The position numbers were made by a program, and so were the translations under genes. Below the pieces are notes generated by a model. That model had not been told where the DNA came from, made no database searches, and saw only the letters and a program-made list of their open reading frames with translations. Positions 1 through 64,000 of a stretch of DNA of 64,000 nucleotides are shown piece after piece. The number at the start of each line of letters is the position of its first letter. Position 1 is the stretch's first letter. This stretch comes from Amoebophrya sp. A120 (taxonomy: Eukaryota > Protista > Dinoflagellata): NCBI GenBank assembly GCA_905178155.1, contig CAJINV010000002.1, positions 3,725,838 through 3,789,837 on the forward strand. The letters run 5' to 3'.

Positions 1-324
1 ATCATGGAACAGCAGAAGAGTCGAACGTTTGAAAATAACATTCCCATACTGCCGGGACGTCTGGTGCAGCTTCCGGCGGAATTCCCCGAGTTTGCGGGCG
101 TACACAAACACGCGCTTGAACCTGATTTTTTCGATTGAATTGTAAGTGGTTCCCGCATTTCGATTTAGGACCTGCGACGCCGGAAAAAGTAGTCAACAGA
201 TCATCATTATAATCATCATCGTCTTGCTACTAAGGCGTAAACCTAAAAAGCCACACTTCATTCAAAGTGGATAACCTAAACCCTGATTGAAGCCTAAACT
301 TAAACCGCACTTCATTAAAAGAAC

Positions 325-2720
325 TCATGTTACATACCAGGGTGCCCTCCTGACCTCGGAGCGAAAGTGGTGTGCGGCTGCCCTGCGCGTGTTGACGAAC
401 CACTGGCGGTCCGATTGCCACTGCTTCTTGGCGCCCTCGAAGTCGGTGCGGCACTTGGCCAGCTCCTTCTGCTTAAACCCGTATGCATTGCAAATATGGT
501 TGGGCGGAGAAACTTGTGATGCTGGTGGAGAACGACGAGACGCCTGCATTGACTAGCAAGCATGGCAAGTTTTGGAGGAACTGCAATGTTGTCTATGTAT
601 TTTGCATGATAAAGCGAACTTCGGCATGAAAGGAAAATGAAGCTTTGGCTTTCGGGTAACGCGCATGACAGACATGAGCATTCTGCCAGCCAAGCATGAC
701 AAACCACCCATCTTTCCTGACCCAGACATATTTTCATTTGATAACCCGTTCAGCTCGGCGATCTTGGCCTTGTGGTTCTCCTCCAGAGCCGGTGGTGAAA
801 GTGAAAACCACTACTTAGGTTTGTCGCCTCATCTACAAGCAAACAGCACATAAAGTGCTGAGGGATCATTGTTGTATGCTGTCAGGGAAGACAGCCTGTA
901 TCAACGAGTCCTAAAAAAAAAGAAGGACGCCTCACCTTCAAGAATAACATGTCTACAAGAACATAGGCTCGCTGGAAATGGCGTCGTCAAAAACAAAATC
1001 AGCTTACACGATGCATAACAAGCCCATTTTGAAGCATACAGTAGATTTTTTTCACTTTCGTATTTTCATGGCGCTTTTCTTCGTTTCCTCGGCTTTCTTC
1101 TTCGCGGCCTCCGCTGCCTTGACGGCCTCTTCCGCCTTCTTGGCTTCCTCTTCCGCCTTCTTCTTCTTTTCCTTGTCCAAAGCGTCCTTGTCGGCGGCGT
1201 TTTTATTTATCAAATGCAAACATGTCTCGGTCTGGAAGGTTGCAAGGCCTGTCATGCAGGTTTTGCATAACGCGTGAGGTCTGTCATGCATGACCTAGCA
1301 TGACAGATTCTGTGCGCCCACTGTCATGCCTCGTCTGCATGAGAGCCTGCCACTCAGCTTTGTCAAAAGCCGACAGCTTTTGGTAATTATGCAACACAGA
1401 TTTAGATTTACGCATACGCACTATCCAGAATTAGCATGACAAGTTCCAGCGTTCCAGACCCAGAAATATTTGCAATGCATATTACTAGCTTCCGCCTGGT
1501 ACTTGGCCTGCACGGAGAGGGAGTCCTCATTTGCGGCTTCCGCGTTCGCCTCCTCGGTCTCCTGGGTCTCGGCGTTCTCCGGGTTCTCATCCGTCTTTTT
1601 GTTCAGATATGGAAGACGAAACACAAGAATTCTTTTACCTCTGGAGGAACGTAGGAAACGACAACTTTCTTTTAGGTATGTTAGGGTTTTGACAACAGCA
1701 GTTGCAGAAGACGCCAAAGCTTAAATGTGAAAATAAATGTTACAAAAAATTATGAACTGTGAATCAACCTATGCACACTGCTCAGACAAATCTACTTTCT
1801 TTTGGAAGTAACAATGTTGCATCACAGCGGTAAAATCCCGACTTTTTGCGATTTCGTACCGGATTTTCCGGATGCGGCCACCAGTCCTTGATATGGCGTT
1901 CTCAACTGTTTACACTCTCAACTGCTACACGCATTTGTAATGCAAGAATAGCAAAAGCCAAAGGGAGGAGGTTGCACCTCTAGCATTACAAATTCCGCAC
2001 AGATTTTAAGGCTATTTAGCACTTCAAAGATCTGTCATGTGAAACAGCGTGATCGTGTCGATTCTGATGGTGATTCTGCATGACAAATCCATGTAACAGT
2101 TGAGAATGTAACATTTGAGAACGCCATACTTGACGAAAAACGGGTTGGGGTGCTCATTCTCGGTGGGGTCCAGACGCTGTGATGGGAATGATTTATGTGT
2201 AACTTTGTCGAATCTATGAATATACAAAATTAAAATTTCCCTTCGATTTCCACACACCATGTGATGCATCTTCACAAAGCTGCTTCGAAGACCTTGTAAC
2301 CAACCTGTTTTACCACATGCACAAGCACATGCGGGCACGGAAACCCACGTTTGTCATGCTACCAACGGTGAAAGACTACCTTTAAACAAAGAAAAAAAAA
2401 ACATATTAATACGATGGTCGCCATCTGGTGTTCGGCGTTGAACTTGGCGAAGTCGAACTCCGCAGCCTTCTATCGCAAGAAAAAACTGTCTCACTGTGAA
2501 TTTGTGATGCAGAGAACGAAGCAGTAAAGTGTTTGTCTTGTTACAACTGCAACACAATGGATTTTTAAGCGGTCTTTCCCTTACGAAACGCGCATGGCAA
2601 ATTTTCTGTGTCATGTGTAGCAAACTTGTGATGCAGATCTTGCGAAACCATCACAGTGAAACAGTTTTTTCGTGGGATACCTTCTTCTTCAAGATCAACC
2701 TCTGCTTTTCTATCGGTTGG
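325..2720 (-). CDS. Hypothetical charged/coiled-coil protein, multi-exon, both ends uncertain
   Basis: Frames join after removing introners plus one TSD (e.g. AKIAELN|GFKQKELAKC; NPFFVK|DWWPHP); also GT-AG introns. Confidence 0.55.
482..743. mobile_element. Introner family A
   Basis: TAT..ATA TIR; TSD ACCCG. Confidence 0.9.
1208..1481. mobile_element. Introner family A
   Basis: TIR; TSD TTATT/TTACT. Confidence 0.88.
1892..2128. mobile_element. Introner family J
   Basis: TIR TATGGCGTTCTCAA; TSD CTTGA. Confidence 0.9.
2471..2679. mobile_element. Introner family E
   Basis: TIR TATCGCAAGAAAAAA; TSD CCTTC. Confidence 0.9.
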
Positions 2721-2827
2721 AAACACATGTCTGATGTTTTCTGGAAATAAAATCTCTGCACTGGTGAGTAGCATTAAAAGTTCTGCAGCCACTTGGCTCT
2801 GAAAAAATACCTATATTCTGCATGAGA

Positions 2828-4937
2828 AAAATTCCATCTCAACACGTGGTCAGGTAGATTGTTGGAAAACATTACGCAAGTCTCACGCAACACAGCTTTT
2901 TGTCTTATCGGAAACACGCATCACAAGTATTCGCCTTCATTTATTCTCCAGAGGACGCAGTAGACATGAGTAGTACAACCGATATTCTGCTGCTGCTCGC
3001 CATACTCGAGTCGCAAGCCGGAGACCGTCGTGGCAAGCACGGATAACCGCATCATTGACATGGCTGGCGCCATCATCCCTACCTACACGAGACGCTCCAG
3101 ATATATGGCAATATATCGGAGGAGTTCTCGCTTGTCCACTACAACTCACGCGCTCGTGCCCTAGAATTTAAATTGTTATTCTTATTTACGGGTAAATTTA
3201 TTACGAGTTGTTGTAGTAAAAATCGTGTGTGTTTGCGCAAAATAACGCTGTAGAACTTTTTTAGCAACAAAAAAAAATCTTGAAGTCGCAAGCGGCGACG
3301 ACCCATGGAAAGAACAATGTGAACCGCGTTATAGACACCAAAAGATGACGACGAAAAGTAAAAACGATTGGAACACAACAAGAGGTGATGACTCTCTGCT
3401 GGTACTGACACAGCTTCTGCTACTCCAACCGCAGTGAAACGGCTCATTCTTTTTCTTCCTTTCCTATGCTACAGTTCGTACATTTGAAAAGCTGTATTGC
3501 TGCTTACACATTGTTGTTTGTGTTTAGATTGTGCTGCGAAACTGCACAGTCTGCGCTACAGACATGCAAAAGAAACAAGCAATAGGCTCATTCTAATTCT
3601 ACTTCTTCTGCAAATTTTACAAAAGTTTTCTCTTCCTCCATTTCCTTCCTGCTTGTGCTTCCTTCAGATCGTTAAAACATCTTCGTGTGTGTGAAACTTG
3701 AAAACAGTGTGTGTGTGAAAAGAAAAACAATCTATAGAAAACAGAAAATAACTGTGTGTGAAAAGAAGAAAAAGTTAAAATAAATAATTGCATTCGATTA
3801 AGTTTAAGTAAGTGTGAAAAGAAAAGTGAAAAAAGAAGTAACTCGATTTAGATAGTAATGCGCGATTGAGTTTAAGTAAGTGTGTGTGTTTTATTGCGCG
3901 ATCTTGAAGTTGCGAATGAAAAGAAAAATTCCATCTCAACACGTCGTGGCCAGATAAATTACTGGAAAACATGTCTTGCAACTCACGTAACACAGACTCT
4001 TGTCTTATCAGAAACACGCATCACAAATTCGTCTTTATTTTCCAGGAGACGCAGACAAGTTTACAGCCCATATTCTGCTGCTGCTCCCCATACTCGAGTC
4101 GCAACCCGGAGACCGTAGTCGTGGCAAGCACAGAAAACCGCATCATCGACGTGGCTGGCGCCATGATCCCTACCTATACGAGACACTCCAGATATACGAC
4201 AATATATCGGAGGAGTTCTCGTTTAAGTCCACTACAACTCACGCGCTCGTGCCCTACAATTTAAATTGGTATTTACGGGTAAATTCATTACGAGTGGCTG
4301 CAAAAATCTTGTGTGTGTTTGCGGAAAATAATGTTGTAGAACGTTCTTAGAAACAAAGGGGATCTTTTTAAAGTCGCAAGCGGCGACGACGCAAAGAATG
4401 TGAACCTCGCTATAGACACCAAAAGATGACGACGAAAAAAGTAAAAACGTCGATTGGAACACAACAAGAGATGATGCCTCCCTGCTCGTACATTTGAAAA
4501 GCTGTATTGTTGTTTACACATCGTTTTTCGTGTTTGGATTTGCGCTGCGAAACTGCAGTCTGCGCTCTAGGCATGCAACAGAAACAAGCATTAGGCTCAT
4601 TCTAGTTCTTCTTCTGCAAATTTTACAAAACTTTTCTCTTCCTCATTTTCCTTCTGCTTGTGCTTCCTTCAGATCGCTACAACATCTTCGTGTCTTCGTG
4701 TGTGTGTGTCGTGAAACTTGAAAACAGTGTGTGTGTGAAAAGAAAAACAATCCATAAAAATCAAATAACAGTGTGTGAAAAGAAAAAAAAGTTTGAGTAA
4801 ACTGCATTCGATTAAGTTTAAGTAAGTGTGAAAAGAAAAAGACCTGAAAAAAAAGAAGCAACTCGATGCGCAATTAAGTTTTTAAGTAAGTGTGTGTGTT
4901 TTATTGTGCGATCTTGAAGTTGCGAATGAAAAGAAAA
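2828..4937. repeat. Diverged tandem duplication, two ~1.0-1.1 kb copies
   Basis: Both copies start AAAATTCCATCTCAACACGT (~2828, ~3925) and end GATCTTGAAGTTGCGAATGAAAAGAAAA. Confidence 0.9.
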
Positions 4938-5067
4938 GAGGAGTTGATGAAACAGAAAACCTAATTTTTCTTCCTGGCGCACAGCCCGTTGCTTTTGTTC
5001 TTTTGCTTCTTGTTCCGCATGGTCAGCAGAAAATTCCTGATTAGAATCCTTGGTCTCTTCTTGATCT

Positions 5068-5328
5068 TATGGAGTGCAAAAGTGTCTGGGTCTGGAAGGT
5101 TACAACTTGTCATGCTAAATCCGAATCATGCAAAAATCTGTGCTGCATGAATGCCAAAAGCTGTCGACTTTCGACCAAGTTGGGAGCCAGTTTCTCATGC
5201 AGGATAGGCATGGCAGAGACCCCACAGACTCTGTCATGCTAGGTCCCGCATTCCAGACCTCATGGGTCATCGGAAACCTGCATGACAAGCTTACACTCTT
5301 CCAGAGCCAGACATTTTTGCAATCCATA
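5068..5328. mobile_element. Introner family A (3' UTR)
   Basis: TIR; TSD GATCT/GATCG. Confidence 0.88.
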
Positions 5329-5339
5329 GATCGCCCTGC

Positions 5340-8038
5340 TCACACCGCCGGCACCTTGTAGACGGAGTTACGCCACCCGCCACCGCACTGCCGCTCGCCA
5401 TCCGCGGCTGGGGTTATGAAAGGGGAAGTTGTATTCCAGCTAGCTGCACAGTTGTCGGATCACAATCTATTTGTCATGCATTGACTACAAAACTCCTTCT
5501 TTGCTGCACTGACTGTTCCGCATGACAACATACGATCACGCGCTAGGCTGGTGAAATTTTCCCTGTACGATAAGGTCCTTCTTGCACGGGGTGCTGCAGT
5601 CGCCGTCCGGGGTCTGTGGTTTTGTTTGTCGAGCTGGTGCGCAATACAGATTCCAACGGTGCTGTGGCACGTGCATCACAAGTTCATGTCCCTCTATGCA
5701 TTCCGTCCTTTCCACATGCAAACTCCGCATCACAAATTCGACGGCCCACTTCACTCTTATACCTTCCCGTACTTCTCGTGGTCGTTTCCGTTGGAGCAGC
5801 GAGTATGGAGAGGAAGAAGGAACGTCTTTGCTATGCATACATCGCATGACAAATTTGCTCAGCATGAGAAATGAAATTTGCCATGTGGATTAACGTTATC
5901 AAATACTTTTGTAATCATGCATGACTAGACATGATCCCTTTCCCCTTCGGGTACAAGCACTGCTGGTAGGACTGGATCGCAAAAAATTCGTAGCCCGCAC
6001 AGTGTTATCCTGTGCAAAAGTATCGCACTCGTACTAATTGCAGTTATACATTACAAATCTAGTCGTTAAGGGAAATCCGCATTACAAATTTTATTTATCA
6101 TGCTCACAAAATTTGTAATGCATTTATACGAGTACGATGCTTTTGCAGTTGATAAGTGTTCGGCGCACTCCGCGACCGAGTACGCTCCCTTGGCCATTTT
6201 CCCCATGGCGCGCTGTCGCTTGTCCTGGAAGCAGCCTTATGAACTGCAAAAGTATGATCACACTCGTATAAATGCATTACAAATTTCCTCAGCATGAAAA
6301 ATGAAATTTGTAATGCTGATTTGCCTTCAGAAAAACATTTATGATGCAAAGCTTGCATTTATACGAATACGATACTTTTGCATTGGATAAACCCAAGAGG
6401 ACAAAAGGGTCGCCCGGCGGTGCGGGGGCGGATCCGGCGGTGGCGTCCGCGCCGGCGGTCACGGTGGTGGCTTTGTATGGATTGTAAAAATCCCTGGATG
6501 TCTGGAAACTTGTGATGCTGGGTGGCGTATCATGAGGAGGCCACAAGTGCTGGCTCAGCATGACAAGTTCCTGAGCTTCTATATGATGCCTATTCTGCAT
6601 GACAAACTGCGTTTTTGCATGACAGAAAAGTGAGGCTCTTGAGTAATGTGCATGACAGATTTAAGAGTCATGCCAGATCGAAGCATGACAAACTTGCACT
6701 CTTCCAGACCCAGACATTTTTACATTTGATACTTTGTTATCCCGAGCAAAAACGCCGTCATCCCATACTCAAGATTGATGACCACTCTGCAGGACAAATC
6801 CAGAACTTTTGGAACTCAACACGCATGACAAGCTCGACTGTGAAGTATAGCGCTGCCTTAGAGCCACTACAGACGCATTACAAATCTAACTCTAACCTCT
6901 TATCCTGATTCGCGCATGACAGATTTTTCCCAAACACCACTACAGAGCGGCTCTCATGGAGACGACCTGCATGAGAAACATTCTAAATCTACATGCGAAT
7001 TTGCATCACAAATCTGGGGTAATGACGACGTCGTTTTTCCGCACGATATTCCTTGGCTGACTCTTCGAAGTCCTTGGTGTTGGTGCCGCAATCACCCTTG
7101 ATGGCCTCGACGTTGGTGGAGTTGGATTCGTGGACCGCTTTGGCAGTGTAGTCCGTTAGGGATGTGACTTCCCCGAGAATGCACGGGAGCTTGCCGCCAG
7201 CACACGGATCTTTTATCTGAGAGGTTGTTTCGAGAAAATCAAAATGTACAGTCTGTTTTGCTACCGCGTAATACTATTACAATCCAAGAACAATATCGTC
7301 CACAAAACTCTGGTCATCTTATCGGAGAGGAGTCTGCTTTTACTTGAATTTTATTCTTTCAAGCCAACATACGATGGCAGGTTTGATTTTCAATGCCGTT
7401 CAACTTCGAAAATCAAGCTGCGGAATAAAACACGCTAAGTACCTTATCCGTGCAGCAACTGTCCGCCCCGCCTTCCCACGTGCACGGCGCCGCCGTGCCA
7501 ACGGCGACATCGTCGGACTTCCCCAGCTATGCATTGCAAATATGTTCGGGTCTGGAAGGTTGCACATTGTGATGCATGCTGTAGGTCACACAAAAATTTG
7601 TCTTGCGCGAGTTAGCACAAGATACACATTTTTGGCGATGTTGATGAAATTGCATTTCTCATACGGAATACGCACTGCGAAGCCGTTGTCTAGACCTCGC
7701 GGGACATCTGAAATCTGCATGACAAACTTCTGGATTCATCAACATCCAGACCCAGACATACTTGCATGTGATACCAGCTTGTTCTCGCACATCAATGGCA
7801 CGCATCCGACCTTGGTGGGGAAATCTTTGTTGGGAACGTAGTAGGGCGTTACCAACCCGTGCATCGAGTCACACTCCAGCGCCCACTCATCCTGCCGTTT
7901 TGATGTAGTGGTCTGCTGTGATATCTTTTTGCCTTTCTTCAATACCAAACCGGAGGCTGCGAGGAGGTCGCTGGAAGAGTAGTAAACGAGGGCGGCGGGA
8001 GCAAGCACCGAAGTGCGCAGCGAACGGGCGGTGGGCAT
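5340..8038 (-). CDS. Probable secreted WSC-domain protein
   Basis: Spliced product reads LGCFQD..VAECAEHCAGYEFFAIQSYQQCxCSN..YGKTPDGDCSTPC..QCGGGWRNSVY (WSC signature); hydrophobic N-terminus; 7 introners and 2 GT-AG introns (5614-5762, 7217-7442). Confidence 0.8.
5415..5572. mobile_element. Degenerate introner (family K)
   Basis: Weak TIR; removal plus 5 nt restores the WSC frame. Confidence 0.6.
5804..5953. mobile_element. Degenerate introner (family K)
   Basis: Weak TIR; removal plus 5 nt restores the CxC motif. Confidence 0.6.
6006..6154. mobile_element. Introner family B
   Basis: TIR TATCCTGTGCAAAAGTATCG; TSD AGTGT. Confidence 0.92.
6238..6389. mobile_element. Introner family B
   Basis: TIR; diverged TSD AGCCT/AACCC. 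Confidence 0.85.
6476..6731. mobile_element. Introner family A
   Basis: TIR; TSD CTTTG. Confidence 0.9.
6738..7048. mobile_element. Introner family C
   Basis: TIR; diverged TSD TTTGT/TTCCT. Confidence 0.8.
7528..7773. mobile_element. Introner family A
   Basis: TIR; TSD CCAGC. Confidence 0.9.
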
Positions 8039-8781
8039 GGTCCTATTACTCTACGTCTATGGTTCTTTAATATACAGTGTACTATTTTACAAAAAAGACC
8101 AAAATGGGCTTGTAAGTAGGGGAAGAAAACAAAGCACTACCAGAACCGAAATAAGTATGATCTTCGGGAAAATGATTATTCCGACGCCGCAAGAAGACCC
8201 TGCAGGTCAACCGTGATACGTGCGCGTCTTTAGCATGAAGATCGTGTGGAGAGAGCAGGTAGTTGTAATAGATCTTTCCATCTCAAGTGAAACCGCAAAA
8301 GAACCTGTTACGAAGTCCTTGATCGCCACCCTCGTCTGCGGGGGTGAACATCTTCTAAACACGTTTTATACCTGCAAAAATACCTTGACATCTCGTTTGA
8401 AATTTCCTTTCCTGTTTATTTCTCCGATTAGAAACACGTAGCTAGGGGCTACTCCAACTATCCTGTATTCTCAGAAACAAAGTTCTTCAGATAAACACGG
8501 CAAGAAACGCAGAGGGTTTTGTAACCCTCCAAAATGGACATTGCAAAATCATCAAGTAGTACCGTAAGAAACAGAGCTCACCTGGCAAGAAAACGGAAAG
8601 AACCACACCAGTACATAGCGATAGCTCCTACGTAATGTTTTTTTACTTGGTAGCAATAAACCGCAAACTCTATTCTCAAGAGCAAAATTAACTTCAGCAA
8701 GAAACCAAAGCTTATTCCTCCCGGCATCTCGATTCTCTATCCCAGCAAACGCAAAAACCACAGAATCGTCATCTCCCGTCT

Positions 8782-11700
8782 TCAAAACGCGTGCGCGGCC
8801 ATCGCGTCGAGTTTCGCCCGTATCCAAGAAAAAAACATTGTAGGTGTAACTTTTTTGGAGGAACAGCATTACAAATTTGTCTGGCATGACAGCAAAAGCC
8901 TGTCATGCACAGATAGTACTTGAAAACGCCCTTTAATGGACCCTGCGATGCATGCCAAGCATGACAGACGCAATCATCTTGCATGTTGCGCATCAGAAAT
9001 TTACACTAACAACGTTTTTTTCTTGGATAGCCCGCAACACTGGATTATTCTTCTCATTGATCAGCTTTTCTTTCATCGATTTTCGTTGGTGCGCCCGCCC
9101 GGCGTTGGCATCTTCCAGAAAGCTTTTCGGTAGTATATGGATTGCGCAGACGGAACAAAAATCTCGGCCGTGGAAACATGTATTAGGCATAAGTAGGTCT
9201 TTGTCTTGCATAAACGGCAGAAGCAGTGTCTACTTTTACTAGGTTGGTCTATCTTTGCATGGAAAATTTTATGCGAATTCCATAACTCTTGTGCAAGTTC
9301 GAGGAGTGTCCATGATTTGTCATGCTACACTCTCTGACCGCAGGACAGGTGATCCGCATTTTGCATCACAGATTGCATCATTTGACAGTGTAATTCCATC
9401 TGAGCAGGCCATACGGCACTTTCCAACCAACGTTGTAGCCGTAGATGGATTTCATTTCGGGAATATGCACGACAAAAGTTCTACTGTACGTAGGTTGCTC
9501 TTAGAGCACAAACCGCACGACAGGTTTGATGCTCAGATGTTGGCGATATTTGTCATGCAGGTTCAGGCACAACGAACGACATCTGTCATGCAGTATTGCA
9601 ACTTCGGTACAGTGTAGTACTTTTGCTCTACATACCTCACCTGTTTCCCCACCACCCCTTTCGCCTATGGATGTGTCAGGATCGAAATCGACAAAATCGA
9701 AAAACTTGCGATGCATAAAATGCAGGGCACTGAAGGCCTGTATTGGGGAGCAGGCAAATGAGACCGATTGCAAGACTGTTTAGGGGTACGCAATGTGCTG
9801 CCAGAGTAGCATGACAGGAGCAGTCTTCTTTGTCCAAACAGCATGACAGACTGGAGCTGGGTGCTCCCGAAATTTGTCGTGCGCCACTTGGAAACTGAGG
9901 CCCCAACTGGTATCGACTCCATGCATCACAAAATTTTCGACTTTGTCAATTTCGATTCTGACACTCCCATATCGCCTGCCCCTTCGTGATTTTTGACGCG
10001 TCCCCCGTGAGCCACTTCTGGTATTGCATTCCCTTATCAAAAGGAAAGCCCCCCCCTCCCCATATCGAAAACGAAATTTGTGTTGCTTTATTTGAGTACA
10101 CAAATCGACTTGTATTGCTAGAAGGCCAAGGGACGCAGTTGTGCCCTCATTTGGAGTCAATTTGTCATCCTGTTTCCCGTTTCCAGGTGCTTCCTGTCAT
10201 TCTGAAGACGCAAGGTGTTCCTGCGCCAGCCAGCACTACAGTCCGCATCTTTTCCCTTCTAGCATCACGAAGCTGATTTGTGGCCACAAATCTGCATCAC
10301 AGATTTCCACTTTGATATGGGGAGGGGGCATTTTTCATTGTAATATCCCTCCGCCTTTCTCTTTTCGATCATCTTGGCCAGCGTCGTCACTTTTCCGTCA
10401 ACCTTCCGCACCTCTGGCGTAGCTGGGTGAAAGTTTTTCAGCGACGCGATCGGTTTGCCAAAATGCATGGCTTTCTCCATCGGCGTTTTGAGAATGTTCT
10501 TCTGCGCCACCGGCATCGCCAGGCACAGAGGGCTTTGGTGCACTCCGGTTTGGTTCAGCTGCACGCCGAATTTACTCGTTTTCGAAGACACGTGCCCTAT
10601 CCTGTGGAAAAACGTCCCCACCCTAGAGTCAATGATTGGGATCTTCTCTGCAACACAAAGCCCGACGGTTTGGGAATCACGCATGCGAAGTTCCTCGCTG
10701 TATCGATTGGAGTGAGGGTTAGCAAGCGCAAGGACAGCCGCATCACAAGGCCATGTCCTTATGCTGTTTCTAGCATTACAAATGCAAAAACGCGTTTGAG
10801 AATGCCTCTCATGCGGATGCGCATGACAAGTTTGCCTGTTATTGCACATCCGCATGACAATTCCGGGGTGGGACGTGTTTCCAAAGGGTATCTCCCTCAC
10901 TGGTCTCACTGCTGAACCCGAACATCCCCTTGAAAGAATCAAATGCAAAAGCATCGCACGCGTACTAATCGCAGATATGCATGACAAACCTGATTCCCAG
11001 GGTAAATCAGCATGACAAATTACATTTTTCATGCTGCGGAAATTTGTCATGCGATTTATACGTCGTACGACCATACTTTTGCAATGCTTAGAAAGAATCC
11101 AAAAACGATTTCAAAATGGATTTCGCTTCTTCCGCCTGTTTCCCGACATTCTCCGGATTGTAGTCGTCCTGCCCCAGGCCTTGTCCCACGAAAAAAGTGT
11201 TACAGTTACACATTTGTAGTCAATTCAGCAACACAAATTCCTCTGCATGAGAGAGAAAACTTGTAATGCAGAAATCCTAGGGGAAAACACCTATGAAGCG
11301 AGGCTCCTATGCATATCCGGCATGACAGAGCTTGTCTGTCTTGCTTGGCCTGCAGAGACTATGTGTAACTGTAACACTTTTTTCTTGCGATAGGCCTGCC
11401 TTCTGAAACCCCGGGTCCTTACTGTTTGTCGCCTCAATGCGAAAATTCGCCGCCCGGTGCACGTTATGAATTGCAAAAGTAACGGACTAGTTCTAGTAAA
11501 AATTGCAACACAAACTGGCTCAGCATTACAAATTGAATTTGTAATGCGGATTTGCCTTGGGAACTAGATTTGTAAATGCATAAATGCAATTAGTACGAGT
11601 ACGATACTTTTGCACAGGATACACGTCCCGAACCGAGGACCAGGTGGGATTCAATGTGGTGTGCTGCAGGTAATTCGCGTCAAAACAGCCGTGCAACACG

Positions 11701-14700
11701 TTTTCGCAGTAGTTTTGCTGGGCTTTCACGTTATCCTGCGCGGAGAGCATGTTGTCGTAGGGAAGGGGTTCGTAGGTGGGGATGTAATTCCCCGTAGCTT
11801 CGTCGATTTTGTAGATCTGCCGATCCAGTTATGCGAGTACACACCCCCCCTCTCCCTCATTTGTATGGCGTGGACAGCAACACAAACACCAGCACACGTG
11901 GAGCCTATGCATGACAAATTTATGTATCTGATGTAGTACTGTTTGGGCTCCCGGAATTTGTCATGCAAACAGTGCCACCGGGCAGCGGCTGGATTTGGGG
12001 TTCTACATGACAAATGAGGGCGTGGGGGAGTTGTGGACTGTCATACCAACCCGTGCCGGTACCACTTGCTGTGACCCGCCCACCACTTGCAAAATTCGTT
12101 ACTGCCCTGGTACGTGCCTTTGACCTCGGTACCCAACTCGGACTTCACGCCGGCGCTGATGTTTTTTGTGTATTACAAGTAGCATGTTGATCTGTAATGC
12201 TGTTCTCGCATGAGACAGTCTTTTTGCACTCCTCCCGCTGCATGACAAGTTGAAACAACCAGCACAGCACATCTACAAGAAATACGTGTAGTTTATCAGT
12301 TCCTTCGCCCCTCCAACTCCCTTCATCAGAAGCAGGAACGGCAGCAGCGCGAGCCCGGCCACATACGCTCCCGCAATGGACATGTTGCTTTTCTGCTTCT
12401 GGCAGCCTTGAAGAGACGGGTCCATTTCGCACTGGGTCGGCGTATCATCCCCGCACATTTCGTTCGACTTGCCGCGCTATGCAGTGGAAATGCGTCTGGG
12501 ATGTCTAGAAACTTGTCATGCTAGCTGGCGTATCACGAGGACCCCGCAATTTGTGGCGGCCACGCATGACAAGCTTTTGAGTTACTACTTGTTGTCTGTT
12601 CTGCGTATCAAACTTAGTTTTTGCATGACAAAAAAAAACTGGACTTATCTTGAGTGATGCGCATGACAGTTTTCAAAATCATGCTGGCAGCGCATGACAA
12701 AACTCGCAGTCTTCCAGCCCTCCCAGACACATATCTCTGTTCGATACCTGCCACATTCCGATCGAGTTGGGATCGGGGTTTCCCATCGGAGGGCGCCAGT
12801 CCTGGAAATTGTAGCCCGGCGGGGGGAGGGATCCGTCCGCTGGCATCTCCTTGGACTGAAATCCTTTCAGCTGGCACTGCCCCATACGAATGGGCACGAA
12901 GCGCAGGATTTCTTGGGACTGATGTTTATCCAGCTGGGCGTAGGGAAATTCGACCCGCGGCTTCCAGGTCCACTGCCAACTGACACAGCCCGGCGTGGAT
13001 ATGCAACGCGCAAGGCACTCGTTGGAAAAAAACCCGTTCCACGGCAGGGGCATGATAAACAGCTGAATGAACGGTATGTAGAACATATGCATTGCAGCAA
13101 ATATGTCTGGGTCTGGAAGGATACAAGTTTTGTCATGCTTGTCTGGCATGACTGAAGAGTTTGTGATGCGTATCCAAGAAGAGACCCATTGGTTGTCATG
13201 CAAAATTCGCGGTTTCTCATGCGGAAAGTGCAACACTAAGCTGCGCAAGTATTTCTCATGCTTTGCTGTGCATTACAGAGCATTAGCTAATCACAACTCA
13301 GCATCACAATTTTCCAGACCCGGACATATTTACACTTGATAGAACAGCGGCGGGAGCAATCTCGTGTACGAGTACTTCGCCGTGCCCGGACGGACGATAT
13401 CAAAGGGAAAAATGCCTCCACCCCGGAAGTTGTGATGCAAAGCTTCCAAAGGAAACTTTTTGTCTTGCATGAAAGGACTATGAGTCTTTCTGCTGCAGAA
13501 TCTTCTACATCGGTGTCGAGCAAGGCATCTTTTACATGACAGGCCCAGCCGTTGCTGGGGTCTTGCGCAACACAAATTCTAGCTATTCAGCATTGAAAAT
13601 TTGTGATGCTGAAACATGCACAAGAGGAGGAACGTTCCCAATGCATAGCTTTGCAATACAAATGCTGCCAGGTTATGGGCATTTTTCATTGCGATAGACG
13701 ATCCCCGTGATTTGGTTCTTTTTCAGCTCCTCCTTGCCGCACTTCTTCGACCCGGTGGGCCCGCTGACCGCCAGCCCCAGAGCCGCTTCCGGGTGGGCTA
13801 TCAAATGCAAATATGCCTGGGTCTGGAAGAATGCAAGTTTGTCATGCTTGTCTCGCATGACTCTACTTAAGTCTGCAATGCACGAGCAGGAAGGCAGCCT
13901 CTCACCTGTCATGCAAAAATGCAGTTTCTCATACGGGAAGCGAAAATCATAGGAGCTCAGAAACTTGTCATGCGTGGCTGCGTAACGTAGTGCGCCCACC
14001 ATTCACAAACTAGCATCACAAGTTTCCAGACCCAGACATATTTGCAGTTGATATGGGCCCGCGTGAAGCACGCTTGGTTCCCGAGCCCGTTCAGGTGCTT
14101 CTTTACCGGGTACGGACCTTGTTTGCAGCAGCAGTTGCCGTCTTCGTTTATCATATGTAAAAGCAGCCCCACGCCATTGTTAAGATGGGAAGTCCGCAAC
14201 ACAAATCCTCAAGTTTTGGAAGTTCTGCATGACAAATTTGGCCTCATAGTGTCTTCCTGTTTAGCTAGTTAAGCAGCATCACAGATCCAGCACAGTCAGC
14301 ATGCCGATTGGAGCATGACAAATTACTAAACACGACTACAAAATGCCTCTCATGGGGCTCCGCATGAGAAGCATTTTTACCATGCAGATTTGCATGACAA
14401 CTCTGGGGTGGGGACGTTTTTACTCAGGATATCGTTGGGCGTTTGCTCGAAATAGAGCAGCCGTTCGGCAGTGGTATCGCAAGAAAAAAGTGCTACAGCT
14501 ACACATTGTGTTGCAGGCCAAGCAGGACAGGCAAGCTCTGTCATGCCGGAGATGCATGGGAGCCTCGTCTCATAGGTGTTTTCCCGTAGGATCGATTTCT
14601 GCATTGCAAGTTTTCTCTCTCATGCAGAGAAATTTGTGTTGCTGAATTCACTACAAATGTGTAACTGTAACATTTTTTTCGTGGGATAAGTGGACGGTAT

Positions 14701-15842
14701 CTTGTAGTACGTGTACGCCCCTTCCTCTACAAAATCGTCCGGATCCGTGTTTTCGTTTATCCCGCCGCTGCCGTTATCTTCCACTTATTACAATGAAAAA
14801 TGCCCCCACCCCAAAACTTGGGAGCATTTGTATTGCAAGCCTTTCCAATGGCAACACTCACCGCGTTGCATGTATCAGCATCACAGATTTTCGGTAGCGA
14901 ATAACAAAAATCTGTATTGCAAAAGATCCCAGCAAGAGCGGCGCTTGTCATGCAAGTAGCGATGCGGTATACGACTAGACTCTGCATCAGAAAGATTCGT
15001 AGTCCTTTCAGGCATGACAAAAAGTTTTCATTTGGAAACTTCGCATCACAAATTATTGCAAACTTCGGGGTGGTGGCATTTTTCATTGTAATACCACTCG
15101 CACTTGGTTCACCGGCTCCTCGGCGGCGTTCGCCCGCCGCACCTGCTTCCATATGCATTGCAAAAATGTCTGGGTCTGGAAAAGTGGAACTTGTATTGCA
15201 TGTCTTGCATTCCTGAAAAATCTGTAATGCACAGCCAGCAAGAAAGGCGCTACTTTCTCGTCCTGCAAAAACGCAGTTTGTCATGCGTGCTACGCATCAG
15301 ACGGCGTCAAGTATGCCTGTCATGCATGGCTGCACTTGAAAGCGCCAGTCATCTTATCCAAACTTTAGCATCACAAATTTCCAGACCCAGACATATTTGC
15401 ATTTGATATTCCAGCACCGGGAACAGCACTCGGCCTGGCTGTGCACCCCGAAACAGGTGTCCCCTGGCGAGGGATCCCAGTTGGTTTTGAAAACGGGACT
15501 GGAAAGAAAGGAGGTGACAACGACATGGGTCGTCGTCGTGTGAGAATTGTTCATTTTTCCGCTACGACCATGGTGCAAACCTGCCGCGGTGGGAGTAGTT
15601 GTGATCAACATCATCGGCTCTCCATTTGATGTTCCTGGAAGTGGGGAAGATGTCGTCGTGACAAGCTGTGATGTTGCGTCGATAGTAGAAACATCCGTAT
15701 CTTGCAGGAACAGAGTGCTGTGGCGTCCTCGTATCGCTGGATCATCGTGGGCCGCCGCGTATGGAGGTGACGTTCCGGGTACTAACGTAAAGCGGTGGAG
15801 AAGCTCCTCGAGGGAGTTGGTAATCGAGTGAGAAAAACTCAT
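8782..15842 (-). CDS. Large Cys-rich protein with PAN/Apple-like motifs and a hydrophobic segment
   Basis: Continuous frame across 17 introners and 2 GT-AG introns; motifs SQAECCSRCW, ECLARCISTPGCVSWQW..GQCQLK; start codon uncertain. Confidence 0.65.
8821..9029. mobile_element. Introner family E
   Basis: TIR; TSD GCCCG. Confidence 0.92.
9136..9413. mobile_element. Degenerate introner (H-like)
   Basis: Imperfect TIR; frame restored on removal plus 5 nt. Confidence 0.65.
9666..9971. mobile_element. Introner family F
   Basis: TIR TATGGxxGTGTCAGxATCGAAAT; TSD TCGCC. Confidence 0.92.
10035..10345. mobile_element. Introner family D
   Basis: TIR with CCCCCTCCCCATATC; TSD TCCCT. Confidence 0.92.
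10598..10890. mobile_element. Introner family C
   Basis: TIR with AAAAACGTCCCCACCC; diverged TSD. Confidence 0.85.
10937..11090. mobile_element. Introner family B, variant AAT..TTA ends
   Basis: TSD GAAAG. Confidence 0.85.
11182..11392. mobile_element. Introner family E (TGT start)
   Basis: TSD GGCCT; reverse complement of 14475-14688. Confidence 0.92.
11465..11621. mobile_element. Introner family B
   Basis: TIR; TSD CACGT. Confidence 0.92.
11830..12045. mobile_element. Introner family G
   Basis: TIR; TSD CCAGT/CCAAC; close match to 26406-26629. Confidence 0.88.
12478..12746. mobile_element. Degenerate introner family A with GT-AG ends available
   Basis: Eroded TIR/TSD; minus strand CAG|GTATC..CATAG|CGC is in frame. 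Confidence 0.8.
13086..13341. mobile_element. Introner family A
   Basis: TIR; TSD GAACA. Confidence 0.92.
13398..13696. mobile_element. Introner family D-like
   Basis: TIR; TSD GACGA. Confidence 0.9.
13799..14053. mobile_element. Introner family A
   Basis: TIR; TSD TGGGC. Confidence 0.92.
14149..14431. mobile_element. Introner family C
   Basis: TIR; TSD TCGTT. Confidence 0.9.
14475..14688. mobile_element. Introner family E
   Basis: TIR; TSD AGTGG. Confidence 0.92.
14786..15093. mobile_element. Introner family D-like
   Basis: TIR TATTACAATGAAAAATGCC; TSD CCACT. Confidence 0.92.
15152..15408. mobile_element. Introner family A
   Basis: TIR; TSD TTCCA. Confidence 0.92.
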
Positions 15843-17749
15843 TCTGTACTATGTGTGCGCTGTGCCCGTCGGTAAAAAAGATAAAAACTTCAAGTCCCTT
15901 CGTAGCTCACAATACAACATTTTCTTTTCGACAAAAACGCGCAGCTGCGGGCGTCGGACAAATCAACAAATACTCCTGTGGGTGATGAATATATACTTGA
16001 AAGCGATGTCGGATTTTTACACAAACCCTTGATGAAATAAACGGGATTTTCGCTCTAGAAGGCACACGCGCTCCGACTCGAAACCCATTTTGACGCAGCA
16101 GCGACGCTCAGTACCTACACCTCTCGTCCCTCCTCGAACATGTTCTTCCGTGCGAGATCTCAGCTTGCGCTTCCACTGACGGTGTCGCCACCGATCAATG
16201 ACACTACGCGTACGCTGCAGCGAGACGCCTCATGATCTTTGGAGAGAGTACAAAGGAGCCTCCGACCGGGCCCCACGTGCGAAGCCAGCCTGCCTCAGCA
16301 AGCCTGGAAGAGACAGCAGATTCCAGGCACGGGCCCTGCGCCACACATCCAACCGCGGTGGGCGGGCGCCGGGGGGGCGCGGGTCCGCTCAACGGCGCGC
16401 GCGGTGCTACCTCGTAAATGGCTGGCGGACAATCCAGGCACACAGGCAGAAAAAAAAACGGACGGGCGCGCGACCCGTCGGGGCCCGAGAGAGAGCGGGC
16501 GCGGGCCTCCCTTGGGAAGGTGCGGGCGCAGGCGGTAGGCGCGCGCGGGCGGCATGCAGCAGCGGGCGGGCCCAAAAAACACAGGGCGCAACGGCCACGC
16601 ACATACGCCAGGAGGTTCGAAATGTGGCTGGAATCGCTGCCCGTTGGTGCTCTGCGGTTTCCAGGCGTCGGCGTCGGCGTGGCCAATGCCTCAGGCTGCC
16701 GCGCCAGGCATGCCCACGGCATCGACTGCCGGGCACCCACTGCCCTGCGCCCGCGAAAGGCAACCCCTGCCCCATTTTCCCGCGCATTCTGCCACCGGCC
16801 TGCTGCGCCGGTGGACCAGGATGCCCCCCGCCCCGACCTGCTGCCGCGGCGGGTGTTCCGGCTTATCGCGGGCGGGGAACGCTGCCGCCCTACATGATAT
16901 CGCGCCTTTGCTCAAATAGAAGCAGCGGAGTATCACTCTGCTTACTCACGCACGCACTTGCGCTCAAGCAACACTCACTATGGTATAAAGTAACTCTTTT
17001 GTATAGCGCTATTGCTCTTTCACTCTGAACAAACGCGAAGAAGACCATGACTGAACAAGAAGTGCGCGCTCGCTCCAATGGCGCGAGGTTGCTTGAAAAG
17101 TTTGATTCCTAGTTCATTCGAAATAGACGAAAATCATAAGAAAACTACGGTCTCTTTTTTGTCGTTAGGTGTTTCGATGCGTGGGTCAAAATTTTCAATG
17201 ACTCCATAAAAAAGTTTTTCAGGTTGAGCTGGTCTGTCGCGTGCTTGGACTCGATGAAAGTTCAGCGCTGTAGTACACATCTTTTGTAATTTGTAGGTGC
17301 AGCACATCTAACAAAGTATTCAGTATTGCCACGGACTACCTCCGTCCAAGTTTACTCGCTCCACGTAGGGCAGCGCGAATCTTCTCGGTATTCTCAACTA
17401 GATACAGCAGCTTCAGCACATAAACCACTAGCACAATTTTTGTTTTTTGTTCGCCCGCAATACGAAGAGTTCATACATTATGAGTTACAGCTGATGTCGC
17501 TAGGTGTAGATACAAAAGGTCGACCTTTAAATGTTGCATTTCTCAAAACGTTAGGCTTTCTGCATTTTAGTCGTAGAAGTACGGTGACCTTCACTATTGG
17601 GGCAAAAGAGACAAAGGGTGCATCGCTATTTGTTTATGACGTTTGTTTCTAGTTCATTAGCGATACGGTAGTATTGGTACTGATCAATCGCTAGATATTT
17701 TTTCATTCTTCAACATCGTGTGATTATCATTATAGAAGATTTCTGAATC

Positions 17750-20700
17750 TCACCTCCGCCCCATCCCCCGCGTGGTCGCGCCTCCGCCACGGTCACTGCA
17801 CGACCTTCCCGACTGCTGATGGGAACTCCTCGATCTTGCCCCCCGTTCGTTCTTGCCCGAGATTTTATGCTTGGACGAAGGTCCTGTTCCTCCTGCTCCG
17901 TGATTATTTATTCCACTGTCGCCACCAAAACTTTTCGGTAAAATCGGCACTCCGCGGTTGGATTTCCCCGAAGAGCCGCCAGAGGTACGGTTGCAGGTAG
18001 ATTTCGTTTGGTCGTCGCTTTTCCGGTTTTTAAGACAGGTTGTAGCTTTGATGTTGTTCATATTGGTGTTGTTGACCACAGAGGTCGTGGTCGTCTCGTC
18101 TACTGCATCTGGATCTGCAGTTGTTCCTTCGAGATTTAATATTTTACAAGCGTTATAGTTTTGCTGTTGGTCCGTGCTTATCAAATGCGAAAGTGTCTGG
18201 GTCTGGAACATTGCCGGGCTTGTGTTTGTCGTGCATACGTTGCATGACCCAGGACGTCTGTAATGCACGACCTAGCATCACAGATTTTTTAGCGGGCTTC
18301 CTGATGCTTACTCCGCATGGCAAATAGCCTCCCGGCGTAGCACAAACTGGACTCCTCTTGCTGCTCATGCAATACAGATTTTTTTAGAGTCGAAAGTTAG
18401 CATCACAAGTTCCAACCTTCCAGACCCAGACACTTTTGCATTTGATAGTGATTTTTATCTCCTTCACAGCTTCGTCCAAGCGGCGGAGGTTCCGGTGCTG
18501 CTTCTTGCCGGGAAGATGATGCTGAACATCAGCAGGGAGAATTTGCGTCGCTGCTGCTGCTGCTGGGTCCGAATCTGCATGCGGAGTTGCTGCTTGTTCC
18601 ACCATCTGATTGTCCACATGATGACTCTGATTGTTCACATCTTCCATAGCTTCGGCAGGAAGTCCGCCTGTTGCTGCAGCTGTCGAGATCGCCCCATGAC
18701 CTCCTAGAAATTGTACTTCATTTGTCGACTTACTACTCCCTCGTTTCGAACTGAAAAACTGCCCTGCGTCCTCCGAGCACGAGTTGCTTTGAAAAGCGTC
18801 GGTGTGCTGGGCGGTGGACTCTTGACTTTGCTCCGCGGTAATAGGACGGTGAGTCATCTCACTAATAGAAAGAACTGTTGCAGCGTGAGCTGCACCAGCA
18901 GCAGCTGCAACACCTCCAACGCCGGGTATAGTAATTTCTGCTCCCGCGTACTTCGCAAGATCCGCTTGCACCACCGGAGCAGGGGCCGACACGGCGTCTC
19001 TGGTCGTCGTGGTGGCCATCGGAGTAGTACCTGGAAAGATCGTAGAGTAGAGTAGTTGCATGATTGGAATGGAGTACATTCATGCATCTGTCGGAGATAC
19101 ATTCAGGTTTTGATATTACACAGCAGCACAGTATAGTCTCTGTATCATTCCTCTCACTGAAAAAGAGAGAGTTAGGCTTTATCTTGTTCAGAACCACGAT
19201 CATAGTTAGTTGTACCTTGCGAAAAGTGTAAGTTCAGGTTCACATCGACCTCCAAGGGCTGCTGGTCTACCCCTTGGGGAAGATGACCACCAGGCGTCGC
19301 AGCCATAATCATATCTCCTCGTGGCAAATGCAGACCTTCCTGTCCACGCGGCGTCGTTTTCAGTGTCAGTTCCGGTTGTTCGCGAAGGATGTAGCTCGGA
19401 GTAGGCAGCTGGTGGTTCACAAGCATGCTCGTTTCCATCGGCGGTGGTGGCAGGGGCATGGGCATCATCTTCTTGTTGCCCACTTTCTCGGCGGGAAAAA
19501 ATCCTCCACCATGGGGTCGTCCATTATCATAACGGCAAATATCAGCATGATTATGCTGGCCCATGCCCATCATCATCGAATTATTATTATTGCCAGCATT
19601 GCTATAATAGTTCCTGGTCGTAGAATTCGAATTTGATGTCATTCCAGAAGAAAGCATCCGACAGCTGCTGTCCTCCAGTTTCACACGTTTTGTCGGTGGG
19701 GGTAGGACTAACTCTTCTGGGCAGTGGTTGTGCTGCGGTGCGTTTTTTGCCATGGTGTTGTACATGCTGCCACCGCGAGGATCCAAAGCGGCCTCATTAT
19801 GACCACCTGTGGTAGCAGTAGTAGACATCATGATGACATGGTTACTACTGCTCTTCTTCTTGGGAATCGGAAGCACTTTTCCCAGGTTCGACGCGGCTTT
19901 TTGCTGCAGCCCCGGGAGCGACTGCGGCTTCACTTCCTTGACCGCGGAGAGCGGCTCATTGTCATTTTGACGATGCGGCGAAACCAAGACGTTGTGGTTG
20001 TGTTGATGTAGGTCTGTCGGCGCGCCGTGAGGAAGAACTGGGAAAACATTATGCCGCTGCACCATGATGTCCCTGGTTTGCAGGGGCGTGGAAACTCCGA
20101 AGCTACTCGCTGGGGAACAAGCCTGTTGGAACTGGTCGGGAATCTGGTCGAGAGGTAAAGCAGAGATCGTCGCCGAGGGTGGAGGACGGCTTGACTGCTG
20201 TTGTTCCTGCTGCTGCTGTATTTTTTCTTGTTCAACAGCATCAGCTGGCGGAAAGTGCCCGTAAATCGCTTCCGATTTTTCGTGGATATTGCCTTTTGTT
20301 CTGTGAGAAACAATTTCCGCGATGTCGTTGTAGGTGATGGAGCGAGTCGTGGTTTGGTCGTTGTTGCAACTGCCGTCGAGATCGTCCTGTTCCTTCTGCG
20401 ATGCGGCACTTACACGGCCAGCAGTACCAGTAGGGACTTCTTCATCATTATCTTTGTGCATTTCAACATCTAGAAGTACTTCTCCGACATTATCGTTTGT
20501 TCCTTGCGCGTCAACACAAACACCAGCACCACAAGGCTCCGGCTGCGCCGGCGGCGCACCCGTTACTTCCTCAAGCGAGCTGGCTACGGGGAAAGCCGAA
20601 GTGCTTTCCACATCATCCACAGCATCGCGTCCTAGTTCTTGCCCTTCCCCTTGCATCGTCGTCCCTGCTGCGCAAGACAAATTTGGGTCGCAGCTCTCAC

Positions 20701-23700
20701 AACTACCAGTACCACCCAGCTGTTGCATCATCAAATGGTGTGGCGGGGGCGTCGTGCTGGAATCTCGTCGGGGTTTTTGCTCGGCGAGCGACGGGACAAG
20801 GAGGTTTTGGTTTTCGCCACCAGCACTCGGAGCTGAATAAACAGTCTCATGATCTCCCAACACAGTCTGCCCGTGCAGCACGGGCGGCCTTTGCACCACG
20901 CCCGCAGTCGTGCTGGTCGGAACATCAAGCGGCGTTCCACCGATCATGGGGATCTGGTTCACAGAAGAAAAAACTGCAGGCGTGGTAGTTGCCTGTCCGA
21001 GAGAACTGCAACTCTTCGTACGCTGGTTATTCATCAGAACCGACGTGGCTGCACCTCCATGGTCTCGCTGCGTGGTCGCGGAGAGCTGCATTGTAGGTGG
21101 ACCAATGAGATTCCCGGCTGTCGCCCCTGCTTTCCTCCGATCGCACGACCCCAATCCACCAGCACCCCCGCCCTGCGCTTCGAATAAAACTTCTCTTTGT
21201 TTCCGGGTCAAAATTTTCGTGTCCGGTGGCGGTTTCGCCGGGTCGAAGAGGCTGTAGGCTGGGAGATCGTTGGCATGCTGGTTGTGTGAAGTAGACGTCG
21301 GCGGCGCGGCGGAAGTACAACTGCCTGGCGGCCGTAAAACTCGGTCGAAATCGAGCGGCTGCTTTTGTGCGCCGTGAGCTGCTCTCCCACCCCCGTGTCG
21401 TCGCTGCGTCGGTGGGCCAATGGGCAAGTTGGGGTTCATAGAAGCCGGGGAGCCGAGGCGGTAGTTGCCGTCGTAGGAACTGTGCAGCGGCCCACCTCGA
21501 AGATCATGATGCTCTCCCCTCAACATCTTTCCGCTTGCAGTGGTGCCACTACTTCTCGGTCCTCCGTTATAGGCGTGGTCTGTCATCCGGTGCGTGGGCG
21601 TTCCGTAGATGCTGGAGAAACCAGATCCACCGCCGGAGGAAGGTCCGTACATGCTCGCGTACCCATTGTAGTACCCGCCCTTCCCCCCACTACCGGCGTA
21701 GTGGTGATCTCGGTCGTACATCCAACTCATCATCGAGCTCCAGGAGGACCCCTTTCCCTTCATCCCCTTGTGGTGGTACGGAGACATCGAGCAGGAGGTG
21801 GAGTACAAATCCAAATCATGATAGCCGCTAGTAAAACTTCTGCCCTTCTGTTCCATTCGCCTCATCTGTTGTAGTTGATCTAGCTCGCGAGCAGAAGAAG
21901 ACCCGGCTGTTGTTCCCCGCGAGGACACGCTGTCCGTCAACGGGGGCGGCGGGCCCATCACCCCGACCTCGTCCCAATTCTGAATGTTTTTTACCACCTT
22001 TTCGTAACTCGTGCCCACCGGCAGGTTCCGCAATTTTTTCTGCGCTTCCGAGCTCGTCGCGTCGAACAGCGTATCAAGTGCAAAAATGTCTGGGTCTGGA
22101 AGAATGCAACATCTGTCATGCAGATTTCTCATGACCCATGATGCCTGTAATGCACGACCTAGCATCGCAGACTTTCAGAGGGCTTCCTGATGCACCTTCC
22201 GCATGAGAAATGCCCTGTCCGTGTAGCACAAACTGCACCCCTCTTGCTGGTCATGCAATACAAATTTTTTTAGAGTCCCAAAACAGCATGACAAGTTGCA
22301 ATCTTCCAGACCCAGACACTTTTGCAGTTGATACAGCGACCACACCGGCTTCGTGGAATTGTCGAAATGGTCTTTGTTTTATCGAGTCGGAAAAAGTATC
22401 GCAGTCGTACTAAGGTAAGTAATTGCAGTTTTGCATGACAAACCTTCTGTCCATAAGCTGAATCAGCATGCTAAATGGTCGTGTCATCCTCGAAAATGCA
22501 ATTGCAATTAGATGAACACGATACGTTTGCAGAATGCGTATTCGACTCCCGGAATTCGGCGCGGGTTTATGTTCCTTTCTGAGGGAGCAATTCGAGAGCG
22601 ACCGGACCGTGCCACCACCATTGATGTTTCTCATGTGCTGCTGTTGCTGAAGAAAATTATCGCTATTACTCGTCCCCATTTGATGTGCTGCGCGGGGCGG
22701 CGATAAGGATCTCGCGTGGTCGTGCAGCGCCGGCAGTGAAGCATTGGCGTGAAGAGGACCCCCACCGGCGTTGATGGTCATGCTACTGCCACAAGAATTA
22801 GTAGAACTGAAAGTTGTACAGCTATCCGGTGGCGGAAAATGAAGCGGGGGACGTCTTTGACTCACAATCCCGTCCCGCGTAAGAGGAGCTGCGTGGAGGT
22901 CTCGGATTCGGCCAGCTGGGTCTTCTAGAGCTACCTGACCACGCGTCATGTCACCCCCCACGGGCGGTGGTCCTCCAGCTCCTCCGATCATGCTGGGCGT
23001 GACACTCCCGTTCGAACAGCTGCGCAAACTATCAAATGGAAAAATCCCCCCACCCCATATCGAAAACGAAACTTGTTATGCTGTATTTGAGTACACAGAT
23101 CGACTTGTAATGCTAGAAGGCCAAGAGCCGCAGTTGTGGCCTCGTTTGCAGGCAATTTGTCATGCTGTTTCCCACTTCCAGTTGCTTCCTGTCATGCTGA
23201 AGATGCAAGGCTTCCCCACGCCACCCAGCACTACAGTCCGCATCTTTTCCCTTCTAGCATGATAAAGCTGATTTGTGACTGCAAATCTGCATCACAGATT
23301 TCCGTTTTGATATGGGGAGGGGGGATTTTTCTTCTTGATACAAACTCGCGGACTTCGACACCGTGAAGTTGTTCGGCGTGGGAAATTATGCATTGCAAAT
23401 GTGTCTGGGTCTGGAAGAATGCAAGATTTGTCATGCTTGTCTGGCATGACTCTGAGGTCTGTGATGCATACGCACAAAGCGCTTCTCTTGCCTGTCATGC
23501 AAAAACGCCATTTGCCATGCGGAATACGCAACAGATGGCAGCTGAAAAATTTGTCATGCGTGGCTGCCCATTCAAGTGCGCCCATCAATCGCAGACTTGC
23601 ATTACAAGTTCCCAGACCCAGACATATTTGCACTGCATAGAAAGAAAGCGCCAGTACTTGGCGTGGTACCACCACCTCCACAGCTAGTTGTCGCAGTAGT

Positions 23701-26700
23701 ACCTCCTGGTCGTGCACCTCCGACGACCGCGCTGCCCATATCCAGGCGGTGCATCAGCCGCATCTCGCGCCGCCGCTTCTGTTGCTGGTGCCGACGGTGG
23801 GTGGGGTGCATCGACAACATGTTCGGCTGGTCAGGCTGATATTAGACGAAGAAAACCAATTTGGCACCATGCGGTCGTCGCACAAGGAAATAAAGGAAAC
23901 AAGAATTTGAGTGCAATGAAAGTGTTCTACTTCGCAAGACAATGTCTTGTCTAAAAATGAAAATCGACAAAATCCTATAAGTACCTCCTCCAGCCCAGTC
24001 GCAACCGGGAGTCGGTCGTTCGGTAAATAGTGGTCCAGTGCGGACGCACGGGGCATTGAAGATGTCACGGTCCCTCTCCCCCCGGATAATTGCAAATAGT
24101 GGTGGTGTCGTCGTGCGTCAGTACAACTACTGGTAGCAGGACCCAGTTGCATACTACCAGCACTGTTGTTGTTGAACTCGGTTTGTTGTTCCTCCATCGG
24201 GATAAACTCGTCATTCGAAACGAGGTCGTCATCCTCCTCGTTGTCCTCTTTTTCCAAAATCGCCGACCTGTGAAAGCTGTTGTCGTTCTCCGAAGAGGAG
24301 CCCCCTGCAGCTCCACCACCGGATTGCAACAGGTGCTCGTCTTCGTCATAATCCTGTGCAACTCCAGACGCCATCGGGATCCGATCTTCATGAGTTGTTC
24401 CGGGGAATGAACCTGCCACTTCTGTCGCGCGGGGCACTGTTGAAAGTGAATAAACAAGATCATATGCTGAAGTAATTCGCAATGAATTATCGCTTCAACA
24501 ACAAACAAACCGAGCATGACAGAAACTCTTCTACTTGAACATACATACGCACAGTAAAGAAAAACGACAAAAACGTCGATTGTGTATCTATTGCAATACT
24601 GCTCGAGGAGCCCTCATCCACCCTTCCAGCACAGGCGTCATCCACACCAATCGGGCTGATTTCTCGGCTACTGGCGAAAGAACTGTCTCCGAGGACGGAG
24701 CTGGCCGCGTACCCACTGGCAATGTCCGCGCCATGCGCGATTGTGGTGTCGTTTTCGTTTCCGTAGCGGCCAAATTCGTCCGGTTGGTTCAATTGATCCA
24801 AGTTTGGCTCGAAGTCGTCATCGAAATTGTACTCTTGGTCCTCATCTTCCTCCTGCTGCTTGTGATTGTGATCCCCCTGCTCCCGTATCGCAGATTCAGT
24901 AGTGGTCTTAGCAGGTCCACCCGACGATGCAGTTGGATATGTACTACTAAAGGGATTCACTTGTGGGGGCCCGACGTCGGGCCTAGTAGTAGAAACTTTT
25001 TCATTGTGAAGACCCTTCGACGTCGCAGAATTTGTGTTCACCATCGTGGAGGGCCCAGCTGCACCACGGCTTAACAGGAGCTCCGGCAGAGATAATTGAT
25101 CGTTCCGCGATGAAGTAGGTTCTTGACAACTTCTACCGTGTAGTGGACCAGCACCACGTTCATCTTGTCGCGGGACCATACTTTGCGGATTTGCCCCCAC
25201 GACCTGCTTCCTCGCCTCCGCCGGGCGATCCGGTAGCTCCTCCACATTTTCTGCGAAAAGATTCCCGTTTTGGTCGAAATAGGGCAAAAATTTCACATAG
25301 AAAGAAGTTTTTTCAATTTGATCGCCACATAATTTATTTTTGCCAACATCAAGAAACGGCAAATCTTCGTCGGGTGAAACGTAAATCCGCGCGCCGTGAA
25401 ACAACACCTTCGTCAATTCGACCTGGATCTCTTTCAGGGCGTTGATTTTGGGGGTTGGTGATGAAGTACTTGTTGGCGCGGCAGAAGCAGCGGCAGTACT
25501 TATCCTGAGCAAAAACGTACCCACACCAGAGTCAAGATGGGGATTTTGCAACACAAACCTAGGAGTTTTGGGAGTCACGCATGACAAGTTGAGCGCTGCA
25601 GTGTAGTGCAGGTTAGCAAGTGCAGCCGCATCACAAATCCAGCTGCTCATCCTGTTCACAGCATAACAAATTCCAAAACACGATTGGAAATGGCTCTCAT
25701 AGGGATGCGCATTACAAGTCTTCCTGTCTTTGCAAATCTGCATTACAACTCTGGCGTGGGTACGTTTTTACTCAGGATAGTACTACCTTCTGTGTCGATC
25801 CGCCCCAACAGCAGCTCCTCAAAGTTCATCCCGTTGTACACCTTCACGCCCGGTCGCGCTTTTTGCAGCGTATGCACTGCAAAAGCATCGTACTAGTATA
25901 AATTACTTAAAAACTGCATTACAAATTAGCCCAGCTGCATTACAAATTGAATTTGTACTGCTGGTTTCCCTTGAGATTTGTAATGCATAAGTGCAATTAC
26001 TACGAGTACGATGCTTTTGCAATTCATACAGTAAGTGGTCGAACAATTCCGGCTGGAATTGGTAGATCTGTTGCACGACGGCAAAAGGGTAGAATCGCTT
26101 GTGCAGGATCTCCGTTGTTTTGCTTTCTGCAGCAGCAGTGTCCACCTGATCTTCGCCGTTGTTTCCTTCTACTTGTACTCCCGCAGTAGTAGATTGCGCC
26201 GGGACCCGCAGAACCTTCTCCACCACGGGGAGCAAATGCAGCCCGAACGCCTTCAGCTCCGCCCGTTTCTTACTTTTATCTCCTCGCGCTTTGTGGCTAT
26301 TGTTTCTCCGCGGACTTACGACTGCCTGCTTGTACACCTGGAAGCAGACCATACTGTGCACCGGGAGCTTGTACTCGCAACCGGTAATGTTCTCGAACTT
26401 TGCCTTATGACAGTGCACAACCCCCCCTCCGCCTCATTTGTAATATAGCATGGACAGCAATACAAACACCACGACACGTGGAGCCTATGCATGACAAATT
26501 TATGCAGCTGATGTAGTACTGTTTGGGCTTCCGGATGAATTTGTCATGCAAACAGTGCCACAGGGCAGCGACTGGATTTGGGGTTTTGCATGACAAATGA
26601 GGGGGGGGGACGAGGGGTGCACTCTCATACGCCTCCTTGATGCCGTACTTCTGCTCCAGCGCGGGGCAAAAAATTTTTCCGAATTGAAATTTGTTCGCGA

Positions 26701-27049
26701 AGCTATTCTGCTGTACGTAGGGATTGTTCTGCTGCAGGTGCTGGGGGTGCGGAGGCGTGTTTGGATCCTGGAGGCTGTGGTGGTCCTGGTGTTTGCAATC
26801 GATGATGGTTCCGAAGTAAAGCGTTGGCTCGGGGAGGTCAACCGGCATGATCAGCTCCGCCGGCGGGATAATGATGTTTTGCGGCGGAGGGGGGGGAGAA
26901 TTGTTGTGTCCTCTACAACTCCCGCTGATTGTACTCATCGGGTTCACCAGCTGCTGCTGGTGGTGGTGGTGCTGGTGCCCCGCATGGCTCGGCGGGTTGT
27001 GCCGAATGCTGCTCGGCGGGGGAAAAATTTGATGTGGCGGGGTCGACAT
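17750..27049 (-). CDS. Very large, mostly low-complexity hypothetical protein (possible N-terminal OB/cold-shock-like region, weak)
   Basis: Long minus-strand ORFs (19172-22165, 24487-25743 etc.) join in frame across 8 introners and GT-AG introns (19031-19215, 23836-23984); one junction near 24.5 kb is uncertain. Confidence 0.65.
18179..18447. mobile_element. Introner family A
   Basis: TIR; TSD GTGCT/GTGAT. Confidence 0.9.
22072..22333. mobile_element. Introner family A
   Basis: TIR; TSD CAGCG. Confidence 0.92.
22380..22540. mobile_element. Degenerate introner family B
   Basis: Eroded TIR; frame restored on removal plus 5 nt. Confidence 0.7.
23030..23340. mobile_element. Introner family D
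   Basis: TIR; TSD CAAAC; close match to 10035-10345. Confidence 0.92.
23387..23639. mobile_element. Introner family A
   Basis: TIR; TSD GAAAT/GAAAG. Confidence 0.9.
25501..25779. mobile_element. Introner family C
   Basis: TIR; TSD GTACT. Confidence 0.92.
25871..26028. mobile_element. Introner family B
   Basis: TIR; TSD CAGCG/CAGTA. Confidence 0.88.
26406..26629. mobile_element. Introner family G
   Basis: TIR TATGAxAGTGCAC; TSD TGCCT/CGCCT. Confidence 0.9.
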
Positions 27050-27319
27050 GATGGTCTGTTTGATTTTTGCGCCGTGACGCGAGTCCTCGTCTAGAGAACC
27101 TCTACGACCTCTTTCGTCCTCGTCCGCGATGGGAAATACACAGAGTTTGCTTCTGCAAACTGGGAATCGTTGGGGCCGGCACCTCCGGCAGGCGTTTTTA
27201 CTGGCTATCGCTTTTTCTTTGCGTTTCGCCAATCGATCTGCTTCCTAGTGGAGGTCCACGTACGGTCACGGCTATTCTTTTTGCCCGTAGAGATGTTCGC
27301 CGATGTAAGTAAATTTTGT

Positions 27320-28855
27320 GCGGACGAGTAAAACTGTCAACTCGTCACGAAGGTCGGAGGGAAATCGGCCTAGCAAATGTGTGGCTTCTGAAACGCGCTC
27401 AAAATGTCCACTACCATGGCCATGGGGTGCCAGGCTGCGATAGGGAGTGGCGCTTTCGAAGTGTTTCTTTTGCCTCCAGAGCCCACATCAAGAAACACAA
27501 AAAGAAGACGCGCAAATTGGACAAGTTCCCAGCTGCAAGCTGCCAGAAAAGGACTCAATTAGCGGCCAGGCACAAATGCGAGGGCCTAGGGCGGAAGGTC
27601 ACCGGGCCCCTCGGGCCAGACGGCAGCAAAAGGCGCAGCGGTCTTGTTCAACAAGTCTCGCCTGACAGGCTTTTTCAACAAGTTGGGGCCGCCAAGTTGC
27701 AGAAAAAGCTCCTCTTTTCGTTTCTTCGCAGCTATCGCAACAAAGAAGCCGGCTTGCACCCAACCGCGCCCCCAGCTGCGCGCCCAACAATAGCGAGGAA
27801 GCATCGCCCGAGCCAAAGAAGCCAAGTCAGACCAAGCGCGCGCACTTGCTCGCGGCAATCATTTGGAGGCCTTTTTCTGCAACTTCGGGCCGCCAAGTTT
27901 CAGGAAAAGGCCTCTTTTCCCTTTTCCGGGCGCTTCGTGCTCTCTCCCATGCCGGCCAGCCCCCGCCAGCAGGGCGGGGGCGCCGGTCTTGAGTACTTTC
28001 TGCAGCAAAACACACAGCGCGGCCTTTTTCTTCAACTTGGAGCTGCAAAAGTACAGAAAAAAGCCGTATTTTCTGTTGTTCAAAAAAGCAGAATGTCTGT
28101 GGCGCAAAAAAAGGCAGTCGAATTCGGGAAGAAAACGCGCAAAAAAATGAACACGCTCAGACAAGCAAAACGTCCAAAAAGTGACACGCAGTTGACACGC
28201 AATTGAGTCCAAAAAGTGACACGCAGTTGACACGCAAAGTGATACGCAAGTGACACGCAGTGCGTGTCACACTGCGTGTCACACTGCGTGTCACTTATGT
28301 ACCGCATTGCGTGTCACTGCGTGTCACCAGAATATAGTGCAAAAAGTGACACGCACTCAGTGCGTGTCACCGTATACCATCGGGGAAGACCAAAACCCAA
28401 CAGGCGTTGTCTCTCTCCTGCACGGTATGGTAGTGACACGCATCTAGTGCGTGTCAGTGCGTGTCACTTTTTGCACCTAAATCTGGTGACACGCACCGAC
28501 ACGCACTACCGAATCGCTGGTGGCGAGAATACAGGCGTGAAGAGTGACACGCACTTGACACGCAGTGAGTGCGTGTCACACAATACCGTCGGGGAAAGAT
28601 ATTTCCAAAACTTTGCAAAACCTCTTCCCGGTCTGTAAAAGTGACACGCACTGACACGCACTCACTGCGTGTCAATTTACAGAGCGGCTTGACAGTGCAG
28701 ACTCGTCAAAAACGAGATACAGGCTGTGTTTGGCGAGTGCGTATCAGTGTGCGTGTCACTCTGCGTGTCACTTTGCGTGTCAAAAAAAAGGCGTAGTGCG
28801 TATCACTCTGCGTGTCTGAAAGCGGACGAGTAAAACTGTCAACTCGTCACGAAGG
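27320..28855. mobile_element. 1.5-kb cassette bounded by identical 34-bp direct repeats
   Basis: GCGGACGAGTAAAACTGTCAACTCGTCACGAAGG at 27320-27353 and 28822-28855; mobility is inferred. Confidence 0.6.
28180..28817. repeat. Array of roughly 30 TGACACGCA 9-mers in both orientations
   Basis: Directly visible TGACACGCA/TGCGTGTCA copies. Confidence 0.92.
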
Positions 28856-30639
28856 GGGTTTAATGTCCCGCAGAATATTTTTACGCATAGAAGAGCAGCA
28901 GCTACTCGTAGTACTTACTTTATACACACAGCCAAAGCTGCTGGTGCTCGTCTCTCAAGAAGTGTGTGGTCGCGTGAAAAAATACATGAAAGACAGCTCA
29001 AAGCCTCCTCCGGAAAAGCAAAAATTGTTTTTTCTTTACTTGATGTCGTAAAACTTTTTGGACTCTGCAGAACTGCACTCTATACTTTCTCTCTCTTCCG
29101 TTCCAGATTTTCATAATAAATCTCTAATCCAAGAACTGCTACTGCTGTAGGTCCATTCATTTCTATAGTCGATTTTTGTCCTCTACTCCTGAAAGCAAAT
29201 GTATCTCGACGCTGCGCGGAAAGAATGACAAATGGAAAAGGGCCGACCACTGCGGACCGGCTCTAGTATGTGGCACAGCCCGGAAGGAGGTGATAAAGAT
29301 GATCTCAAAAGATGAAGAATCGTGAGATATGACGTGCTGGCACTAGCATCAAACTACCACACTGTAATTGTGCCACGATATTATCTCTCTCGTCGCGACC
29401 ACTCAGCGCTGCAACATGATTAGGTGCCTAGCGCTGCGAGTCAGCAATCGTTGATGCCAGCGGCCGCGGGGCGGTTTCTAGATTGACACGTATCTCGGGT
29501 GAAGAACGTTAACCTTTCTGTTTCTTCGCACTTACTTACAAATAGTACCTAAAGCTAAAACCTCTACTTCGCACAGCTAGCCGCTTTTGCGTCTCTCAGA
29601 TAAACCTTGTATCACTGCAGCTCTTTGTTCTTCCACCACCCATGAGCAGCTTTGTTCGTCTCAACAAATGTAATGATGTCTGTGGTGCCTAAATTCAAAG
29701 GATCTTCTCGTGTGCCATCTTCTCAGTTCGCTTTTCTCAAGGTGTGCAGCTCTTCATCTGCGCTGGTCTCAAAAAATGAACGTTTTGAAATAAATCACCG
29801 TCAGCACCAAAACTCTTTTGCGCTAGTATTATGCAGCAGCACATCAGAACCAGAAGTACAACCAGAGTTGTTCTTGTGCCAGGAAAAAAGCTTAAAAAAT
29901 GGATCTTGCTCTCGAGGTGAAATTCTTGACTCAGCTTGTTCGGCGCTTTCGCGACAGAGACGCCTCTTCATCCGCTCCAGGCAAAAACTTCTGTGTGCTG
30001 CTGGATAGTGCTCGATGTTTTCATCAATCGGTCTAACTGTCTTCAACTGGTGGATCATGCGCGGAAGCTGCGACCCCTTAATACTTGTTGAACAAGTTCA
30101 ACAGATACAGTTCAGCGCCGCAAAAGTTAGATCTTTCTGTTCTCGAGGAAGTGACTCATCTTATCAATGGATCAACGAGAGTACTAGCATCTAGCAGCAC
30201 TTCTACTTCTCTCTCTGTAGACATCGGTAGTTGTCGCGAGATGGAATCTCGTTTTCAGCAGCAGCCACGACCCTGAACATATTGCATCACTCGGCTCCTC
30301 GTCCTAAGTTAGCAGATTTAGGGCAGAACACATGTAGTTTCAAGCTTGTTGTCTTCTACAGGACGCCACTTTGCACTCTGTTGGCCGCTATTCTATACGC
30401 GACCCAGAGTTATTACGGCACGCACCTGGGTTACGGTTATCATTTCATTCAAATGCCTTCATTCAGAAGTTTCGGTCTGGATGTTCTTCATCATCTCTTT
30501 CATAAAAGCGTGTTCATTTTTTTTCTTGTCCGAGGCACAACAGTTGTGCCTTCTCTGATATTCTATCATCCCCAATAGAATAAACTCATCACCCAGATTA
30601 TCGGAGCTTGCTTGTCGTCGTGAAATTCTTTCAAGAACT

Positions 30640-32311
30640 CTAAAATGCCTCGGGAAACAGCTGCTGCAGCTGCGCTATCGTATCTTCCGGATCTTTCACC
30701 GTGTTCCCCTTCACCCGCTTATCCGAAAAGATTTCAAAATCGTTGCCGCCCTGGAACGTCTTGTCTCCGAAAAAGTAAATCTTCTCGTATTTGTCTTCGA
30801 GGTACTGCAGACAGAAGGTCTTGTCCCAGCCTAGTAAAAATTTCGGAAAATTGCTTGGCAGTTGTAGCCCGATCACGCCCTCATATGCATTGCAAACTCA
30901 ATCATATGTTCATGCAGAAACTACAGCAGGAAGATAGAATTATTCGTATTCCACCGAATTTTTTTCCCGAGTTGAACTTGAAGTTGTACTCTTTTACTAT
31001 GCAGCGTCTGTACTACTATCAAATCACATACCGTTCGGAAACACGTCGAAACTTATTTGTCCCCCGATGCTGTAAGTGAGGCCGAAATCCGCAAATTCCT
31101 TCTTCAGAGTTTCCACGAATTTCTTCCTTATGTCGTTTGCAAGACAGAACTTCTCAAACTCGTTGCGCTCTGTGGTGTTGTTGATTTCAAGAAAAAACCG
31201 TTAATCTCATTCGTTGTACTGGAGAGGCACATGGGGAAAGGATCATGTTTTGAATTTGACGTCATGCAGTAACGCAAACCTACTACTAATATGTTCACAC
31301 TTGGAGAACTCCCCTTACCTTCCCTGCTGCAATTCCTGCCTATCGGGCTGACGTTGAGCATCCCCGTTCTGAATTCAATGAATGTGCCCCGCTTCACGGG
31401 TAAATCCAGGTCCGCAATTATCCGCTGCAAATGTGTTCGGGTCTAGAAGGATGCAAACTTGTGATGCGGCCTCAGGATCCTACAAGTACAAAAATCTCTC
31501 TTGCATGAACATCACAAGGGGTCCATTTTGTGCTACGAGAAGAGGGCATTTTTATGCGCTATAAGCATCAGAAGCTCCTGCAGCATCTGTGATGTTGCTA
31601 GAGAATTATGCATCATCGGTTTTCGAAAATATGCATGACAAACCTGGCACTTCTCCAGACCTCCCAGACATATTTGCAATGCATAGCGATGTAGTGGAGG
31701 CAAAAGTTTATCAGCTTCTTCAGCTTTTCTTCGCCTAAGAATTCTGCGAACGATGTTTCCTTCATGGGTTTGCCGTTCTTGTACGCGACAACCCCGTTCT
31801 CTGCGAAGTTGTAATCGAACATTTGCAGAGTTGTCGGCCCGAGTTGCTTATCAACTGGAAAAATGTCTGGGTCTGGAAGAATGCAACTTGTGATGCTGTA
31901 TTTAGATTCCAAAAAAATGTGTATTGCATGAGTGGCAAACGGAATGCAATTTTTGCTACGCTGAGAAGGCATTTGTCATGCGGAATAGGCATCAAGAAGC
32001 CCTCAAAAAATCTGTATTGCTAGGGTATGCATCACAGACATCATGGCTCATGCAAAACGTGCGTGACACGTGTCGGAATCTTCCAGACCCAGACATTTTT
32101 ACAGTTGATATTGCTCTTTCTGCTTCGGCAAGTCACTCCCGCCAACCACGCCGATGTTGACTTTTTGTCTCAATTTCTTGAGCGTGGTCATCATCGGCGG
32201 CTCAATCGAGAGCCGCGGTTTTGTTAGGGTCCCGTCGACATCGAAGAGGACAATCGTGTCCGAGGGCGTTGTCACGTTTTCCTGATCTGCACCGTCCGTC
32301 ATTTTTGCCAT
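30640..32311 (-). CDS. PMM: Eukaryotic phosphomannomutase (HAD family)
   Basis: Motifs [71 protein letters not shown]; 2 introners and 2 GT-AG introns (30831-31031, 31170-31318). Confidence 0.97.
31419..31685. mobile_element. Introner family A in PMM
   Basis: TSD GCAAT/GCGAT; removal gives HYIADLD. Confidence 0.92.
31849..32110. mobile_element. Introner family A in PMM
   Basis: TSD TTGCT; removal gives KEQLG. Confidence 0.93.
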
Positions 32312-35098
32312 GACACTAGCAAGGCAGCTCTTGCTTGAAGATTTTATTCCCGAACTTCAGCGAGCTCCTGTGCGAGGAGTCTTGTTCTATTGGGTGGAAA
32401 TTGGTAGTGCTACTGCTGTTGGGGAACAAGCAACCGTAGCGGACTGACGTGCTTGGGCTGAGTACCCCCACGACACCGTCACGCGCTAAAAATCCTATTT
32501 CTAGCAGTAGTCCTTACGAAAGTGATGTAATTCCTTGTTTAGTTCAGTATCTGTGGATGTCTCTTTCTTCCTCTAGATCCTTCAAAGAGCTCCTTCTTCG
32601 GACAAAAAGATGGATCGGTGGATCATTCTGTAGGACAATCAGAAGGCCGGTCGTACGACCCGTGGAACTACACGGATAGACTTCTGTGGAGCATAAATGA
32701 ACAGAGACATGACAAAAAAAATTTTTGGAAAGATCAGACCTGGAGGATGGCTCGCGTGGCAAGAAGAACAACAGCTGACTACTAAAAAGCACAAAAAGTT
32801 CTACGCCGCGGCCCGCGCGTGGTTTATGTAAGCATTACACACTGCTCGCCGCCCTCCGTCTCGCTGCAAGGAACGATCTGTCTCCCGCTGCAACGGTCGG
32901 CGAGCCTGTTAAAAACTGGGGCGGCTGTATTACCGCGCACGCCCCTCCCACACCCGCCGCCGGCCGCACCCGCGTAGGGGCCGCCGGCGCCTCCGGAGGC
33001 GCCAAGCAACAAGAGGGGCGCCGCTATGCCGGCCGAATGCGGGGCGCCACGAAAAGGAAGGCCACGCCGCCCAAAAAAAACTGCCCCCCCGCCATGCTGG
33101 TGCGCGCTGGCGCGGCCTGCCTTAAGACACGGAGCGGCCCTGGAAGCCGGGGGAGCCGCCTTGCATGCCAAGCCCCCCGCCTAGCCGGCGAGGCTCCCCC
33201 GCTGCGGCGGGCCCATGGCCTAGCTGCTTTGCGGCTGGCTTGTCGGCATTTGTTGGCCAAACTGCTGGAAAGGATTTTGTTGCTGTTGGCGTGGGCGCTG
33301 GACCGGGCTGCCCTACTGCTGGATCTGGGGCGCCGCCCTTCTCTTCGCCTTTGCCACGGCAAGAACCTGCCGCGGCTCACTTCGTCGGGCTGCCCAGCAA
33401 AGTGGCTAGGGTGGCGCGATTTGGGCTGCCACGCTGGCCAAATGGCCAAGATGGGCGGGCGCCGGGCGGCCCCGGCCCATTGGCTTCGGCCACACCGAGC
33501 CCGGCCCAGGACGCGGGCGCGCCACCTGCGCGGCAGCTGGCGCAGCGCCCCGGGCGGTGCGCGGACTTCGCTGGGTCATATTCGGACGCGCCCCCGGCGT
33601 AATAGTCTGCGACAGGAACGCCAAGTCGTAGGATCTGGAAGAGTATCAAGACCGCCAATGGGTCGAGAATGGTCTTCGGGCGGTCAGTCTACATCTTCGA
33701 ACGCCGGTTCCTCCTGGCTCTTGCCCTGCGAGTCTACCATGTTCGCGAGCCGCCGGGCGCGTCAAGCGCCGCGCGCGCCCTCGCATGCGGGCCGCCTCCT
33801 TGCGGGGCTTTCGCTGGCGGCGTCGCCCGGCGGCCCGAGTGGGGGCCGTGGCTGGTCGGGTCGCGGCGAACAGGCAGGCAACGCCGCCCATTGGCCCGGC
33901 AAACACATGCCGCCCGGCCCCCCGCAGCAGGGGCGGCCGGCGGGCTTCCTTTGTTTCTGTCCGGCGCGACCCAAAATTTCGCCAGCGGGGTCGAGGGGGT
34001 GCCGAAGTCTGCGCCACTTCGCATATTTTGACGCAACCAGCGCCAGCACGATGGCGAGGCGCGCCGGCCCCCGCCCGTCGCTCTTGCGGCTGCCGTCCGG
34101 CTGCAGGAAGCACGGCCCGACTTGCTTGGATAGGTATTGAAGGCGCTCAGGGGCACAACATGAGGGCGCGGGCGGTTCAGCTTGAAGGCTCTAGCTACTT
34201 ACCGCGGGTGCCTTCCCAGGGCTCGGGCCGGCGGTTGTTATGAAGAGCCGCAAAGGCCGGCACGCAAACGAGGCGCGGGCCCAGTCGGCAGCCCATCCAC
34301 GTCGCCTTTTGCGCGACAGGGGCGCCCTTCCTCCCGTATCTCGTAACCCGAACGCGCCATTTCTCGGCGCCCTGCCGGCCCTGCTTCGCAGAATACTCGC
34401 AGGGGCGGCCTCTGTTTTGTTTTTGCGAGAAATGTGGGCGCCGCGAGCCCTATCAGTGCCTTGTGGACCGTTACGCCATTCCGAAGCCGCGCCGCTGTAC
34501 TCGCCGCAAATATGTTCTCCCGCTCCTTGCACACACGACTGCTCTCCGCAGAAACTAAAACTCAAACCACACACGGAGCTTTCGCGGTTCTGTACTATTT
34601 GCACCACGCCAAGCCGGTCCGTAGAATTGATAGTACATATTAGGTCGTATACAGTTTTTTCTTCATCGTTTGCGCATCAGCTTCAACACGCTTTTACTTT
34701 TTTCGTCTTGTACACATACAGGCTACTCTTACTTTTTTCAGTTTGCAAGCAAAATTCGACGCGTCGTGAGTAGTAATGCGGCGATACGTTGTAGAAAGCC
34801 GGCTAAAAATTTGCGATACATTTTTTCAAACATGATATCTGTCAGCAGTAGAAGCATATCGATTTCCGAGCCGCGGAGGCAAGTGTACATCATTGTCAAG
34901 AAGTGAAACTTAATTTGGTCGTGTAGAACATCTTTGATAAGATTTAGCAATTCTTACAGGCGAATAGATAAACTTCATAAACAATCCGAAATGAAGTTGA
35001 TAAAATTTTTCTCGGTATTAAGCGTTCTGTCTGATACTCATTTCTGATGGATGAACAACATCAGCATTTTCTCGTCCTCATCTGTCAACCTTTCCCTT

Positions 35099-38000
35099 TC
35101 ACGCTCCTTCCTCCCCCGCTCCCGCTCCCGCCGCAGCCGCCGCGGCGAGAAGTTCTTTTTGCTTTTTCATCGACCCCCTCAAGTTTCGTTTCTCGAACAC
35201 CACGACAGGGGCGGGGGCTTTTCCTTCTTCTTCCGCCGCTAGTAGTACCGCCGTCGTCTTCATCTCCGCAAACGACGGGCCGTGGAGGTTCTCCAAAAAC
35301 GAGGCAGCTGTCGATGGGGCCGTCGTGGCAGCCGGTGCTGGCTGCGCCACTGTCTGCGCTGGTTGCTGTTGTTCCGTAGGAGTGCTGGCGGTGACCGCAG
35401 CCTTGTCTACAACTTTTTCCTCTTCTTCTCCCCCGGCGCAGGCCGCGGCACAGTCCCCGCAACCACAGCTGGGCTTCTTCCGGCGTTTGAATCTTCCGTC
35501 GTCATAGTTCGGGTCGTTCGGATATCATTTGGAAAAACGTCCCCACCTCCCCAAAGCTGTAATGCAAATCTGCATGCTGAAAACTTTTCTCATGCGGAGT
35601 AGACCTCCCATGAGAAGCAGTTTCTATTCGGTGTTTTGAGATTTGTGATGCTTGAATCAGCATAGAAGTATGCTGGTGGATCTGTGATGCGGTTGCACCA
35701 GCTGAATACGATCAAACTCCTCGCCCAAATTTGTCCTCCGCAACAGCCGAAGCCTGGCGATTTGTATAGCAGATTTCCCATCTTGACTCTGGGGTGGGGA
35801 CGTTTTTGCTCACCATATCGGATCGTTCGTCACGGCAAATCCGCGTTCGTTCACGCTTATCAAATGCAAAAGTATCTGGGTCTGGAAGGTGGTAACTTGT
35901 GATGCTGTCTTTGGATTCCAAAAAAATCTGTATTGCATGACTAGCAAAAGGAGTCCATTTTGTGCTACACGGGGAGGGCATTTCTCATGCGGAATAAGCA
36001 TCAGGAAGCCTTCTAAAAATCTGGGGTGCTAGGGCATGCATTACAGGCGTCATTGGTCATGCAAAATATGCACGACAAACCTGGCAATCTTCCAGGAGAC
36101 CCAGACATTTTTACACTTGATAACGCTCGATGTCGTGTTTCCCTTTTTCTGTTCCTCCGCCGGTGCAGGTGACGCGGCGGGTGGCGCGTACGCCTCCACA
36201 ATCCCGCTGTTTTCCTTCGCGAGCTGCGCCTGGGAACTCGTGATGCATTGCAAATATGTCGTGTGGGTCCTGCTCTGGAAGATCTCTCATGCGAGATGAT
36301 TTGCAAGACATAACTACCAGATCTGAATCTGTAGTGCATGAAACGAAGTCGCGACCTCTTTTGTCATGCAGAACCAGACATATCTACATTCCATACTCGT
36401 CCCCAGCGGCACTTTCGTCTCGGCAATCACGTTCAGTTCCTCGTCGAGAGAAAGCATGGAGAGTATGCAATACAAATATTGTCCCGGCGTTTAGGTACAA
36501 ATTGCATCACAAGTTCAACTTCTGTTTCTGGCAAAAAGTTCTACTACCCAAAAAAAGCTGCTCCTATGCATCACTTTGTAATGCTGCGCAAGGCAGCAGG
36601 AACACAATGAAAGACGTTGTCATGCAAGATGTGCCCGTGTCTGGAAACAACAGATGTTCGCCGGCCTAGAGACAGAAGTCGTGCTACTCGGCAGTTCCTC
36701 CTGCGTGTGGTCGTCGCTGGGAGCGGTGATCATGGAATCCGCAGGACTTATTTCACTCGTCCTTCCCAAAGATGAGGTCTTCACACGTTTCGTTATCGTT
36801 TCCAGCACAGCGCTTCTCGCCACATCGGACAACGAAGATGGGGCAGTGAAAATTTTCGCAGACGGCGGTTCTTCACCCTCTAAAGCCGTCGCGGACAGGA
36901 ACGAAGAGGAGGCCGCCGCTGCCTCTTCGTCGTCATCTACTTCAGTGGCCGGCACGGCTTCTTCTTCTGTACTACTAGTACTCTTGTTTATTTTAGCGCT
37001 ACCGCCCTCCTCCGACATGTCCATGGGCCCAGACTTGGGATCGGAATCGCAGCAGCCACCCGTCGTGCTAGCACTGGTCGTACTACTACCCTCCTGCTTT
37101 TCTTCCTCCGCTGGTTGTTCTTCCTTCGGTGCCGTTTGTTCGGGGAGTCGTGGGGCAATCTCGGCTGCGTCGGGTTGTTCTGGTTCCGCGTGGCTGCGTT
37201 TCTTGCTTTGCATCTTCAACATCTTCTTCGCCTTCCACCTGGCAGTCGCAGTTTTTTTCCTTCCGGTCGTTGTGGCCAAAAAGCTGCTACTACTGGTCGA
37301 TGCTGCTGCGTCTTCCTCCTCTTCCTCGTCTTCTCCCTCCTCCTCTTCGTCGGACGGTGGCTGTTTCTTTTTTTTCGTTTTTGCAGACGACTTTGAGGGC
37401 CGCTTATCTACTTCCTCTTCATCGGACGGGGGCGGCTGCGTCACCGGTGTGTTGCCACCGCAACAGGAGTTCAGGCCCAAAAAATCGTCTGCGTACATAA
37501 CGTCGGGGTCTGAGTCTTCGCTTTCTTCTTGTTTATTGTTCCCGCCCTTTTTGCCGCCTTTGTTTGCTCCTTTTTTCGGAGGAGCGGCCTCATCTTCCTC
37601 CTCCTCACCACCACTGTATTCGTCGTTGCCACCATCATCACTTCCACCCTCATCCTCCTCCTCGTCGGACGCCTCCTGCTTTTTCTTCTTTGCCGGCTCT
37701 TGTTTCATCTTGTTTCTCCCCTCGGAGGTAGCTAAGAACGACGACGCGGCGGAGGGTGTTGTCGCACCAGCCGCAGAAGTTCTTGTCTTCGTATCTTCAC
37801 TCGCAGTCGCGTTTCTGTTTGCAGTGTCACTCGATGTCGCAGAGGACGCACCATCCTCTTGTTCTCGTCCCAATACCGTCTTGAAGATAGCGTTCCCTTC
37901 ACCACCACCTCCTTCCTTCCCCGGCTCCGGCACCTCGCCCGCAGCTCGTGGCTCCTATCGTAAGGAAACGTCCCCCCTCCCCATATCGAAAAGGCATGCC

Positions 38001-41000
38001 TATAGAGAATTTGCGATGCTGATTTGTGGCCACAAATCGCGTCTGTCTTGCAAGAAAGCAACGGCATAGGCTCCGCCCCATCATATGCAGGCGGTTTGTA
38101 ATGCTGTTCGGCCTACAGCATAGACGTTCCTCATGCTAAGAGCCTAGGCCAGAACCTCTCTCCATTGGCATGGTATGGGCCTGCAGTCCTCTACTGCAAG
38201 ACAGATCTGATTTGTGTACGCAAATCCAGCATCAGAGATTTCGTTTTGATGTGGGGAGGGGAGATTTTTCACTTTGATAATTCCTCCTGCTCTCCTTTAC
38301 CCCGTCCTTTATTCCCTTCACCTTCATCGGCCTCTCCGCCGCCGCAAGAGTTACCTCCTCCGCAAGATCTACTTCCTCTGCGGTGCTCCGGATCATTGGG
38401 GTTGCCGTGCCCGTTCTTCCCTTCCCCCCCGAGGTTATCCTCGTCGTTCTGCTCGACGGCTTGCTTCATGAATTCGTCCGCTTCGTCGGTGTATGAATTG
38501 CAGAAATGTCTGGAAGATTGGAACTTGTCATGCTAAAACCAAATCATGCAAAAATCTGTGTTGCATGACTGCCAAAAGCTGTCCTCTTTTGACCAAGCTG
38601 GGGGGGAGTTTCTCATGCAGGATAGGCATGACAGAGACGTCACAGACTCTGTCATGCTCGGCCCTGCATTCCGAAACTCATGGGGCATGGCAAATATGCA
38701 TGAGGAGTTTGCATTCTTTCAGACCCAGACATTTTTGCATTTGATACGGTGATCGCTTGGCGTGCAGTGTTGGTGGAGGTGGCGAGAAAAGACGACGAAG
38801 ACGGCGGTGTTGCGGTAATGATCGTCTGGGAATCTTGTTTTTCATCCAGATTTTTTACTCCTCCCGCAGACTTCATTTCCTTCGGACTCCCCTGAGTTGA
38901 CGTGTCTTCCTCCACCTCAGATTTATTTTCGTCCGGGTCCCCGCAGCATGAATCGAGGGATTTCGGATGCGGCCGAATGCGGTGGATGCGGCCGGCATCT
39001 CCAGCTTCGTTCGCCGCTTTATTCCCCCCGTCGCTGGCACCTGTCCCTTCGGCGGTCGCAGGCGGAGCAGCGGTGGACGGGGGCTGCGGCGGCCCAGAAG
39101 CAGTTTGTTGTAACGACGTTTGGCTGCTTTCCTGTTCTTGGCCTCTTTCTTGTAAAAACGACGAGGCGCCAGCAAGAACTCCTGTTTTCGTGTTTGCCAA
39201 CGAGCTCCCGCTAGTGCGAGAGGTGGGCGGCGTCGAGGCTGTAGTTGTACTACTCCGACTTCTACTGCTTCCAGGAGGTGTGTGCAGAGGAGCAGCTTGT
39301 TCCTGTAGTTCCTTACCGCCCACCTCCAGTTCTCCCTCCTGCAAGAAAGATGTGGTCGCGGCGGCTGCGGAAGATGAGGAACTACTGCTCAGCATCACAT
39401 GTTGGTATCCCGTCGCAGCTGGTGGACCAACTTGCAGGACGGCATTTGTTTTCGCCGGAGGCGGCCCACCCTCTTGGTCCACGATGAGAATCGGTTCGGC
39501 AGCAGGATGAAGCACCGGTGCGTTTCTTGCCGACCCAGCTGGAGGGGAGGACACTCCAGCTGCGCCGGCTCGTCCTGGTTGCGCCAGCGTTGCTTCTGGC
39601 ACCGCTGCTGCGGTCGTACCTGGCCCCGCTCCTCCTGCTGTGTTTGCAGCCGCACCAGCCACGGGCTTTTCCATCGGTGCGTCTAGTGGGAAGAAGCCGC
39701 CGCAAGACGTCTCTCCGTCTCCGCCACAGGGTGTTGAGGCGGGCTTCGGCGGCGTGGCCGTTCGTGTCTGCTGCTGGGCCACCGCAGCGGCTTGTTTTGC
39801 CCCGGCCCGCGGGTCCCCCACCAGCTGGAGCCCGCCCCCGTGTTGCGGGTTGTACAGCAGTGGACCACGTTCGGCTTGTAGCGCCGGCGCTGTTCTTGCC
39901 TCCCCGGAAAATAAACCGGATGGCATCTTCAACACGGGGTCGAGGAGCTGCAACGCTGGTCCACCACCTGTCGGCAACAGCGGGCTCATATGGGAGTGCC
40001 AGCATTGAAATCGTCAAGGTTGAAATTATAGCTTGCCATGCATAAACTGCAGCGCACAGAGTGCCTGTCTTGCAGAGTAGGTAAGTGAGGCAGATTGTAA
40101 GCCTGTTGAGGGCTAGAAGCTGAGCTGTAAAGTAGCATGACAAAAGGCGTCTCCCTTACCCAAACAGCATGAGGAGCTGCATTTTGGCTCTACCAAAATT
40201 TGCCATGCGCCACTTAGTATCTGGGTCACAACTTTCATCCATAACATGCATTACAAGTTATTCCAACTTTGTTGATTTCAATCCTGACACCCCCATAGCT
40301 CATCCCGGTTGAGTCTGACCCGCCGACCATGAAAACAGTGGTAGATTTCGAGTGTCCAATGACGTTATCAAAAAATGCAAAGAACATGTCTGGGTCCTCC
40401 TCTGGAAGAGTGCGGTAGATTGTCATGCACATTTTGCATGACCCATGATGTCCGTGATGCATGTCCTAGCATCTTCGCAGATTTATTTTTGAGGGCTTTT
40501 TGAAACTTACCTACCCCGTATGATGAGAAACAAAGGCCCTTGTTTCCGCGCAGGAAAAAGTAAAGTCTTGTTGTTGCTCATGCAATACAGGTTTTTTTCG
40601 AGTCCAGAGGTTGAAGCATGACAGGTTGCACACTTCCAGACAAGAACATCCAGGGATCAATATTTTTGCATTTCATACACATTGCCCTGTTCGTCCGTAA
40701 TAGGTGTGTAGGATTCTTCGATCACACCCTGCGCTTTCGGTTCCTCGTTCGCCAGTGTCTGCAACTCTTCCGCAGGCGTGGGTAGCGTGTCTGCGGGGAA
40801 GAAAGGAGCCGACGAGGCAGGGGTGGGGAAACTACTCGGTGAGGCAGAAACTACGGTCCTCGTGGGCTCCGTGTCATCCGCTCCCAGCGTTGTCGTGTGT
40901 GGTTGGGCACGAATAGGATCTCCTTCTTGCGATCCTTGCGCCGACTGGAGGGGGTCTTGAGGTTCTTTCACGTCATTCCCTCCGGCCTCGGTTTGTGGTG

Positions 41001-42852
41001 AAGCCCCAGGACCACCTGGTACTGGTTATCAAATGCAAATCTGTCTGGGTCTGGAAGGGTGCAGACATTTGTGATGCAGTTTTTGCCTAGCCCAGATCGT
41101 CTGGCATGCAGGGCCTAGCATCACAAATTCCGAGCCGGTATCCCAATGCCTAATCCGCATGACAAATGCCCCGTTTTTCTTTTGTAACAGAAAATGGGGC
41201 CTTTTGCTGACCATGCATGACAGATTTTGCCATGATGTAGAATTCGCATCACAAATTCGAATCCATCCAGACCCAGACATATTTGCAACGCATACTGGCA
41301 ACAGCGGTCCGATGAACGGCTTTCCGTTATCAAAAGGAAAAATCCCCCCTCCCCATATCAAAACGAAACTTCTGATGCTGGATTTGAGTACACGAATCAG
41401 CTTTGTATTGCAGGAAGGCATTGCGGTCAGATCCCCAAGCTAGGTAGGGGCGTATGCGTCTAGTTGCTCAGCATGGTAAGCGGCTCCCTTTTAGGTCCAA
41501 CAGCATGAGAAATCGCTTCCATAATGGGGCGGAAGCTTCTGCCCTTGTCTTCTTGCAAAACAAATCTGATTTGTGACCTCAAATCAGCAACACAAATTTT
41601 CGCAAACATGCCTTTTCAATATGGGGAGGGGGGATTTTTCCTCTTAATATCCGTCTACACCGACCGGGCTATGAGAGTGCACAACCCCCCCTCCCCCTCG
41701 TTTGTATAGCATGAGCGGCAGTACAAGCACCAGCAAGAGTGCCGCTTTTGCATGAAAAATTTGCGCTGGAGTGTAGTTCTATTTGGGCTACCAGAACTGG
41801 TCATGCAAACAATGCCACGAGGCAAAGGGTGGACTGGGTCTTCTGCATGACAAATGAGGGAGAGGGGGGTTGTGCACTGTCATACGGGCGCGAAGATGTG
41901 TTCCAATCCCTCGTGGATCCTTCCGTTGAAGGAGGTAACAGCGGCCCGATGATATGGCCCGCTCAGGTCGTGTTACAATCTCTACTGTTCCAATAGAGTC
42001 TGGATTTCGAGTTTGTCTTGCAGGATGTTGAGCATGACAGACTCGCAGAGCACATTTATTCCACTTTCTGCAGTACAAATTCCGCCAGAAGATTCTAGTG
42101 CCGCGGTTTGGGACTCCAGAACTTGCCATGCGTATTCCTGTGAGCAGAGTAAGCCAGGCCAGGGCGTGCACTTCTTGCATGACAAATCCCCGTTTCTACG
42201 GTAACCGCGTCTATGAGATTGTAACACCAGCGCGGGTCATAGATGAACGGTTTGCCGTCTTCGCCGAGCGGGCGGCTCTCGACGTCCGGTTGCAGAAGTT
42301 GCGAAGATATGAATTGCAATAGTATCACACTCGTAGAAATGCACTACAAATTTCCTCTGCATGGCGAGAAATGCAATTTGTAATGCGGATTTACCTTAAG
42401 AAAATGATTTGTATTGCATGACTGCAACTACTAAAAACGGGTACGATACTTTTGCAGTTCATACACGACCCGCGACCACCTGCCGCCCCGAATAGAAGTG
42501 ACGAATCACCTTCACCCGCTGAGATCGCGCCGTCTTCTTTCCGCAACTCGCTATCATCCAGCTGCGAGTTAGCGGATTTGTTCCTCTTTCCGCGTTGGTG
42601 CTTTTTCTTTTCGTGTCTCTGGTGTTGTTCTTCCCGCAACTTCCGCTGGCGCCTAGTGCGCTTTTTCTTCTCCTGCTTCTTTTCTTTCGCAAACCGGCGG
42701 GCTTCGGCGACGGCGCAGGGGTAGTTACTTGATGGAGTGAAGAGCTGCGAAATCGACAGACAGGTGAGCAGCAACGCTCCTGGCAACAGCACTCTACCTC
42801 CTGGCACCAGCTGCCGAAGGTAGGCGGCGGACGGGTTCAGGTCAGTGGGCAT
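35099..42852 (-). CDS. Large low-complexity, probably secreted protein with recurrent S-F-L and Cys-Cys/Cys-Gly motifs
   Basis: Frame joins across ~13 introners (junction near 36.5 kb uncertain); hydrophobic LLPGALLLTCLSISQLF near the N-terminus. Confidence 0.65.
35523..35817. mobile_element. Introner family C
   Basis: TIR; TSD TCGGA. Confidence 0.92.
35858..36122. mobile_element. Introner family A
   Basis: TIR; TSD ACGCT. Confidence 0.92.
36242..36395. mobile_element. Short introner family A (GAT start)
   Basis: TSD CTCGT. Confidence 0.82.
37956..38279. mobile_element. Introner family D
   Basis: TIR; TSD GCTCC/ATTCC. Confidence 0.88.
38492..38746. mobile_element. Introner family A
   Basis: TIR; TSD CGGTG. 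Confidence 0.92.
39989..40297. mobile_element. Introner family F
   Basis: TIR; TSD GCTCA. Confidence 0.92.
40366..40677. mobile_element. Introner family A
   Basis: TIR; TSD GACGT/CACAT. Confidence 0.85.
41027..41294. mobile_element. Introner family A
   Basis: TIR; TSD CTGGT/CTGGC. Confidence 0.9.
41328..41649. mobile_element. Introner family D
   Basis: TIR; TSD TCCGT. Confidence 0.92.
41670..41884. mobile_element. Introner family G
   Basis: TIR; TSD CGGGC. Confidence 0.92.
41953..42241. mobile_element. Introner family H
   Basis: TIR with TGTTACAATCTC; TSD GATGA. Confidence 0.9.
42308..42463. mobile_element. Introner family B
   Basis: TIR; TSD GAAGA/CACGA. Confidence 0.85.
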
Positions 42853-43260
42853 GTCAAAGTGTAAACTCTTTTGAAGTTGTTGCGCTTGCAATGGATCTTA
42901 CGAAGGACAGTAGTCCTCCTCGTCCTTTCGTTTCACTTGGAGGACCTCCGGCTCAACCTCTATTTAATGTTCCAGTGTGTGCAGCTCTTTGGAAAAAATC
43001 AGTGCGTTTCAGCTAGATGAAATGGAAAACGAAAACAGATATAATTGGGAAACGCAAACAAAACGTGACGATTCACGATGCGAACGAAAGCGTTTCCCTC
43101 ATCACTTTTCTCTCCTCGATAAACCGCGCCTGATTCAAGTGACTAAAACCATAATTCTCACTCGCCGCAGTCGAAACGGATCCGTCAAACATCAGACCAC
43201 TGCAGGCGCGCGCTTAGACGACACAAGTTCGGCTACAAGAATGCGAGGATAGACTACGAC

Positions 43261-43381
43261 GCGACAGGGTATTAAGTGGGGCCCCCTAATGGGGAACCCT
43301 AAACCCTGAAACCTAAACCAAACCCGGGGAGATCCCGCCGCGACGGATGCCCATCTTGTCAAGTGCGACAGGGTATTAAGT
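43261..43381. repeat. Telomere-like (CCCTAAA) insert flanked by 17-bp direct repeats
   Basis: GCGACAGGGTATTAAGT at 43261 and 43365 enclosing AACCCTAAACCCTGAAACCTAAACCAAACCC. Confidence 0.75.
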
Positions 43382-43891
43382 AATTTAGCAGTGGTTCTTG
43401 AAATCAACACTTCAGCTTTACTTATACTTTCACGGCCTCTTTTTATCTCCGCCTTGATGGACGACCGTGGAGTTCCATTCGATCTGATACTGATTTATTC
43501 TCTCCTGCCATATACAGAAGTTTTTCTGTGTTAATACATAAAATCGAGTTGTACTTTTTGCAACATGAATTTTCATCCACAATGTTCGGCCCTGTTTGAC
43601 CGTCTGTTGGTCAAAATTCCGCTTCATAAAAATCCGATTTCTGTGTGGTTCTGAAAAGCCCCGGTTTACTACCTTGTCATACCAAAATACAATCAAACAC
43701 GCGAGGCTGCTCGAAGTTGTGGAGGGTAACATTAATAACAAGCGACTCTCATTAGAAGAAATTACACCGGCGCGCGAATTCACATTTTGCTTTTTTGACG
43801 ATATATTTTTTCTTTTTGTGTTGCTTAATAATGTAGTAGTATTTCCCTTAAGTGGTCGTCGTTGCTCGCCAAACAGGCTACGGACTACTTT

Positions 43892-44174
43892 TATCAGATG
43901 CAAATACGTCTGGGTCTGGGAGATTCCAACGAGATTTGTCATGCTAGTCTGGCATGATGTTCACTCTGAACTCTGTGCTGCGTCACCGCAAAGAGCTCCT
44001 CTTGGTCTTGCCTGTCATGCAAATAAAACGCAGTTTCTGTTTCTCATGCGGAGTACGCAACTCAAAACCACGAAAAAACTTGTCATGCTTGGCACTGGCA
44101 GTGCATTCGAGTGTGCGCACTATTTCCTTCCTTGTATCACAAGTTTCCAGACCCAGACATACTTGCAGCGCATA
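43892..44174. mobile_element. Introner family A (3' UTR of VIT)
   Basis: TIR; TSD ACTTT/GCTTT. Confidence 0.88.
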
Positions 44175-44230
44175 GCTTTGCTTTTGGTTTTGCCTCTACT
44201 ACTACTTCTCACCACAGCGATGATTTTGCC

Positions 44231-47200
44231 TCAGAGTCTGCTTATCAGCATCTGTTCAAACGCAATATAGAAGTGTCAGAATCGAAATTGACAAAGTCGA
44301 AAAATTTGTCATGCATAAAATGGATTCCAAATCGAACCCAGTTTCTAAGTGGCGCATGACAAATTCTGGTGGTGCCTAAATGCTGTTTAGGCAAAGAAGA
44401 CAGATACTCTCCTACTGCTTTAGCAGCTCGAGCTGTAACCCCAAACGGGCTTACAATCGGCCTCACTTGCCTGCTCAGCAACGCACGTATTTCGCGTCAT
44501 GCATTTTATGCATCACAAATTTTTCGATTGTGTCAATTTCGATCCTGACGCCTCCATACGCAAAGCCGACAAAGTAACTCAGCGTCCCAGCCACTGCACC
44601 GTTCAACAGCGTGAAGAGCCCGTTTTGGCTATCCTGAGGAAAAAAAATCCCCCCACGTCCCCACATTCAACAGGAAAGAAATTTGCGACGCAGATAATTA
44701 TTTGTGGCCACAAATCACCTTTTTTCCTATGCAAGAAGGCGAGCGGAGAGGCTTGCTCTGCCCCATTTTTCTGGAAGCGATTTGTCATGCTGTTGGACCC
44801 GCAGGGTAAGTAGCCCTTACTGCAATACAGACTGTATTTGCGTAGAAGTACGGAAATCCAGCATCAGAAACTTCGTTTTGAGAAATATGGGGAGGGAGGT
44901 TCATTTTTCAACTGGATAATGGAGGATTTTGTCCCAACTCTGCTTGACCAAAAACGCCGAAATCGCCCCGACGCAGAATAAAGCGACGGCGGAAACCACA
45001 CACGCGACGATGTAAACGACATTGATATCCCGGTCCTCTTCTTCCCAAGCGAAGCCCAGCAGGTAGACGTACAGCGGCAGTGCGCCGAAGACCAGGAAGG
45101 ACCAGAAAGTTGCTATTGTGAGGAAAAATCCCCCCTCCCCATATCGAAAACGAGATTTGTGATGCTGGATTTGAGTACACTTGTATTGCTAGAAGGCCAA
45201 GAGACGCAGACGCGGCCTCGTTTGCAGGCAAATTGTCCTGCTGCTTCCCACTTCCAGTTGCTTCCTGTCATGCTGAAGACGCAAGGCAGTATCACAAATC
45301 ATGCTACACAAAAAATCTCCAGTTGAGTATGGGGAGGGGAGATTTATTTTCATTGTAATAGTTGCGACCCCGTTCTTGACCAGATCACACTCGGACTCGG
45401 TTTCGGCTTCTAAGTTCAGTTATCCTATGTAAAAACGTCCCCACCCCATAGTCAAGATGGGGAATCGGCTAGACAAGTCCACAAGTCTTGGCTATTTTGC
45501 ATGACAAACTTGAACTCGGAGTCCAGTGCTGTTTGAGGTAGTTCAGTAGCATCACAGATCTAGTACATCATGCTGATTGGCGCATTACAAAACACGGCCA
45601 GAGAATGCTTCTCATGGGGCTCCGCATGACAAACATTTTGAGCATGCAGATGTGCATGACAACTCTGGGATGGGACGTTTTTACACAGGATATCAGCTCG
45701 TACCGCATCATGTTGTCGATGAAAAGATGCTATTAACTGCAAATCTGTCTGGGTCTGGAATAAAGGTTGAACCTGTATTGCGTGTTTCGCATTTTTCCAA
45801 AAAAAACTGTATTGCATAGTCAGCAAATAATAAAGCGCCACACTTTCGTCATGCAAAAACGCAGTTTGTAATGCGTCCTGCGCATGACAGAGCGTTTGAA
45901 AAGTTTGTCATGTTGCGCCGCACTTAAATGCACAGTCAGCCATGACCATTCAGCATTACAAGTTTCCAGACATCCAGGGATATTTGCAATCCATAGATGC
46001 TCGTATTTCCCCATAATCGCGACCAGTTGCTTCGCGTCGTCTTCCTCCATTTGCTCCCTTTCCCGCAGCATCTCCACCATCTCGGCCTTCTCTATAACGC
46101 GCTCAGCTGTTACAACCTCAAACGTTACAATAGAATCTGGAAATCTGTGATGCAAGAGTGCATGATCTAGCCGATTCTCAGGGGATTTTGCATGACAAGT
46201 TCCAGAGCCCCAAACCCCACTACAATCTGGCGAAATTTGTATTGCAAAAAAGTGGAGCGCTCTGCGAGTCTGTCATGCTCATCATGCAAGACAAATCTCA
46301 GATTCTATTGTAACGTTTGAAATTGTAACACCTGAGCGGGTTATACTCTCGTGCTCGGGTTTTTTCCGGAACTCCGTCACTTCCTTCTGCTTTTCCCCCT
46401 CGACGAAAGATTTCTCCAACTTTCCAGAGATGAAATCGCCAAACCCCATGGAGAAGCCGTCCGCTTATCCATTGCAAATATCCCTGGAGGTGGTCTGGAA
46501 GGGTGGAACTTGTAATGCGTGCCTTGCATTCCTAGAAAATCAGTGTTGCATCAGCAGCAAATTATAAGCAGCTTGTTCCCTTGTTCTGCAAAAACGCAAT
46601 CTGCAATGCGCGTCAGGCAGCAGAAAGCGTTGTGGTTTCGAAAGTTTGTCATGCTTGGCTTCCATTGCACGCGTTGCAGTCATGCGCCATGCAGCATCAC
46701 AGGTTTCCCGACAACATCCAGGGTGGATAGTTGCAGTGCATACCGCTAGAACGTTCGCAATTCCGAGTGTGACCGTGACCCCGTAGGAAAGGTGCGCCCC
46801 GTATCACACAGAAAAGAGCAGGCAGGTCATTTGTAATGCAAAAATGAATAAACAAAAAGGATTTGGATTGCATATCCCCAACAGTATGCCATGGGGCCGC
46901 CGATGACAAGTTTTTCTGTGTATCTGTATTCGTTTTTGCATTACAAACATGCCCTGCCAGCTTTTTTCTCTCAGATACCCCGTGGGCCGAGGAAATGATG
47001 GAAAACGTTGTGATCACGCCGTCAATATGCATGGCAAATATCCCTGGATGTCTGGAAGGTTGCAACTTGTCATGCTCAATCTGCAACATACAAAAATCAC
47101 TGTTGCGCGAGTACCAATAAAAGCTGTCCACTTGTGACCAACTGCTCGACGAGAGGGAGTTTCTCATGCAGGATAGGCATGAGACATAGACCTTGCAAAA

Positions 47201-50200
47201 TCTGCCATGCTAGGTCTGCACTGCAGACCTCACGGGTCATGGAAAACCTGCATGACAAGCTCTCCACTCTTCCAGACCCAGACATATTTGTGTTCCATAG
47301 TCGATTCCGCCGTAGACGGCAGATTTCAGAAATATCACACAGAAAAAAACTGGCAGGTCATATTTGTAATGCAAAAACAAATAGACAAAAAAATTTGCAT
47401 TGCATATCCTAAACGGCATGCTATGAGGCCGCCCCTGACAGATTTTTCTGTGTATTTATTTTTGCATTACAAATCTGCCCTGCCAGCTTTTTTCTGTGGG
47501 ATAAGAAACTGTGCGTTCTTGAGACCCGCGTGCATGGTTTCCAGATGCTGAGTATGGATTGCAAAAGTGTCTGGGTCTGGAAAGGATGTAACTTGTCGTG
47601 CTAAATCTGAATCATGTCAAAATCTGTGTTGCATGATTACCAAAAGCTGTCCACTTTTGACCTAATCGAGAGGCAGTTTCTCCTGCAGGATAGGCATGCT
47701 AGAACTCTCACAGAATCTGTCACGCTGTGTCCTACAAATTAGACCTCACGGGTCACGGAAAACCTGCATGACAAGCCTGGCATTCTTCCAGACATCCAGG
47801 GATTTTTGCATGTGATACTGGGCGAGATTGGAGACGGAGGAGTTTGAGGTGGTATCGGAAGCTACTTCGTATCCTTTGGAAAAACGTCCCGACCCCTTGG
47901 TCAAGTTGGGAAATCTGCAAGACAAATCAACAAGCTTTGGCTGCTGCGCATGACAAGTTTGGCCTCGTAGTGCGCTCCTGTTTAGGTAGTTTAGCAGCAT
48001 CACAGATGTAGCGCATGATGCTGATTGGAGCATAACAAAATCCAAAACACGGCTAGAAATTGCTTCTTATGGGGCTCCGCATGAGAGACATTCACATTCT
48101 CACCATGCAGATTTGCATCACAACTCTGGGGTGGGGACGTCTTTACACGGGATACTTCGCTGTTGCTGTTTTCTGGGATCACGATGATGTTTTTATTCCC
48201 GACATAGTCTCTATGGGAGTGTCAGGATCGAAATCGTCACTGTTGAAATAATTTGTGATGCGCAAAACGGATACCAGTTGGCGCCTAGTTTTCAAGTGGC
48301 GCATGACAAATTTTCCTGGCCTCTAAAGTAAGTCTGTCATGCTGTTTCGGGCAAAAGGGCTCCCCTCTGTCATGCTAATCAGCAACCCAATTCTCGACCC
48401 TTGCCAGCACTACAATCTGCCACCCTTGCGTCCTCTGCAATAGTGCCAGTCTCTGAGTTGCATTTTATGCATGGCAAACCATTTCAACTTTGACGATTTC
48501 GATCCTGACACTTCCATAGTCTCCCGGCGCCGCGTCTTGCTTCAAGGTAACGGCGTTTAGGTCAATTGCGGGTTTTGATGTATCGTCGTAATTCATCTCC
48601 GTCGATCCGGGGCTGCTTGTTCCCGGGACCGCGGGGGCAGCAGCTCCGCGGGGGCTACTCGTCGGCGTGTTGAACTTGTTGCTGCCAGGTTTCGACGACG
48701 CTCCACCATCGGTAGCACTGCCACTACTCCCCGCCACCTTAGGCGTTTTTATCCAAGGAAAAAAGTATTAGTTTCTTTTGTAGTGAGTTCAGCATCACAA
48801 ACTTGCCTTGCATGTCAGAGAAAATTTGCAATGCAGTGATCATAAGGCAAAACACAAACAAAACGAGGCTCGAAAGCATTTTGTGCATGGCAAAGGCTCT
48901 CTGTGATGCTTGTCCCGCAACACAATGTGTAACTGTAACACTTTTTTCCTTGGATAGTTTTCTGCTTTTCCTTAATCCGCGTGATCATCTCGGTGTAAGA
49001 CCGTGCGGAATCGTACTCAACACTACTCTATGAAATGCAAATGTGTCTGGGTCTGGAAGGTTGGAACTTGTAATGCTGTCTTTGGATTCCAAAAAACTCT
49101 GTACTGCATGACCAGCAACAGAAGTCCAGTTTGTGTTTTTACGCGGAGAGTGCATTTCTCATGCGGGATAGGCATTAGGAACAAGCCCTCTAAAAATCTG
49201 TGATGCTAGCTCATGCATTACAGGCATCAGGGATGATACAGAATCTGCATGACAAACCTGGCAATTTTCCAGACCCAGACGCATTTGCATTTGATATGCT
49301 CGTTGGTGTCGTCGCCACGGAAATGACCGACGTTCCGGTGGAGATCGCAGTGGGCGATTTTGCGTTCTGACTTTTGTCCTTCTTTACACGGGCTGCAGAT
49401 ATGGCTATGAAAAGGAAAAAACAAACCGTGCTAGCGTCTCTTTCCATGGGGAACAATTTGATTACTTCCACGGAAGTGTAGTAGCTATGCATGGCCAGCA
49501 CAGTGTGGCTTTTTCTCTTTCTTCATCTGCAAAACTAACAAGTTTACGAACATGCTGTTCTATTAAAAAAAAAGCGTCACTAGCACAGTCTTGTTCCTGG
49601 ATAGTCGATCTGCTATTTCTCCTATAATTTTTACTATCTATACGAAGTGGGTTATCGTCCGAAAAAACTGCTCTTTCACTGTGACCAACATCAATCAATG
49701 TACAAGATTTGCATGACAACCCCGGGCTAGTACACATGACAAGAAGATTCTTCCATGTGTTGCTGTTCCACCTCCGTCAGGGAAGACGAATATTAGAACA
49801 TGTGGAAAATAAACAAATGCCCCTCCTTGTTGCATTTACAGCAAAACAATCATGTGCGATGTGTTGCAGTTGTCTCTACTGCATCTTCACAAGTGCGCAG
49901 TGAAACAGTGTTTATTTCGTGCGATATATCTTGGTCGACCCATCCGGGAATTCCTGCTGAATGTATTTTTCCTTCTTCTTATCATGTGGAAAAACGTCCC
50001 CACCCTAGGCTTGTCCTGCTCATATGTGCATGCCCAGAGTTTTTTGATATGTGTATGCTCAGTTCGTCCCAACATTTTGAGGACTACGGAGTGGAGACGT
50101 GTTTGCGAATCGGATACTTTTTGTGCTTTACTTTCGCTGCATACGAGCTGTTTGTTGTACCGTCGTCAATACTGCGACACTCCTCTTCACACTCTTGAAA

Positions 50201-50746
50201 CGAAACTTGTATCACTATGAAATCATGCGCCCCCGCCACAGAAGAACAAAGAAATGGCTGCGAGGCTCCCAATGAGGTTTCATCAGCAATGGAAACTGCT
50301 GCATGGGCCGCCGTGCAAGTCAGTACCTATATCAGCATGACCAGTTCCATTCAACCCAGAATATTAGCGAAAGCCTGTGCAGCTGCACAGCGCCGCAGGA
50401 CAAGTATAGAAGCGTGGTCTGTATTTACTAAAGTCTTCTGGAGCGGAGCTGCACAATGCCTTCCTGCAATGCAAAGCGTATTTGTGTATACAAATCCAGC
50501 ATCAGAAGTTCCGTTTCAGTATGGGGAGGGGGCATTTTTCATTTTGATAGGGAGGTCCTCCGCCGGTTCTTCACTTCTCTCGTCGACATTGTCCAAGGTC
50601 TTTATGTTTGCTCTTGCTACAAGATCTGGGGTAGAACTAGAGGGTGTGTTAGCATTGAGCGAGATAAAATTATGAGCGGGGGTTGAATTAATATCGAGCG
50701 CCGGAGACCGACTCTCCATCGTTGAGGTAGTGGAAGACGAGCTCAT
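44231..50746 (-). CDS. VIT1: VIT1/CCC1-family vacuolar iron/manganese transporter with long N-terminal extension
   Basis: Spliced motifs AVYGGIDGVITTFSII, LGIANVLADGFSMGFGDFIS, PEHEKAEMVE, ATFWSFLVFGALPL, LLNGAVAGTLSYFVG; exons 5' of ~49400 uncertain. Confidence 0.88.
44266..44558. mobile_element. Introner family F
   Basis: TIR; TSD CGCAA. Confidence 0.92.
44630..44918. mobile_element. Introner family D
   Basis: TIR; TSD TTGGC/ATGGA. Confidence 0.85.
45114..45360. mobile_element. Introner family D
   Basis: TIR; TSD GTTGC. Confidence 0.92.
45421..45692. mobile_element. Introner family C
   Basis: TIR; TSD TCAGT/TCAGC. Confidence 0.9.
45731..45995. mobile_element. Introner family A
   Basis: TIR; TSD GATGC. 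Confidence 0.92.
46093..46345. mobile_element. Introner family H
   Basis: TIR; TSD TTCTC/CTCTC. Confidence 0.9.
46466..46742. mobile_element. Introner family A
   Basis: TSD CCGCT; removal gives LADGFSMG. Confidence 0.92.
46802..46977. mobile_element. Introner family I
   Basis: TIR TATCACACAGAAAA; TSD CCCCG. Confidence 0.92.
47026..47299. mobile_element. Introner family A
   Basis: TSD GTCAA/GTCGA; removal gives GGIDGVITT. Confidence 0.92.
47333..47503. mobile_element. Introner family I
   Basis: TIR; TSD AGAAA. Confidence 0.92.
47553..47817. mobile_element. Introner family A
   Basis: TIR; TSD CTGAG/CTGGG. Confidence 0.9.
47870..48154. mobile_element. Introner family C
   Basis: TIR; TSD CTTCG. 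Confidence 0.92.
48212..48518. mobile_element. Introner family F
   Basis: TIR; TSD GTCTC. Confidence 0.92.
48750..48956. mobile_element. Introner family E
   Basis: TIR; TSD GTTTT. Confidence 0.92.
49029..49296. mobile_element. Introner family A
   Basis: TIR; TSD TACTC/TGCTC. Confidence 0.9.
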
Positions 50747-51878
50747 GCTGTTTCGAATCAAAATGGCTAGAAGCCGGGTCGTAAGAGAAAATAAAAGTGT
50801 GCTGATGGTTGTTGTACTTTATCACATTAAGAGCAGGGGTAGACTTATTACTTGTATCAACGTACCAAAAACAGCGCTGGTTTGAAGGCAAAGCTGCTCT
50901 TGTTTAGGTAAAGAAGATAAAACCTGTCAGCCCGATCCAATAGTAGCAGTATGGGGGAATACACGAAGAATCTTTGAGTGAGAAATCTTCATAACATGGG
51001 GCGGTGGTTTCACAAATTCGCATCGGAGAAGTATTTCAACTACAACACTGATAGAAAGAAGGAAACAAGGGCAGCACTACATAGGGCGGGTAGGATAAAA
51101 CTTACGTGTTAGCTAAGCTACTTACAACAACGAGGTCGTTGCGAAGATTTACGACAAATTATTTCCTGAGGACTCCTGTCGACGAAAATTGAGTTTGTCA
51201 TGCGATGATGAATCATACTTGACATGACGACTATGCAGCATTGACTTTGACAGCGACCTAGATTTTTTCAACAAATGTACTAGTCCACTCTCCAGAGAAG
51301 TCAGAACTCTGTACTATCACTTCATCTCCACAAACAACAGAATCAGATTGACCGACCTGAGAAAGCGTCATGCGAGTCACGACATTATTACATCGGTGGC
51401 ATGAAATAGAAGAACACGATCAAAATCCTGTTCTGAAAAAAAACTCAATCTGCTCGTGGTTCTTGTAGAGCTGTCTTATGTACTTTCTCAAGCAGCACAA
51501 ATCGCAGCTCCAAAATCGAGAGAAATATCTTTTTACCGCCTCTGCCTACAAGCGTGTCTATGGGGGTACATATTTGCAATTTTCCTGACATAATTTTCAC
51601 TTCCGTCCTTTCTACTGGTAAAACTTTTGAAACGAGGTGTCATTTTTTACTTGCGTAGTTACTAGGTCTACTGTTGAAACATTTTCACGATCACGACTTA
51701 TTTTGAAACATCATTATTTGTAATTATTTGGTTTCGTTCATTTCTACTTACTTACGAACTCACTCACACAACTTTTTCTGTCACTTTTATAAAGTTTTAT
51801 TGTCTCATACACGAGCTCAGAATGGATCATACAAGCACAACACCAAATCACTCAATCTGCAGCTTCTCACACAGCTGC

Positions 51879-54800
51879 TCACTGTGTATGCATTGCAAAT
51901 ATGTCTGGGTCCGGAAAGTTGTGATGCTAATGTCCGAACGATACGTCGCAACTACCTGGATTTTTAGGGGGCCGCGCATGCCAGGTTATTTCTGAGCGGC
52001 TATGTCTAGCGTGAACCGCATGAAAAACGGCCTTTTTGCATCACAAACAAGTGGCACCACTGTAGCGCACCAAGCATGACAGATCTTTCTGTCTTGTCGC
52101 CCAAGCATGACAGACTTGCATTCTTCCAGACCTCCCAGACATGTTTGCAATGCATACTGTTCATGTTGGACCAATACTGAAACACATGGTACATGTAGCT
52201 TAAAATTCTCCGCTATCCTGAGTGCAAACGTCCCCACCCCATACTCAACATGGGCAATCTGCTACACAAATCCACAAGCTTTGGCGGTTGCGCATGACAA
52301 GTTTGGCCCCGTAGTGTAGTCCTGCTTAGCTCAATCAGCTGCATCACAGATCTAGCCCATTATGCTGATTGGAGCATTACAAATTCCAAAGCGCGACTAG
52401 ATAATGCTTCTCATGGGGCTCCGCATGACAAACATTTTGAGCATGCAGATTCGCATGACAACTATGGGGTGGGGACGTTTTTACATAGGATATCCGCTTT
52501 TTCTTGTTCACGATCTCGCGGTAAGTCGGCAACTTTCGCTATCCTGAGTAAAAACGGGACCCCCATGGTCATCAAGTTGCTGGGACGAACTCCGCAACAC
52601 AAATCCACAAGTTTTGGGCGACACGCAAAACAAGTTTCTTCCAGCATTGTAGTGCAGATTGGCAAGGACAGCCGCACTAGAAGAAAGCCGCCTCCTTATC
52701 CGGTCTGCAGCATTACACATGCCGAAACACGGTCTAGAATGCAACACGACTAGTTGTAAAAACGCCTCTCATTGGGATGCGCATTACCAGTTTTCCTGTA
52801 AATGCAAATCCGCATGACAACTCTACTGGGGTGTTTATGTACTGGAAAAGACCAAATTTAAACTACTGGGGTGGGGACGTTATATTTACTCATGATATTC
52901 GCTGCAACTCGTTCTGCATCGCTTTTTCGTCGTGGATCGACGCCCGCGTGCTCCGCCGCGTGGCTAGAGGGAGTCCGATATCCAATGTAAAAACGTCCCC
53001 AATCCAGATCTGCCAAGCAAATCTGCAAGCCTGAACACGTTTCTCATGCGCCGCTTCATGAGCAGCATTTTCTAAAATGCTACCTGGGAGTTCTTAGTCA
53101 TGCTAGACTCAGGATGGGGCGATCCATTTGTCATGCCGTTTTGCAGGATGAACAGGATTACACTACGAGCCCAAGGATGCTGTAATGCGCAACACACAAA
53201 GCTTGCTCGTTTCTTTCTGTAGCAAAGTGCCCATCTCGACTCTGGGGTCGTCGTGGGGACCTTTTCACACATGATATCCGGTAGTTCCAAAAGGTGCACC
53301 ACCGCCCCCATGATCTCCGGTCAACACCGACCGCCTCCCTGCAGCGGGGCCGTGCGCCCCTTCGTTGGGGGTTGCGTTGGGCGAAGTGGTACTACTAGAT
53401 CCGGGGAAGAAAACCGCGACCGACGACCGCCGCTTCTGCAGCGACCGGCGGCTAGACCGTTTGTCTGCGGGAGCAGGCGGTGGAGACCTATTACCGAGAC
53501 CGCTCTTGTGCTCCGTCTGTTTTCCCCGACCACCCGCTTTGCTGTTCGCCGGCACGTCTTGGCAACCGTGGCTTTTATTTCCCGCCGGCATGGCAACTAC
53601 TTTGCCAGGTTTCATTTTACTTACAGCGGCGGATGATGAATAAGAGGAATTGTCATTGCCCCGGCGCTTATTAACTGCAAATATGTCTGGGTCTGGAAAC
53701 TTGTAATGCTGATTTGTGAGTAGTGAACTCTCTGTCATGCACAGCCAAGCATGAGAAATCTTTGCGCGGCTTAGTGTTCTTGCGCTTTTCGCATGACAAA
53801 CTGCGTTTTGCATGACAAGCAAGAAGGTCTCGTCTTGGACACGCATCACAAACTCTTCAGTCGTGCCAGACCAGCATGACAAACCTTGCATCCTTCCAGA
53901 TATCCAGACATATTTGCATTGGATAGCGCTTGTGCTGGTTTCCTTTTTCTTCCAGTAAAGTGACCGCCGCTTGCATCGCTTTCGGACTGGTTTTATCAAG
54001 TGCAAAAATGTCTGGGTCTGGAAGAGTGCAAGATTTGTCATGCACATTTTGCATGACCCATGATGTCTGTGATGCCTGCCCTAGCATCACAAATTTGTGA
54101 GGGCTTTCTGATGCGTATCCTGCATGACAAATGCCCTCTCCGTGTAGCACAAAATCGAATCCTCTTGCTAGTCATGCAACACAGATTTTTTTAGAATCCG
54201 AAGACAGCATCAGAAGTTGCATCCTTCCAGACCCAGACATTTTTGCATTTGATAGGTTTCGCCCCCTCGCCGGACCTGCACCCGGGCACTGGTTCGGGGA
54301 CTGTTGGTTTTCGAAGCGGGAGTCGCGGCAGTTTTCGCTATGGAACGCAAATATGTCTGGATCTGGAAGGTTGCAGCTTGTGATGCTGTCTTTGGAAGGT
54401 AAAAATAATCTGTATTGCATGACCTTATTTACCCCTCAACCACTATATCCCCTTTACGACCACTACCTCAGGTAGGATCTCGGGGGAAAAGGGTCAAGCT
54501 CTAACGGGGGTCGGACCCGAGTGGAACCGTTAGAGTGGCTGCATGTCCTGGTCGACTCCGGAGATTCCAAGAGCACGGTCACGTTTCCAGCGGTAAACCA
54601 GGCAAAACACGAGGAACAGACAAAGACGAGAGACAGGGGCAGAGCCTATGGATTGCTGGGGTCTCCTGCAGCAGAACTAAAAAAACGTCGCTATGCGACT
54701 GGACTGGGATCTCCTGCAGTCCACCAAATGCCCTTTTTGAAAGCCGGGAAAGGGACCCCACCTAAAACTAGAGCCAAGAAGCAAACAGAAAGCGACCCAC

Positions 54801-57800
54801 GACGTGCGAGAAGCCGACGCTCCACTCCGAACCGCCGCTCTGCGAGCCCTCACCGAAGCGCTCCAAAAAGACTCTCCAGCCGAAACGACACCCCAGAAGC
54901 GACCAGGAGAGAACGACCGGCGACAACGACCACCTACACCCACCGCACGAAACAACGACGCTTTGATCTCGTTGTTTGCATTTTCCGTCGTACTACTCAC
55001 CTTCGTACCCGCGTCGGCGACCTTTTGTGTGTATGATGTTTATTTTGTGCCGCTATCTCTTCTATATTCAAAGCACCAAAAAAAACTTCTTTCCTACTGA
55101 TTCGCTTTTGAACTGCACTTGGCTTCTCATGTCATCTACTGTTCATCATTTTTTTTTCTTCTATTTTTTTTCGTCTAGGCCTGGCTTGTTTTACTGAGGC
55201 TCTTGTTGCTAGACACACAGCATAATATGACGATCAGCAGTCCGCTAGAAGATCATCTTCTTCGTCCTCCACCGGCCCGCTACTCTCTTCTTCCGCATCG
55301 TGCATAATTGCATCTCCATCTGCATCATAACTTTCCTGTTTTGCGCCTCCCTCAGTAATCCTGCATGACCAGCAAGAGGAGTTCAGTTCGTGCTACGCGG
55401 AGTGGGCGTTTCGCATGCGGAATACGCATCAGAAGGCCCGTCAAAAATCTGTGATGCTAGGTCATATTACAGGCATCATGGGTTAAGCAAAATATGCATG
55501 ACAAACTTGCATTCTTCCAGACCCAGACATTTTTGCATTTGATATTCGCAGTGGTTTCCCCAAATTCCTTTTCCCAATCCCTTTCCTTCATGCTCTTCGT
55601 CTTCATAAAATCCAGAAACGCCTCCTGCTCCGTTTGCTTCTTCATATCGCAAGAAAAAACTGCTTCACTGTAATGCAGAAACTGTATCTGAGAAGTGTTT
55701 GTCTTGCTACACAGGCCGCAAGACACTAGATTTTTAGATGTGTTTTCCCTTAGGAATCTCGCATGGCAAATTTTCTCTGTGATGTAGAACAAGCTTGTGA
55801 TGCAAAATAACTTGCAAAATCCTTACAGTAAACACTTTTTTCGTACGATACTTCAGTTCCGTATCGGAGTAAGCCGCTGCTTTTCGCTTGATCCGCCCCT
55901 TGCGCTTGTCCGTGATGTCTTTTTTGATCTATCAAATGCAAAAATGTCTGGGTCTGGAAACTTGTGACGCTAGAATGTGGATGATGGAAAGAGTTCCGAA
56001 TGCAACCCGGCGTGACAACTTTCCAGAACGCTCTCTCATAGGCAATCCGCATGAGAAATTGCGTTTTTGCATGTACTTAGAGGTCGCGACTTTTGTTGGT
56101 AATGCAATACAGATTTTCTAGGTATGGAAAGCTAGCATTACAAGTTCCAACCTTCCAGACCCAGACATTTTTGCAATCCATATGATCATGGTCTGGACCA
56201 TTTTCGTCGTGCGGTCCTTGATCACAATCGACTTCGCCGATCTGCCCGCACCAAACATCGTGTCAAACTCATCGTCAACCTCTTTCGCGATGCACTTCAT
56301 GACGAAGCTCCGCTCCATGGAAAACTCGTCGGTCTCTGTATCCTGTGTAAAAACGTCCCCACGACCCCCAGAGTCGCGATGGGGATTTCGCAACACAAAC
56401 CTAGAAGCTTTTGCCGTTTCGCATGACAAATTTGGACTCGTAGTGTAGTGCTATTTGAGGCAGTGAAGACACATATGCAAATCGACTACCTCATTGTGGT
56501 TCCAGATCCAGCATCACAAACCTCCAGATAGCATTAGAAAAAAGCTCTCATGTCGGTGCTGCGCATGAGAAACATTTTAGGCATGCCACTTTGCATGACA
56601 AGTCTGCGGTCGTGGGGACGTTTTTGTAAATGATACTCTGGAAATAAGCGGTTGAAATCCTCCTGCATCCGCTTGGTCCTCCTAGACGTTCTGGGTGGGG
56701 AAGTAGAAATGGTTTTGGGAGACGATGATAATTTTACTGCATTCTGTGGTCCCCCTTTCTTCGCGTTGCTGCTCACTGCAAACCGCAGCTTCGACCAACT
56801 AGTAGCGCCGGCAGTTTTGTTGGTTGTCGCCGCGCTCGATGTTCCATTGGTTTTATTCATCTGCTGCTCGTTGGATACAATGTTGATCGGGCCAGGATTA
56901 CTATCTCCCCTGTTGAGCTATCCTGAGCAAAAACGTCTCCACCTCGTAGTCAACTTGGTAAATCTGCAACACAAATCGCCAAGCTTTGGGAGTTGTGCAT
57001 GACAAGTTTCCGTCTGTAGTATAGTGTTGCTTAGCAAGGCAAGCCGCATGAGAGAGCCAATTTCTGATTCTGTTTACAGCATTACAAATGCCAAATCAGA
57101 ATTGAAAATGCCTCTCATCATGGGGATGCGCATTACAAACGTTCCTGTCATTGCGTATTTGCATTACAGCTCTGGGGTGGGGACGTTTTTGCTGAGGATA
57201 TGAGCGTCGTATCGTTAATGCCATGATTCAAAATATCTTCTCCGTTCCTATTCCGCTCACCTCCCTCCAGTTTCTGCTTCAGCAGCAACCTTTCCGTCCT
57301 GCGTATCCTGTGCAAAAGTATCGCACTCGTATAAATGCATTACAGATTTCCTCAGCATGAGAAATAAAATTTGTAATGCGGATTCAGCTTGAGAACAAGA
57401 TTTGCAATGCGTGTTTGCGATTACTACGAGTACAATACTTTTGCACAGGATACTGCGCCGCACAAACCAATTCCGCTTGCGTCGCCACGAAGCCCGCTTT
57501 TGCTGCTCTATGACCTGCTCAAACGTTACAATCTCAAACGTTACAATAGAGTCTGGATTTTGTCTTGCATGAAGAGCATGAGAAACGTATGTAGAGTTGC
57601 GCCTTTCGCAATACAAATTTCGCTGGATATCAATGTGGTGTTGGGTGCCGAAACTTGTCATGCGCAAACCTATGGGACTACGGTAAGTCATGCACTTCCT
57701 GCATCACAGATTTCCATATTCTATTGTAACGTTTGAGATTGTAACACCTGAGCAAGTTATATGCTCCTCTTCCCGTTTCTGCGCTTCCTCGTGTTCCTAT

Positions 57801-60800
57801 GAGAGTGCACAACCCCCCCATCCCCCTCATTTTTTGAAGGGCATAAACAGCAACACAAGTCCTGGCATAAATGCAGACTTTGCATGAAAAATTCGCCGCG
57901 ACCGATTCTAGTGCTGTTTCGGCTTCCGGAATCTGTCATGCAAGCAGCGCCAAAAGGAAAAGGATGGACTTGCTAATTGGCATGACAAATGAGAAGGAGT
58001 TGTGCATTGTCATAGTTCGCGCTCCAGCTTTTTCAGCGAGCTGGTCGAGAAGAAAAACGCGGAGGACCTCCTACGGCTATCAAATGCAAAAGTGTCTGGG
58101 TCTGGAAGGTCGGAACTTGTGATGCTAACTTTGGTCTCTAAAAAAATCTGCATTGCATGAGCAGCAAGAGGAGTCTAGTTTGTGCTACGCGGGGAGGGCG
58201 TTTGTCATGCGTAGTAGGCATCAGGAAACCCTCCAAAAATCTGTGATGCTAGGTCGTGCATTACAGACATTCTGGGTCATGCAAAGCGTGCATGACAGGT
58301 CGCAGAATCTTCCAGACCCAGACATTTTTGCATGTGATAACGGCGCTGCGTGCTGTAGCGCCGGTTTTGGAAGGGAGAGTTACGAAAGGAACTCGAGCCT
58401 GTGAAGTGGGAAGCTTTTTGATAAGAATATTATTGTTTCTGTTTGGATTTGATATCATCTACTTGCGCATGTTGACACTGACAGATTACGTTGCAACGAT
58501 AGTTGTGCAGAGCACGCTGCACAAGCGGAGAAAGAAGAAAAAAGGAATTGAATAGCAATCACACGACACAAAACAACGACCGTCGTCGTGTAAAAATACC
58601 TTTTGGCGCGATCGGCGTCATGAAATGTTTCAACCTAACTTTCGTCTTCTTCACGACCCCGCCGCCACTTTTTCCCAAGCTACTGCCCATCTGCTTCACA
58701 CTCTTTCGCTTCGCTGTGCTAGGGGCAAAGGGAGTTGAGGATTTTCGTCTTTGCGTGGACGAAGACGTGCTATGGATTGCAAAAATGTCTGGGTCTGGAA
58801 GATTCTAAACTTGTAATGCTGGCGCTGGATTCTAAAAAAATTTGTGTTGCATGACCAGCAAGAGGACTCCAGTTTGTGCTACGCGGAGAGGGCATTTCTC
58901 ATGCGGTAGAGGCATGACAAAGTCCTCTAAAGATATGTGATGCTAGGGTATGCATCACAGACATCATGGGTCATTCAAAATATGCATGACAAACCTGGCA
59001 ATCTTCCAGACCCAGATATTTTTGCAGTTGATACGTGACTTTCTTCACCGAAAGGCTGCTTGTCCGCCGCCGGTCGAATGCTACTTTCGTGCTTTTGCCC
59101 CCACTGCTGCCATCGGAATCATCATCATTATCGCTGTTGCAGCGACCTCCATTGTCACCGCTGCTGTGCTCCGATTGGTTTTCCGAGTCGTCTGAATCAG
59201 AATCATTGTCATCCGAAGCCTCCTGGTCGGATGAATCTTCAAACTGCTCCATGTCCAGATGCCCTAGGAGCCAAATTTCCGCCACGCGTGAAAATTTTTT
59301 CGCCAACTGAAATTTCTGAAACTCCCTTTTTGTCTCTTCCTTTTCCGTTTCGAGGAGGCGCTCGAGGAAGGAAGATTTCGTGCCGCAAAGGTGCATATGA
59401 ACTGCAAATATCGATCTGGGTCTGGAAGATGGCAACTACCCTGTGATGCTACCTTTGGACTCTGAAAACAATCTGCATTGCATGACCAGCAAGAGGAGGC
59501 CAGTTTGTGCTACGGGGCAAGGGAATTTGTCATGCGGAATAGGCATTAGGAAGCCTTGTAAAAATCTGTGATGCTACGTCATGCATTGCAGGCGTCATGG
59601 GTCATGGAAAATCTGCATGACAAGTCTTGCAACCTTCCAGACCCACACATATTTGCAACTCATAGTGCACGCAGTCTTGAATGGGTAAAAATGCGCTGGT
59701 GGTTGTAGTGCCCGCACTACAGGGCTGCAGCTGGGATGAGGACGAGTAGTTGCAAGAAGTTGATGAACTGCTTTGGGTTGAAGTTATTGGCACTAGAGCA
59801 GCTGCAGTCCCGCAGCTGGTGCTGAAACCATTTTTCCGCCCGATACAAAAACCGCCGAGAACCGAGGACTGCGGGTCGGAGAAGTGTGGTTTTCTAGTTT
59901 GCAGCTTCATGGCAGTCCCAGTGGTCCCTGGTGGCTTCGCCGGATGGTGGACGGTTTGTTTGTTCGCGTGGGGGAGGACAAACTGGTGGCCAGCACTCGC
60001 TGGTTGCTGGTGGCTGTTGCAGCCCAGAACACTTGCTGCACCTGTACTCATCCCATGTAGAATATCGACCGAAAAAAGTGCTTCACTGTAAGGATTTTGC
60101 AAGTTTTGCATTACAAGTTCGCTACACATGACAAAGAAGACTTGCCATGCGTGCTTCCGAAGGGAAAAGAACACGGCGAAAAACCAAATGCCTTGCATGT
60201 GTAGCAAGACAAATGGAAATGCGTCTGTGTTGCATTCTATGCATTACAACTTTACAGTGAAACAGTTTTTTCTTGCGATACAGGATCGGAATGTGTTGCC
60301 TTTGAAACTGTTCGACCACGACCGGAGAAGCGCCGCCGGTTGTACCGGTTTTCTTCAGCAGTCCAGCATGTTGGGATGGGCGCACAGCAGAGTGGTGATT
60401 ATTTCCAGGCGAGAGTACAACTCCGCTTCTGGTCCGGGGTGTCTGCGGGGGTGGTCTGCCCGTTCGGGAGGCCGTAGTTCGGAAGGGCGTTCGACCGTCT
60501 CCGTGATCGTGGTTCCAGCTACTTGTAGTTCCGCTTGTCACATCAGTGCTCGCCGCTCCACCCGTCGGAAAAAAATTTTTCGTCTCGGCGTTACTAAAAT
60601 TGGTCGTGTAATAACTCAATTTCCAGGGTTTCCGGACCTGTTTCTCCAAAATTTCCTTCACTGCATAAGGATCGTGCTTTCCCACACCCGCCGCGGCCTT
60701 TACCTGCCCGGGCTGCATGTTGTCACAGCTGCGCCGGAACTCCAAAAAATTCACATTTTCCTTGTTGCAACTACCACTACTCGCGAGTGCAGAGAAACTG

Positions 60801-60917
60801 CGCAGATCCGCCACGGCTCTTTGTTTCTCTTCCTTCCCCGCGTGACAATCTTCCACCAGCTCTTTTTTAAACCCTCGCCATCTTTCGTTCCGCAAAAACT
60901 GGGCCCACAACTCTTTG
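51879..60917 (-). CDS. Large hypothetical protein; 5' end uncertain (probably extends to ~61.2 kb)
   Basis: Frame joins at the introner junctions checked (18 elements); no recognised domain. Confidence 0.6.
51887..52156. mobile_element. Introner family A
   Basis: TIR; TSD CTGTG/CTGTT. Confidence 0.9.
52214..52492. mobile_element. Introner family C
   Basis: TIR; TSD TCCGC. Confidence 0.92.
52540..52897. mobile_element. Introner family C (expanded)
   Basis: TIR; TSD TTCGC. Confidence 0.9.
52979..53276. mobile_element. Introner family C
   Basis: TIR; TSD TCCGA/TCCGG. Confidence 0.88.
53669..53925. mobile_element. Introner family A
   Basis: TIR; TSD GCGCT. Confidence 0.92.
53994..54254. mobile_element. 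Introner family A
   Basis: TIR; TSD GGTTT. Confidence 0.92.
54339..55544. mobile_element. Introner family A carrying a nested 937-bp insertion
   Basis: TIRs 1.2 kb apart; TSD TTCGC. Confidence 0.9.
54425..55361 (-). mobile_element. 937-bp insertion nested in an introner; probable 5'-truncated retroposed sequence
   Basis: 9-bp duplication TGCATGACC at 54416-54424 and 55362-55370; the introner sequence resumes exactly after it. Confidence 0.8.
55645..55850. mobile_element. Introner family E
   Basis: TIR; TSD CTTCA. Confidence 0.92.
55930..56182. mobile_element. Introner family A
   Basis: TIR; TSD TGATC. Confidence 0.92.
56339..56635. mobile_element. Introner family C
   Basis: TIR; TSD CTCTG. 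Confidence 0.92.
56919..57200. mobile_element. Introner family C
   Basis: TIR; TSD TGAGC. Confidence 0.92.
57304..57452. mobile_element. Introner family B
   Basis: TIR; TSD CTGCG. Confidence 0.92.
57509..57761. mobile_element. Introner family H
   Basis: TIR; TSD TGCTC. Confidence 0.92.
57798..58014. mobile_element. Introner family G
   Basis: TIR; TSD GTTCC/GTTCG. Confidence 0.9.
58078..58339. mobile_element. Introner family A
   Basis: TIR; TSD ACGGC; reverse complement of 18179-18447 subfamily. Confidence 0.92.
58771..59033. mobile_element. Introner family A
   Basis: TIR; TSD CGTGC/CGTGA. Confidence 0.9.
59396..59664. mobile_element. Introner family A
   Basis: TIR; TSD GTGCA. Confidence 0.92.
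60063..60280. mobile_element. Introner family E
   Basis: TIR; TSD TAGAA/CAGGA. Confidence 0.85.
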
Positions 60918-62250
60918 TATGAAATGCAAATATGTCTGGTTCGGGAAGATTCTTACATTTGTCACGCATGCAGAAATTTCGATTGCTGCTACGGTGGAAT
61001 GTAGATTTCGCACAAAACAGCTGCTGCGATCAATTGCTTTTTTCGTTGGAATGTGTAGACATTTCATCGCGCGCCGCTTTCAAATGTGGTTTTCCCCTTC
61101 AAAAAAAACCTATCGGCGTCATATTTGTTCATAGTGATTGCTGAAAAAGCGCAACACTGCTCGAAATTTGGATTGTTTTTCATCAGTTCAACACGCACAA
61201 AAACCCATGAAAAAGTCGCCAGGATTACATCCGAACTGGCCTTGTGACCATGCTGAAAAAGTCGCCTGGCTTTCTTGAAGAACACCAGCAGCAACGGCTC
61301 CCCGTGTCTCTCGTAGGGCGTGCAGCTCGCTCTTGTCTCCTGTAGGACGTAGGGACCCCGCTTGCGCGCGCCCTTGTGCGTCCTAATTGTGCGCCACTGT
61401 GCGCCCCGCTTCCTTGCGTCAGGGCCAGTTTGGTCGCGCATTGTCCCGGTGCAATTCTGCGGCCCTGGGATACAGTGCTCCCCCGTTCCTCTTCGACAAT
61501 GCGTGCCCTCGTCCGTGTATTGCAAGGGCCCCGCGCCGGGCGCGATCGTGCTTGCTGTTATTGCGGGGGCCGGCGCTGTTGCGGGCCCGCCGTCGCGCTG
61601 GACACCGAAAGCGCACAGGCCACCGAGCACGGAGAACCGGCTCGCGGCGAAAGCGCAGACCCCCGCGCCCTTTCCCCCCCCCCTCCCCCGTAATCTCGGT
61701 TTGCCCTTCGCCCCTTCGCCCGAAGCAAACTAGTTCCAACGATTGGAGCGGCCCCACTTCTCGCGTATCCAAACTTCCTAGCTCGTCGGCGATTTCCGCA
61801 CCTCGCTTGCCGTGGTAGCAGAGGGCTTTCCTCCGTAGCTAGGCTCTTTTCCGTCTGCGCACCCATGCAACTAAGAGCGAGCGCGCCCTTTCGTTGGTTT
61901 CGCGTTCTCTTTTTCGCGCCCGCATTTAATAGGGACCAAGGTCCGCCTGCGCCGCTGCTGCACGTTTCGCGGAGCTATTTGCGCCAGCAATGCGCTTCTC
62001 ATTCCCTTAGACCATTGCATTGCTGGCTTTGCTTCGATTTTGGTTTTTGCGCTGCATATTTCTTAGGGTTGCTTTACATTTTATTTTGCGCAAAGCCCCT
62101 TTGTTTATGTTCTTTCGCCCATTGATTTCCCAAAGTTGCCTTTTGTTGGTTTCATATCAAAACGACAGCGGGGAAATCCTTTCGCTGATGTCGCGCCTTG
62201 CTCTCTTTTTTTCGTGCGCGAAAGAAAATCACCACACCACAGCGAGGGAA

Positions 62251-64000
62251 CTATGGGCGACTGTTGGTCAGCAGTTCATTTCTCCCGTAGACCATTGCAT
62301 TGCTGTTTTTCCTTCGATTGTTCTTTTTCCGGCAATCGAATGCTTTGCGCAATCCACCGGCTTGGAGAGATGTGGGTCGTTTTCTCGGGTTCGGATGTTC
62401 TGCTTTGCTTTCACAGGGAAAAAGGCACGCGATTGCTTCGCTTTTGCTTTTGCGATGCTTGCGTGCAAAAATCCTGTCGCAGTATATTTTCAACATTTCG
62501 TAGTGATGCTCAACATCTCATCCTAAAACAACATTCCACCGTACTGCATGCATGTCTGACATGACTCGAGAATCTGTGATGCATGGGCAGGAAAAGACTC
62601 TCCTATCTGTCATGCAAAAACGCAGTTTCTCATGCGGAATACGCAACACATAGCAACTCAAAAACTTGTCATGCTGGGCTGCGTATTGCAGTCCGGCTAT
62701 CTTCATCCACTTTTTGCATCACAAGTTTCCACACCCAGACATTTTTGCATTTGGTACTTTGTCCGAGGGAACAAACAGCGTGATTGAGTTCGATAACGCG
62801 ATGAGCAGCCGCTTTGGCAATCGCCGCACCATGTCCTGGCGACTCATCACGTACAGGGAGCAGAAACCGTCGGAAACAAGGGACACCGGGAGGAGCCGGC
62901 TGTGCAGGATCTCCCGATGCCCGAAGAACTGGTTCGAAGAGAGGATCCCCACTTGCAGGAGCAGTTTTGCTATGCATTGCAAAAGTATCGCATTCGTACA
63001 AATGCATCACAAATTTCCTCAGCGTGAGAAATGAAATTTGTAATGCGGATTTACCTCAAGAAAAGAATTTGTAATGCATGATTGCAATACGAGTGCGATA
63101 CTTTTGCACAGGATATTTGCGTGCTCGATTTTCGTGTTTTGGTCGATCGTCGTACTGTTGAAATGGATATCAAATGCAAAAATGTCTGGGTCTGGAAGGT
63201 CGGAACTTGTCATGCTAAATCTGAATCACGCAAAAATCTGTGTTGCATGATTACCAAATGCTGTCCACTTTTGTTCAAGTTGAGAGGCAGTTTCTCATGC
63301 AGGATACGCATGACAGTGATCTCACGGAATCTCTTATGCTAGGTCCTCCATTACAGATCATATGGGGCATGGAAAACCTGCATGACAAGTCGCGCAAAGT
63401 TCCAGACCCAGACATTTTTGCATTTGATAATGGAACCGGGCGGTTTTCGAAGATGAACTCGCTGTCGTTGTTTTTTTCTCCGATGATGTAGTTGCTGATT
63501 TCCCGTTGCTCTCTTCGTCTTCGATAATTTTGCCGATTCCCTTGGTCTGCAGCCATTTTTTCACGTCGATATTTTCCATTTGCACTTTTTCCTCCTGGAT
63601 CAAGTGTAAAAAACGTGTCTGGGTCCTCGGGGGAGGTGGAACCTGTGTTGCGTGTCTGGCACTCCTGTAAAATCTGTATTGCGTGACCAACTACAAAAGC
63701 GCGAGCTCTTTTGTCATGCACGAATGCAGCAGTTTCTTTCGAATGCGCGCCACGCATGCGGAAGCATAGCGTCCTAAAAGCATGCCATGCTTGGCTGCAC
63801 TGAGGAGTATGCTCAATCATCGCGACTCAGCATCACAAGCTTATTGCAGACCCAGACCTATTCGCACTGGATATCCTGTAAAGTCGGCTGCAGCTTGTTC
63901 GTCGTCTCGCTCTATCCTGAGTAAAAACGTCCCCACCCCAGAGTTGTCATGCAGATTTGCAAAGACAGGAAGACTTCTAATGCGCATCCCCATGAGAGCC
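62251..64000 (-). CDS. 3' part of a cyclic-nucleotide-binding-domain protein (runs off the window)
   Basis: LQVGILSSNQFFGHREIL..VSLVSDGFCSLYVMSRQD resembles a cNMP-domain C-terminal half; last exon uncertain. Confidence 0.55.
62971..63115. mobile_element. Introner family B
   Basis: TIR; TSD TTTGC. Confidence 0.92.
63168..63429. mobile_element. Introner family A
   Basis: TIR; TSD ATGGA. Confidence 0.92.
63598..63873. mobile_element. Introner family A (GAT start)
   Basis: TIR; TSD TCCTG. Confidence 0.88.
63913..64000. mobile_element. Introner family C, cut by the window edge
   Basis: Left TIR TATCCTGAGTAAAAACGTCCCCACCCC. Confidence 0.85.

Follow-up and report, generated by a model that had tools for sequence, protein, structure and literature searches.

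The 89 paired elements that we catalogued in the window, the whole 64,000-base stretch of DNA analysed here, almost certainly belong to the MITE-like introner elements of the marine parasite Amoebophrya sp. A120 and are removed exactly from transcripts; the cuts very probably keep to a single register, 1 nt ahead of the terminal TAT and 4 nt past the terminal ATA. The class itself is already known, since two exons of the window match A120 proteins at 100% identity, and Farhat et al. 2021 (PMC7789003) described such elements in A120. That description gives an inverted repeat of TAT + 7 nt + AAA, direct repeats of 3 to 5 nt (5 bp in the legend of Fig. S19), a length of about 240 nt, many families, and RNA-supported non-canonical splicing with canonical introns alongside. 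The window elements share the TAT + 7 + AAA repeat, the direct repeat, the families and removal outside GT-AG (in runs guessed to be RNA), and they differ in nothing of kind from the elements in those parts of the paper. The same parts call the borders variable or unknown and give no splicing signature; the fixed register, the orientation symmetry and the strand-dependent conservation of the ends go beyond what is stated there.

Together the elements occupy 24,871 of the 64,000 bases. The window has 54 exact TAT...ATA pairs flanked by a perfect 5-bp repeat (51 of them with real TIRs), against 2 to 9 in 20 shuffles, and the TAT...ATA ends are perfect in 81 of the 89 elements. The 5-bp repeat carries 0, 1, 2, 3 or 4 mismatches in 57, 18, 11, 1 and 2 elements, respectively. 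When repeat lengths were scanned, TAT began 46 of the 55 hits at k = 5 (five shuffles gave 1 to 6 hits), and no start triplet dominated at any other k from 2 to 8. All 102 seed ends, which were selected for TAT, carry it, and A stands at TIR positions 11, 12 and 13 in 85, 85 and 96 of them. BLAST clustering of 81 elements gave 13 clusters at 50% coverage and 16 at 70%; outside contigs hold copies up to 93% alike. The elements thus share several features of MITEs: TIRs, a target duplication of fixed length, short size and many dispersed copies in both orientations. The original prediction of about 90 such elements from at least 10 families, inserted without a target consensus (per-position chi-square p = 0.05 to 0.52, n = 364) and with a precedent in Amoebophrya, agrees with these results. 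Its length range of 145 to 360 bp holds for 87 of the 89 (145 to 358 bp, mean 251) and fails for two of 1,206 and 1,839 bp; its statement that every gene is interrupted is true of all genes that could be modelled, but element-free stretches reach 4.8 kb. The six ORFs inside the two long elements (two and four, respectively) have no Pfam match. Outside the catalogue are a decayed cluster (49406-50549) and one further element that runs off the end of the window (63913-64000).

Removal can be followed junction by junction in a VIT1-family gene (43700..49400, minus strand; PF01988 on two exons) with 16 elements (43892-44174, 44266-44558, 44630-44918, 45114-45360, 45421-45692, 45731-45995, 46093-46345, 46466-46742, 46802-46977, 47026-47299, 47333-47503, 47553-47817, 47870-48154, 48212-48518, 48750-48956 and 49029-49296). 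Contigs of four runs (X3 to X6, two samples of one study), taken as RNA by guess only, skip the element plus 5 nt at 16 of 16 junctions, 15 as tabulated joints and the last by contig arithmetic. A GT-AG reading is possible at none of the 15 tabulated joints, and we therefore regard precise, GT-AG-independent removal as shown. Among 275 exact-repeat elements a GT-AG reading of any kind occurs in 17, so that the class does not have the ends of U2-type GT(GC)-AG introns.

Deposited gene models give the same picture. The gene of A120 protein P0001 (798 aa; 8996..15842, minus strand) is colinear with its A25 orthologue P0004 (43%) and with P0006 (53%), and every one of its 17 elements is removed as element plus 5 nt (9136-9413, 9464-9634, 9666-9971, 10035-10345, 10598-10890, 10937-11090, 11182-11392, 11465-11621, 11830-12045, 12478-12746, 13086-13341, 13398-13696, 13799-14053, 14149-14431, 14475-14688, 14786-15093 and 15152-15408). 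At its end this model reads 11 codons into element 8821-9029 and then stops. In the gene of A120 protein P0002 (1439 aa; 35102..42852, minus strand), the removed lengths likewise match element plus 5 for 13 elements (35523-35817, 35858-36122, 36242-36395, 36464-36668, 37956-38279, 38492-38746, 39989-40297, 40366-40677, 41027-41294, 41328-41649, 41670-41884, 41953-42241 and 42308-42463); those at 41328 and 41670, on either side of a 15-nt exon, appear together as a single total of 547 nt, and that at 36464 was recognised from a 210-nt gap.

A 552-aa ORF (51851..58429, minus strand) holds 15 elements (51887-52156, 52214-52492, 52540-52897, 52979-53276, 53669-53925, 53994-54254, 54339-55544, 55645-55850, 55930-56182, 56339-56635, 56919-57200, 57304-57452, 57509-57761, 57798-58014 and 58078-58339). 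An X3 contig joins directly over 56339-56635, and over five elements it has 311 nt, the number predicted. The 1,206-bp element at 54339..55544 (no strand assigned) belongs to the commonest family and has a unique interior; its removal agrees with the length of an RNA-like contig. Elsewhere the elements were placed by ORF restoration only, in ORFs of 351, 1220 and 693 aa (17753..27244, minus strand; 18179-18447, 22072-22333, 22380-22540, 23030-23340, 23387-23639, 25501-25779, 25871-26028 and 26406-26629) and in a 681-aa ORF with a weak cNMP-binding match (58562..64000, minus strand; 58771-59033, 59396-59664, 60063-60280, 60918-62756 of 1,839 bp, 62971-63115, 63168-63429, 63598-63873 and the window-end element from 63913). 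Further elements, without an assigned strand, were catalogued by TIR and 5-bp repeat within 482..2679 (482-743, 1208-1481, 1892-2128 and 2471-2679) and also within 5068..9029 (5068-5328, 6006-6154, 6238-6389, 6476-6731, 6738-7048, 7528-7773 and 8821-9029).

Removing element plus 5 nt leaves 72 of 82 elements in an ORF of at least 150 aa, whereas removals of 0, 1, 3, 4, 6 or 7 nt leave 42 to 54; removals of 2 and 8 nt, in the same frame class, leave 72 and 68. The claims that deleting an element with one repeat copy restores the frame, that transcript junctions would remove element plus 5 nt, and that excision is precise and independent of GT-AG have all held up. Canonical GT-AG introns also occur in the same genes as the elements: one in the P0001 gene (12156-12285, minus strand, deposited model) and two predicted ones (31170-31318 and 30831-31031) in a phosphomannomutase gene (30700..32356, left end approximate, minus strand; elements 31419-31685 and 31849-32110), in which Pfam PF03332 positions 1-28, 28-81 and 81-115 fall on three successive exons.

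The register emerges where the repeats are unequal. With a as the number of bases before TAT inside the intron, 13 such junctions all fit a = 1 (intron = N-TAT...ATA-NNNN) and no other register. In RNA-like contigs, a is at least 1 at 43892, 44630 and 46093, at most 4 at 44630 and 45421, at most 3 at 47026 and 47553, and at most 1 at 49029, the sole RNA junction that sets this upper bound. At the last (49029..49296, minus strand) the repeats read TACTC/TGCTC and the G of the right copy is retained, with 67 nt between the pieces and no other letters in four runs. In deposited models, which may favour GT or AT starts (gt, gc, ga and at are common among annotated A120 donors, and 5 of 6 model junctions start with GT or AT at a = 1), a is at least 1 at 42308 and 37956 and at most 1 at 12478, 10598 and 9136; homologues retain D at 10598 (P0006) and PP at 9136 (P0004), as the latter bound requires. 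At 9464..9634 (minus strand) the repeats are eroded (1 of 5 bases alike) and the deposited protein permits only the a = 1 cut. Table S4 of Farhat et al. lists nine predominant non-canonical types for A120, all with N-T as their first bases, and nine for A25, all with TT; the repeats of A25 open with TTA-R-R, and N-T-A would thus occupy +1 to +3 in both strains.

The elements show no significant orientation skew relative to the transcript in any family (54:54, 22:34, 22:27 and 13:12 in the four largest). Their ends are nevertheless conserved unequally: among 364 oriented elements, deviations at the three bases in turn number 0/3/6 in the 5' TAT and 1/5/9 in the 3' ATA (Fisher p = 0.0009 overall, 0.005 for the 289 outside elements by themselves and 0.018 for the 89 of the window). 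Some of the deviating ends may go back to a common ancestor, as three end ACAGGATG. Contrasts restricted to the same base and the same strand speak against mutation bias, and the asymmetry fits any direction-aware enzyme. At a = 1, T occupies +2 in 364 of 364 elements and A occupies +3 in 361, so that, if the register holds, the U+2 and usual A+3 of U2-type introns are present; A at -7 is kept in 363. Against a background unmatched for codon phase, G at +1 (126 of 364, 108 expected, p = 0.044) and AG at -2/-1 (36 of 364, 25.7 expected, p = 0.040) are in weak excess, uncorrected. We found no preference for G at +5 (137, against 147 at the mirror position). Elements whose repeats have eroded are no richer in G+1 or AG, +1 and -1 show no covariation (p = 0.36), and a bias of repeat mismatches to G+1 in the window was not replicated among the outside elements (5 vs 6). 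The predicted hairpins are strong (median folding z of -7.8 in 25 elements), with TIR positions 9 to 13 predicted paired at a probability of 0.85 to 0.94 (120 elements) and a weak excess of G-U over A-C in the stem (p = 0.07). For the candidate branch A the predicted pairing probability is about 0.75, and its context is not UACUAAC-like.

Several other intron systems invite comparison. Gozashti et al. 2025 (PMC12130899, Dataset S2) list 58 A120 introner families; in the 22 rows listed these are mostly "TIR DNA, Unknown," with automatic repeat lengths of 2 to 5, a family-dependent splice-site origin and no common register. Family 38 there has integrase-like ORFs without Ginger termini, whereas no transposase ORF was found in the long elements of the window, and Farhat et al. 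report none for A120. Nonconventional introns of Euglena (Nomura et al. 2025, PMC12501133) share a probable MITE origin, terminal pairing, fixed spacers from the paired motif to the cuts and coexistence with GT-AG introns. However, their motif is CDG/CHG, the spacers are 3 and 5-6, a purine follows the 3' cut, and the window ends (N-TAT...ATA-N4, spacers 1 and 4) do not carry this signature; unlike Euglena, A120 has clear multicopy families with mostly intact 5-bp repeats, and the lineages are unrelated. Non-canonical introns of Fritillaria borealis are also transposon derived, with TIRs, target duplications and non-GT-AG removal (PMC13326754; review PMC11282704), but prefer AG-AC and AG-AT ends, keep U1 snRNA and have an altered U2AF, whereas in A120 almost any base may stand at +1, -2 and -1, and no U1 snRNA was detected. 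In Micromonas and Aureococcus (Huff et al. 2016, as cited in PMC7789003), non-autonomous TIR elements become introns with splice sites from the target duplication, as in A120, but keep canonical splice motifs.

At a probability of roughly 0.55, we favour a modified major spliceosome that would take its guidance from the terminal hairpin and not from GT-AG signals; cut places that are likely fixed would fit such a machine. A non-autonomous TIR element would enter an exon in either orientation, duplicating 5 bp, and its two TIRs, predicted to pair in the transcript, would bring the ends together. Both cuts would fall inside the repeat copies (the removed length is observed, and the register we infer from the 13 junctions), so that the transcript keeps four bases from the upstream copy and one from the downstream copy, which restores the original codons. 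Because the same TIR stands at both ends, the 5' end would read N-U-A-U in either orientation, aligned with the G-U-A of canonical donors, and the 3' end would carry a U-rich tract followed by A at -7. Possibly, then, U+2/A+3 and A-7 line up with GT-A donors and a candidate branch adenosine and act as donor and branch nucleotide, the 3' cut being placed by distance and not by AG. Of 89 spliceosomal proteins, Farhat et al. report 83 in A120, along with U2, U4, U5 and U6; they detected U1 snRNA in neither A120 nor A25. There are precedents in Fritillaria, where a U2 spliceosome handles the non-canonical introns, and in Yarrowia, where branch motifs sit 1 nt from the 3' motif. Weak G+1 and AG, no preference for +5 G and the undetected U1 snRNA are points against a spliceosome. 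More tentatively, we propose that the A120 major spliceosome needs no G+1, no AG and no recognisable U1 snRNA, that the symmetric TIR supplies donor (U+2, A+3), branch adenosine (-7) and hairpin bridge in either orientation, and that a 7-nt ruler sets the 3' cut. If so, any insertion would be born as an exact intron.

The main competitor, which we consider rather doubtful, is a non-spliceosomal system in which an endonuclease binds the TIR stem and cuts the hairpin base on both strands at fixed distances of 1 and 4 nt (a 3-nt stagger), after which a ligase joins the exons and releases circular or linear RNA. We know of no such hairpin endonuclease in Amoebophrya. The lack of a real GT or AG requirement, the indifference to orientation, the strong predicted hairpins and the undetected U1 snRNA would all suit it, as would the Euglena introns, whose fixed-spacer code N3-CDG...CHG-N5-6 is genetically shown and which give circles (PMC12501133). 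However, by this register U+2/A+3 lie exactly at canonical donor positions in A120 and, from the published table, in A25, G+1 and AG are in weak excess, and element 36464-36668, with its 5' TIR eroded, keeps TA and is still removed in the deposited model. Joining guided by the repeats themselves, in a recombination-like or slippage-like way at any point within them and in no fixed register, appears very improbable: repeats are perfect in 57 of the 89 elements, Farhat et al. call splice sites variable relative to the hairpin and the automatic calls of Gozashti et al. differ among A120 families, but element plus 5 is removed where only 1 to 3 of 5 repeat bases are alike (44630 in RNA; 9136, 9464 and 12478 in models), and a = 1 fits every informative junction.

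Excision from DNA, like that of internal eliminated sequences in ciliates, would make the joined contigs somatic DNA. The guessed nature of X3 to X6 and the swamped X1 joint table leave room for it, but X1 contigs pass through elements into exons without other letters, the strand-dependent conservation points to the RNA level and such introns were validated by RNA-seq in the published account (PMC7789003); we hold this to be highly unlikely. Least credible of all are reverse-transcriptase template switches with the elements remaining in the mRNA. A hairpin with a direct repeat, as present here, is a known setting for this artefact, and the joins are seen in cDNA-derived contigs only. Retention, however, would shift the frame or give stops in all three frames for 86 of the 89 elements, the spliced products are conserved proteins, a single contig lacks all 16 VIT1 elements, and the join at 49029 relies on an overlap of 1 nt where one of 3 nt was available.

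In summary, a fixed register would replace "no splicing signature" by a short code, N-U-A...A-7 with a cut 4 nt past the hairpin. This code would indicate where to search for a lariat site, which bases to mutate and how intron borders may be re-annotated, and it makes the splicing mechanism of tens of thousands of published elements testable. If the spliceosome is responsible, it would have dropped the terminal G and AG, to which a central part in exon ligation is ascribed; otherwise, Amoebophrya would have a second, independent hairpin-ruler splicing system beside that of Euglena.

The original prediction held that the cell removes each element plus one repeat copy from its transcripts independently of GT-AG borders, and the RNA contigs agree with it. 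In the VIT1-family gene (43700-49400, minus strand), contigs of four sequencing runs (X3 to X6; guessed to be RNA, two samples of one study) skip exactly the element plus 5 nt at 15 of the 15 joints listed, the best 15 of 25, and a GT-AG reading is possible at none of these 15. A 16th removal in this gene was deduced from contig coordinates. One contig of a second gene joins straight across 56339-56635; the 311 nt observed equal the 311 nt predicted after removal of five elements, including one of 1,206 bp. Raw reads of runs X9 and X10 (27 and 334 placed) fell nearly all on short element-like stretches at 90 to 95% identity and held no junction information. In X10, an RNA run with the same species label, more than 100 reads carry stretches 90 to 95% like one family (45450-45503, 47915-47955, and 56381-56404) while the exons are uncovered; its source is perhaps a relative with kindred repeats.

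Two window exons are 100% identical to the deposited A120 proteins P0001 (gene 8996-15842) and P0002 (gene 35102-42852, minus strand). The deposited models, which may derive from the same RNA data and would then not be independent of the contigs, excise 17 elements from the P0001 gene and 13 from that of P0002, always as element plus 5 nt. At its end, the P0001 model runs into an 18th element (8821-9029), whose TIR forms the last 11 codons; either retention or an annotation error may explain this. The P0002 model retains a 15-nt micro-exon between two elements (41650-41669). It also removes 36464-36668 as element plus 5 nt, even though the TIR at the transcript's 5' side has decayed but for TA, and full TIR pairing may therefore be dispensable. 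Judging from sequence comparison, the spliced proteins are real, because the phosphomannomutase domain PF03332 continues over three consecutive exons (positions 1-28, 28-81, and 81-115) and P0001 is colinear with its orthologue in the second strain, A25, and with one further homologue. A VIT1 exon in the correct frame matches VIT1 (Pfam), and retention would lead to a frameshift or to stops in all frames for 86 of 89 elements.

The anatomy of the elements was also as first described, with TAT...ATA ends, TIRs, a 5-bp direct repeat, and several families. When direct-repeat lengths of 2 to 8 bp were scanned together with inverted ends, a clear signal appeared at 5 bp alone, where 46 of 55 matches start with TAT. 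The window has 54 perfect TAT...ATA pairs flanked by a perfect 5-bp repeat, versus 2 to 9 in 20 shuffles. Once TIR matches had been paired and decayed copies included, the catalogue comprised 89 elements in 13 to 16 clusters, spanning 24,871 bases; 87 measure 145 to 358 bp and two measure 1,206 and 1,839 bp. Both long elements (54339-55544 and 60918-62756) belong to the commonest family, and their unique interiors, about 0.9 and 1.5 kb in length, gave no match in a Pfam search or in 410 kb of outside contigs. All window genes that could be modelled lie on the minus strand. One element end, 22523, was replaced by 22540, which restores a 1220-aa frame (ORF restoration alone). The elements 6476-6731 and 6738-7048 stand 6 bp apart (6732-6737) and their repeats overlap. 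If both are excised, a single nucleotide remains between them and a frame of 156 aa stays open; removal would then have to be sequential, or the exon truly 1 nt long. A cluster of TIR ends, decayed or nested and with blurred boundaries, lies upstream of the VIT1 exons (49406-50549). The window also holds an element-free tandem duplication of about 1.1 kb at 82% identity (2825-4937) and, within a stretch without elements, two adjoining imperfect palindromes of 147 and 198 bp (28181-28505).

The element class is already known in the very strain A120. The window elements are the non-canonical introns of Farhat et al. (2021, PMC7789003), whose accessible text puts about 65% of A120 introns in this class, with lengths of about 240 nt, inverted repeats in which TAT is followed by seven variable bases and then three or more A, and direct repeats of 3 to 5 nt. 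The portion of Gozashti et al. (2025, PMC12130899) consulted assigns most A120 introner families to the TIR DNA elements, superfamily unknown, in 22 of 58 rows of Dataset S2. In the sections of PMC7789003 consulted, its authors find no splicing signature and leave the intron border undefined. Our literature coverage, which is incomplete, yielded no published register or mechanism for the A120 elements; the logos of Farhat et al. may show part of this. To this we add that the register is likely fixed, that orientation is symmetric, and that the element ends are conserved in a strand-dependent manner.

Perfect repeats conceal the cut, so its position is visible only where the two copies differ. 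With a as the count of intron bases preceding TAT, RNA contigs bound a to at least 1 (43892, 44630, and 46093), at most 4 (44630 and 45421), at most 3 (47026 and 47553), and at most 1 (49029). The deposited proteins bound it to at least 1 (42308 and 37956) and at most 1 (12478, 10598, and 9136, two of these calls being supported by homologues) and give a=1 at 9464. The sole single value compatible with all 13 junctions is a=1, and the intron is thus likely N-TAT...ATA-NNNN in one fixed register. The N-T starts of 9 of 9 listed predominant A120 types in Table S4 of PMC7789003, as far as that table was available, agree with this register; 9 of 9 A25 types start TT. The upper bound from RNA comes from one junction (49029), and annotation may prefer introns starting GT or AT, as 5 of the 6 model junctions do at a=1; the cut may also be variable and happen to include a=1. 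Drift toward AT in the intronic copy of the repeat, tried as a register indicator, gave no pattern. A canonical GT-AG intron (12156-12285) starts G-TAT and has ACA at -7 to -5; its sequence looks like that of an element in this register that has decayed completely.

A TIR pattern scan matched 181 loci, one (L149) in another assembly and 180 in the public metagenome-collection assembly JACKZZ01, which enlarged the sample by 410 kb once merged. The JACKZZ01 loci hold the window's element families at up to 93% identity. Uniform calling found 358 elements outside, 75 in the window, and 0 in the shuffled window. Strands came from a codon model (58 of 59 confident leave-one-out calls correct), and 364 of the 433 called elements could be oriented, 69 being omitted because strand or flank was not confident. 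Families are found in both orientations relative to the transcript, with a 54:54 split in the largest and no family skewed, and the signals must therefore sit in the symmetric TIR. The two ends are nevertheless conserved unequally: among the 364 oriented elements, deviations number 0/3/6 over the 5' TAT and 1/5/9 over the 3' ATA (P = 0.0009; P = 0.005 when only outside elements are counted, P = 0.018 for the 89 of the window). The best-kept positions correspond to U+2 and A-7 if a=1. The elements are predicted to fold strongly (median z of -7.8 for 25 elements), with pairing firmest at TIR positions 9 to 13 and weaker at 4 to 7.

We hypothesize, with a probability of roughly 0.55, that a modified major spliceosome removes the elements, that a hairpin would bridge the intron ends, and that A-7 would serve as the branch nucleotide. 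A spliceosome is favored because U+2 and A+3 coincide with canonical donor positions (the window's GT-AG introns start GTATTT, GTAAGG, and GTATGT), because A25 repeats start TTA-R-R and would read likewise as a donor, because a near-complete spliceosome is reported for A120 (both in the parts of PMC7789003 consulted), and because partial readings of other work offer a precedent in tunicates (PMC13326754; review, PMC11282704) and short branch-to-3' distances in Yarrowia (PMC13309789). Against it count the weak enrichment of G+1 and AG (P of about 0.04 each, uncorrected) and the U1 snRNA, which the same parts of PMC7789003 report as undetected in A120. Neither G+1 nor AG rises with repeat erosion, and G is not preferred at +5. 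Selection for G at +1 via repeat mismatches was dropped, since the window signal (5 versus 0 among 6) was absent in outside elements (5 versus 6). Covariation of +1 with -1 (P = 0.36) and a G-U versus A-C stem test (P = 0.07) were not significant.

A hairpin-measuring nuclease acting with a ligase, by analogy with what the consulted part of PMC12501133 suggests for Euglena, would account for the same data nearly as well, and we hold it as a tentative second possibility. Joining guided by the direct repeats, a template-switch artefact behind the contig joints, and excision from the DNA itself are each unlikely. Further context for comparison comes from Amoebophrya ex Karlodinium, whose introns are mostly GT-AG and which has U1 (PMC12005148), and from diplonemids (PMC12621601), both sources seen in part.

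In summary, the register, the orientation symmetry, and the end conservation make the question of how Amoebophrya sp. A120 splices its elements directly testable.

What the first reader, a model, noticed from the sequence alone, without database searches (positions are those of the whole stretch)
11182..14688. Introners work in either orientation
Seen: 11182-11392 and 14475-14688 are reverse complements of one family-E element inside the same gene. Family-A copies 18179-18447 and 58078-58339 are likewise reverse complements, both in minus-strand genes. Frames are preserved in all four. Known: spliceosomal signals (donor, branch point, acceptor) are strand-specific. Inference: recognition relies on a symmetric feature such as the TIR stem, TAT/ATA ends and TSD, resembling structure-guided cut-and-ligate splicing, or on DNA-level excision like ciliate IESs.
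Basis: partly seen in the sequence, partly recalled or inferred. Interest (0 to 1): 0.85.

Follow-up and report, generated by a model that had tools for sequence, protein, structure and literature searches.

The report
Two-way transposon introns, one cutting rule
In the marine parasite Amoebophrya A120, small transposon-derived inserts sit in genes facing either way and are missing from the deposited proteins with one fixed cut pattern, one base before the start and four after the end of the insert, which likely reflects removal from the RNA by a relaxed spliceosome reading the insert's mirror-image ends.

Summary
Observation confirmed. Both pairs are reverse complements, sit in minus-strand genes, and the first pair lies in one deposited gene. 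The window is Amoebophrya sp. A120 and the elements are its published introners (Farhat 2021). Either-orientation introners are already reported from Polarella and Aureococcus, so orientation alone says nothing against a spliceosome: inverted ends show the same signals both ways. The added result is a splice rule. In 59 of 59 non-canonical introns of four deposited proteins one register fits, N-TAT...ATA-NNNN in transcript direction, and the mirror register fails in 8. The 5-bp duplication is not needed. A 98%-identical environmental allele keeps the shared inserts and has an extra one at a site empty here. This favours RNA-level removal over DNA elimination. A relaxed spliceosome (0.5) and a Euglena-like cut-and-ligate enzyme (0.38) remain unresolved; no reads were available, so efficiency by orientation is untested. 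The scan noted similar hairpin introns in two other dinoflagellate genomes (unchecked).

The parts
11178..11393 (-). Intron = introner 11182-11392 plus 1 nt (5' side) and 4 nt (3' side) of the duplication; family E, orientation A; 3' end has ACA in place of ATA
14471..14689 (-). Intron containing introner 14475-14688; family E, opposite orientation, same gene model
18175..18448 (-). Intron containing family-A introner 18179-18447; imperfect duplication excludes registers -4 and -5
58074..58340 (-). Intron containing family-A introner 58078-58339, opposite orientation to 18179 and to 53994 (same gene as 53994)
8996..15842 (-). Gene of deposited A120 protein P0006 (798 aa, no Pfam match): 18 introns, 17 non-canonical
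17753..27049 (-). Gene of protein P0008 (2281 aa, no Pfam match): 11 introns, 8 non-canonical, 3 GT-AG
44234..50746 (-). VIT1-family iron transporter gene (P0002, 540 aa): 19 introns, all non-canonical introners
51851..58690 (-). Gene of deposited A120 protein P0007 (572 aa, no Pfam match): 16 introns, 15 non-canonical
49358..49362 (-). Empty 5-nt target site; locus L001 carries a 308-nt introner here between two perfect copies of it
9460..9635 (-). Introner intron with decayed duplication (1 of 5 bases agree); only one junction fits the protein and it is -1/+4
50206..50550 (-). Second introner intron with a unique junction at -1/+4, duplication decayed
12156..12285 (-). GT-AG intron with two introner motifs and a decayed inverted repeat; possible introner converted to a canonical acceptor
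482..63873 (-). Whole catalogue: 91 inverted-repeat elements, 137-1206 nt, median 262, 23,776 bases

Best explanation
These are non-autonomous DNA transposons that duplicate 5 bp on insertion and are likely removed from the pre-mRNA by a relaxed U2-type spliceosome, which would read the element's own inverted ends and so work in either orientation. Shown: 5-bp duplication and ongoing insertion; both orientations in coding exons; removal of element plus 5 nt; one register, N-TAT...ATA-NNNN in transcript direction, fitting all 59 introns; independence from the duplication. Inferred: the 5' TAT is read as positions +2 to +4 of a donor whose +1 G has become optional; the hairpin formed by the inverted repeats brings the two ends together and replaces AG and branch-consensus recognition; the 3' cut is measured from the end of the hairpin, with the invariant A at -7 predicted as branch point.
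For: Register -1 excluded by 0 of 59, -4 by 8, -5 by 14, 0 by 5, +1 by 44. +2 T and +3 A in 59 of 59, matching the GTA start of all 5 canonical introns here, 3 of them GTAT. The nine predominant non-canonical A120 sites in Table S4 all have T at +2, the A25 ones start TT and A25 repeats start TTA. TAT/ATA mismatches 5 of 177 against 43 of 295 in the duplications, p 1.5e-5. At intron +1, 7 gains of G and 0 losses over 91 elements, sign test p 0.016, plus one more gain in L001. All 5 duplication differences between L001 and the window fall on positions that are intronic under -1/+4 (5 of 29 against 0 of 26, p 0.053). G-U exceeds A-C in the arms on the transcript strand, 178:133 in 59 introns, while internal substitutions are strand-symmetric, 226:231. 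A120 keeps nearly all spliceosomal proteins, U1 proteins included. A U2 spliceosome removes TIR-derived non-canonical introns in Fritillaria.
Against: No AG preference (1 of 59 end in AG at this register; no drift to A at -2 or G at -1), no overall G excess at +1 (21 of 59 against 29% G in exons), CTAAC in 0 of 59. The donor bases are predicted paired, probability 0.71-0.79, and would need unwinding. U1 snRNA was not detected in A120. The G-gain test was chosen after seeing the data and weakens to 5:0 (p 0.06) on well-kept duplications and 4:0 (p 0.125) on annotated introns. The G-U excess is absent from the outer 20 nt (44:46) and family-level p runs from 0.001 to 0.13 over six settings. The invariance of -7 A rests on few changes (3 at +4, 3 at -5, 1 at -6, none at +2, +3, -7 in 91). 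Junctions come from deposited gene models, not from reads.
Confidence: 0.5

Rival explanations
1. A separate, non-spliceosomal RNA pathway, as proposed for euglenid and diplonemid nonconventional introns: a nuclease docks on the end of the hairpin, cuts 1 nt before and 4 nt after the TAT/ATA pairs, and a ligase joins the exons.
For: Same anatomy as the Euglena code N3-CDG...CH'G-N5-6, a short inverted triplet with staggered cuts. No AG or branch consensus. Strong hairpins, z -7.3 and -4.6 for the two family-E copies, predicted in 95% of 58 introns as found and 90% when flipped. G-U excess on the RNA strand. RNase III-plus-ligase and tRNA-type routes are proposed for diplonemids.
Against: It does not explain why the invariant bases coincide with canonical +2 U and +3 A in A120 and apparently in A25, the drift to G at +1, or the GT-AG intron at 12156-12285 that looks like a converted introner (one case).
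Confidence: 0.38
2. Programmed DNA elimination like ciliate IES excision: the elements leave the DNA at some life stage before transcription.
For: Transposon ends with a shared subterminal motif (250 hits in 23.8 kb of elements against 24 in 40.2 kb outside) could bind a transposase-like enzyme; no stage-resolved DNA reads were examined.
Against: A two-fold symmetric DNA cut should give -1 and -4 products alike, yet 8 of 8 deciding introns exclude -4; all genes here are on one strand, so transcript and chromosome direction are not separated. An independent environmental allele keeps the six shared elements. G-U bias is RNA-strand specific. From my own knowledge, Amoebophrya has no separate germline nucleus to keep the elements.
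Confidence: 0.04
3. The introns are cDNA artefacts: reverse transcriptase jumps across a hairpin between direct repeats.
For: Hairpin plus direct repeat is the recalled recipe for template switching, and the gene models rest on cDNA.
Against: Retention would break the protein in 59 of 59. The spliced VIT1 domain aligns without gaps to three independent relatives over the stretches they cover. Introns with no usable repeat are cut in the same register.
Confidence: 0.03

Closest known systems
Amoebophrya A120 introner elements (Farhat et al. 2021, PMC7789003)
   Same: Same organism and elements: inverted repeats starting TAT + 7 + AAA, 3-5 nt direct repeats, non-canonical sites, RNA-seq-supported introns.
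   Different: The Fig. 3 legend calls the splice position variable and the border unknown; here one register fits 59 of 59. The Fig. S23 legend ('1-5 nucleotides') may already show it, but I could not see the figure. Element orientation was not in the passages I read.
Either-orientation introners of Polarella glacialis and Aureococcus (Roy et al., bioRxiv 10.1101/2020.10.14.339549)
   Same: DNA-transposon introners creating introns in both strand orientations, with a bias to one.
   Different: They build GT/GC/GA-AG sites from the element and the duplication; A120 needs neither G at +1 nor AG.
Euglena nonconventional introns (Nomura et al. 2025, PMC12501133)
   Same: Short inverted triplet near both ends, staggered cuts, slidable direct repeats, suspected MITE origin.
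   Different: Triplet CDG/CH'G at N3 and N5-6 with a purine opening the next exon; A120 has TAT/ATA at N1 and N4 and no clear purine rule (38 of 59, background 57%).
Fritillaria borealis non-canonical introns (bioRxiv 10.1101/2025.08.15.670264; PMC13326754)
   Same: TIR-transposon introns without GT-AG, removed by the U2 spliceosome.
   Different: Fritillaria keeps preferred end dinucleotides and U1; A120 ends are free at +1, -2 and -1, and U1 snRNA was not found.

Membership tests
Amoebophrya A120 introner elements | Organism is A120 | tested here: met
   three exons match proteins named Amoebophrya sp. A120 at 100%
Amoebophrya A120 introner elements | Inverted repeat starting TAT, seven variable bases, AAA | tested here: met
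   TAT 59/59/56 of 59; A at +12 to +14 in 46, 50, 54 of 59
Amoebophrya A120 introner elements | 3-5 nt direct repeat at the borders | tested here: met
   5 nt: 36 of 59 perfect; other lengths 0-1 of 59
Amoebophrya A120 introner elements | Junction supported by RNA reads | not testable with these tools
   no reads obtained; only deposited proteins from a transcript-guided pipeline
MITE / TIR DNA transposon | TIRs, fixed-length duplication, filled and empty alleles | tested here: met
MITE / TIR DNA transposon | Cognate transposase | not tested
   no genome was held; one ORF in the nested insert had no Pfam match
Canonical U2 introns | GT/GC-AG ends | tested here: not met
   59 of 64 cannot be GT-AG; GC/GA-AG possible in 4, AT-AC in 2, neither GT nor AG in 13
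Canonical U2 introns | Donor U at +2 and A at +3 | tested here: met
   59 of 59
Canonical U2 introns | Branch consensus near the 3' end | tested here: not met
   CTAAC 0 of 59; YTRAY 23 of 59 against 13 in mid-intron, mostly from the ATA end of some families
Canonical U2 introns | Lariat product, snRNP dependence | not testable with these tools
   needs bench work
Euglenid nonconventional introns | N3-CDG...CH'G-N5-6 code | tested here: not met
   N1-TAT...ATA-N4 instead
Euglenid nonconventional introns | End-to-end hairpin with staggered cuts | tested here: met
Euglenid nonconventional introns | Circular excised product | not testable with these tools
   needs bench work
Ciliate IES | TA-bounded, strand-symmetric excision (features recalled) | tested here: not met
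   variable 5-nt duplication; 8 introns exclude the mirror register
Ciliate IES | Absent from somatic DNA | tested here: inconclusive
   one independent DNA allele keeps six shared elements; no stage-resolved DNA

The most novel reading that the evidence does not exclude
A120 has a second mRNA splicing system: an enzyme that recognises the end of an RNA hairpin closed by UAU/AUA, cuts 1 and 4 bases outside it and ligates the exons, evolved independently of the Euglena system and making any insertion of these transposons harmless in either orientation.
Probability: 0.35. Interest if true: 0.9.

Novelty: already known. Interest (0 to 1): 0.52.

Why it matters
How Amoebophrya removes its tens of thousands of non-canonical introns is open. 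The published picture is a wide variety of splice sites with unknown borders. One rule, N-TAT...ATA-NNNN, would turn that variety into a by-product of random target sequences, fix gene annotation, and name the bases to mutate and the branch point to look for. Either outcome is of interest: a spliceosome indifferent to +1 G and the terminal AG, or a second splicing machine parallel to Euglena's.

Tried and rejected
No whole genome and no sequencing reads were available, so genome-wide counts and efficiency by orientation are untested. Rfam scan of the window: 0 matches. T shortage at duplication position 5 (4 of 59, p 0.018, one of ten tests) did not repeat in the 32 unannotated elements (6 of 32), dropped. 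The subterminal motif as a branch point: rejected, it is intact more often in the 5' arm (29 elements 5' only, 13 3' only), largely through families with the motif on one arm. Orientation bias: borderline, p 0.057-0.061 for all elements, 0.12-0.15 for annotated ones. Open-frame length alone cannot fix the removed length (2, 5 and 8 nt all open three of four genes; only 5 gave 1260 aa in the unannotated gene); the 5 comes from the duplication and the deposited proteins. Rows dropped from the catalogue: 6092-6303 (a pairing across two neighbours, replaced by 6006-6154 and 6238-6389) and 2711-2984 (weak); eight elements were added by eye; decayed elements near 5416-5930, 36400-36620 and 62500-62760 were not catalogued. 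Huff 2016 was not held; the Aureococcus statement is second-hand.
Full report
Observation. The two family-E copies align as reverse complements with 194 identities, 16 mismatches and 5 gap columns (138/62/25 on the same strand), the two family-A copies with 231/31/7 (178/62/51). A scan for paired ends gave 79 elements; after replacing one, dropping one, adding eight by eye and adding those found through proteins, the catalogue has 91 elements of 137-1206 nt covering 23,776 bases. Clustering on the interior only (ends trimmed) gave 14 families with no orientation conflicts; 10 hold both orientations, 7 of 12 when only annotated introns count. A lean to one orientation is borderline (p 0.057).

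Identity. Three exons match proteins named Amoebophrya sp. A120 at 100%; a fourth returned the unnamed P0008, also 100%. The ends fit the published A120 introner motif, TAT plus seven bases plus AAA. The four proteins map to 64 introns, all on the minus strand. Five can be GT-AG; 59 cannot. Keeping any of the 59 would break the protein. P0006 covers both 11182 and 14475; P0007 holds family A in both orientations (53994 against 54339 and 58078). The spliced VIT1 domain aligns without gaps to three independent relatives over the stretches they cover.

The cut rule. The duplication is 5 nt (36 of 59 perfect, other lengths at most 1), so most junctions can slide. Where the copies differ, the deposited protein limits the junction. 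A donor one base before TAT, with the acceptor four bases after ATA, is excluded by 0 of 59 introns; -2 by 6, -3 by 7, -4 by 8, -5 by 14, 0 by 5, +1 by 44. Eleven introns decide between -4, -1 and 0, two of them uniquely. I placed each element start by the best TAT/ATA match among allowed junctions; the best hairpin register agreed independently in 55 of 59. Six introns whose copies agree at 1-2 of 5 bases still obey, so the duplication is not a signal. The gene models came from a transcript-guided pipeline; I saw no reads.

Independent allele. One metagenome locus, L001, 1 of 166 candidate stretches, matches the VIT1 gene at 1664 identities and 28 mismatches. It keeps the six shared elements and carries an extra 308-nt element between perfect 5-nt copies of a site that is single in the window at 49358-49362. 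Element-free sites are thus insertion polymorphisms. Its five duplication differences all lie on positions that are intronic under -1/+4 (5 of 29 against 0 of 26, p 0.053), a check that uses no annotation of the junction itself.

RNA or DNA. A symmetric DNA cut should give -1 and -4 alike; 8 of 8 deciding introns exclude -4. All genes here lie on one strand, which limits this argument. In the arms G-U outnumbers A-C on the transcript strand (178:133 in 59 introns, 269:204 in 91, 60-nt arms), not in the outer 20 nt (44:46), while internal substitutions are strand-symmetric (226:231); family-level p is 0.001-0.13 over six settings. Elements fold slightly better as transcribed than flipped (58 elements, p 0.007), and the arms pair either way (95% and 90%). 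Removal from RNA is the likely level.

Which machine. For a spliceosome: +2 T and +3 A are invariant and match the GTA of all five canonical introns; Table S4 lists nine predominant A120 sites, all with T at +2, and A25 sites starting TT, with A25 repeats starting TTA; the TAT/ATA bases are held far more than the duplication (5 of 177 against 43 of 295); intron +1 has gained G 7 times and lost it 0 times in 91 elements (p 0.016; weaker in subsets; post hoc); one GT-AG intron looks like a converted introner. Against: no AG or branch consensus, no overall G excess at +1, donor bases predicted paired, U1 snRNA not found, and a close anatomical match to the Euglena code, for which a separate machinery is suggested. 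I put 0.5 on a relaxed spliceosome and 0.38 on cut-and-ligate.

What is in print. Farhat 2021 (PMC7789003): abstract, sections 10-12, 16, 19, 20, 25, passages, and supplement parts 2-3 of 5 as text; figures not seen, and Figs 3, S19-S25 bear on the register claim. It describes the elements and calls the border unknown; the S23 legend may already show the offsets. The 'orientation' hits I saw concerned genes (3 of 4 in the main text, 2 of 3 in the supplement). Roy 2020 preprint: passages, either-orientation introners. Nomura 2025: first part and discussion. Tunicate papers: introduction and passages. Passages only: PMC12130899, PMC11282704, PMC12005148, PMC9860276, PMC12621601, PMC11453091. Searches pairing Amoebophrya with orientation, lariat, U1 snRNA, sliding or splicing showed no paper stating the rule or the mechanism; subscription journals are mostly outside the library.

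Verdict. Real and already known as a system; orientation independence follows from the inverted ends and has precedent. The fixed transcript-directed register is the part worth following, because it makes the unknown mechanism testable.

Noticed in passing
L001 against window 48957-50210: The intronic remnants of the duplications differ at 5 of 29 positions against 17 of 1192 in intron bodies (p 1e-4) and 6 of 412 in exons: unexplained fast change right at the splice sites.
   Followed up: partly
54339-55544: Family-A introner with a 945-nt nested insert between 9-nt direct repeats; still removed as one 1211-nt intron in P0007. Its 185-codon frame has no Pfam match.
   Followed up: partly
L001, 3' arm of the copy matching 49029-49296: A 99-nt insertion splits the inverted repeat about 22 nt from its end; a natural test of how much stem is needed.
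   Followed up: no
all elements: Shared 8-nt subterminal motif TGTVATGC in 87 of 91 elements across unrelated families, mostly 30-45 nt from an end; likely a transposase binding site.
   Followed up: partly
12156-12285: GT-AG intron with introner motifs; uses a CAG 12 nt past the apparent old end, so four codons may have been lost.
   Followed up: partly
28160-28830: Intergenic cluster of direct and inverted copies of a 10-nt unit.
   Followed up: no
about 3000-3920 and 4060-4930: Two diverged tandem copies of a non-coding-looking block.
   Followed up: no
31131-32356 (-): Phosphomannomutase-like reading frame (name recalled, not searched) with two family-A introners.
   Followed up: no
15409-18178, 26630-31418, 32111-35522, 18448-22071: Long stretches with no catalogued element, both intergenic and one 2.9-kb exon, while the VIT1 domain is cut into 35-190 nt exons.
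   Followed up: no

Follow-up and report, generated by a model that had tools for sequence, protein, structure and literature searches.

The phosphomannomutase (PMM) gene of Amoebophrya sp. A120 is interrupted by two short inverted-repeat elements, and none of the six possible cut registers of either gives GT-AG, GC-AG or AT-AC ends. The locus raises the question of how such elements leave the transcript, and at exactly which bases. An initial annotation of the window, the 64,000-nt stretch of DNA analysed here, had located both elements and noted the lack of canonical ends, in each case correctly (Table 1), and had proposed that precisely one element and one copy of its target-site duplication (TSD) are excised.

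The PMM inserts belong to a system that is already known, the published introner elements of A120. The available text of Farhat 2021 (PMC7789003) describes A120 introners with inverted repeats that start TAT + 7 nt + AAA, direct repeats of 3-5 nt and non-canonical splice sites. A 5-bp duplication is given in the legend of Fig. S19, no putative transposase is reported, and the border position is called unknown or variable, with no clear dinucleotide signature. All three features, elements, 5-bp repeats and non-canonical ends, have thus been in print since 2021, and the loss of an element plus 5 nt is a rediscovery. What the present analysis likely adds is a fixed 1+4 register with the consensus N-UAU...AUA-NNNN, which exposes a splice code that had been reported as unknown. 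No paper found states a fixed register for Amoebophrya introners, most subscription papers lying outside the search; nor was one found in the parts consulted of the related introner and intron literature (PMC11282704, PMC11453091, PMC12005148, PMC12787238). Figs 3 and S19-S23 of PMC7789003 may partly anticipate the 1+4 register, which the portion of its text covered does not state.

Results

Inverted-repeat elements with 5-bp duplications populate the window

An initial scan for TAT...ATA inverted pairs, in which the flanks were ignored, found 66 terminal inverted repeat (TIR) pairs, 40 of them flanked by an identical 5-nt repeat and another 14 by a repeat that matches at 4/5. Five of the 66 were mis-paired or poorly matched (flank match <3/5) and were removed before curation; two of these were later restored unchanged, two were re-paired and one was excluded. 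The curated set comprises 89 elements, which occupy 22,097 bp. An exact 5-nt repeat flanks 53/89 (shuffle mean 0.65, maximum 6 in 10,000), and a match of at least 4/5 flanks 72/89 (shuffle mean 2.6). The duplication length is 5, not 4 or 6, and the 53 perfect duplications share no fixed target base.

The elements fall into 12 families, the biggest with 30 members, and 11 elements are unplaced. All four ends of the PMM elements start with TAT + 7 nt + AAA. Lengths of 137-358 nt, TIRs, a TSD length of 5 and a longest Met-ORF of 111 aa are traits of the MITE type. A Pfam search of 9 frames from a pair of longer element copies gave no match, and no transposase was found. In predicted folds the ends pair in 89/89 elements and all three tip pairs form in 74, counts that are biased by the TIR-based selection. 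PMM element 1 is predicted to fold end to end (-99.3 kcal/mol, z -9.1), and the ends of element 2 are still paired (-75.5 kcal/mol, z -1.0). The elements are short non-coding inverted-repeat introners, likely derived from DNA transposons.

Two long copies, 54339-55544 (1,206 nt) and 60918-62756 (1,839 nt), are bounded by TIRs of the known families and by perfect 5-nt duplications, but their internal cargo is unrelated; judged from sequence only, their 1+4 removal would leave a flanking minus-strand frame open. Unpaired element ends in the curated set lie at 4072, 40677, 63873 and 63913, the last of which likely belongs to an element that runs past the window edge.

Elements are removed from RNA together with five nucleotides

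Two sets of contigs from one sample, X3 and X5, skip the elements. Their RNA label is a guess, but GT-AG introns are missing from the contigs as well. Thirty joints were found and 15 listed, of which 13 correspond to an element plus 5 nt and the other two to GT-AG introns. Length sums taken over 4 and 14 elements agree exactly (212=212 and 1602=1602).

In PMM, joints 31843>32111 and 31413>31686 skip 267 (262+5) and 272 (267+5) nt, respectively. The five exons add up to the 1,221 nt of the RNA contig, whose ORF is the annotated 260-aa PMM (P0002); exon 1 alone matches a 260-aa protein of Amoebophrya sp. A120 at 100%, and the unspliced reading meets a stop at residue 71. A sequence re-check bore out the junction peptides KEQLG and HYIADLDLP that the initial annotation had derived, with one additional residue if element plus 2 nt is removed instead. 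Its appeal to conserved PMM spacing was insufficient for junction 1: among 104 matching PMM sequences, only 68 show a distance of 23 from GGSD to F/YxENG, and some have an extra residue there. Junction 1 is not fixed by protein conservation alone and is settled by RNA.

This PMM copy is expressed, and the best 120 of 1,202 matches contain only one full-length A120-named PMM. An unnamed 118-aa PMM record (P0001) is identical across junction 1 and then diverges into a 30-aa tail, for which no significant match was found in the window (best E 0.045; compared with 31780-32311). Upstream of PMM, a GC-rich stretch (32550-34600; 61% over 32001-34000) is element-free and has almost no RNA-contig cover.

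The same rule extends beyond PMM. Four annotated A120 proteins match the window exactly (P0002, P0121, P0123 and P0124), although the annotation was possibly built on related RNA data and hence is no independent evidence. Their introns comprise 2 element and 2 GT-AG introns in P0002, 17 and 1 in P0121, 19 and 0 in P0123, and 5 single elements, 1 double element and 2 GT-AG introns in P0124. For the VIT1-family gene, both junction peptides foreseen by the initial annotation (GGID|GVITT and LA|DGFSMG) occur in P0123, all 19 introns are element+5, and the RNA contigs show for this gene, as for PMM, the exact loss of an element and one TSD copy. An element in the VIT 3' UTR (43892-44174) is also spliced as element+5, so that reading frame is no guide to the cut. 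The excision had been held to be efficient and base-precise. Its precision stands in the RNA contigs; its efficiency is weakly supported, as contigs give presence and not rates.

P0121 is encoded at 8996-15842 (798 aa, 17 element introns); a hydrophobic stretch is predicted by eye, a Pfam search of the protein gave no match, and a homolog of 53% identity lies on a 3.3-kb metagenomic contig. Within the gene for P0124, a WSC-domain protein, elements 6476-6731 and 6738-7048 (window 6472-7049) are separated by 6 nt. At this double junction 577 nt are removed, equal to 316 + 261, which is compatible only with separate removal of the two elements; under a 1+4 cut it implies either a 1-nt exon at 6733 or stepwise removal.

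A different origin of the joints would be DNA from which the elements had been cut, either through elimination of the kind known for ciliate IESs or through precise excision of a transposon, with the clean copy then transcribed. TIRs and duplications are hallmarks of DNA transposons, and only one DNA-type run, X1, bears on the matter, its junction table swamped by repeat matches. That run covers a silent intergenic stretch evenly, and its contigs are unbroken and free of differences across exon-element borders (30000-31654, 32085-35578). X1 behaves as DNA, and the elements are retained in this one run. Moreover, the skipping contigs also lack GT-AG introns and so come from spliced RNA, and the cut register described below tracks the transcript, not element orientation. 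We therefore consider excision from DNA very improbable, and removal of element plus 5 nt at the RNA level highly probable.

Two raw-read RNA runs with the same species label, X11 and X13, placed 5 and 46 reads in the window and left the PMM exons uncovered. A few of these reads match element ends with different flanks (32077-32111, 45429-45475), and they possibly come from a related strain with the same TIR families.

A single cut register is common to all informative junctions

Where the two copies of a repeat differ, the mRNA reveals how many bases of the upstream copy it retains (k). Imperfect repeats made 18 junctions informative, nine through RNA and nine through annotated proteins, and each defines a window of permitted k (Table 1). 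Values of k from 0 to 5 are compatible with 2, 6, 8, 10, 18 and 8 of the 18 windows, respectively. Four is the sole value that every window permits, and this holds for the RNA windows and the protein windows taken separately. Under a uniform register, multiplying the window widths gives 1.1e-7 as the chance of this agreement (0.006 if the RNA windows alone are used), before a sixfold correction. Three RNA windows rest on piece ends, not on listed joints, and five protein windows (9136, 10598, 5804, 5415 and 50210) belong to elements with an end set after the junction was known. Without those five, 13/13 still meet only at k=4, which is fixed by 37956 and 9464.

Table 1. Features of the window and values of k (bases of the upstream repeat copy retained in mRNA) permitted at informative junctions
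Feature	Position	Strand	Permitted k	Details
PMM (phosphomannomutase) gene, PF03332	30640..32311	-		260-aa product; four introns (two element, two GT-AG) between five exons
PMM element 1	31849..32110	.		262 nt; TIR 31/32; from the 30-copy family
PMM intron 1, inferred register	31845..32111	-		267 nt; AT...CA
TSD copy (TTGCT), transcript-upstream side of element 1	32111..32115	+		5 nt
TSD copy (TTGCT), transcript-downstream side of element 1	31844..31848	+		5 nt
PMM element 2	31419..31685	.	3-5 (RNA, listed joint)	267 nt; TIR more decayed than in element 1
PMM intron 2, inferred register	31415..31686	-		272 nt; CT...TG
Imperfect TSD copy GCAAT at element 2	31414..31418	+		position-3 base absent from mRNA
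Imperfect TSD copy GCGAT at element 2	31686..31690	+		position-3 base present in mRNA
PMM canonical GT-AG intron	31170..31318	-		RNA contigs
PMM canonical GT-AG intron	30831..31031	-		RNA contigs
VIT1-family gene (P0123)	44231..50746	-		540 aa; 19 introns, all element+5
Element 43892	43892..44174		0-4 (RNA, listed joint)	
Element 44630			1-4 (RNA, listed joint)	
Element 45421			1-5 (RNA, listed joint)	
Element 46093			0-4 (RNA, listed joint)	
Element 47026			2-5 (RNA, listed joint)	
Element 37956	37956..38279	.	4 (RNA, piece ends)	repeat copies differ at positions 4 and 5; 4 kept
Element 42308			3, 4 (RNA, piece ends)	
Element 36464			1-5 (RNA, piece ends)	
Element 12478	12478..12746	.	4, 5 (protein)	junction peptide WQG needs 4 or 5 kept
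Element 9464	9464..9634	.	4 (protein)	1/5 repeat match; annotated protein permits 1+4 cut only
Element 9136	9136..9413		4, 5 (protein)	2/5 repeat match
Element 49653	49653..49926	.	4, 5 (protein)	2/5 repeat match; junction peptide STKIL needs 4 or 5 kept
Element 50210	50210..50549	.	4 (protein)	1/5 repeat match; protein permits 1+4 only; one end set post hoc
Element 10598			4, 5 (protein)	shift of 6 also fits
Element 49406			1-4 (protein)	
Element 5804			4 (protein)	
Element 5415			2-4 (protein)	

The imperfect repeat of PMM element 2 (ATCGC/ATTGC on the minus strand), which the initial annotation had singled out as a test of the cut register, shows that the mRNA carries the position-3 base of the upstream copy, ATCGC, and the RNA by itself permits 3, 4 or 5 retained nucleotides. 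The joint at 31413 excludes a register with 2 nt kept, which would give AG at PMM element 1. For PMM intron 1 the length comes from RNA and the register is inferred from the other junctions, because its own repeat is perfect.

It could be argued that the register slides within the repeat or varies by element, and that the shared value is an effect of small sample or annotation. Most junctions are uninformative, and automated TSD calls for A120 families in the consulted part of one dataset (21 of 58 rows) range from 2 to 5 nt, with varying mechanism labels (PMC12130899). Against this, the value 4 lies in every window, with the chance probabilities given above, and the junction peptides of 12478 and 49653 were predicted before the proteins were retrieved and both predictions proved correct. 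A variable register is improbable.

Members of one family in opposite orientations (12478 versus 31419 and 47026) both exclude the mirror register, k=1, and therefore the offset follows the transcript, not the orientation of the element. Junctions with 0-2 of 5 repeat matches have the same 1+4 offset, and therefore the direct repeat is not needed for the cut; it is a remnant of transposition and does not act as a signal for splicing. The latter junctions also speak against the joints being falsitrons, that is, reverse-transcriptase template switches across the hairpin between direct repeats. A hairpin with a direct repeat is a known substrate of that artefact, as the covered text of PMC8240250 describes, and our RNA evidence is all cDNA-based. 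A stall at the hairpin base would, however, likely leave the downstream copy complete, an outcome permitted by only 2/18 windows, and the early stop in the unspliced PMM reading also counts against template switching. We judge this explanation highly unlikely.

The intron is thus very probably N·TAT…ATA·NNNN, with cuts placed 1 nt ahead of the element and 4 nt beyond it in both orientations, as fits 18/18 junctions. Such a 1+4 register replaces the earlier absence of a splice signature with named nucleotides (+2U, +3A and -7 A) and would permit re-annotation of intron borders in A120.

Conserved bases at the intron ends

The following counts assume minus-strand transcription throughout, which is supported for the four annotated genes and assumed elsewhere. 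At the 1+4 register, 32/89 introns start with GT, 5/89 end with AG and 1/89 is GT-AG; 46 different end pairs occur. The PMM introns (AT-CA and CT-TG) lack canonical U2-type GT/GC-AG ends. An AG acceptor was considered and rejected, AG standing at -2/-1 in 4/84 elements versus 6/84 in the exonic copy.

By contrast with these free ends, +2T, +3A and A at -7 are invariant in the 89 introns, although the initial TAT...ATA scan inflates tip invariance. Mutated 5' tips are altered only at +4 (4 cases: TAC twice, TAA, TAG) and mutated 3' tips only at -6/-5 (3 cases: ACA, ATT, ATC); none is altered at +2, +3 or -7, a pattern that base pairing alone does not predict. Since the invariant bases pair with the mutated ones, this points to strand-specific recognition, with the count biased by the initial search. 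In 13 cases the repeat copies disagree at position 5; the intron then begins with G in 7/13, and the corresponding exon base is G in 0/13 (sign test p=0.016). Mismatches per repeat are slightly higher with +1 G (mean 0.91 vs 0.61, means compared only).

The donor of the element introns, N-TAT-C/G, resembles those of the canonical introns in the window (GTATGT, GTAAGG and GTATTT). All five canonical introns found start with GTA, and three have A at -7. No clear branch consensus was seen upstream of the -7 A. With a branch A at this position, the distance to the 3' cut would be only 6 nt, which is unusually short.

Discussion

Together, the fixed register and the strand-asymmetric tips suggest that the elements are probably removed by spliceosomal chemistry, in the form of a modified major spliceosome. 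The covered text of PMC7789003 states that A120 keeps U2, U4, U5 and U6 together with 83/89 of the spliceosomal proteins searched, and that U1 snRNA was not found. In its Table S4, 9/9 predominant non-canonical pairs of A120 have T at +2, and 9/9 of those of A25 start with TT (Farhat, PMC7789003).

On this basis a mechanism may be outlined. The palindromic tip would supply both signals, whichever way the element inserted. Its 5' end, N-U-A-U-S, would mimic a GUAUGU donor with +1 relaxed, and its 3' end would offer the A at -7, which we put forward tentatively as a branch point. The 3' cut could be measured from the -7 A or from the hairpin base, not at an AG, and the long hairpin is predicted to bring both intron ends together. 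Since the 1+4 offset adds up to the length of the duplication, the coding sequence present before insertion would be regained wherever the element landed. The full scheme, a U1-snRNA-free, AG-free splice code of A120 in which one tip is donor (N|UA) and branch point (-7 A) and the acceptor is set by a 4-nt ruler, is a speculative but serious possibility. If it is true, any TAT...ATA transposon that creates a 5-bp duplication turns into an intron that leaves no scar, whatever its insertion site or orientation, and the spread of tens of thousands of introners through the A120 genome would be accounted for. If the spliceosome does remove the elements, they would offer a rare example of a 3' splice site chosen with no conserved dinucleotide.

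The main rival accepts the same RNA-level 1+4 excision and assigns it to a structure-directed nuclease and ligase that read the hairpin base, for which tRNA-splicing-like, IRE1/RtcB-like or euglenid-like activities are candidates. The paired ends of all 89 predicted folds, with their selection bias, the dispensability of AG (5/89) and of G (32/89), and the U1 snRNA not found in A120 according to the covered text of PMC7789003 all agree with such an enzyme. The drift of +1 to G and the strand-asymmetric invariance of +2U/+3A resemble a spliceosomal donor instead, the canonical introns share the GTA start (5/5), elements with pairing-breaking tips are still spliced, and the Euglena signature is absent. 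We consider the nuclease-ligase route unlikely, though far less so than the other alternatives, and favour spliceosomal removal.

Comparison with known systems places these elements among several kinds of unusual intron, each as far as the consulted portions of the cited papers describe it. Like the introners of Aureococcus, Symbiodinium and Polarella, they are non-autonomous TIR elements that act as seamless introns (10.1101/2020.10.14.339549, PMC9860276, PMC12130899), some of those, as here, lying in either orientation or having 5-nt duplications (PMC9860276, PMC12130899). Those introners recruit or carry GT/GC/GA + AG and need particular targets (PMC9860276, PMC12130899), whereas the A120 elements are GT-AG in 1/89 cases at the inferred register and have no fixed target base. 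Euglenid nonconventional introns share a non-GT-AG majority, end-pairing and slidable direct repeats, and their boundaries were resolved via non-slidable cases, the same logic as here (PMC12501133). The Euglena signature N3CDG...CH'GN5-6|R (PMC12501133) is nevertheless absent from our elements, which have TAT at +2 to +4 and ATA at -7 to -5, with T at +4 in 81/84. In Fritillaria, too, the majority of introns lack GT-AG ends, and the major spliceosome is retained (PMC13326754); U1 snRNA persists there and AG-A(N) ends predominate (cited in PMC7789003), whereas A120 is reportedly without U1 and leaves the 3' dinucleotide free. The closest match is the published description of A120 introners itself (PMC7789003), with the same organism, a length of ~240 nt, hairpins, non-canonical sites and repeated families. 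In contrast to that account, as far as its text was covered, the elements studied here have one register (1+4), an N-T-A donor and an invariant A at -7.
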